This document shows, piece after piece, positions 1 to 28,119 of a stretch of 28,119 nucleotides of DNA (position 1 is the first letter of the stretch; every line of letters begins with the position of its first letter). The notes under the pieces are model-generated. The model was not told where the DNA came from and searched no databases. It saw only the letters and a program-made list of their open reading frames with translations. Where the stretch lies: the NCBI GenBank assembly GCA_913020725.1, contig CAJWCD010000033.1, positions 1 through 28,119 on the forward strand. Reading direction: 5' to 3'. The position numbers and the translations under genes were made by a program. This DNA is from an uncultured Pseudomonadota bacterium. GTDB taxonomy: Bacteria > SAR324 > NAC60-12.

Positions 1-269
1 TTGGAAACGAGCAGGTATTTTGACAATTCCGACATTGTCATTGGACGAGCGGCGCGGTCGAGTGCAGCCAGCAAATCGAACTGAGGCAACGTGATCCCGA
101 AATGGGTGCGCAGCCGCTGCCGCAGGTGATTCTCGATGCGCGTCGTGCAGCGCAGCGTCTTGAGCCAGAGGCGTAGGCGTTGTTTGGCAACGGCTTCCGG
201 AACCGTGGGGTCTGCCGCAGGCGCTGTGGATTCCAGAGTTGCCGCCGATGTGTCTTCGGAATGGTCCAT
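1..269 (-). CDS. MarR-family transcriptional regulator (5' part; runs off window)
   Basis: Not in the ORF track. Hand translation from ATG at 269: MDHSEDTSAATLESTAPAADPTVPEAVAKQRLRLWLKTLRCTTRIENHLRQRLRTHFGITLPQFDLLAALDRAARPMTMSELSKYLLVS. The 'LRLWL..LR', 'ITLPQFDLLAAL' and 'MTMSELS' segments fit the MarR proteins that accompany anthraniloyl-CoA monooxygenase genes. Starts 2 nt after the upstream stop. Confidence 0.9.
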   Translation of the reverse strand, partial: MDHSEDTSAATLESTAPAADPTVPEAVAKQRLRLWLKTLRCTTRIENHLRQRLRTHFGITLPQFDLLAALDRAARPMTMSELSKYLLVS

Positions 270-271
270 GT

Positions 272-2566
272 TCAAATCAGTCCGGCTTGCGCCTGTGCGG
301 CCGCACGGGCGAGGTTGCGCTCGAGTTGATCCTTGCCGGAAAGGTACTGCACGGGCCATGGCTGATCAAGATAGCCTTGCTCAGCGGCGGCATGAAGCGT
401 CCAGTACGGATTGCTCAGGTGCGGACGGGCGAGGCAGCAGAGGTCGGCACGTCCGGCAGCGAGGATCGAGTTGACATGGTCAATCTCGTAAATGTTGCCC
501 ACCGCCATCGTCGCCATGCCGATTTCGTTGCGGATGCGGTCGGCAAAGGGGGTCTGGAACATGCGTCCGAAGATCGGCTTCGCGTCCGGATGCGTCTGCC
601 CGGAAGAAACGTCAATCAGATCGCAGCCTGCCTCCTGAAAGGCTTGCGAGATGCGCACGGCGTCTTCGGCATCAACGCCACCGTCCATCCAGTCGGTTGC
701 AGAAATCCGCACCGACATTGGCTTGTGCTGCGGCCACACGGCCCGTAGCGCCCGGAACACCTCCAGCGGGTAGCGCAGCCGGTTTTCCAGCGAACCACCG
801 TATTCGTCTGTGCGCTGGTTCAGGAGTGGAGTGAGGAATGCGGAGAGCAGATAGCCGTGGGCGCAGTGCAGTTCCAGCCAGTCAAATCCGGCGATCTCGG
901 AGCGTTCGGTGGCTCGCACGAAGTCGTCTCGCACGGCATCCATGTCGGCACGGGTCATGGCGCGGGGCACTTGGTTCACCGATGAGTACGGAACTGCTGA
1001 AGGACCGAGCAGGGGCCAGTTCCCGGAAGCGAGCGGCTGGTCCATGCCCTCCCACATGCGTTTGGTCGAGCCTTTGGGCCCGGCATGTCCAAGCTGGATG
1101 GCGATTTTGGCAGGTGTTTTTTGATGCACGAAACCCACGATGCGCTGCCATGCCGCAACGTGTTCATCGGTGTAGATGCCTGCGCATCCGGGAGTGATGC
1201 GGGCGTCGGGGGAGATGTCGGTCATTTCCGTGAACAGCAGCCCCGCGCCGCCTTGCGCCCGCGCTCCGTAGTGGACGAGGTGGAAGTCATCCGGAATGCC
1301 GTCCGTGGCACTGTACATTGACATCGGCGAAACGACTACGCGGTTGGGGAGTTCGAGGTCACGGACCCGAAACGGCACAAACATCGGCGGCACGGGATTC
1401 CGCAGCCGTTCTGCGGTTGCTGTTTTTGCAAACCATGCTTCCACGCTTTCCAGCCAGTTTTGATCTCGGAGTCGCAGATTTTCGTGGCTGACGCGCTGGC
1501 TGCGCGTGAGCAGACTGTAGGCAAACTGGATCGGTTCGAGGTGCAGGTAGCGCTCGACTTGCTCGAACCACTCCGTGCTGTTGCGGGCACTGCTTTGTAT
1601 CCGGAGGACTTCCAGCCGACGACGCTCCTCGTAATCCCGGAGGGCTTGTGCGAGCGACTTGCCCTGGTGAAGTTCGTCGGCGAGATCGATTGCGTCTTCC
1701 AGTGCCAGCTTGGTTCCGGAGCCGATCGAGAAGTGCGCGGTGTGTGCGGCATCGCCGAGCAGCACGAGATTCCCGTGCGACCAGCGGGTGCAGTTGATGC
1801 GCTGGAAATTGATCCAACTTGTCGAGCCGCGCAAGTGCTTCGCGTTGCTCATCAGCGCATTCCCGTCTAGGTACTTGGCGAAGACCCGTTCGCAGGTGGC
1901 GATGGAGTCCTCGGCAGACATTTGCTCAAACCCGAAATTCTGCCACGTCTGCTCCGAGCATTCGATGATGAAGGTGCTGGTTTCCAGATCGAATTTGTAG
2001 GCGTGCGCCCAAATCCAGCCGTGTTCGGTGTTCTCGAAAATGAAGGTGAACGCTTCAAAAACCTTGTGGGTTCCGAGCCAAGTGAACTTGTTCAGACGAA
2101 CATCAATGTCGGGCTGGAAGTGTTCGGTGTGCTGTTCCCGGAGAGCGCTGTTGATACCGTCGCAGGCGACAATCAGGTCCGCATCCGGAAAGGTGGAAAC
2201 GTCTTCGACCTCGTGTTCGAACTCCAGCCGCACATCCAACTCCCGCGCCCGTTCTTGCAGGATGCGGAGCAGGTGCTTGCGGCCCAATCCGCAGAAGCCG
2301 TGGCCCCCGGAAGTGACGACTTGCCCCCCGTAATGCACGTCAATGTCGTCCCAGTGCGCGAAGTTGCTGAGGATGCGCTCGGCGCTGACGGGATCGTTGA
2401 CTTGCAGGCGCTCCATTGTTTGATCCGAGAACACCACCCCCCAGCCGAAGGTGTCGTCTGGACGGTTGCGCTCCACCACAAAAATGTCATGCTCCGGGTT
2501 GCGGAGCTTCATGGAAATGCCGAGGTAAAGTCCCCCCGGACCTCCGCCAATGCAAACAATTTTCAT
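272..2566 (-). CDS. abmA: Bifunctional salicylyl-CoA 5-hydroxylase/oxidoreductase (2-aminobenzoyl-CoA monooxygenase/reductase family)
   Basis: 764 aa. N-terminal FAD monooxygenase domain ([40 protein letters not shown]) fused to an Old-Yellow-Enzyme NADH:flavin oxidoreductase domain ([33 protein letters not shown]). Confidence 0.92.
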
Positions 2567-2590
2567 TAGAATTTTCCTGTCCCTTAGCGC

Positions 2591-2619
2591 ATCCTATGCC
2601 GAAATTTCAGGAAAAGCAA
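2591..2619 (-). promoter_or_regulatory. Putative sigma70 promoter of abmA-marR
   Basis: On the minus strand TTGCTT (2619-2614), 17-nt spacer, TAGGAT (2596-2591), about 25 nt upstream of the abmA ATG. Confidence 0.55.
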
Positions 2620-2623
2620 TAAA

Positions 2624-2639
2624 ATTTTAGGCTTAAAAT
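2624..2639. promoter_or_regulatory. AT-rich palindromic operator, candidate MarR site
   Basis: ATTTTA-GGCT-TAAAAT dyad just upstream of the predicted -35 of an operon that encodes a MarR regulator. Confidence 0.6.
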
Positions 2640-2735
2640 AACTAGGTGCGAAAATGGAGATCGCAGCAGTGCGGCAGGAAATTTCAGGAGGAACGCAGAA
2701 GCAGAAACCGGAAGCGCATCCGCGCTCCCGATTGC

Positions 2736-2870
2736 TTAGGGATGGACCTCAAGGATGGACAGGGAAGCGATGATCCTGCGAACACGAATATGCAAGCGTG
2801 GACGTACTGCGGTTAAGGTGCGCATGTCTAGTTGCAACTGTCCATCAGGATGCTTGAAGTGATACGTCAT
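2736..2870 (-). CDS. Small hypothetical protein (44 aa)
   Basis: MTYHFKHPDGQLQLDMRTLTAVRPRLHIRVRRIIASLSILEVHP, preceded by AAGGAG-TAGC-ATG, in otherwise unoccupied intergenic space. Confidence 0.4.
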   Translation of the reverse strand: MTYHFKHPDGQLQLDMRTLTAVRPRLHIRVRRIIASLSILEVHP

Positions 2871-3010
2871 GCTACTCCTTGGATGGGGTGGATGATCCGA
2901 GCCTATATTGAAGATCAGCAACTTGGATGCCAAACTGGAGATTCGGAGAAGTTGAGCACTTGGATAAATTTGGTCATAGCTTGTTGAATTAAATGCGTAA
3001 ATGCGAAAAC

Positions 3011-3412
3011 ATGCACCCCGCCTACTTTGATACGCAGTTTCGGACTCCGGAGATTGTGGCGGTTTGGCCGCAGGAATTTGTGGTCGTGACTGCCTTTGCG
3101 ACGACCGGAACGCAGTGGCCTCCGGAGCAGAACGATGCTGCGGATCAACGGCTGGAATCCGAACTCCGGGAGCGTGGTGGTTGGCTGGTGCGGGTGACGG
3201 GGTTTTCGCCCTCCACGGGCCACGCGGAACCAGGTTGGGCGTTTGAGATGTCCTTTGAGAAAGCATGTGATTTGGGGATGTGCTACCTACAGGACGCGCT
3301 TTATCATGTTGCAGGTGATGCCCTGAGCGTCAGTTTCTGCAACGCCCGCCGCAAGCGGGTTCTGCTCGGTTCGTTTCGGGAACGCTTGCATCTGGAAATT
3401 TTCGAGACCTGA
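3011..3412 (+). CDS. DUF3293 domain-containing protein
   Basis: Pattern 'FVVVTAF..G......QN..AD..L...L....G.....G.....EPG.......A..LG....QDA' fits DUF3293. Start at 3011 (MHPAY) preferred; 2993 possible. Confidence 0.7.
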   Translation: MHPAYFDTQFRTPEIVAVWPQEFVVVTAFATTGTQWPPEQNDAADQRLESELRERGGWLVRVTGFSPSTGHAEPGWAFEMSFEKACDLGMCYLQDALYHVAGDALSVSFCNARRKRVLLGSFRERLHLEIFET

Positions 3413-3450
3413 ATTTTGTCCGATTCCCACGCAGCCCTCCTTGTGAGAGT

Positions 3451-3479
3451 TTGGCATTGCCCCGCAGATGCGTTAGAAT
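3451..3479 (+). promoter_or_regulatory. Putative sigma70 promoter of the glc operon
   Basis: TTGGCA-N17-TAGAAT, 45 nt upstream of glcD. Confidence 0.6.
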
Positions 3480-3524
3480 TTCCGCACGACTGTTGCCCCC
3501 GAACTCTGCTAAGGAAAAGCTCTC

Positions 3525-5036
3525 ATGCCATTTGCCAAACCCGTCCGTCAGGAACTTGCCCGCATCTGCGGCAAGGAATGGGTCAAGGATGATGCGATCA
3601 CGCTCTACGCCTACCGCAGCGACGGCCTGACGCTCTACACCGCCCCGCCGCTGGGGGTGGTTTATCCGGGCAGCACCGGGGAACTGGTGCAGGTCGTCAA
3701 GCTCTTCCACCGCGAGCAAATCAGCTTCCTGCCGCGTGGCGCGGGCACGGGGCTGTCCGGAGGGGCGGTTCCTTGTGAAGGCAGCGTGATCATCGAAATG
3801 GCGCGCTTCAAGGAAATCCACGAGGTGGATTTCGTCAACCGCACGATCACGGTTGGTCCCGGAGTGGTCAACCTGCGCATCTCCGAACACGTCAAACCGC
3901 ACGGCTACCACTTCGTTCCGGACCCTTCTTCTCAGAAAGCCTGCACGATCGGTGGCAATGTCTCGGAGAATTCTGGCGGGCCACACACGCTCAAGTACGG
4001 CGTGACGGTGAACCATGTCCTCGGACTGGAATTGGTGCTTCCGGACGGAGAGTTGGTGGAATTCGGTGGCAAGCACCACAACCTGCCGGGACCGGACATG
4101 CTGGGCTTGCTGATCGGCTCGGAAGGCACCTTTGGGATCATCACCAAAATCGTCTGCCGCTTGACCCCGAACCCGGAGAAGGCAGTCACGCTGCTGGGAG
4201 TGTTTGACTCGGTGCGCGGGGCGTGCGACGCGGTGTCCGGCATCATCCGCAACGGCACGATTCCGGCGGCGATGGAACTGATTGACAAGACGGTGATCCG
4301 GGCGGTTGAGGCTACGCTCAAGCCCGGATTTCCACAGGACGCCGAGGCGGTGCTGATCGTGGAACTCGAAGACCTCGAAGATGGCATTGGGGAAGACGCG
4401 GAACTCGTTGAGCGGCTGCTGCGGGAGAACGGAGCGCAGGATGTGAAACGCGCCAAGGACGATGCCGAACGCACCCGCATCTGGCGCGCCCGCAAGGAAA
4501 GTTTTGGGGCCATCGGGCAGCTTTCGCCAAGCTACTACGTCCAAGATGGTGTGATTCCGCGCAGCAAGCTCCCGGAAGTCGTTGATCAGATTGCGGCCAT
4601 CGGCCAGAAATACAACCTCACCGTCGCCAACGTCTTCCACGCCGGAGACGGCAATCTGCACCCGCTGATCCTCTTCGACTACGAAGACGCCGAGCAGGTC
4701 GAGAACACGCACAAGGTCGGCGAAGAGATTTTGAAGGTCTGCATAGGCTACGGCGGAACGCTTTCCGGAGAACACGGCATCGGTCTGGAAAAGCGCAAAC
4801 TGATGGGCGAACTCTACTCGGAGGCTGACTTGGAGAACATGCAGAACCTGCGGGCCTTCTTCAATCCGGACGGACGACTCAACCCTGCGAAGATCTTCCC
4901 CACGCCGAGTCGCTGTGCCGAAACGAAAGGAGTGTCGTCGCAAATCCCCCCCGGCTCCCCTTTGGTGGGAAAGGACGAATCGGATGGGCTGGATCACGCC
5001 AAGCTAGTCGCACACAAGTCCGGCATTGCCGTATGA
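3525..5036 (+). CDS. glcD: Glycolate oxidase FAD-linked subunit GlcD
   Basis: PRGAGTGLSGGA, PDPSSQKACTIGGN, HTLKYGVT, GSEGTFG, HAGDGNLHP, SGEHGIG, LNPAKIFP; first gene of a D-E-F triad. Confidence 0.92.
   Translation: MPFAKPVRQELARICGKEWVKDDAITLYAYRSDGLTLYTAPPLGVVYPGSTGELVQVVKLFHREQISFLPRGAGTGLSGGAVPCEGSVIIEMARFKEIHEVDFVNRTITVGPGVVNLRISEHVKPHGYHFVPDPSSQKACTIGGNVSENSGGPHTLKYGVTVNHVLGLELVLPDGELVEFGGKHHNLPGPDMLGLLIGSEGTFGIITKIVCRLTPNPEKAVTLLGVFDSVRGACDAVSGIIRNGTIPAAMELIDKTVIRAVEATLKPGFPQDAEAVLIVELEDLEDGIGEDAELVERLLRENGAQDVKRAKDDAERTRIWRARKESFGAIGQLSPSYYVQDGVIPRSKLPEVVDQIAAIGQKYNLTVANVFHAGDGNLHPLILFDYEDAEQVENTHKVGEEILKVCIGYGGTLSGEHGIGLEKRKLMGELYSEADLENMQNLRAFFNPDGRLNPAKIFPTPSRCAETKGVSSQIPPGSPLVGKDESDGLDHAKLVAHKSGIAV
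4942..4974. repeat. Degenerate C/G-rich dispersed repeat inside the glcD 3' end
   Basis: AAATCCCCCCCGGCTCCCCTTTGGTGGGAAAGG shares its first 13 nt and CCCCTTT with the copy at 5151. Confidence 0.55.
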
Positions 5037-6277
5037 AACATGTGTTTCTGCCAGAAACCATCGAGGATGCTCAAGCTTGGCTTCGGAAACGCCTTGCCGC
5101 CCAACAACCGTTTGCGGTGCGTGGTGCGAATTCCCGCTTCCATCCGCAGGAAATCCCCCCCGGTCCCCCTTTTCCAAAGGGGGGAGATGAGGTCGCCACT
5201 CCGGAAATTCTCTCGACTGCAAAGCTGACGCGCACCAACTTCTTTGATCCGGATGACATGGTGGTCGGGGTCGAGGCGGGCATGACGGTGGCTGCGTTGC
5301 AGGCGTTGCTCGCCGAACAGGGGATGGTGCTGCCCGTCAATCCGTGGTTTGCAGAATCCACCATCGGTGCGGCGTTTGCCTGCAACGACAACGGCCCGAA
5401 CCGTCTCAACATGGGCGGCTTCCGGGATTGTGTCATCGGCATCGAGTACCTCAACGGCAACGGCGAGCGCGTCCACGCTGGAGGCAAAGTCGTCAAGAAC
5501 GTCTCCGGATATGACCTCTGTCGCATGCAGATCGGCAGCCTCGGTGGGCTGGGCGTGATCACGGCGCTTAACTTCAAGGTGATACCGCAGCCGGTCGCCC
5601 CGCACGGCCTCTACGGACGTTTTCCGGACAGCACCTGGCAGCAGCGGGTTGCAGAATTGCACTCGGCCCGAATTCCAGTGGATTGGATTCAGGCGTTTGC
5701 TCCTGCCGAATCCGGCAGCATGGACTGGCTGCTCGGTATTGGTTTTTCTGGAAACGCTGCTCGGCAGCAGCGCATCGAACGCGAAATCCAAACAATCTGC
5801 AGAGGCGATTTGCAGCTCGTAGCCGCTGGCGAAACGCCTCTGGGTTTGTCCTTTCTTCCCGGAACCGACCGTTTCACGGGTTGGGTTCCGAAGCTGCGAC
5901 AGCTTTGGAAACTCCCTGCGCAGCACCTGCACCTGATGACCCTGCTGACGACGAGTGCAGCACTACATCCCACGCACTTGGAGTCCATTCGCAGCGAGCA
6001 AACCCGGATGGTTGTACATCCCATCGGCGCGGATTTGCACTGCTTCCTCGACAGCGAAGACGCAACCACGCAGCGCGAGTTCATCGCATCGTTGCAACCC
6101 ATGCTGCGCCAGATGCAAGCCAAGCTGGTGCTGGGTAACGCGGCATCCGCAATCGGCTACTCCGATCTCGGTGAGTTCGCCCAGCCTCCGGGGTATGCGC
6201 TGGTGCAACGGCTCAAGCGTCACCTTGACCCCGCAGGCGTGTTCCACGCACCATTTTACGAGCAGCCATCAACATGA
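5033..6277 (+). CDS. glcE: Glycolate oxidase FAD-binding subunit GlcE-like
   Basis: FAD_binding_4 features (VEAGMT, TIGA, GGKVVKNVSGYDL, GSLGGLGVIT, C-terminal LKRHLDPAGVF); ATGA overlaps with both glcD and glcF. Confidence 0.85.
   Translation: MKHVFLPETIEDAQAWLRKRLAAQQPFAVRGANSRFHPQEIPPGPPFPKGGDEVATPEILSTAKLTRTNFFDPDDMVVGVEAGMTVAALQALLAEQGMVLPVNPWFAESTIGAAFACNDNGPNRLNMGGFRDCVIGIEYLNGNGERVHAGGKVVKNVSGYDLCRMQIGSLGGLGVITALNFKVIPQPVAPHGLYGRFPDSTWQQRVAELHSARIPVDWIQAFAPAESGSMDWLLGIGFSGNAARQQRIEREIQTICRGDLQLVAAGETPLGLSFLPGTDRFTGWVPKLRQLWKLPAQHLHLMTLLTTSAALHPTHLESIRSEQTRMVVHPIGADLHCFLDSEDATTQREFIASLQPMLRQMQAKLVLGNAASAIGYSDLGEFAQPPGYALVQRLKRHLDPAGVFHAPFYEQPST
5151..5185. repeat. C/G-rich hairpin repeat in-frame in glcE
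   Basis: AAATCCCCCCCGGTCCCCCTTTTCCAAAGGGGGGA; stem CCCCCTTT/AAAGGGGG; encodes EIPPGPPFPKGG. Confidence 0.65.
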
Positions 6278-7662
6278 ATTTTCGCGATCTCTCCTTCTCG
6301 GAAGTCACCAGTGAGCGGTTGACTTTCGGTTCCGAAAACAAAACCTCGCAGCAACTGTTCCGGGAAGCAGAATTCGACAACATCCTCAAATGCGTCCACT
6401 GTGGATTGTGCCTCGACAGTTGCCCAACTTACCGTGAACTTGGCGACGAGAAAGACTCACCACGCGGACGACTCTACCTGATGCGCGGGTTGTGGGAAGG
6501 GGAACTGGACCTGACTCCGGAAGTCACCGCACCCCTCAGTCGTTGTCTCGACTGCCGTGCCTGCGAAACCGCGTGCCCATCTGGAGTACCCTACGGAGAA
6601 TTGCTGGAAAAAGCGCGAGGCGTGATTCACGAAACCCAACCGCAAAGCCTGAAGGAACGGATGCTCAGGACATTGCTGCTGAAGGGACTGTTCCACTCGA
6701 CCTTCCTGCTTACGCTGGCCAGCAAGTTGCTGAAACTCTACGCCGCCAGCGGCTTGCCTCAACTGATCACCAACACTGCATTCGGCAAGCTGTTGCCGTC
6801 GCAGTTTGTGTTCCAGCAGCACCTGCTTCCGGACTGCTCCGGGCAGTCCTTCAAGCAGAAGTACGCCGATCAGGAACTCGGTTCCACGCACGGAGCCGCA
6901 AGCCTTGGGCGAGTCGGCCTGTTCTCCGGGTGCATCATGGATGTCTCGGAGGCGGCGATCCACGAAGCGACGCTGAAGCTGCTGCGGGGCATCGGCTACA
7001 CGGTGGTGGTTCCCGGCAAGCAAGGCTGTTGTGGAGCACTCCACGTTCACAGCGGCGACCGCAAGACTGCCCGTGGTTTGGCCCTCAATAATCTGGATGC
7101 GTTTGAGGAGCGCGAGTTTGAGGCAATCATCACCAACGCCGCCGGATGCAGTGCCCAACTCCGGGAGTTCCATCACCTGTTTCCGCAAAACCATTCTGGC
7201 CATTCCAGGAATTGGAACGCCATCGAAGGCCGGATTGTGGACATCCTTGAATTCCTCTCCCGGCATCTGGAACCAATCCAGCGGCTGAACTGGCGAACCG
7301 ATGAAAATGTGGTGCTGTATGATGCACCTTGCCACCTGATGCATGCCCAGCAGGTGGATGATCACCCGCGAGCACTGGTCAACAGCCTGCCGGGGGTAAC
7401 GCTGGTTCCGCTCACCGAGTCGAATTGGTGCTGTGGCTCTGCGGGAATCTACAACTTGGTGCACCCCGACTTGTCCAGTGCCGTGCTGGAGCGTAAAATG
7501 GCTTCGGTGCGGGAAACCTTGCAAGCCAACCCGCAGGCGACCACGCTGGTGACGGGCAATCCGGGCTGTCTTTACCAAATCCGTGCGGGCATCCGTGCTG
7601 CTGGGCTGCCGTTGCGAGTGATCCATCCGGCAGTGTACCTTGCCGAACGACTGAGGGGATGA
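6274..7662 (+). CDS. glcF: Glycolate oxidase iron-sulfur subunit GlcF
   Basis: Two 4Fe-4S motifs (CVHCGLCLDSCP, CLDCRACETACP), SPRGR, and two CCG domains (GCCGAL, WCCGSAGIYN, GNPGC). Confidence 0.92.
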   Translation: MNFRDLSFSEVTSERLTFGSENKTSQQLFREAEFDNILKCVHCGLCLDSCPTYRELGDEKDSPRGRLYLMRGLWEGELDLTPEVTAPLSRCLDCRACETACPSGVPYGELLEKARGVIHETQPQSLKERMLRTLLLKGLFHSTFLLTLASKLLKLYAASGLPQLITNTAFGKLLPSQFVFQQHLLPDCSGQSFKQKYADQELGSTHGAASLGRVGLFSGCIMDVSEAAIHEATLKLLRGIGYTVVVPGKQGCCGALHVHSGDRKTARGLALNNLDAFEEREFEAIITNAAGCSAQLREFHHLFPQNHSGHSRNWNAIEGRIVDILEFLSRHLEPIQRLNWRTDENVVLYDAPCHLMHAQQVDDHPRALVNSLPGVTLVPLTESNWCCGSAGIYNLVHPDLSSAVLERKMASVRETLQANPQATTLVTGNPGCLYQIRAGIRAAGLPLRVIHPAVYLAERLRG

Positions 7663-7923
7663 ATGCCGGAAATCAGTCGTTTTCTGGGAATGGTCATCCA
7701 GATGTACTTCAATGAGCATAATCCGCCACATTTTCATGTCCAGTACAACGAGTAGCAAGCTGCTATTCTGATTGAGAATCTTGGTGTGATGGAAGGGGAA
7801 CTCCCCGCAAAAGCCCTGAGCTTGGTTGTAGAGTGGGGACAGGAACACCAAGAGGAACTGCTTGCCAATTGGAACAGCCTACGAAAATCGGGGCAGTTCC
7901 ATAAAATACAACCCCTCGCCTGA
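7663..7923 (+). pseudogene. DUF4160-family (DhiT-like putative toxin) gene interrupted by an in-frame TAG
   Basis: Hand translation MPEISRFLGMVIQMYFNEHNPPHFHVQYNE*QAAILIENLGVMEGELPAKALSLVVEWGQEHQEELLANWNSLRKSGQFHKIQPLA. DUF4160 signatures (MPEISRF, EHNPPHFH, EW...H..EL..NW, KI.PL) lie on both sides of TAG 7753-7755. ATG directly follows the glcF stop. Confidence 0.88.
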
Positions 7924-7930
7924 GAATTAG

Positions 7931-8242
7931 ATGATCTCGATCAAAACCGCTGAACATTTGAGTGATTATCGAGTCCGCCTCAAGTTCAGCAACAATCTGG
8001 TGGGCGTGGCAGACTTAGAGGACACAATCACCAACGATCAGCGGTCGATGTTTCACGAACTCAGCAATCCCGTCAAATTTCAGCAATTCCAAACGGATGG
8101 CTATACGATATGCTGGAAAAACGGGCTGGATTTGGCTCCAGAGTATTTGTTTTTCCTAGCTTTTCGCAACGATCCAACTTGGCAACAACAGTTTTTCGAT
8201 TGGGGTTATCTGAAGCTGGAAGCCACGGAAGCAGCCGCATGA
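7931..8242 (+). CDS. DUF2442-family protein (DhiA-like putative antitoxin)
   Basis: 'Y.VRLKFSN..G..DL', 'F..L..P..F', 'TICWKNGLDLAPEYL'; usual partner directly downstream of DUF4160. Confidence 0.85.
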   Translation: MISIKTAEHLSDYRVRLKFSNNLVGVADLEDTITNDQRSMFHELSNPVKFQQFQTDGYTICWKNGLDLAPEYLFFLAFRNDPTWQQQFFDWGYLKLEATEAAA

Positions 8243-9504
8243 CCTCGCCCACTGCATTCCTGCATTCCCTCTTTGAAACGGCGGTCGCCAGTACGCAGCC
8301 CGCACAGTGTGTGCCGCCTAATCTTCCGGAACCACCCAAGGGTCGCACGCTGGTGATTGGTGCCGGGAAGGCGTCCGCAGCGATGGCACGTGCCGTGGAG
8401 CAGCACTGGCCCGGAGACCTTGAAGGGCTGGTGCTGACGCGCTACGGCCACGCCGTTCCCTGTGAGCGCATCGAGATCGTGGAGGCGGCTCATCCGGTTC
8501 CGGACGAAGCGGGACGGCAGGCCGCAGAGCGGATGTTGGAGCTGGTGCAAGGACTGGCTGCGGACGATCTGGTGCTGTGTCTGATCTCCGGAGGCGGTTC
8601 GGCGTTGCTCACCTTACCTGCGCCGGGGTTGACGTTGGAGGACAAGCAGTCAGTCAATCGGGAACTGCTGCGCTCCGGAGCCACAATCCACGAGATGAAC
8701 TGCGTCCGCAAGCATCTCTCCACGATCAAGGGTGGACGCCTCGCTGCTGCTTGCCATCCGGCGCGGGTACTGACGCTGGCAATTTCGGATGTTCCCGGAG
8801 ACGAGCTTTCCGTGATTGCCTCCGGGCCGACCGTTCCGGATCCATCGACCTTTGCCGAAGCACAGGACGTGCTGGAGAAGTACACGATCACCGTGCCGGA
8901 GGCTGTTCGTACTCATTTGGAACAGGCCGAGGACGAAACGCCAAAACCCGGCGATCTGCGTCTCGTCAACACCGAGACCAAACTGATCGCCACCCCGCAG
9001 CAAATGCTGGAAAGTGTTGCCGAGCAAGTCCGGAAGGCGGGCCTCACGCCGTTGATTCTCAGCGACCGCATCGAGGGCGAAACCCGTGATGTAGCAAAAG
9101 TTCATGCGGCCATCGCCCGTCAAATCCAGACGCATCAGCAGCCTGTCGCGCCTCCGGCGGTGATCCTCTCCGGAGGTGAAACCACGGTGACGGTGCGCGG
9201 CAAGGGCAAGGGCGGGCGCAACTCGGAATTCGCGCTGGCCTTGCTGGACGACTTGCGCGGGCTACCCGGAATTGCTGCGCTTGCCTGCGACACCGATGGC
9301 ATTGACGGTTCCGAGGACAACGCGGGCGCCATTCTCACTCCGGAAACTTTTTCACAGGCGGAAACCCTTGACCTCTCGCCTGCCGAATTTCTGAGCCGCA
9401 ACGACGCCTATTCGTTTTTTCAACAGGTGAACGGACTGGTGGTTTCTGGTCCAAGTCTGACGAACGTCAACGACTTGCGGGCGATTTTGGTGGAGCCAGC
9501 TTAA
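8239..9504 (+). CDS. Glycerate 2-kinase / TtuD-like hydroxypyruvate reductase (DUF4147 + MOFRL)
   Basis: VIGAGKASAAMA, EAAHPVPD, LISGGGSALL, VRKHLSTIKGG, ISDVPGD, IASGPT, SGGETTV, GGRNSE, DTDGIDG, TNVND. Start MTSP at 8239 (ATGA overlap with the DUF2442 stop). Confidence 0.92.
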   Translation: MTSPTAFLHSLFETAVASTQPAQCVPPNLPEPPKGRTLVIGAGKASAAMARAVEQHWPGDLEGLVLTRYGHAVPCERIEIVEAAHPVPDEAGRQAAERMLELVQGLAADDLVLCLISGGGSALLTLPAPGLTLEDKQSVNRELLRSGATIHEMNCVRKHLSTIKGGRLAAACHPARVLTLAISDVPGDELSVIASGPTVPDPSTFAEAQDVLEKYTITVPEAVRTHLEQAEDETPKPGDLRLVNTETKLIATPQQMLESVAEQVRKAGLTPLILSDRIEGETRDVAKVHAAIARQIQTHQQPVAPPAVILSGGETTVTVRGKGKGGRNSEFALALLDDLRGLPGIAALACDTDGIDGSEDNAGAILTPETFSQAETLDLSPAEFLSRNDAYSFFQQVNGLVVSGPSLTNVNDLRAILVEPA

Positions 9505-9768
9505 CAGTCACCACCACCCTCCAGACGAGTCTGTCGATGAATGTTTCAGAAAGCTGCTTGAATGTTACAGGAGAGTATGGCTAGAGTAGTATCTGCTCTG
9601 GGGTGAAATGGACGAGTCCGGGACTTTACGACGGTCTGTTGGGCTCACTTCATGGATTCATCGCGTGGATTCAGGCGGAAGGAAACCGCTCCCCAGGGCT
9701 TTACAGAACCTCAGCAACTTCCATGCCCGGACCCCGGCCTTCCGGGGGGCGAAGCGCATCTGCCCAAA

Positions 9769-10347
9769 ATGGCCAAGCTCTACTTCTACTACTCCGCGAT
9801 GAACGCGGGAAAGACCACCACCCTCTTGCAGTCTGCCTACAACTACCGCGAACGCGGGATGAACACGCTCGTCCTCAAGCCGCGCCTTGACGACCGCTAC
9901 GGTGCCCGTATCCATTCTCGGATTGGGCTAGAAACGGAGGCAGAGAATTTCACTCCGGAGCAGAATCTGTTAGAATTGACCAACTCCCGATTGGCGAAGG
10001 ATCCGTTGCACTGCGTGTTGGTTGACGAAGCTCAGTTTCTGACGCAAGCGCAGGTGTACCAACTCAGCGAGGTCGTGGACCAGCGGAAAATCCCAGTCCT
10101 TGCCTACGGATTGCGTACCGACTTTCAGGGAGAATTGTTCGAGGGCAGTCGTCATCTGCTTGCATGGGCCGATGAATTGTGCGAGATCAAGACCATCTGC
10201 CACTGCGGACGCAAGGCGACGATGGTGGTTCGGCTGGACGAGCAGGGCCACTCCGTCCGCGCCGGGGCACAAATCCAGATTGGCGGCAACGACTCTTATG
10301 TTTCGATGTGCCGAAGGCATTTCAAGATCAGCCTCTACGAGGAGTGA
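9769..10347 (+). CDS. tdk: Thymidine kinase
   Basis: [57 protein letters not shown]. Start reassigned to ATG 9769. Confidence 0.95.
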
Positions 10348-10376
10348 TCCGCCTTAAAAACCGAAACCAAAAACTT

Positions 10377-11375
<999 letters not shown>

Positions 11376-11471
11376 GGTTGTAAATCCCTGCCAATCTTGG
11401 AACAATGATAAATTGCCTTCCTAGAGGTGAGTCTGTCGGATTCACCTGATTTGTGCTTAAGAAAAGGAGCC

Positions 11472-12197
11472 ATGCCCGAAACCATCCAGCCTGTCATTGA
11501 CCTTGCTAAAGCTGACCGTGAACTGATCCAACTCCGAGGTCAAATCCGTACGCTCGATGAGCAGATTGGTATTGCCCGCAGCGAGCATGACCGGCAGTTG
11601 GACATTGTGCAAGGAAAAGAGCAACACGAGGGGGTGCTAGCAGTACAAGGCCGAGAACTGCGCGGGAAGTTGGAACTTCAAGATACCTTTATCGCCAATC
11701 TGGAGCAGCAGGTTCCACGCATCCGCAACGAGAAGGAGTTCGTTGCCAGCAAGAAGCAACTCGAGGAAGCCCGCAAGCACCGCTCCATCATCGAGGAGCA
11801 GGTGCTGGAACTGGACATCGAGAAGGAAGGGTTGGATGAGACTCTCTCCACTCTGCGCTCCGAATTGGAGGTGGAGAACGTCAGGTTTCAGGAAGCCACC
11901 ACCGAACTCGGACAGGTTCGGAAGCAGTCTGCTGGAGAACTCAAGAGCTTGGAATCCCACCGCACCGAGCTGTTTGACGAAATCCCGGACACTGTGCAGC
12001 GTTACTATCAGCGGTGCCAGACGAGTGGGCTGAGGATGCCGATTTGCGAGGTGAACGACAAATCATGTGGCGGCTGCCACATGGTGTTACCGCCGCAGTT
12101 GCTCAACGAGATGCTGACCGATCCGGAGAATTGCCGCAACTGCCCGCACTGCCAGCGTCTGCTCTACCTCGAAACCACTGAGGTCGCGGCGGATTGA
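11472..12197 (+). CDS. Coiled-coil + C4-type zinc-ribbon protein (DUF164/CT398-like)
   Basis: Long heptad coiled coil with RNEKEF, then C-terminal CGGCHM...CPHCQRLLY; SD AAGGAG before ATG 11472. Confidence 0.88.
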   Translation: MPETIQPVIDLAKADRELIQLRGQIRTLDEQIGIARSEHDRQLDIVQGKEQHEGVLAVQGRELRGKLELQDTFIANLEQQVPRIRNEKEFVASKKQLEEARKHRSIIEEQVLELDIEKEGLDETLSTLRSELEVENVRFQEATTELGQVRKQSAGELKSLESHRTELFDEIPDTVQRYYQRCQTSGLRMPICEVNDKSCGGCHMVLPPQLLNEMLTDPENCRNCPHCQRLLYLETTEVAAD

Positions 12198-12198
12198 G

Positions 12199-12510
12199 AT
12201 GCTGTTGCATCATCGGCTCCTGCGTGCGCTTGGCCTGCTGTTCGCCATGGGGTTAGGCGCCTGCCAATCCTCTCCGGAACCCAAAAAACTTCTTTATCCC
12301 ACTCCTGCCGAACAGGGCGTGAGCTACTACTGCCGCCGCCCCTTTTACGAACCCTACAACCTCAACCAACGTTGGACCAACATGCGTCCGGCCCTGCTGG
12401 TTGTCTCCGCAGTGCAGGCGGTGGTTTACTTTGAAAACGACGAAGCACAGGTGCTGCCGCTCGATTTTGACGACACCATCCCGTCCGGATCGTACCGCTG
12501 TCCTTCCTGA
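12199..12510 (+). CDS. Hypothetical lipoprotein
   Basis: Signal peptide with lipobox LGA-C (MLLHHRLLRALGLLFAMGLGAC); starts 1 nt after the upstream stop. Confidence 0.7.
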   Translation: MLLHHRLLRALGLLFAMGLGACQSSPEPKKLLYPTPAEQGVSYYCRRPFYEPYNLNQRWTNMRPALLVVSAVQAVVYFENDEAQVLPLDFDDTIPSGSYRCPS

Positions 12511-12544
12511 TTGGAGTGATCCACCACAGATTTACGTGGAGGTT

Positions 12545-12605
12545 ACGGGTATTTTTTATCCGTTGCGGATTCAACCGATCTGTTGCACTTTCGAGTTGAA
12601 TCCGC
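12545..12605. terminator. Hairpins between convergent genes
   Basis: Perfect 11-bp inverted repeat GCGGATTCAAC (12565-12575)/GTTGAATCCGC (12595-12605), plus ACGGGTA-T5-TATCCGT hairpin (12545-12563). Confidence 0.5.
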
Positions 12606-12658
12606 GAATCACTAGAGCAGGGCTTACGCAAAATGTGGGGAAGTGAGGTTGCTCCCCT

Positions 12659-14242
12659 TCAGTGGTGATCCTCGTCCAGCATCTGCTCAAACTTCCGAGC
12701 GCGGATTTTCTTCACAATGAAGTCAATGTTTTTGATGGTTTTGCGCAGTTCCTCGTCTTTCTCTAGGCTCCGCTTGACTTCAGTCATGCTCTGGATGATC
12801 ACTCCGATCACAAGGTTGAGGATGACCAGCCCGCTGATGACGATGAAGGAGATGAAGTAGAACACGGAGGCCACCGGCAGTTTGGACGGAGAGGTGCACT
12901 GCTCCGCAGCATCTTTGTAACCGTAGGTGTCGCATCCGTACATCTGGATGTACATCAGGTCGGTCCAATCCTCGAAGGTGGCTGCCCTGAACAGGGAGAT
13001 CATGCTGATGGGCAGGTTGCCAAAGTGGATGGGGTCGTTCTTGGAGAAGGTGGTGGTTCCAATGACTCCGTAGATGTAGATCAGCAGCAGCAGCAGGATG
13101 CCGACAAATCCAATGGGTTTGGTGCTTTGGAACAAGGAGATGACGATGATCCGCAGTTGCGGGATTCTGCGGAAGATCCGCGTGAAGCGGAGCAACCTCA
13201 CCACTCTCAGCACGAAAGGGTAGGTTCCGAAGGGCAGGAAGGAGAGGAACACCAGCAGGGAGTCGAAAACGTTCCACCCGTTGGAGAGGAACACCAGAGG
13301 TCGGTTCCACTTGGGAATGAGGCGGATGAGAATTTCGACAAGGAAAATGTACTTGATGCCAAGATCGAGGACGTGAAAGGTCTGGGCATACTCCCGGACA
13401 AGTTCCTCGCTGGTTTCCAATCCGACCACGATCCCGGCCAGAATGATCATCAGGTTGATGAAGTTGGAGAACAGCGGATGCTGCTCAATCTCCATCAAGC
13501 ATTTGCTCAGCCGGAACCCGGAACTCTCAAAGCTGAGACCGGACTCGACTCCAAGGTTCTCCAGCAACAGCTCATAGACGATCTTTTCTTCATCGGTGAA
13601 CTCGTTATCTGAAAAAATGACCTCCTCCACCATCGTCCGGATGCTGATTTTCTGGTCATGGTCGATTTGGTTGAGCTTCCTCAGTTCTTCCCCCACCTTC
13701 TGGATTTGGGATTCCAGATCGAGATCCTTCAGGTTTTGGTAGGCTTCGTTGTAGTAGATGCGGATGTCTGGTCCCATGTACTTGATCCAGATTTCCGCAA
13801 ACTCATCGATGCTTGCAAAATCAGAGCTGGAGACGTAGTTGAGCACATGGAGGTACTCGAAGAGTTCCAGAGTCGGATTGATGGCATAGACGTTGACTTG
13901 GAGGTAGCGTTTGGCAAGATCATAGAACTTGCGCTCGGTCGAAAGCACCTCAGCATCGGCAAAGATGATCTCTTCAATCATCAGCAGGATTTCCTTTTTG
14001 ACGAACTCATCTTCTTCCTGCAAGCGGGAAAAGCTCTGTTTGGTGCGGTTGACCTTTTCGTCGTCGGCTAGGTCATCCAAGACACGAGCCGCCTCAGTTT
14101 CCCAAGCTGCGAACTGACTCCCCAGATGCGTCTTCAGGATGCTGTTGATGCGCTGTTCGGACTCTTCATCAGAAAGCGAGATCACGTTCAGCAACTTCAG
14201 GCAGATCACCAAATCCAGCGGATTCTGCAAATTTTTGATCAT
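12659..14242 (-). CDS. 6-TM voltage-gated Na+/Ca2+ channel (BacNav/AnclNav-like) with two N-terminal TerB-like domains
   Basis: C-terminal ~280 aa: S1-S3 (GWNVFD), S4 LRVVRLLRFTRIFRR, S5, pore FGNL...SLFRAATFEDWTDLMY, S6 NLVIGVI. N-terminal ~235 aa: two similar acidic helical repeats ending EEIIFADAEVLSTERKFY and EEVIFSDNEFTDEEKIVY. Confidence 0.9.
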   Translation of the reverse strand: MIKNLQNPLDLVICLKLLNVISLSDEESEQRINSILKTHLGSQFAAWETEAARVLDDLADDEKVNRTKQSFSRLQEEDEFVKKEILLMIEEIIFADAEVLSTERKFYDLAKRYLQVNVYAINPTLELFEYLHVLNYVSSSDFASIDEFAEIWIKYMGPDIRIYYNEAYQNLKDLDLESQIQKVGEELRKLNQIDHDQKISIRTMVEEVIFSDNEFTDEEKIVYELLLENLGVESGLSFESSGFRLSKCLMEIEQHPLFSNFINLMIILAGIVVGLETSEELVREYAQTFHVLDLGIKYIFLVEILIRLIPKWNRPLVFLSNGWNVFDSLLVFLSFLPFGTYPFVLRVVRLLRFTRIFRRIPQLRIIVISLFQSTKPIGFVGILLLLLIYIYGVIGTTTFSKNDPIHFGNLPISMISLFRAATFEDWTDLMYIQMYGCDTYGYKDAAEQCTSPSKLPVASVFYFISFIVISGLVILNLVIGVIIQSMTEVKRSLEKDEELRKTIKNIDFIVKKIRARKFEQMLDEDHH

Positions 14243-14578
14243 CGGTGCTGTTCAGAATTGTGGTGCATCTAGAAGGGAAACATCTTGCGCCAACCCTACC
14301 CGAAACTCCCGTCTAGCGCAACGGGAATTGTTGAAGTTTGCTAGGCAGGACAACTAGGGCGATCTTTTCCGGAGACGCTCTTGTTGCGGTTGAACTTGCG
14401 CTTGAGCGTCCTTGTACTCAAAGCTGCAAGACAACTGAGAAACGGTTCTCAGAATCAACCCTTGTTCAGAACATCTTATAGTCAAAGCTACTGGTTCTAG
14501 GACACATTTGGACTGGGATGCAAACAGCCAATTCATTAATATTCAACAATATTTATTAGATGTCACCGCTAGTTCATA

Positions 14579-14716
14579 GTGTTCGATTTTAATTTGAAAT
14601 TTACTCTGGAAGAACTCTTTGGCAAGAAAGTAGATCTTCTTCAAGAAGGTGCGATTGACAACCCCTATGTCAAAGCATCCTTAGAAAAAGATCGGGTGTC
14701 CGTCTATGTTGCATAA
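14579..14716 (+). pseudogene. C-terminal remnant of a minimal nucleotidyltransferase (MNT) antitoxin
   Basis: FDFNLKFTLEELFGKKVDLLQEGAIDNPYVKASLEKDRVSVYVA* fits the MNT C-terminal 'LE.LFG..VDL....I.NPY' motif. The catalytic N-terminus (GS..D.D) is missing; in-frame TAG at 14570-14572. AT-rich. Confidence 0.75.
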
Positions 14717-14798
14717 TACGAAGGCGTACCGGTATGATATTCTGAAAGCCTGTGATGCGATCATTGACTACAGAAGCGGAAGCTCATCTCAAAGGTGA
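14706..14798 (+). pseudogene. N-terminal remnant of a HEPN/DUF86 toxin
   Basis: MLHNTKAYRYDILKACDAIIDYRSG.. resembles the DUF86 start ('..AYL.DIL.A...I..F..G'), overlaps the MNT end as in such pairs, and stops after 30 aa. Confidence 0.6.
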
Positions 14799-14822
14799 GT
14801 GTCAGAAATTATTACAATAGTG

Positions 14823-15779
14823 CTACTTTGAGGAGGAAGTGGTCAGTGCGCCGACTTCTGTAACAATCCAATCCAAGCATTGATTGGCTTGCGGCATCAG
14901 CCCAAGGTTGGTGATGAAGCCGTGGATCATGCCTTCCCAGCAGCGTTCCACAACCACCACGCTTGCTGCGCTCAGTTTCTCGCCGTAAGCATGTCCTTCG
15001 TCAAGCAGCGGATCGAAGCCAGCGGTGACGAGGACTGTAGGTGGCAAATCACGGAAATCGGAGGCGAAGTGTGGGGAGGCTTCCGGATCACGACGGTCGT
15101 GCCCTACAGGCAAGTAGTGTCCGAGGAACCAGTCAATCGAGTGGCGGGTGAGCAGGTAGCCTTCGCCATTGCGTTGGTGTGACTCAAGAGCGCAGGTCAT
15201 GTCGGTGGCAGGATAAATCAACACCTGCGCGGCGAGCCGAAATTCACCACGATCCCGGGCGCGGTGGGCCACTACGGCAGCTAAATTCCCGCCTGCACTG
15301 TCTCCTCCAACAGTGATCTGTTCCGGATTCCCGCCCCGTGCATCGATGTTTGCGTAGACCCACTGCACCGCCGTCCAACTGTCCTCAACTGCCTGTGGAA
15401 ACGGTGCTTCCGGAGCCAGCCGGTAATCCACGGAAACCACCACCCAGTTTCCGTTTGTGCAGAAATGGCGGCAAACGCCATCGTGTGTGTCCAGGTTGCC
15501 GATCACCCAGCCACCGCCATGCAGGTACACCAGCACCGGGCGTGGGGACTCCGAGGATTCCGGAGGCGTGTAAATGCGCACGCCAAAGGAACCGTTTTGA
15601 CCGTCGAGTTGTAAATCCTCCACTGAACCCACCTCTGCGGCTCGCCCTTGCAACCACGTTGGCATGGAGGTGTAAATGTTGCGGGCTTCTTTAACCGTAC
15701 AGTCGGCGATATCCGGAGCACCGAACTCCTTACGGATTTGCAGGAGTTGTGCGGCTTCGGGATCAAGTTTTTGGGGCAT
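14823..15779 (-). CDS. Alpha/beta-hydrolase esterase/lipase (HSL family)
   Basis: HGGGW oxyanion motif, SVDYRLAPE, GDSAGGNL nucleophile motif, FDPLLDEG (Asp), MIHGF (His). Confidence 0.93.
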   Translation of the reverse strand: MPQKLDPEAAQLLQIRKEFGAPDIADCTVKEARNIYTSMPTWLQGRAAEVGSVEDLQLDGQNGSFGVRIYTPPESSESPRPVLVYLHGGGWVIGNLDTHDGVCRHFCTNGNWVVVSVDYRLAPEAPFPQAVEDSWTAVQWVYANIDARGGNPEQITVGGDSAGGNLAAVVAHRARDRGEFRLAAQVLIYPATDMTCALESHQRNGEGYLLTRHSIDWFLGHYLPVGHDRRDPEASPHFASDFRDLPPTVLVTAGFDPLLDEGHAYGEKLSAASVVVVERCWEGMIHGFITNLGLMPQANQCLDWIVTEVGALTTSSSK

Positions 15780-15854
15780 TGATTGCGAGGTTTTGAGGTT
15801 TATACTCTGCTGCTTGCTGAATTCGGAAAAGCGAGAAGTATTGCCCTGAATAGA

Positions 15855-15926
15855 GCAGTATTCAGGAGCCGGTATTCAGGAGTCAGGATAACCCATTCTG
15901 ACTTCTGGCTCCTGACTCTGGATTCT
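15855..15926. repeat. Heptamer-based imperfect inverted repeat (possible terminator or stabilizer)
   Basis: Left arm TCAGGAG-CCGGTAT-TCAGGAG-TCAGGAT; right arm reverse complement TCAGGAG-CCAGAAG-TCAGAAT; immediately 3' of the cyclodeaminase stop. Confidence 0.6.
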
Positions 15927-15930
15927 ATTG

Positions 15931-16932
15931 TTACAGTTCCACGAGTGTGCCCAGGCCGTCTCGCTCGGCGCAGTCCAGCACGATGCGGGCGGCGACTGCA
16001 TCCTGCACGGCGACTCCGCAGGATTTGAAGACGGTGAGCTGTTCCGCAGTGGTGCGTCCAGCTTTGGTTTGGTTGACGATTTCGCCGATTTCTGCATGGA
16101 TGTGATCAGGTTGAATCACGCCCTGGGCAATCGGGATCACCAAGTCTCCGGTTTCGGCAAGAGCGGATTCGCGGGCATCCACCACGACCAAGCCGTTGCG
16201 GATGGTTTCGTTGTCAATCTCCTGCATGTCTGGACGGAAAGAACCGACCCCACTGACATGACAGCCGGGTTTGAGATCGTTGAAGTTGATGACGGGAGTG
16301 GTGGAGGTCGTGGAAGTGCAAACAATGTCGGCGTCACGCACCGCTTCCGTTGAGGAATTCACGGCGGAGACCTCCTCCGGAATCGGGGAGCGCCCTCGCA
16401 TTTCCTCGACAAAGGCACGAACGTGTTCCGGATTCGGACTGAAAACGCGCACTTTGCGGATGGCTCGCACCGCGCACATCGCTTCAAGCTGCGCACGGGC
16501 CTGCACTCCGCTACCAAGGATCGCCACCGACTCCGCGTCCGGACGCGCTAGCAAAGCGGCGGCGGCTCCGGCTCCAGCTCCGGTGCGAGTGGCCGTCAGC
16601 GCCTCGCCGTCCAGCAGGGCTTGAGGAACCCCGGTTTCCGGATGCAGCACCAGCACAACCGCATGGATCAGCGGAATGCCGCGCTCGCGGTTTTTCCCGA
16701 ACACTGACACCAGCTTAACCGCCAAGCTGCCCTCTCCGGGTACGGAGGCAGGCATCGTCAGCAGCACTCCTTCCTGTTCTGGAACCTGAACCCGACTGCG
16801 CAACGGAGCCTCGGTTTGTCCTGTTGAGAGCAATCCAAATGCCCTTTTCATGCCCGCAATGGCCTCGGCCATCGGCAGGGCTTGCTCAACATCACTGCGG
16901 GAGAGAATCCGAAGCTGCATCGCCGGGTTCAA
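15931..16932 (-). CDS. Ornithine cyclodeaminase / mu-crystallin family protein
   Basis: VKLVSVF..N, TG.P.ALLDG..LTATRTGA, LGSGVQA, DADIVCTST, GVGSFRP, AETGDL, FKSCGVAVQD. Start is TTG 16932 or ATG 16920. Confidence 0.92.
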   Translation of the reverse strand: MNPAMQLRILSRSDVEQALPMAEAIAGMKRAFGLLSTGQTEAPLRSRVQVPEQEGVLLTMPASVPGEGSLAVKLVSVFGKNRERGIPLIHAVVLVLHPETGVPQALLDGEALTATRTGAGAGAAAALLARPDAESVAILGSGVQARAQLEAMCAVRAIRKVRVFSPNPEHVRAFVEEMRGRSPIPEEVSAVNSSTEAVRDADIVCTSTTSTTPVINFNDLKPGCHVSGVGSFRPDMQEIDNETIRNGLVVVDARESALAETGDLVIPIAQGVIQPDHIHAEIGEIVNQTKAGRTTAEQLTVFKSCGVAVQDAVAARIVLDCAERDGLGTLVEL

Positions 16933-17681
16933 AGGATGCTGTTGCGAACTATTTCCAAGGCCTCGTCAATGCGCTCCCGGAAGTAGTTGCGGTTCGGAAA
17001 ATCTCCCGTCTGGAGGTAGTCTTCCGGGCTCAGGGACTGCTCCAGTTCTCGGGTTTTGCGGCGCATTTTCACATAGTTCTCCTCGCGGCTGAAGACCTTG
17101 ACCTTGAAAAAATAACGCACTTCCAACTGTTCTTCACGCACCCGCAAGTGGCAGAGCAGGTGATCGAGACTGGAGTATTCCTGTGTATCTGGAGGGTTCA
17201 ACTTGGCTTCGGCCCAGCCTTTCACATGCTTGCGGTGTTTTTCTAAGAATTTGAACTGCGTGGTGAAGGTTTGGAGAAAACTCTGAAGCAGCGGATGCAA
17301 ACGCACTTGCAGGTCAATGCGCCCTCCGTTTTCCAGCACTTCAGTGCCGCCGAAGAGCAGGAAAAGCGTTCCAGATTTGTCCGTGAGCGGGCAATCGCTG
17401 GGAAGCGGCAAGGTCCACTCGGCAGTATGCTGGGCACCCGCATCCAATTCTGGGAGGTCGAAGTTGAGCGTTTCCCGCACCTGCCACGCATCCGCCTTGC
17501 CGTCCTTGAGTTCCTTCTTGAGGGCATAGGCCAACAGAATTTGAACAGATTGGGTGGACAGGGAGTCGCCTCCGTTGTTACGCACCCGTAGTGTTCCGGA
17601 GAGGGAATCCCCTTGATTCCACTCTTCTCCGCTGGTTTCGATCTGATACTCAAGGGGCCGCTGAAAAAAAACGCTGCGCAT
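16929..17681 (-). CDS. Hypothetical protein; N-terminal beta-sandwich reminiscent of SpoOM/arrestin-like folds
   Basis: 250-aa ORF co-oriented with tmk and overlapping the cyclodeaminase start; 'W.QGD.LSGTL.V.N', 'WTLPLPSDCP.T' pattern. Family assignment tentative. Confidence 0.7.
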   Translation of the reverse strand: MRSVFFQRPLEYQIETSGEEWNQGDSLSGTLRVRNNGGDSLSTQSVQILLAYALKKELKDGKADAWQVRETLNFDLPELDAGAQHTAEWTLPLPSDCPLTDKSGTLFLLFGGTEVLENGGRIDLQVRLHPLLQSFLQTFTTQFKFLEKHRKHVKGWAEAKLNPPDTQEYSSLDHLLCHLRVREEQLEVRYFFKVKVFSREENYVKMRRKTRELEQSLSPEDYLQTGDFPNRNYFRERIDEALEIVRNSIL

Positions 17682-17703
17682 GGGAATTCAGGTTTTGGGT
17701 GAA

Positions 17704-18354
17704 TCAGGAAAGGATTCGTTCTTGAAAACAGGCCACCACCTGTTGGTGGAGGGTTTCGATGTCAGAATTTCCGTCAAGTCGGACGAAACGTTCGGGATTC
17801 GCTTGGGCCAATTCCGCAAAGCCTGCCTGCGCTCGTTGGAAGAAGCCGAGCGTTTCAGCATCCAAGCGGTCGAGCGCGTTGGCGCCCCGTGAGTGTTGCA
17901 GACGTTCCAGTGCCATTTTTGGAGGAAGGTCCAGCCAGAGCGTTAGATCGGGGAGATTCGGGGTGATGTGATTTTGAACAATCGAGTCGGTTGCTGTCAA
18001 GTCGAGTCCGCGCCCGTAGCCTTGGTAGGCAACCGCTGAGTCGTGGAAGCGGTCGCACAGCACCAGTGTTCCGGAAGCCTTGGCGGGGAGAATGACCTCC
18101 TGCAAATGCTGGATGCGGTCGGCGAGGTAGAGCAGGAGTTCACTGTCCGGACAGAGCTTGTGGTTCGCAGGGTCCAGCAAGACTTCGCGGATTTTCCGTC
18201 CAATCGGGGTGCCGCCGGGTTCACGGGTGCGTAGCACGGGGATGCCTGCTGTCTCCAGCCAGTCCGCCGCTCGTTCCAGTTGCGTGGACTTGCCGCAGCC
18301 GTCAAGACCCTCGAAGGTGACAAAGGCACCGTTTTTCACCAACCCACCTGCCAT
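17704..18354 (-). CDS. tmk: Thymidylate (dTMP) kinase
   Basis: FVTFEGLDGCGKSTQ, TREPGGT, ELLLYLADR, LCDRFHDSAVAYQGYGRG, PDLTLWLD, DRLD. Confidence 0.95.
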   Translation of the reverse strand: MAGGLVKNGAFVTFEGLDGCGKSTQLERAADWLETAGIPVLRTREPGGTPIGRKIREVLLDPANHKLCPDSELLLYLADRIQHLQEVILPAKASGTLVLCDRFHDSAVAYQGYGRGLDLTATDSIVQNHITPNLPDLTLWLDLPPKMALERLQHSRGANALDRLDAETLGFFQRAQAGFAELAQANPERFVRLDGNSDIETLHQQVVACFQERILS

Positions 18355-18388
18355 GGTGTTCGGCAGTGGCCCTCACCGAATCCCGTAC

Positions 18389-19021
18389 TCAAGAGGGGGG
18401 TGTTTTTTCGTAGACCGTATACACCTTCTCCTTGATCTCCTGATGCATCTTCTGCGCGTCGCGGATCACCGTGTTGCAGGCTTCCTTGAACTGCTCTATC
18501 GTCTCCGGATTGTCATTGGCGCTCTTGAAATTCTTGTACTGCTCGTAAAGTTGCCCCACGTCCTTGGACATGTTCTTCTTGAGGACGATGGCGACGGGAA
18601 GACTCTGCTTGAGTTCTTCCTTGCTGCCGCTGCTGAGGACTTGCTCTCCGGCAAGCTTGAGGGAATTCCTCTTTGCGGCCACGGCTTGATATTGTTGCTG
18701 GGTCTCTTCCGGAACCGACTGTACTGCGTCAGGGACACTGGTCTCCGGAGCTGCTGCCGATGCGAATTTTCCTTCAGTGGCAGGGGCTTCGTCGGGGGCA
18801 GCTCCTGCGTCTGCCGTTGCCTCTTCTGTTTCTGGGGCCGCAGCATCGGTGGCAGGGGCTTCGTCGGGGGCAGCTCCTGCGTCTGCCGTTGCCTCTTCTG
18901 TTTCTGGGGCCGCAGCATCGTTGGAGTTCTCGGCAGCAACGGCCTCGGCGGCTTCGGCCATTTCCTCTGTTACGTCTGCTTCGGTCTCTTCAGTAGAGAT
19001 ATCGGGGGTTTCATCGGCCAT
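18389..19021 (-). CDS. Acidic Ala/Glu/Pro-rich low-complexity protein with helical C-terminal domain
   Basis: Start MADETPD at 19021 with SD GAGGAG; roughly 100-aa disordered-looking N-terminal region containing a 24-aa duplication; Lys/Glu-rich helical C-terminus. Confidence 0.8.
   Translation of the reverse strand: MADETPDISTEETEADVTEEMAEAAEAVAAENSNDAAAPETEEATADAGAAPDEAPATDAAAPETEEATADAGAAPDEAPATEGKFASAAAPETSVPDAVQSVPEETQQQYQAVAAKRNSLKLAGEQVLSSGSKEELKQSLPVAIVLKKNMSKDVGQLYEQYKNFKSANDNPETIEQFKEACNTVIRDAQKMHQEIKEKVYTVYEKTPPS
18777..18920. repeat. Perfect 2 x 72-bp intragenic tandem duplication
   Basis: 18777-18848 is identical to 18849-18920; encodes DAAAPETEEATADAGAAPDEAPAT twice. Confidence 0.95.
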
Positions 19022-19143
19022 GGTGTCTCCTCGGATTCCGGTGGCTTGCTCCAAGCGAGCGGCTTGAGTTCACTAATGGATTACTGTAAATTAACAGGCA
19101 CTTCAAGCCATTTGACGTTTGAGCCTAAAGAATTGACCACCGA

Positions 19144-19467
19144 ATGCAGAAATTGAGACAGCGCAAGCCCGAAAAAATTTTACTTCAGGATGACCTCTAC
19201 ATCCTCTGGCGCGACGGGCGCGAAAGCCATTACAAATTTCACGACCTGCGCTGTGCGTGTCCTTGTGCAAGCTGTGTCAACGAACTAACGGGTGAGCGGG
19301 TGCTGAAGCCGGAGTCGGTGCCAAAGCATGTCCATGCGTCTGGCAGCGAATATGTGGGCAACTACGCCCTGCGCATCCACTGGAGTGACGGCCACAATAC
19401 CGGCCTCTACAATTTTAAACACCTGCGGGCACTTGACGAGGCTCGCACTTCCCAAAGCGAAACATGA
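19144..19467 (+). CDS. DUF971 / GBBH-like N-terminal domain protein
   Basis: I.W.DG..S.Y, LRCACPCASC, VGNYALRIHWSDGH.TGLY.F..LR. Confidence 0.9.
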   Translation: MQKLRQRKPEKILLQDDLYILWRDGRESHYKFHDLRCACPCASCVNELTGERVLKPESVPKHVHASGSEYVGNYALRIHWSDGHNTGLYNFKHLRALDEARTSQSET

Positions 19468-19937
19468 CCGAACTGGACGGCGACCTGATCGCCACTGACC
19501 TTTCCATCGCGATCGTGGTGTCGCGCTTCAACGAATTCATCGCGGAACGGCTGTTCGAAGGTGCAGTGGACGCTTTCGTGCGTCACGGTGGAGACCGCGA
19601 GCGCCTGACGATTTCCCGCGTTCCCGGAGCCTTTGAGTTGCCGCTCATTGCCAAGCGGCTTGCCCAGAGCGGTCGTTATGATGCAGTGGTTTGTCTTGGT
19701 GCGGTGATCCGGGGGGCGACTTCGCACTATGATTACGTCTGCTCAAACACGGCGAGTGGCATTGCCTCGGCAGGCTTGGACACGGGGGTGCCGGTGAGCT
19801 TTGGTGTCCTCACCACGGATACTTTGGAGCAAGCTATCGAGCGTTCCGGGGGCAAGGCGGGCAATCAGGGACGCCACGCCATGGCGAGCGTGATCGAGAT
19901 GGCGCGGTTGCTCCTGAAAATTCCGGTGGAACGCTAA
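19464..19937 (+). CDS. ribH: 6,7-dimethyl-8-ribityllumazine synthase
   Basis: IAIVVSRFN, VPGAFELP, YDAVVCLGAVIRGATSHYDYV, PVSFGVLTTDTLEQAIERSG. Confidence 0.96.
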   Translation: MTELDGDLIATDLSIAIVVSRFNEFIAERLFEGAVDAFVRHGGDRERLTISRVPGAFELPLIAKRLAQSGRYDAVVCLGAVIRGATSHYDYVCSNTASGIASAGLDTGVPVSFGVLTTDTLEQAIERSGGKAGNQGRHAMASVIEMARLLLKIPVER

Positions 19938-20022
19938 CTGCATTATCGTGGGGTGAGAGTTAGCCACGAGTCCGGCATGGGGTCGGTTTTGGTTTTTGCT
20001 AACGTCACTGCCGAGAGGTATC

Positions 20023-20205
20023 ATGCAATCACTCCTAAAGTGCGCAATTGCTCGGCTGGAAGATCTCTCCCGTCAAAATGTCTCCATTTCTAGGGGACTA
20101 GACCTCCTTGAAGCCTCAGCTCAAAGCTGCGGGGAATTGGTGGTCATCAATGTCATGCGGGACTGTTTCCAGGAACTCCTACAGGAGCAACATTGCCACG
20201 CTTAA
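20023..20205 (+). CDS. Small hypothetical helical protein (60 aa)
   Basis: GAGAGG SD before ATG 20023; MQSLLKCAIARLEDLSRQNVSISRGLDLLEASAQSCGELVVINVMRDCFQELLQEQHCHA. Confidence 0.6.
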   Translation: MQSLLKCAIARLEDLSRQNVSISRGLDLLEASAQSCGELVVINVMRDCFQELLQEQHCHA

Positions 20206-20370
20206 TTCCTTTCGGGTGAGGGGGGACCGCCTCTCCTCACCTCGATCCTCCAAGCACCCGTCTCTCAGCGGTTCCTTCAGATCACCAGACCCCAACTCCA
20301 AAACGTTGCTGAACTTTCCGGCGGTTGGTGTTCCGAATACACATACGGATTGGATTTCTCGCAAACCAGT

Positions 20371-20399
20371 TTGCAGGTTCCCCCACAGCCCGATAGTTT
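20371..20399 (+). promoter_or_regulatory. Putative sigma70 promoter of the glycosyltransferase
   Basis: TTGCAG-N17-TAGTTT, 39 nt upstream of the GTG start. Confidence 0.4.
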
Positions 20400-20438
20400 G
20401 TTGAGTTTAGACGAGACCACAACACAAGAGGCTTAACG

Positions 20439-21611
20439 GTGCTGGAGGGCAGGAGGGTGGTGCTGGTGCATGACTGGCTCAACGGCATGCGCGGCGGGGA
20501 GAAGTGTCTGGAGGTGCTCTGTGAGTTGTTCCCGGAGGCTCCCATCTACACGCTCATCCACGAAGAAGGACGCTTGAGTGCGACCATTGAGGCGCATCGG
20601 ATTGTACCCTCGTTCATTCAACATCTGCCGCACGGCATCTCACACTACCGCCACTTCCTCCCGCTCTTTCCAACCGCAATCGAACAGTTCCGTTTCGATG
20701 CCTACGATCTGATCATCAGCACCAGCCATTGTGTCGCCAAGGGCGCAAAGCCGGGACCGGAAACCTACCACTTTTCTTACGTCCACGCGCCGATGCGCTA
20801 TGTGTGGGACCTCTTCGACACCTACTTCCGGAGGACGCAAACCCATCCGGGAGTGCGCATCGCGGCTGAACTGGTGCGGCCCTACCTCAAGAACTGGGAT
20901 CGCCGTAGCACCTCGCGAGTGCACACGCTGCTCTGCAACAGCCGCAACGTGCGGCGCAAAATCCGGGAGTACTACTCCCGCGAGGCGCAAGTGATCCATC
21001 CACCCGTGGATGTTGAGCAGTTCCAGCCCGGCTCCCGGAAATCCGACTGTTATCTCATCATCAGTGCCTTTGCTCCGAACAAGCGCATCGACCTCGCGGT
21101 GGAAGCCTTCAACCGGCTCAAGCTTCCCCTCAAAATCGTGGGCAGCGGACAGGACGAAGCCTACTGCCGGAGCATCGCCCAAGATCATATCGAGTTCTTG
21201 GGAGAACAATCCTCCGAGGCACTGGTCGCGCTTTATCAAGAAGCTCGCGCCTTCGTGTTTCCTGGAGAGGATGATTTCGGCATCACGCCTCTGGAAGCGC
21301 AGGCCTCCGGAACGCCAGTCATCGCTTTTGGAGCAGGCGGTGCGTTGGAGACAGTCAATGAGCGCACCGGACTTTTCTTTCATGAACAGCGCATCGACGC
21401 GCTCTGTGCCGCAATCGAGGAAATGGAGCGGCGGTATTCGGAGTTTGATCCGGACGACCTTGTGCGCAACGCCGCCCGTTTTGGACGCGAACGCTACAAG
21501 CAGCAGATGGCTCATGCCATTGAGTATGGCTATCGGCAGTGGAAGGACGGGCTGGCAGAACCTGCGGTTCCAGAATCCATGCAAGCACCCGAATCCTCAG
21601 AGGTTTCATGA
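20439..21611 (+). CDS. Glycosyltransferase family 4 (GT-B)
   Basis: VHDWL.GMRGGEK, YDLIISTSHCVAKG, YVHAPMRY.WD, KRIDLAVEAF, EDFGITPLEAQASGTPVIA (EX7E). Confidence 0.93.
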   Translation: MLEGRRVVLVHDWLNGMRGGEKCLEVLCELFPEAPIYTLIHEEGRLSATIEAHRIVPSFIQHLPHGISHYRHFLPLFPTAIEQFRFDAYDLIISTSHCVAKGAKPGPETYHFSYVHAPMRYVWDLFDTYFRRTQTHPGVRIAAELVRPYLKNWDRRSTSRVHTLLCNSRNVRRKIREYYSREAQVIHPPVDVEQFQPGSRKSDCYLIISAFAPNKRIDLAVEAFNRLKLPLKIVGSGQDEAYCRSIAQDHIEFLGEQSSEALVALYQEARAFVFPGEDDFGITPLEAQASGTPVIAFGAGGALETVNERTGLFFHEQRIDALCAAIEEMERRYSEFDPDDLVRNAARFGRERYKQQMAHAIEYGYRQWKDGLAEPAVPESMQAPESSEVS

Positions 21612-22420
21612 GTCGAATCCGGATGCTGGCGGCACTGCTGCTCATGCTACTTTTGGGTGCCGCCAGCACTCCCGCGAACTATGAGGCGCGGCTGGCCCAC
21701 GCATTTGGCACTCGCTGGATTCACCAACTCAACGCTCCGGAGCTTGATCAGCGTGTGCAGGCGGTGCAGGCGTTCTTGGCGTTTCCGAAATTGGGGCTGC
21801 CGCATCTCAGAAACTCGCTGGCTACTTCTGAATCCACCACCGGACGTTGGCCCGCTGCTTTCCTGCTCGGCTTGCTTGGTGAACGCAGAGATGTTCGTTT
21901 TTTGCTGAATCCCCTGCAATACCATCGGGAGCAACTGGAGCGCCCGGAGGTTTGGCGTGGCGCACTGGAGCGGCTCTACTTGCGGACACGGACGCAGGAG
22001 TCGTTTGAACTTCAACTCACCAAGCTCTCGCTCAAGGTTCTTGGCAACGAGATTATTGAAGGCAGGCGAGTGATCTCTGTGCAACTGGACTCGGCTTTGC
22101 TGAATCGCGGCAAGAATTCCGGACTCGTCGAGATTTCTCTGCACCTGTGGGGAGCGGGAATCACCGTAGCGCCTCAACCTCGACTCGTATGGCTGGTTCC
22201 GGAAACCTCAAACCCGCAGACGTTCTCGCTGGAAATGAGCATGGCAGCCGAAGGTGATCCCATCCGTCTAGATTTCTGGGTGCATCACATTGGCTCCAGC
22301 GAACGGCTGCTCCACCAAAAGGCACTGCTTCCCTTGCGTCCGAAACTGGCTCCGGATAATGCCACCGCAACGGCTGCTCCTGCCGACTCGGAAAGCCCTA
22401 CGGACACTCCCTCTCAGTAG
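21608..22420 (+). CDS. Secreted hypothetical protein (HEAT-like helical N-terminus, beta-rich C-terminus)
   Basis: Start ATG 21608 (ATGA overlap with the GT4 stop); signal peptide MSRIRMLAALLLMLLLGAAS; 'GLPHLRNSL...RWPAAFLLGLLG....V..LL' HEAT-like segment. Confidence 0.7.
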   Translation: MSRIRMLAALLLMLLLGAASTPANYEARLAHAFGTRWIHQLNAPELDQRVQAVQAFLAFPKLGLPHLRNSLATSESTTGRWPAAFLLGLLGERRDVRFLLNPLQYHREQLERPEVWRGALERLYLRTRTQESFELQLTKLSLKVLGNEIIEGRRVISVQLDSALLNRGKNSGLVEISLHLWGAGITVAPQPRLVWLVPETSNPQTFSLEMSMAAEGDPIRLDFWVHHIGSSERLLHQKALLPLRPKLAPDNATATAAPADSESPTDTPSQ

Positions 22421-22431
22421 CTTTCAGCAAT

Positions 22432-22487
22432 CAGCACTGGATTAGTGCTATTTTTTTATTGAATTAGGACCAATCTAGTGCTAGTCT
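22432..22487 (+). promoter_or_regulatory. isc promoter with two tandem Rrf2-type operator dyads
   Basis: cAGCACTggattAGTGCTa (22432-22450) and tAGGACcaatctAGTGCTa (22465-22483); -35 TTGAAT (22459-22464), 17-nt spacer, extended -10 TGcTAGTCT (-10 at 22482-22487). Confidence 0.72.
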
Positions 22488-22511
22488 GAATAAGACGAAG
22501 ATTTGAATCCC

Positions 22512-22967
22512 ATGCTGAAGCTTTCAAAAAAGACCGATTACGCAATCATCCTACTCACACACCTTGGCGCAACGCACGCGCCGGTGAGTGCGCAGGAACT
22601 GTCCGCGCACTACCGCTTGCCGCATCCGATGACGGCCAACATTCTCAAGCAGTTGGTCACGGTTGGGATAACAGAATCAATGCGGGGGCAGCACGGCGGC
22701 TATGTGCTGGCACGACCAGCGGCGAGCATCACCCTTGTTGAGATCATTCAAGTCATGGACGGCCCCTTCACTCTGGTCGATTGCGTCCACGAGGAAGGGT
22801 GCTGTAAGGTGTCGCAACACTGCCCCACGCGAGGGCCGCTCACTGCCTTGCATCGTCGCATGGAGCAATTCATGGAGGAAACCACCCTCGCGTCTATCAT
22901 CGCGGAATCACAACTGAACCTCACACCCCAGCCATCCCAGGATCATGGAATTACCCATCTATCTTGA
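22512..22967 (+). CDS. Rrf2-family Fe-S cluster assembly regulator
   Basis: [21 protein letters not shown]...IT..EII...DG, Cys cluster [15 protein letters not shown]; heads the isc operon. Confidence 0.9.
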
Positions 22968-24159
22968 CTACAACGCTACTACGCCGACTGACCCACGGGT
23001 GGTGGAGGCGATGCTGCCGTATTTCACGGAAATCTATGGTAACGCTGCCAGCCGCAACCATTCCTTTGGCTGGACTGCTGAAAAAGCTGTTGCTAGCGCA
23101 CGGGACATGCTCGGTAGCCTGATTGGCACGAGCAGCAAGGAGATTGTCTTCACGAGTGGAGCTACGGAATCGAATAACATCGCTATCCTTGGCGCTGCGG
23201 ATTTCCACAAGGACAAGGGACGCCACATCATCTCCAGCCCCATTGAACACAAGGCAGTGATTGACCCCTATCACTACTTGGAACAGCAGGGCTACGAGGT
23301 CACTTTCCTCGATGTTGATCAGCACGGTTGCATCAGTCTGGAGCAGTTGGAGCAAACGATTCGTCCGGACACGATCCTCGTTTCGCTGATGGGCGGGAAC
23401 AACGAGATCGGCACCGTCAATCCGCTGGAGGAAATCGGACGCATCACCCGCAAACACGGGGTGCTGTTCCACACGGATGCGACTCAGGCGTATGGCAAGA
23501 TTCCGCTTGATGTCGAGCGCATGAACATTGATCTGCTCTCCATGAGTGCGCACAAGATGTACGGTCCCAAAGGCATCGGTGCCCTGTACGTCCGCCGCAA
23601 GAAGCCGAGGGTGCGGCTTTCGCCGATCGTCTTCGGAGGGGGACACGAGCGGGGCATGCGCTCCGGAACGCTCAACGTCACCGGCATTGTCGGCTTCGGC
23701 AAGGCGGCGGAACTCTGTGCGGAGGAAATGGCGTCCGAGGCCGAACGCCTGATCGGCTTGCGGCAGCGGCTCTACGAAAAACTCACGACGGAACTCGATT
23801 ATGTGTTCCTCAACGGCCACCCGACCGACCGCCTACCCAACAACCTCAACCTCAGTTTCGGCTACGTTGAAGGCGAGAGCTTGATCATGGGCATCGGCGA
23901 CATCGCGGTTTCGTCCGGATCGGCCTGCACCTCCGCCAGCCTTGAGCCGTCTTACGTCTTGCGCTCGTTGGGCGTGGGTGACGATTTGGCGCATTCCTCC
24001 ATCCGCTTCGGCTTCGGACGCTTCACCACGGTGGAGGAAATTGACTACACCGCCGAGCAGGTTTCCAGTGCCGTCAAGCGGCTCCGGGAGATGTCCCCGC
24101 TTTACGAGATGGTGCTGGAGGGCATTGATCTTTCAACCGTGCAGTGGGCCTCCCACTGA
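22945..24159 (+). CDS. iscS: Cysteine desulfurase IscS
   Basis: [32 protein letters not shown] (PLP Lys), [27 protein letters not shown]. Confidence 0.97.
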
Positions 24160-24186
24160 TTCATAACCTATTTCTGAGAAGACCAA

Positions 24187-24576
24187 ATGGCATACAGCGA
24201 AAAAGTCGTGGACCACTACAGTGCTCCCCGCAACGTGGGCAGTTTCATGAAGAATGATGACGCCGTGGGTACCGGACTTGTCGGTGCTCCGGAATGCGGT
24301 GATGTGATGAAGCTTCAGATCAAGGTGGAGAACAACCAGATCGTGGATGCGAAATTCAAGACCTTTGGATGTGGCAGTGCTATCGCATCTTCTTCCCTCG
24401 CCACCGAGTGGGTGAAGGGCAAGACACTGGACGAGGCCATGACCATCAGGAACACGGAGATTGTCGAGGAACTTTCCTTGCCGCCCGTGAAAATTCACTG
24501 CTCTGTGCTGGCCGAGGATGCGATCAAAGCCGCCATCGCCGACTACAAATCCCGGAGCGCAGCCTCCGCTGACTGA
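24187..24576 (+). CDS. iscU: Fe-S cluster scaffold IscU
   Basis: MAYSEKVVDHY, GAPECGDVMKLQI, FKTFGCGSAIASSS, LPPVKIHCS. Confidence 0.97.
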   Translation: MAYSEKVVDHYSAPRNVGSFMKNDDAVGTGLVGAPECGDVMKLQIKVENNQIVDAKFKTFGCGSAIASSSLATEWVKGKTLDEAMTIRNTEIVEELSLPPVKIHCSVLAEDAIKAAIADYKSRSAASAD

Positions 24577-24590
24577 GTTGGCATTCTTCC

Positions 24591-25199
24591 TTGCCTGACC
24601 CATCTGTCGCTTGCGAGCAGTGCCGCGCCCCGCTGATTTCGCTCCTGTACTGCTTCGGATGCGACGCCCTTCAGTTTCCGTCCGGAGAGGTCACCCCTCA
24701 CGAGGCCCTTGGCATCCCGGAATCCTTTCAGGTGGACCTTGATTTGCTGGAAGGGCGTTACCAGCAACTCACGTTCGAACTGCATCCGGATTTCTACGCC
24801 AACGCCAGCAAGCGCGAACAGCGGCAGAGCGAACTCGCCTCAGCCGTGCTCAATCGGGCCTACAACACCCTCTGGAATCCCGTCGCCCGCGCCAATGACC
24901 TGCTACCCCGATTGGCGCAGGGCACGGTATTGGACGAACGGCAACTGCCAGCGGGCTTCTTGATGGAAATGTTTGAAGTGCAAGAATCCCTTGACGACTT
25001 GCTGGATTCTGGAACTCCGGACGAAATCGTCCAAACTCGTACAGATCTAGCAGAACGCCACGCATCCTTGATTTCCGGACTTGCCCTGCACTTTGCAGAA
25101 GCGGCAGCCACAGCCCCTCCGTCCACACTCCAAACTCTGCAAACCGACCTCAACGCAGAACGCTACCTGCACCGCTTGCTGGAACGCTTTCCAGTTTGA
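24591..25199 (+). CDS. hscB: Co-chaperone HscB (J-domain with N-terminal CxxC..CxxC)
   Basis: CEQC...CFGC, LHPDFY J-domain motif, LNRAYNTL.NP..RA, FLMEMFE; TTG start. Confidence 0.9.
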   Translation: MPDPSVACEQCRAPLISLLYCFGCDALQFPSGEVTPHEALGIPESFQVDLDLLEGRYQQLTFELHPDFYANASKREQRQSELASAVLNRAYNTLWNPVARANDLLPRLAQGTVLDERQLPAGFLMEMFEVQESLDDLLDSGTPDEIVQTRTDLAERHASLISGLALHFAEAAATAPPSTLQTLQTDLNAERYLHRLLERFPV

Positions 25200-25286
25200 G
25201 TTGGTGAGTTTGGTGAGTCTGCTGCCTACTGACTCGTGCCTTTTAAACTTTGGAACTTTGCCCCTTTGGAACTCTGAAACTTGAAG

Positions 25287-27101
25287 ATGGAACGCATCAT
25301 CGGTATTGACCTTGGCACCACTAACAGCTTGGCGGCAACGGTGATTGAAGACGGTCCGGAAGTGGTGGCTCCGTCTGGAGAAAACCCCATCACCCCTTCG
25401 GTGCTCACCCGCAGCTCCGGAAACTGGATCGTGGGAGAAGCTGCCGTTGCACAACGCTTGACGGCTCCGGAGCAGACCGTTTATTCCGTCAAGCGACTGA
25501 TGGGGCGCGATGTTGAGGAACTGGCGGAAGAAATCAAGGAGTTGCCGTATGCCGTGATTCCAGCGCAGCGCAAGCTCGTGAAGGTCCGCATCGGCACTGA
25601 GGAATTCACGCCCCAAGAACTCTCAGCGGAGATTCTCCGGGAGGTGAAGCGTCGGGCGGAAACCGCACTGGATGAGACAGTCTCAAAAGCTGTGATCACC
25701 GTTCCTGCCTACTTCGACGATGCCCAGCGCCAAGCCACCCGCGATGCCGCGAAACTCGCCGGATTGGAAGTGGTACGCATTCTCAACGAGCCGACCGCCG
25801 CCGCCATCGCCTACGGATTGGACGAGCGCAAGGACGGGTATGTGGCTGTGTACGATCTTGGTGGCGGCACCTTTGACCTCTCGCTGCTCAAGCTTTCCGG
25901 AAAGCTCTTCAAGGTCATTGCCACGCATGGCGACACACGGCTGGGCGGGGATGACTTCGACCGCGAGTTGATGACTCTGCTCCGCGAACGGCTGCTGGCC
26001 GAACATCCGGAAGTTACATTTGAGCGTGCAGAAACCCAGCAGCGTCTGCGGAAAACGGCGGAGGAGATCAAGATTCGGCTCAGTGGCTCTCCAGAAACCG
26101 CATACACCCTTGAACTTCCAGAATGTGGAATCATGCCGCAGGGCTTGGTGACGCAAGCGGAGTTTGAGGAACGCATTGCTCCTTTGATTGAGCGGACGCT
26201 GGCAAGCTGCCGGAAGGCACTCCGCGCTGCCGGATTGACCGCAGAGCAGATGGATGAGGTTGTCTTGGTGGGTGGCTCCACCGTGGTTCCGGGAGTCCGC
26301 AAAGCAGTGGAGCGCTTTTTCGGACGTAAGCCGCATGTTGCCATTGATCCGTACAAGGTGGTGGCCATCGGAGCCGGGATTCAGGGACACCTGCTCGCCG
26401 GGGGCCGACGCGATTTTCTGTTGCTGGACGTCATCCCGCTTGCGTTGGGGATTGAGACGCTAGGCGGTACCTTCAGCAAGCTGATCACCGCGAACACGAC
26501 AATTCCGGCAGAGGTGGCCGAAATGTTCACCACCAACGTGGACAACCAAACCGCCATTGACGTCAACATCTATCAGGGCGAGCGCGAACTCGTGGAGGAT
26601 TGCCGCAACCTCGGACGTTTCAAGCTCCGGGGCATCCCGCCAATGCCAGCGGGATTACCGCTGGTGGAAGTCACGTTCCGCGTTGATGCGAACGGCCTGC
26701 TCATCGTTTCCGCCAAGGAGCAGCGCAGCGGCACCGTAGCCGAAATCGAGGTGATCCCCTCGCACGGACTCACCCAGTCCGAAATCGACCACATCCTAGA
26801 GGAGTCCTTTGACCACGCGATCAGCGATTTCAACACCCGTCAGCTCATCGAATTTGGGCAGACGGCCGCACGCATGTTCCGGGGGATCGAGCAGTGCTGG
26901 ACTGTTGCCGAAGCAACGCTGTCCACGGAGGAGCGTCAGGAACTCCGGACTCAAATGGACGTGGTTCGCAGTTCGATGCAGGGAGGTGACGCCGCAGCTC
27001 TCAAGCGGCAGATTGACGCACTAGGGGAACTCACGCGCCCACTCGCGGACACGGCAATGGGTCGAGCAGTGCTAGAGGAATTGCAAATATCGGCGGGGTG
27101 A
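25287..27101 (+). CDS. hscA: Hsp70-family chaperone HscA
   Basis: [55 protein letters not shown]; follows hscB. Start ATG 25287 or TTG 25281. Confidence 0.9.
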
Positions 27102-27110
27102 TCGGGGGGC

Positions 27111-27193
27111 AGAAATAGAAAACCTCAGCCGAAGTCGTCAGGGGGCTGACCGACTTCAACCGGGGTTGAAGACAACCGTCAGACGGTCGTCTT
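27111..27193 (-). terminator. Double hairpin between convergent hscA and the phasin-like gene
   Basis: Hairpin 27121-27167 (core GAAGTCG-TCAG/CTGA-c-CGACTTC, outer AACC/GGTT) is followed on the minus strand by TTTCTATTTCT; second hairpin AAGAC-a-ACCGTC-a-GACGGT-c-GTCTT (27169-27193). Confidence 0.65.
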
Positions 27194-27482
27194 AGGCAGC
27201 GGGAGAGACCACTTCAGCGGCGTTCATCCACTCGTTGGATTGCTTCCGCATTTCCTGCCAAGTCTTGCGGATTTGCGTGTACGACTCGTCCAGAGCGTTC
27301 AACTGCATCGGCTTCAGACTCAGGGCCGCTTCCGTTGTAGGCAGCTTCTCGATAGCACTGTAGGTGTTTTCCAGCATTTGCTTCTGGAACTTCTCCGCTT
27401 CACCAAGTCCTTTTTCCCACTGTTCGCACCAGTCATTGTACGCTTTTATGACCGGGGTCAGCATCGTCGTTTTCTTAACCAT
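27192..27482 (-). CDS. Small amphipathic helical protein, phasin-like
   Basis: 96 aa, SD AGGAG, all-helical Q/E/K-rich with periodic W/M/L; own AT-rich upstream region and terminator. The phasin label is an inference. Confidence 0.7.
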   Translation of the reverse strand: MVKKTTMLTPVIKAYNDWCEQWEKGLGEAEKFQKQMLENTYSAIEKLPTTEAALSLKPMQLNALDESYTQIRKTWQEMRKQSNEWMNAAEVVSPAA

Positions 27483-27613
27483 CTGATATCTCCTGCTTAT
27501 TTGATTGGGGTTGAGGTGACCACTAAAGAAACGTCAGTTTAGCACTAAAAACAAAAAAAGAAAGTATAATTGTAATTTTTATGTAAAAAAGCTAAAAGAC
27601 ACCTAAATGTGGA

Positions 27614-28119
27614 TCACTCCCTCAAGTTCTTGGGGCTGGAAAGCAGTTGGCCCGCCGCGCCGTAGCAGAGGAAGTGGTCGAGATGGACCGAAACCGCGTC
27701 GTCCGGAGCGCAGGCAGTTTGTGGAGGCGTGGTGGCACACACGACTTCTCCGGATTCCAGTTGGACTTCGACGGATTGAGACGCCCCCCGGAATTCCACC
27801 TGACGGACAACTCCCCGAACCCCTCCTGAATTGGCAGCTTGGAGCCGCAAGTTCTCAGGACGCACCAAGAGCGTGGCCGTCGGCTCTCCCACTTCCGGGG
27901 GCACGGTCACGACACCGAGCGAGCCGTGGAGCTTGCCTTGAGCCCAGCGCACAGGTAGCTGGTTGGCTTCACCCACAAAGGTTGCGGCCCAGAGCGAACT
28001 TGGCTGCTGATAGACCTCTTTCGGAGTTCCGGACTGCACCAGTGTTCCCCGATTCATCAGCACCATCTGGTCCGAAAAGGTGATGGCCTCGCTCTGGTCG
28101 TGCGTGACGAGGATCGTGG
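27614..28119 (-). CDS. ABC transporter ATP-binding subunit (PotA/FbpC type, TOBE domain), 3' part
   Basis: The frame runs in from the window edge: TILVTHDQSEAITFSDQMVLMNRG.LVQ.GTP.EVY..P....AATFVG..N, VRPENL, C-terminal TOBE-like strands. Confidence 0.9.
   Translation of the reverse strand, partial: TILVTHDQSEAITFSDQMVLMNRGTLVQSGTPKEVYQQPSSLWAATFVGEANQLPVRWAQGKLHGSLGVVTVPPEVGEPTATLLVRPENLRLQAANSGGVRGVVRQVEFRGASQSVEVQLESGEVVCATTPPQTACAPDDAVSVHLDHFLCYGAAGQLLSSPKNLRE

What the first reader, a model, noticed from the sequence alone, without database searches (positions are those of the whole stretch)
1..28119. TCCGGA behaves as a highly iterated palindrome (HIP1-like) across the window
Seen: a hand count gives about 74 copies of TCCGGA (e.g. 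196, 3121, 8587, 9029, 9339, 22351, 24681), against about 9 expected from base composition at ~58% GC. Within the glycerate kinase gene it occurs in all three frames (TCC-GGA Ser-Gly at 8587, gTC-CGG-Aag at 9029, acT-CCG-GAa at 9339), so one dipeptide does not explain it. I found none in the AT-richer TA module (7663-8242) or the MNT-HEPN remnant, although those are short and a 2-kb native stretch (about 18750-20820) also lacks it. Known: palindromes are usually avoided in bacteria; the classic exception is cyanobacterial HIP1 (GCGATCGC), proposed to be linked to a DNA methyltransferase. Inference: this lineage may have its own HIP tied to an orphan MTase or a methyl-directed repair/chromosome process.
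Basis: partly seen in the sequence, partly recalled or inferred. Interest (0 to 1): 0.7.

Follow-up and report, generated by a model that had tools for sequence, protein, structure and literature searches.

The report
Hyper-abundant TCCGGA with helix-face spacing rule
In this uncultured marine bacterium the palindrome TCCGGA is the commonest six-letter word in genes and spacers alike, and two nearby copies avoid the same side of the DNA helix while sister genera prefer it, which likely means an unidentified protein reads pairs of these sites.

Summary
The window has 76 TCCGGA against 9.8±3.5 expected. The 3.45-Mb genome has 7,675 sites, making TCCGGA the most abundant hexamer (O/E 7.35). The excess survives synonymous-codon shuffling (6,611 vs 1,951±50), occurs in all three frames, and is equally strong in strict intergenic spacers (O/E 6.4).

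It first appears at the half-site TCCGG/CCGGA, and the two flanks of CCGG are independent (maximal-order Markov O/E 1.00).

The main finding is that TCCGGA pairs obey a 10.5-bp helical rule. At 2-7 turns there are 117 same-face pairs against 413 opposite-face pairs (p≈1e-39). The rule is specific to the full palindrome and is not caused by repeats, coding or A/T phasing. All three congeners avoid same-face pairs, while genera g19 and g5 (and weakly one g2 genome) prefer them.

Individual sites are not specially conserved, unlike HIP1. No cognate methyltransferase, Vsr, SeqA, MutH or CCGG-nuclease was found.

The best reading is an unidentified bivalent reader of TCCGGA. Three earlier follow-ups in this scan, on other pieces of this genome, reached the same core reading.

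The parts
1..28119 (.). 76 copies of TCCGGA spread over the whole window (one per 370 bp), part of 7,675 genome-wide
   Evidence: 76 vs 9.78±3.45 in shuffles; 7,675 genome-wide, most abundant hexamer
8110..9504 (+). Glycerate-kinase-like ORF holding 8 sites (8325, 8499, 8587, 8674, 8835, 9029, 9169, 9339) in all three codon phases
Evidence: offsets of 8587, 9029 and 9339 from 8110 are 0, 1 and 2 mod 3.
5200..5253 (.). Close pair, centre-to-centre 48 bp (4.6 turns, opposite face)
18708..18749 (.). Close pair, 36 bp apart (3.4 turns, opposite face)
25016..25079 (.). Close pair, 58 bp apart (5.5 turns, opposite face)
25355..25471 (.). Three sites spaced 61 and 50 bp; neither spacing lies within 1.5 bp of an integer number of turns
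27702..27754 (.). Close pair, 47 bp apart (4.5 turns, opposite face)
16376..16432 (.). Close pair, 51 bp apart (4.9 turns; the window's nearest approach to a same-face spacing)
18750..20826 (.). 2.1-kb stretch without a site despite native GC (56.8%). Genome-wide there are 92 gaps over 2 kb against 66 expected from an exponential
6834..8324 (.).
   Evidence: gene identities not checked

Best explanation
TCCGGA is a genome-wide, DNA-level highly iterated palindrome that is likely read on double-stranded DNA by an as yet unidentified two-fold-symmetric, bivalent factor, most plausibly an abundant sequence-specific chromosome-binding protein. Shown: the word is 7-fold over-represented in genes (all frames) and in spacers, and it is spread almost evenly. 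Pairs of copies within about 90 bp obey a 10.5-bp helical-phase rule that needs the complete palindrome. The rule is inverted between this genus (same face avoided) and sister genera (same face preferred). Inferred: each half-site (TCC/GGA flank plus CCGG core) would add independently to binding, which would give the exactly multiplicative flank statistics. Many interchangeable sites would be kept by weak genome-wide selection or biased repair, which would explain high density without positional conservation. Factors bound on one face within 2-7 turns would touch each other. That contact would be favoured in genera g19, g5 and part of g2. In this genus it would be disfavoured, or the contact geometry turned by about half a turn, so same-face pairs are purged.
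For: (1) DNA-level excess. 6,611 coding sites vs 1,951±50 after synonymous shuffling (20 shuffles), by frame 3.7x, 1.9x and 4.2x. 240 sites in 989 short intergenic spacers, O/E 6.4, the top hexamer there. Near-Poisson spread, mean 9.08 and variance 10.93 per 4 kb over 759 windows. (2) Helical rule. Period 10.4-10.5 bp with spectral power 46-77, against at most 6.2 for non-overlapping control words (words that overlap TCCGGA reach 7-15) and at most 4.9 in 200 random-position controls. Same-face windows at 2-7 turns hold 117 pairs against 413 in opposite-face windows, binomial p 1e-39. The depletion is 8.5-fold at 2-3 turns and gone by about 9 turns. (3) Not repeats: 1,430 distinct among 1,475 pair sequences, on 189 contigs. 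The rule is present in coding and non-coding DNA and in all three d mod 3 classes. (4) Specific to the full word: full-full power 77, full-half 12-25, half-half and other NCCGGN about 2. (5) No coupling to A/T dinucleotides: amplitude 0.81% vs null 95th percentile 1.04%, which argues against a general curvature code. (6) The rule evolves. In-phase d=30-33 vs anti-phase d=35-38: G000 11/87, G002 7/65, G001 2/30, but G021 178/17, G026 162/32, G029 148/29, G037 68/5, G006 48/16 (expectations). Folded spectra on 400-kb samples give same-face O/E 0-0.1 in G001, 2.7-2.9 in G021, about 2 in G006 and 1.2 in G003. DNA physics cannot differ between genera, but a protein interface can.
Against: No reader was identified. 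SeqA, MutH, NgoMIV-type, Bse634I-type and histone-fold families gave no match in this 93.3%-complete genome, and the two nuclease searches had no positive control. There is no precedent. E. coli GATC, read by the same-face two-site binder SeqA, shows no footprint: 317 pairs at d=20-22 vs 313 at d=25-27. Exact flank independence would also fit a half-site-level mutational process. Individual sites are not conserved above ordinary hexamers, so site-specific function is not shown. The rule in genus g2 is mixed (G041 31/81, G003 70/62, G042 128/83), so a simple two-state flip is too simple. The relatives' spectra rest on 400-kb samples with about 0.5-2 expected pairs per distance.
Confidence: 0.45

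Rival explanations
1. A methylation-linked HIP. A cognate DNA methyltransferase (for example the conserved orphan P0001-type amino-MTase) would modify TCCGGA, and a methyl-directed repair, sequestration or replication process would drive both the accumulation and the spacing rule.
For: In cyanobacteria, HIP1 and the alternative HIPs co-occur with MTases that recognise an internal sequence (PMC4390886, passages read). P0001 is DNA-MTase-like: Pfam N6_N4_Mtase 30.4 bits vs cut-off 26.7, and its nearest atlas clusters carry PF01555 in 89-100% of members. Every strongly enriched genus (g1, g19, g2, g5) keeps an ortholog. Its motif IV Ser is replaced by N, C and R through three different single-base changes in the three species of the one genus with the inverted rule.
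Against: The ortholog is also present in TCCGGA-poor genera (g3 in 7 of 9 genomes, g6, g10) and in all 8 genomes of the sister family, including the TCCGGA-depleted G015, G017 and G020. Motif IV is dead in g5 (RPPL), g4 (APPA) and g7 (NPPM/HPPL), yet g5 is enriched and prefers the same face. C5-MTases: 0 of 3 in g1, only fragments in 3 of 18 in g19. No Vsr, MutH or SeqA in G000. Dam/SeqA leaves no spacing footprint in E. coli.
Confidence: 0.15
2. A neutral context-dependent mutation or repair bias that favours T before CCGG (equivalently A after it) on either strand. The palindrome would be only the overlap of two favoured pentamers.
For: Maximal-order Markov O/E is 1.00 genome-wide and 1.02 in spacers. 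P(T before CCGG) is 0.515 and TCCGGA is 26.4% of CCGG against 26.5% expected. Sites turn over at ordinary rates: conserved in G001 at 36%, 32%, 39% and 44% by class vs a mean of about 40% for other hexamers. Low-GC islands lack the word.
Against: A pentamer-level bias does not predict a 10.5-bp phase rule that needs both flanks, nor its inversion between genera. Codons inside the motif are slightly more conserved than outside for 3 of 4 codons: TCC .71/.61, GGA .51/.44, CCG .74/.70, CGG .57/.63.
Confidence: 0.12
3. DNA mechanics. TCCGGA would be an intrinsically bent or anisotropically flexible element, and selection on local curvature (straightness in this genus, curvature in others) would set the spacing.
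For: The period equals the B-DNA helical repeat, and the effect decays within about 90 bp.
Against: Other NCCGGN words sharing the CCGG core show no phasing with TCCGGA. A/T-rich dinucleotides, the main curvature determinants, are not phased around isolated sites in G000, G001, G003 or G021. The rule flips between related genera. This model gives no reason for the 7-fold abundance.
Confidence: 0.08
4. Pair-specific restriction avoidance. A two-site (type IIE/IIF-like) TCCGGA endonuclease, own or encountered, would cut only when two sites on one face are bound together, so same-face pairs are purged in this genus.
For: Many CCGG-family nucleases need two sites (recalled, not from a call). The sister-family genomes G015, G020 and G017 are depleted in TCCGGA (40, 37 and 133 sites vs 182, 151 and 987 of the reversed word), so TCCGGA-specific restriction likely exists in the order. 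Most other 6-bp palindromes are depleted in G000.
Against: It explains neither the 7-fold abundance nor the same-face preference in g19 and g5. No NgoMIV- or Bse634I-type nuclease and no partner MTase were found in G000, with a weak control.
Confidence: 0.07
5. A by-product of codon, dipeptide or repeat content, or a polar single-strand signal (Chi/KOPS-like CCGGA).
For: Codon usage favours TCC, GGA, CCG and CGG moderately. Keeping the amino-acid order raises the expectation from 1,125 (codons permuted) to 1,951 (synonymous shuffle).
Against: There is a 3.4-fold excess over the synonymous shuffle, and spacers are equally enriched. Flanks beyond ±1 are near background. Pair sequences are nearly all unique. 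Pentamer strand skew is unrelated to GC skew over 91 contigs: r 0.11, p 0.30, fractions 0.499 vs 0.491.
Confidence: 0.02

Closest known systems
HIP1 (GCGATCGC) of cyanobacteria
   Same: A short palindrome that is hyper-abundant across whole genomes, in coding and non-coding DNA, is not explained by codon usage, and is shared by a lineage with exceptions. The density here (2,227 per Mb) lies within the 300-2,700 per Mb quoted for HIP1 (PMC4390886, passages).
   Different: It is a hexamer, not an octamer, with O/E 7 rather than the 15-300 or 55-228 quoted for HIP1 (PMC5861425 abstract; PMC4390886 passage). It lies in a different phylum. Sites are not conserved between species above controls, whereas HIP1 sites are (PMC5861425 passages). 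No cognate MTase was found. A 10.5-bp pair rule is seen here, while the HIP1 papers I read in passages describe only 18-94-kb periodicity. I did not test HIP1 for a helical rule.
Alternative cyanobacterial HIPs (GGCGCC, GCsGC, rCCGGy in Oscillatoria PCC 10802)
   Same: They show that different lineages can adopt different iterated palindromes, including a CCGG-core hexamer (PMC4390886 passages).
   Different: Those were described together with matching MTases and within cyanobacteria. Here the flanks are T/A, the other NCCGGN palindromes are depleted (ACCGGT 0.32, GCCGGC 0.21, CCCGGG 0.18), and no matching MTase was seen.
SeqA binding to same-face hemimethylated GATC pairs in E. coli
   Same: A bivalent reader whose binding depends on two short palindromes lying on one helix face within a few turns (PMC2691817, search listing and abstract start only). 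This is the kind of contact proposed here.
   Different: SeqA leaves no genome-wide spacing footprint: 317 vs 313 pairs. No SeqA homologue was found here. Here the footprint is 8-10-fold and its sign varies between genera.
Genome-wide 10-11-bp dinucleotide periodicity (Atzinger and Lawrence 2020, PMC7537859)
   Same: A helical-repeat periodicity under selection in prokaryotic genomes (abstract and passages).
   Different: That signal is a weak, in-phase periodicity of dinucleotides. Here one specific hexamer shows near-exclusion at integer turns, and A/T dinucleotides are not phased to it.

Membership tests
Highly iterated palindrome (HIP) in the sense of cyanobacterial HIP1 | Palindromic word far more frequent than composition predicts, genome-wide | tested here: met
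   7,675 sites, the most abundant hexamer, O/E 7.35 (order 0), 6.51 (order 1), 3.37 (order 2), 2.43 (order 3). The fold-excess is lower than that quoted for HIP1.
Highly iterated palindrome (HIP) in the sense of cyanobacterial HIP1 | Present in coding and non-coding DNA and not explained by codon usage or amino-acid motifs | tested here: met
   3.4-fold over the synonymous shuffle in all three frames. Spacers O/E 6.4.
Highly iterated palindrome (HIP) in the sense of cyanobacterial HIP1 | Individual sites conserved between related genomes above control palindromes or codons (Xu et al. 2018) | tested here: not met
   G000 vs G001, 296 kb aligned at about 82% identity: 36%, 32%, 39% and 44% conserved vs about 40% mean for other hexamers of the same class. 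Codon test: only +0.04 to +0.10 for 3 of 4 codons and -0.06 for CGG. One species pair only.
Highly iterated palindrome (HIP) in the sense of cyanobacterial HIP1 | Co-occurrence with a DNA methyltransferase recognising the word or its core (Elhai 2015) | tested here: inconclusive
   No PF00145 in 0 of 3 g1 genomes. The only hits are a weak N6_N4/D12 match (P0001) and a truncated type I HsdM. P0001 does not track the trait. The genome is 93.3% complete and no methylome is available.
Highly iterated palindrome (HIP) in the sense of cyanobacterial HIP1 | Shared across a lineage, with exceptions | tested here: met
   TCCGGA vs the reversed word: g1 14-30x; g19 3.9-32x in 15 of 18 genomes (1.6x in the other 3); g2 3.9-5.9x; g5 3-8.4x; g3 0.8-1.2x in 9 of 9. 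In the sister family the ratio is about 2 or less, and 3 genomes are depleted.
Highly iterated palindrome (HIP) in the sense of cyanobacterial HIP1 | Quasi-periodic distribution at the 18-94-kb scale | not testable with these tools
   The assembly is in 204 contigs, the longest 92.6 kb.
Polar chromosome signals (Chi, KOPS) | Strand skew following replication direction | tested here: not met
   Pentamer skew vs GC skew r 0.11, p 0.30 over 91 contigs. The hexamer itself is a palindrome.
REP/MITE-type dispersed repeats | Longer conserved element, mostly extragenic | tested here: not met
   Flanks beyond ±1 are near background. 6,611 of 7,675 sites lie in called genes. 12-mers in the spacers between paired sites are shared at most 4 times.
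DNA uptake sequences (USS/DUS) | Enriched word recognised by a competence receptor; usually 9-12 nt and non-palindromic | not tested
   Competence genes were not searched. The word length and symmetry differ from known USS/DUS (recalled).

The most novel reading that the evidence does not exclude
A whole bacterial family carries a sequence-specific chromosome-architecture protein that docks on thousands of TCCGGA sites and contacts its neighbours along the helix. Selection on those contacts writes a helix-face spacing rule into the primary sequence of genes and spacers alike, and the contact geometry turned by about half a helical turn in one genus. It would be the first case where the rotational geometry of a nucleoid protein can be read directly from genome sequence, and a route to what iterated palindromes such as HIP1 are for.
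Probability: 0.4. Interest if true: 0.88.

Novelty: new variant of a known kind. Interest (0 to 1): 0.8.

Why it matters
Iterated palindromes have been known for 30 years without an accepted function. Here a second, independent system outside cyanobacteria carries an extra, sharp signature: a 10.5-bp pair rule whose sign differs between genera. That signature restricts the possible mechanisms to something that reads double-stranded TCCGGA and senses a neighbour within a few turns. This turns a vague composition oddity into testable predictions: binding assays with 27- vs 31-bp pairs, methylomes, and phylogenetic profiling across the 45 genomes. It also shows that a DNA-level constraint can shape synonymous and even amino-acid choices across thousands of genes in an abundant ocean lineage. 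Practically, the word density marks native versus recently acquired DNA.

Tried and rejected
- Codon or dipeptide artefact: rejected.
- Repeat family: rejected.
- Polar pentamer signal: rejected.
- General curvature code or A/T phasing: not seen.
- C5-MTase plus Vsr very-short-patch repair: neither gene found.
- Other NPPY/SPPY ORFs found by regex: PrmC, transporters and metabolic enzymes, not DNA MTases. One 459-aa ORF on C4 had no Pfam match and was not followed up. Only 14 of 26 regex hits lay in my gene calls, and I scanned 7 of those 14.
- P0001 as the cognate MTase: presence and catalytic-motif state do not track enrichment or the rule.
- SeqA, MutH, NgoMIV-type, Bse634I-type and histone-fold proteins: no match in G000. 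For the two nucleases the control rang nowhere, so those two results say little.
- Site conservation as in HIP1: not found.
- Position relative to genes: only a mild dip around start codons, 1.4 vs 2.4-2.6 per kb. The 33 short same-face pairs are scattered, 28 of them in coding DNA.
- AlphaFold model of the P0001 domain from 6 sequences: too poor to use (pLDDT 56.5). No fold search was run.
- HIP1 itself could not be tested for a helical rule, because no cyanobacterial genome handle was available.


Full report
OBSERVATION. The window holds 76 TCCGGA. 100 dinucleotide-preserving shuffles gave 9.78±3.45 (largest 18), and none of the 100 reached 76. The window is contig C33 of a 3,446,541-base, 204-contig, 56.7% GC genome that is 93.3% complete. 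Its closest named records are uncultured marine MAGs labelled Deltaproteobacteria or Pseudomonadota, at 91% and 89% protein identity for the glycerate-kinase-like gene. Earlier notes of this scan call it SAR324; I did not verify the taxonomy.

GENOME-WIDE STATISTICS.
- TCCGGA occurs 7,675 times, one per 449 bp. It is the most abundant of all 4,096 hexamers and has the highest O/E on base composition, 7.35.
- Of the other 63 six-base palindromes the highest is TGATCA at 2.61, and most are depleted. These include the other CCGG-core palindromes: ACCGGT 0.32, GCCGGC 0.21, CCCGGG 0.18.
- O/E falls with Markov order: 7.35, 6.51, 3.37, 2.43 and 1.00 for orders 0-4.
- CCGG alone is only 1.30. The excess appears at the pentamer: TCCGG/CCGGA is 3.1 on composition and is the top pentamer by maximal-order O/E, 1.56.
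- T precedes CCGG in 29,918 of 58,108 cases (both strands). TCCGGA is 26.4% of CCGG against 26.5% expected from independent flanks.

However, it only relocates the excess to the two overlapping half-sites; it does not remove it.

NOT A CODING ARTEFACT.
- I made 2,674 crude gene calls covering 2.78 Mb. Coding DNA holds 6,611 sites, in phases 1,995, 1,078 and 3,538.
- Twenty synonymous-codon shuffles gave 1,951±50, so O/E is 3.4 overall and 3.7, 1.9 and 4.2 by phase. Codon permutation gave 1,125±33.
- In 989 short spacers between called genes (142,456 bp, 52% GC) there are 240 sites. O/E is 6.4, again the top hexamer, and the maximal-order O/E is again 1.02.
- Density is nearly Poisson across 759 4-kb windows (mean 9.08, variance 10.93). 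O/E ranges from 4.6 to 8.2 across GC classes, and deserts are mostly low-GC islands, for example C12 0-16 kb.
- Flanks beyond the adjacent base are near background. Only T at -1 and A at +1 are raised, to 36%.
- The half-site is not polar: strand skew vs GC skew gives r 0.11, p 0.30 over 91 contigs.

THE HELICAL RULE.
- Spacings between sites are periodic at 10.4-10.5 bp, with spectral power 46 for d=6-320 and 77 for d=12-105.
- Control words that do not overlap TCCGGA reach at most 6.2, and words that overlap it (CCGGAA, CCGGAG) reach 7-15. In 200 random-position controls the maximum was 4.9.
- Troughs sit at integer turns (about 21, 31.5, 42, 52.5, 63 bp) and peaks at half-integer turns (about 16, 27, 37, 48, 58 bp).
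- In 3-bp windows at 2, 3, 4, 5, 6, 7, 8 and 9 turns, the same-face counts are 6, 6, 10, 22, 27, 46, 36 and 61 against 51.3 expected.
- Opposite-face windows hold 54-81 pairs, about the long-range baseline. The totals for 2-7 turns are 117 vs 413, binomial p 1e-39. In G000 this is therefore avoidance of same-face pairs, not attraction to the opposite face.
- Repeats do not explain it: 1,430 distinct among 1,475 pair sequences, on 189 contigs. The rule is present in 1,263 coding and 168 non-coding pairs and in all three d mod 3 classes.
- It needs the whole word. Full-full pairs give power 77 (folded O/E 0.50 to 1.33), full-half 12-25, and half-half and other NCCGGN about 2.
- A/T-rich dinucleotides are not phased around isolated sites: amplitude 0.81% vs null 95th percentile 1.04% in G000, and within the null in G001, G003 and G021.
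- At about one turn the rule does not hold: d=9 and d=10 have 37 and 22 pairs against 17 expected.
- In the window, the seven pairs closer than 65 bp are at 36, 47, 48, 50, 51, 58 and 61 bp.

RELATIVES. All counts compare TCCGGA with the reversed word AGGCCT.
- This genus (g1): 7,675/254, 5,254/265, 5,500/389.
- g19 (18 genomes): 3.9- to 32-fold in 15 genomes, and 1.6-fold in three genomes that are only 51-57% complete.
- g2: 3.9-5.9-fold. g5: 3-8.4-fold. g7, g4 and g11: 2.6-4.7-fold.
- g3: 0.8-1.2-fold in 9 of 9 genomes. g6, g9 and g10: about 1.
- In the sister family no genome exceeds about 2-fold, and three (G015, G020, G017) are depleted.

The pair rule in relatives:
- At d=20-23 vs 25-28: G000 8/69, G001 2/23, G002 3/42, G003 12/36, G006 20/13.
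- At d=30-33 vs 35-38, g1 avoids the same face: G000 11/87, G002 7/65, G001 2/30. The expected counts are 68, 42 and 31.
- At the same spacings g19 prefers it. Examples: G021 178/17 (expected 29), G026 162/32, G029 148/29, G022 108/31, G030 91/18, G037 68/5. Of the 15 g19 genomes with any pair at these spacings, 14 have more in-phase than anti-phase pairs and one is tied.
- g5 also prefers the same face: G006 48/16, G051 24/13, G052 13/11.
- g2 is mixed: G041 31/81, G003 70/62, G042 128/83.

Folded spectra on 400-kb samples:

| Genome (genus) | Same-face O/E | Opposite-face O/E |
|---|---|---|
| G001 (g1) | 0-0.1 | 2.0 |
| G021 (g19, 43% GC, TCCGGA O/E 8.8) | 2.7-2.9 | 0.6-0.7 |
| G006 (g5) | about 2 | about 1 |
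| G003 (g2) | 1.2 | 0.6-0.75 |

In G003, pairs closer than 29 bp are depleted at all phases. This confirms independently the lead from earlier finding e1-8783226 that a related genus prefers the same face.

EVOLUTION OF SITES. Over 296 kb of G000-G001 alignment at about 82% identity, TCCGGA is conserved at 36%, 32% and 39% in the three codon phases and 44% in non-coding DNA. The mean for other hexamers of the same class is about 40%, sd 0.10-0.19. Codons inside vs outside the motif: TCC 0.71/0.61, GGA 0.51/0.44, CCG 0.74/0.70, CGG 0.57/0.63. Sites are therefore largely interchangeable, unlike HIP1 sites, which Xu et al. report as preferentially conserved (PMC5861425, passages).

METHYLTRANSFERASES AND OTHER CANDIDATES.
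- G000 has no PF00145 match and no Vsr. It has a truncated type I HsdM at a contig end and one orphan MTase-like gene, P0001, at C49.
- P0001 is 579 aa with an R/E/D-rich N-terminal tail, motif I DPFMGGGT and motif IV NPPY. Its Pfam matches are weak: N6_N4_Mtase 30.4 bits, UPF0020 and D12. Its nearest atlas clusters are automatically named DNA methyltransferases, with PF01555 in 89-100% of members.
- P0001 orthologs occur in 19 of 21 relatives at E ≤ 0.001, although the G010 match is weak (E 3.7e-5) and was not found at E ≤ 1e-20. They include all 8 sister-family genomes. Within the family they occur in 33 of 45 genomes at E ≤ 1e-20.
- Motif IV reads TSPP[YF]PG in all 23 orthologs examined from g2, g19, g10, g3 and g6. 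It is NPPY, CPPY and RPPY (AAT, TGT, CGT vs AGT/AGC elsewhere) in the three g1 species, APPA in g4, RPPL in g5, and NPPM/HPPL in g7.
- That state matches neither enrichment nor the rule: g3 is intact but TCCGGA-poor, and g5 is dead but enriched and same-face-preferring.
- C5-MTases are found in 0 of 3 g1 genomes, and only as fragments or a pseudogene in 3 of 18 g19 genomes. The TCCGGA-poor large genomes carry many MTases.
- SeqA, MutH, NgoMIV-type, Bse634I-type and histone-fold families gave no match in G000. The two nuclease searches had no positive control.

CALIBRATION. In E. coli K-12, GATC pairs at d=20-22 and d=25-27 number 317 and 313. A known same-face two-site reader (SeqA; PMC2691817, listing and abstract start only) therefore leaves no such footprint, and the effect here is exceptional.

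INTERPRETATION.
- The abundance is a DNA-level property of a clade.
- The pair rule shows that something senses the complete double-stranded palindrome and a neighbour within about 9 turns at the pitch of B-DNA.
- Three results argue against pure DNA mechanics: the dependence on the outer T/A, the absence of A/T coupling, and above all the change of sign between related genera.
- The multiplicative flank statistics fit additive half-site contributions of a two-fold-symmetric binder, but they also fit a half-site mutational bias.
- I therefore favour an unidentified bivalent reader (0.45). The alternatives are a methylation-linked process (0.15), neutral context bias (0.12), DNA mechanics (0.08) and pair-specific restriction (0.07).

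LITERATURE. Six full-text searches found no paper on TCCGGA over-representation in any bacterium, none joining SAR324 and TCCGGA (0 papers), and none describing helix-face spacing of an iterated palindrome. The library lacks most subscription journals. Three papers were read in part: PMC4390886 and PMC5861425 in passages, and PMC7537859 in abstract and passages. Their supplements were not opened.

PRIOR WORK IN THIS SCAN. Three earlier follow-ups on other pieces of this genome (e1-7032518, e1-8783226, e1-8783108) reported the same abundance and same-face avoidance. I saw them only after my own searches had established both. What this report adds:
- the half-site statistics,
- the spacer-only test,
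- the site-turnover test,
- the MTase survey over 45 genomes,
- the P0001 motif pattern,
- the polarity and A/T-phasing controls,
- the E. coli calibration,
- spacing spectra for four genera.

Noticed in passing
G000:C49 (L001:514-2253, minus strand); not in the window: A conserved orphan DNA-MTase-like protein with an R/E/D-rich tail. Its catalytic motif IV Ser (TSPPY, invariant in 23 orthologs of five genera) is replaced by N, C and R through three different single-base changes in the three species of this genus, and the motif is fully degenerate in g4, g5 and g7, while motif I stays invariant in all but the g5 ortholog (DPFMGSG). It looks like a repeatedly inactivated enzyme kept for another role.
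   Followed up: partly
whole genome G000: Most six-base palindromes are depleted, for example CCCGGG 0.18, GCCGGC 0.21, GGGCCC 0.05, CGTACG 0.06. Yet the genome shows almost no DNA methyltransferases.
   Followed up: no
sister-family genomes G015, G020, G017: TCCGGA is depleted (40, 37 and 133 sites vs 182, 151 and 987 of the reversed word). This suggests TCCGGA-specific restriction pressure in those lineages.
   Followed up: no
whole genome G000, spacing d=9-10: Pairs one turn apart (TCCGGA N3-4 TCCGGA) are in excess (37 and 22 vs 17 expected; 5 at d=9 in the G001 sample). This is the opposite of the avoidance at 2-6 turns.
   Followed up: no
G000:C12:1-16000: A low-GC (37-48%) stretch with an 8-kb TCCGGA-free gap, the largest in the genome. 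It is probably recently acquired DNA.
   Followed up: no
window 18750-20826: A 2.1-kb TCCGGA-free stretch with native GC (56.8%). The probability is about 1% for a single gap at this density, but such gaps are only mildly over-represented genome-wide: 92 observed vs 66 expected.
   Followed up: partly
genus g19 (G025, G034, G035, G038): Four of 18 genomes filed under the TCCGGA-rich genus are poor in the word (ratio to the reversed word 1.6-3.9). All four are only 51-59% complete, so either the genus is heterogeneous or these bins are mixed.
   Followed up: no
E. coli K-12 NC_000913.3: GATC pairs show no helical-phase bias at 2-2.5 turns (317 vs 313), despite SeqA.
   Followed up: partly
G000:C168:5149-6130 (L003:901-1881): A type I HsdM gene cut off by the contig end. 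A type I restriction system may be present but unassembled.
   Followed up: no

Follow-up and report, generated by a model that had tools for sequence, protein, structure and literature searches.

The window analysed here, a 28,119-nucleotide stretch of DNA from an uncultured SAR324 bacterium, contains on its minus strand an open reading frame (12659..14242) whose 527-amino acid translation, protein P0001, reads as two TerB-like domains followed by a six-transmembrane (6TM) channel domain. This gene raises the question whether such a fusion is genuine and, if so, what the N-terminal pair is and what it would do for the channel.

Layout of the gene and occurrence of the fusion

A preliminary description of the locus proposed a six-transmembrane channel with an arginine-rich S4 segment and quoted two motifs shared by the repeats ahead of it. 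Both repeat motifs are found in the translation, the S4 sequence LRVVRLLRFTRIFRR corresponds to residues 345-359, and Pfam Ion_trans covers residues 255-491 (E 3.6e-40); in a hydropathy analysis, hydrophobic windows were confined to the part after residue 255. The channel consists of a voltage-sensor domain S1-S4 (aa 255-360; 13163..13480, minus strand as for all features of this gene) with conserved S4 basic and acidic residues, a pore domain S5-P-S6 (aa 373-487; 12782..13126) recognized by Pfam, phmmer and Foldseek, and a cytoplasmic C-terminal helix (aa 488-527; 12662..12781) with conserved T502, D507, V510 and R514. The N-region comprises the TerB-like domains N1 (aa 7-117; 13892..14224) and N2 (aa 121-232; 13547..13882) and is connected to S1 by a variable linker and pre-S1 helix (aa 233-254; 13481..13546). 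The model of the full-length protein has a pTM of 0.45, with pLDDT below 50 at residues 237-243 of the linker; a model of N1 and N2 together is confident as one unit (pLDDT 88.7, pTM 0.80). P0001 belongs to a cluster of 78 members at 90% identity, and database names for its family are only 'ion transporter' or 'voltage-gated sodium channel'.

The concern that the fusion might be an assembly chimera was tested, and the fusion proved genuine. N-region patterns picked out 72 metagenome loci. At 60 of these, a complete N-region is joined in frame to the channel; five are cut at the 5' end, three are interrupted and four have no channel match. A search with residues 1-240 of P0001 returned 42 proteins with 41-100% identity, most of which contain the channel domain, and 37 clusters, formed at 90% identity and holding as many as 403 members, share this architecture at a length of 524-543 aa. 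Of 61 related genomes, nine (the window's own genome included) have an intact full-length match and two more have it in pieces; just 9-46 residues precede the channel at 67 more distant genome loci (L034-L100). Strong matches to the N-region profile were obtained in 13 of 88 genomes of the phylum, all from four genera of the SAR324 family to which the window belongs (13 of its 45 genomes), and near relatives that carry a name are SAR324 or 'Deltaproteobacteria'. Two short contigs sit in genomes labelled Nitrospina and Marinimicrobia. The second of these is likely misbinned, since a neighbouring gene on it has a counterpart with 77% identity in a family-f1 genome, in a comparison within the SAR324 phylum only.

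A search of the repeat profile against 1.84 billion representatives gave 23 matches, 21 of which score as family members or fragments (five were read directly); the N-region is found almost only in the fused family. The match P0064 was rejected as a coiled-coil repeat, and P0065, in which the tail of an M48 peptidase weakly matches TerB (E 6e-4), is at most suggestive. P0015, which joins the N-region to TrkH, and P0083 switch abruptly to unrelated sequence and are likely single-record chimeras. In P0072 and P0082 the N-region likewise turns abruptly into unrelated sequence, and these are also likely assembly chimeras.

Mean pairwise identity among 30 homologs is 0.60 in N1, 0.76 in N2, 0.39 in the linker, 0.69 in the sensor, 0.74 in the pore and 0.58 in the tail, so that the linker before S1 is the least conserved segment of the protein. 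Median dN/dS, taken as regional dN over whole-gene dS in 31 non-independent pairs of 21 sequences, is 0.033 for N2, 0.093 for the pore, 0.099 for the C-tail, 0.133 for the voltage sensor and 0.141 for N1. The fusion is under strong purifying selection, and N2 is its most constrained region, more so than the pore.

The surroundings of the gene are not conserved: no common neighbour gene was seen among the listed loci, where neighbours differ between lineages, and neither a ter operon nor Shango partner genes lie beside the channel gene in these loci, PADLOC also giving no match. In the window, a 103-aa lipoprotein-like ORF without Pfam, NCBIfam or PADLOC match (12199-12510, plus strand) converges on the channel gene, and an acidic Ala/Glu-rich 221-aa ORF (18389-19054, minus strand) includes a segment of about 24 residues that is duplicated exactly in tandem. 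Judged by eye from the translations, the plus strand likely encodes glycolate oxidase glcDEF and glycerate kinase (3525-9504) and an iscR-iscS-iscU-hscB-hscA iron-sulfur assembly cluster (22503-27101). Four RNA runs cover pieces of the channel gene at a depth of 2-6 and cover intergenic DNA as well, with none of the listed pieces spanning the junction between N-region and channel; promoter and terminator scans gave results at chance level. The AT-richer intergenic stretch upstream of the gene (14243-14822) is a place where contigs from the RNA runs have loose ends, which suggests strain variation.

Relationship of the N-terminal repeats to TerB

The two N-terminal domains are internally similar, as had been proposed: N1 (residues 7-117) and N2 (residues 122-232) are identical at 34 of 111 positions (31%), and their Smith-Waterman score is 117 compared to 31.7 ± 5.7 for shuffled sequences, none of 2000 of which scored as high. 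Their assignment as TerB-like was borne out by profile comparison, reverse HMM search and structure, at a level below the Pfam cut-off. When the repeat alignment was compared by HHalign with 29 TerB domains from the SAR324 phylum, the result was 95.4% (E 1.7e-8, 97 columns), with controls of at most 0.73% for 30 column shuffles and 0.18% for the reversed alignment; for the two sub-alignments the match was limited to the second half, at 88% and 83%. A HMM of the same 29 domains scored all 30 of 30 repeats at 6.5-38.2 bits, above each of 30 reversed repeats (at most 5.7 bits), and found the window ORF at E 6.6e-6 among 29,914 ORFs of its own genome, with no reversed decoy at E ≤1. When the HMM was built from 15 family-f1 TerB domains alone, the window ORF was found at a mere E 0.35. 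The N-region profile in turn matches a strong TerB domain at E 1.4e-4.

In a structural comparison of the N-region model with VIA-align, in which Z scores below about 13 can arise by chance for helical bundles, 2H5N was the best match (Z 10.9, and 11.2 in a second comparison; rmsd 3.0, 110 aligned), the next match having Z 5.4. We take 2H5N (PG1108) to be a member of the TerB-like class. The annotated TerB structure 2OU3 (Npun_F6341) reached just Z 4.9, level with unrelated helical proteins. Foldseek gave no match for the N-region model at E ≤0.001, a hmmsearch of PDB sequences with the repeat profile gave 0 matches at E ≤10, and TerB/DjlA clusters in the ESM Atlas (0.81 and 0.86) served as leads only. 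Pfam TerB (PF05099) has no match in P0001 and weak matches in four of 30 repeats (best E 0.0014; 16.7 and 15.6 bits versus a cut-off of 24.4), and Pfam, NCBIfam and PADLOC assign no family to the N-region. The N-region belongs to the wider TerB-like superfamily and not to PF05099 proper. It shares the helical fold and the second aD-x6-E motif with TerB-like domains (PF05099, 2H5N, 2OU3 and the middle domain of DjlA), but differs from these in its scores below the Pfam cut-off, in a first motif that is lost or shortened and in the absence of a ter operon near the gene.

Canonical TerB domains contain two aD-x6-E motifs each. Of these acidic motifs, which the preliminary description had cited for TerB-like domains, the second is kept in N1 (D96-x6-E103, 13934..13957; D96 in 36 and E103 in 37 of 37 full-length homologs) and in N2 (D212-x6-E219, 13586..13609; both residues 37/37), but N1 has lost the first motif, and in N2 this motif is shorter by one residue (D141-x5-E147, 13802..13822). 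The shortened motif is kept only in the clade with Asp at position 4 of the selectivity filter (Asp4; D in 27/28 and E147 in 28/28), E147 being found in 0/9 homologs with Gly at this position (Gly4). 'Very acidic' is an apt description of N2 (26 D/E versus 9 K/R) and less so of N1 (23 versus 15). Net charge ranges from -13 to -19 for N2 among the 28 Asp4 homologs and from -3 to +6 (neutral to basic) for N1 among the nine Gly4 homologs; acidity of the N-region is not family-wide. Anantharaman reportedly proposed, in 2012, metal or ligand binding by TerB. Because the D-x6-E motif is near-universal across TerB domains, its conservation here is no proof of metal binding, and the motif may be structural. 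The motif W152-x-K-Y-M-G-P-D159 of N2 (13766..13789; W, K, M, G, P and D in 37/37) is invariant in the family yet no general feature of TerB, which suggests that this patch is an interface and a candidate docking surface.

The closest sequence relatives of the repeats are SAR324 TerB-FecR (HHalign 95.2%, 109 columns) and a stand-alone tandem pair of the own genome (E 3.8e-5). The latter is a 266-aa protein (L216:3336-4133, G000:C61), the nearest repeat relative in that genome, and its gene converges on a MotA/ExbB-like gene. The SAR324 phylum is rich in TerB domains, with up to 26 matches per genome, and several are part of transport proteins. A K+ channel-RCK-Sel1-TerB protein is present at full length in 26 of the 45 family genomes and a bestrophin-Sel1-TerB protein in three of the 45, the window's genus having the Sel1-TerB tail on bestrophin instead; MFS-TerB is encoded by three ORFs of one genome. 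Examples of the first are the GYG K+ channels of about 850 aa with RCK, Sel1 and TerB at L230:1786-4341 and L231:625-3153, and in genome G022 such a gene has a plain bestrophin gene as its head-to-head neighbour. The bestrophin-Sel1-TerB gene L217:2935-4641 (G000:C93:5934-7640) is located directly behind a CASTOR/POLLUX-like RCK channel gene (L217:874-2931). Further TerB fusions, at L232, L233, L234, L235, L218 and L173, involve PilZ, FecR, a DUF2225-like region and MFS transporters, one of which has three TerB stretches. The K+ channel and bestrophin proteins, which are uncharacterised, resemble P0001 in that an ion channel of this family of organisms has TerB on its cytoplasmic side, but they carry a single C-terminal TerB rather than a tandem N-terminal pair. 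As HHalign gives no match between the repeat profile and the one TerB sequence of the K+ channel that was compared (0.3%), TerB was likely recruited independently to the K+ channel and to the Nav-type channel.

Channel domain and its selectivity filter

The top Foldseek matches of the channel domain are NavAb structures (27-32% identity), and phmmer also matched it to solved structures. The basic S4 positions R346, R349, R352 and R/K355 are present in 37/37 full-length homologs, and so, almost throughout, are acidic residues of the sensor, including those of S2/S3 (E303 37/37, D327 36/37, E276 36/37); these basic and counter-charge residues presumably correspond to positions of NavAb. The preliminary description had chosen NaChBac, NavAb and NavMs for comparison. 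These channels, like NavRh and NavCt, have the same channel fold as P0001, but according to the portions of the literature available to us they are about 230-300 aa long, have TLESW filters and lack an N-terminal domain. The filter of P0001 fits the AnclNav class (NavPp and CavMr) instead, and the AnclNav trait, a TxExW filter that has either additional acidic residues or Gly4, is present in the family.

The filter TFEDWTD (aa 422-428; 12959..12979) differs from TLEDWTD of NavPp at position 2 only, which is Phe in P0001 and Leu in NavPp. NavPp (Plesiocystis pacifica) and CavMr (Meiothermus ruber) also share with P0001 the single 6-TM domain, and Gly4 homologs with TFEGWTD share the key glycine of CavMr. 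Unlike these two channels, the fused family has a tandem TerB N-region of 235 aa, a different C-tail and both filter types on one fused scaffold, in a comparison that did not extend to the full NavPp and CavMr sequences. According to the sections available to us, NavPp is Na+-preferring (PCa/PNa 0.308) and blocked by outside Ca2+ (Shimomura 2020; bioRxiv 10.1101/783647, PMC7041947), and Gly at filter position 4 is key to Ca2+ selectivity in CavMr and in NavPp-D4G (Shimomura 2020, PMC7041947). The same sections report that CavMr given the NavPp filter retains a PCa/PNa of 13.8 (bioRxiv 10.1101/783647), so that selectivity is imperfectly predicted from the filter alone. Based on sequence, the NavPp-like filter of P0001 is likely Na+-preferring and Ca2+-blocked.

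The 37 full-length homologs have the filters TFEDWTD (21), TFEGWTD (7), TFDDWSY (4; P0016, P0023, P0024 and P0028), TFEDWSD (3), SFEGWSD (1) and AFEGWSD (1), corresponding to Asp at position 4 in 28 and Gly in nine. The Gly4 homologs form one subclade in the tree and, since Gly4 confers Ca2+ selectivity in known channels, are predicted to be Ca2+ channels. One metagenome contig encodes an Asp4 and a Gly4 paralogue (L155 and L167) about 8 kb apart. C437 and C449 (12896..12934), both present in 37/37, are predicted to form an extracellular disulfide, which we consider likely; this MYGC..YGY..C loop after the filter is common to the fused family and its unfused kin. The C-tail is conserved in the fused family, and the unfused kin have different, leucine-zipper-like tails.

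Fused channels form one clade, with support of 100 for 21 rows in a quick tree and of 100/99 for 7 rows in a careful tree. The careful tree, built without NavPp and CavMr sequences, joins this clade to TLEDWTD channels from Myxococcota and other groups with support of 100/100. Among the best 120 of 299 matches, the nearest unfused kin are TLEDWTD channels of about 300 aa and 39-49% identity, those with names belonging to Myxococcota, Leptospira, Bacteroidota and Chloroflexota; no TerB annotation was found among these 120 (proteins of at least 289 aa). P0085, P0086, P0087, P0094 and P0115 are two-repeat channels, three of them with EF-hands and apparently eukaryotic, that are 29-43% identical to the channel domain. 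Their Cys loop is the same, their filters are of the xEDWT type, and they fall together with the bacterial TLEDWTD clade. A sister relationship of the fused clade to eukaryotic two-repeat channels had support of 86 in the quick tree, but the careful tree (26 rows) did not resolve it. In genome G009 (L012:1-2421), an unfused channel whose filter, TLEGWAD, resembles that of CavMr comes directly after a CASTOR-like RCK ORF.

Possible roles of the TerB pair

Channels of the BacNav type are tetramers with a cytoplasmic N-terminus, in which depolarisation drives the movement of S4. Cytoplasmic modules that tune tetrameric channels include the RCK gating rings of MthK and BK, the T1 domain of Kv channels and the PAS domain of EAG channels; RCK rings pull on the inner helix, and T1 and PAS precede S1. 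The TerB pair of P0001 precedes S1 like T1 and PAS and unlike RCK rings, and its fold is unrelated to all three. By analogy, the single protein formed by the TerB-like pair and the six-helix channel domain with its NavPp-like filter would likely be a tetrameric, voltage-gated, Na+-preferring and Ca2+-blockable cation channel. The TerB pair, predicted to be cytoplasmic, would hang on a loose linker to S1. N2 would use the invariant WxKYMGPD patch to bind the C-terminal helical bundle, probably, or otherwise the inner face of the sensor, and N1 would be a more variable outer module. In the weakest step, a divalent ion or small molecule bound at or near the D-x6-E motifs may shift voltage dependence or inactivation. 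We give an even chance to this reading, in which a cytoplasmic TerB pair docks on the inner face of a tetrameric Na+-preferring channel and tunes its gating in response to a candidate ligand. TerB has been described as a domain of 'unknown function' in the available part of one report (10.1101/2024.08.29.610257) and as a candidate ligand-binding domain and possible ligand sensor in another (PMC7824862). A broader version seems unlikely to us: TerB domains would be intracellular ligand sensors that were independently joined to Nav/Cav-type, K+ and bestrophin channels, here providing a calmodulin-like feedback by divalent ions, and the Gly4 paralogues would be native Ca2+ channels controlled in this way.

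The TerB pair could instead be a structural or scaffolding module and no ligand sensor, acting in assembly, stability, localisation or as a dock for a partner such as a stand-alone TerB protein. This is a serious if doubtful possibility: conservation is highest in a surface patch peculiar to the family and not in the canonical motif, the genome has about ten ORFs with TerB domains, and E. coli TerB is, in the part of the source available, membrane-bound in a complex with TerC (PMC11994780), but there are unfused kin, about 300 aa long, that do without a domain of this kind, and both D-x6-E motifs are retained in 36-37 of 37 homologs. The preliminary description raised the possibility of a gating ring of eight TerB modules regulated by Ca2+, metal or a partner; such a ring, binding Ca2+ or metal beneath the pore, we regard as improbable. 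It would fit the charge of N2 in the 28 Asp4 homologs, whose subunits have three acidic motifs each, and the confident modelling of N1 and N2 as one unit. The pair is joined, however, to S1 by the least conserved segment and not to S6 like RCK gating rings, and in the Gly4 clade N1 is neutral or basic and two of the four motifs are absent. With acidity that is not family-wide, a TerB motif lost and a variable linker to S1, the metal-gated ring is unsupported, and docking on the inner face of the channel is likelier.

Very improbable is a one-gene anti-phage or stress effector, in which TerB would sense infection and the channel would depolarise the cell. TerB-like domains are part of the Shango defence system according to the accessible part of its description (PMC10250203), and presence in 13 of 45 family genomes is patchy; on the other hand, PADLOC had no match for three of three family queries, the neighbours that vary by lineage look metabolic or housekeeping, and S4 and filter are intact. 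Single chimera-like records such as P0015 and P0083 do join the N-region to unrelated proteins, but an assembly chimera or neutral passenger domain has practically no probability left for P0001, being refuted by the layout common to the 37 clusters, the intact genome and metagenome loci and the strong purifying selection.

The preliminary description knew of no characterised example of this architecture, and the literature searched, which did not include subscription papers, likewise contained no description of a fusion of TerB to a voltage-gated channel or of a SAR324 voltage-gated channel. Both parts are of known kinds, and the combination of a TerB pair with a Nav-type channel appears to be undescribed. 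As far as their available descriptions go, the characterised bacterial Nav/Cav channels compared here are bare six-helix proteins, to which the P0001 family adds a strongly conserved, predicted cytoplasmic module, and its common scaffold comes with filters of both the Na+ and the Ca2+ type. TerB domains are widespread, and having them fused to a channel could give an electrical read-out of what TerB senses. The family also suggests that an uncultivated marine lineage uses regulated electrical or Ca2+ signalling.
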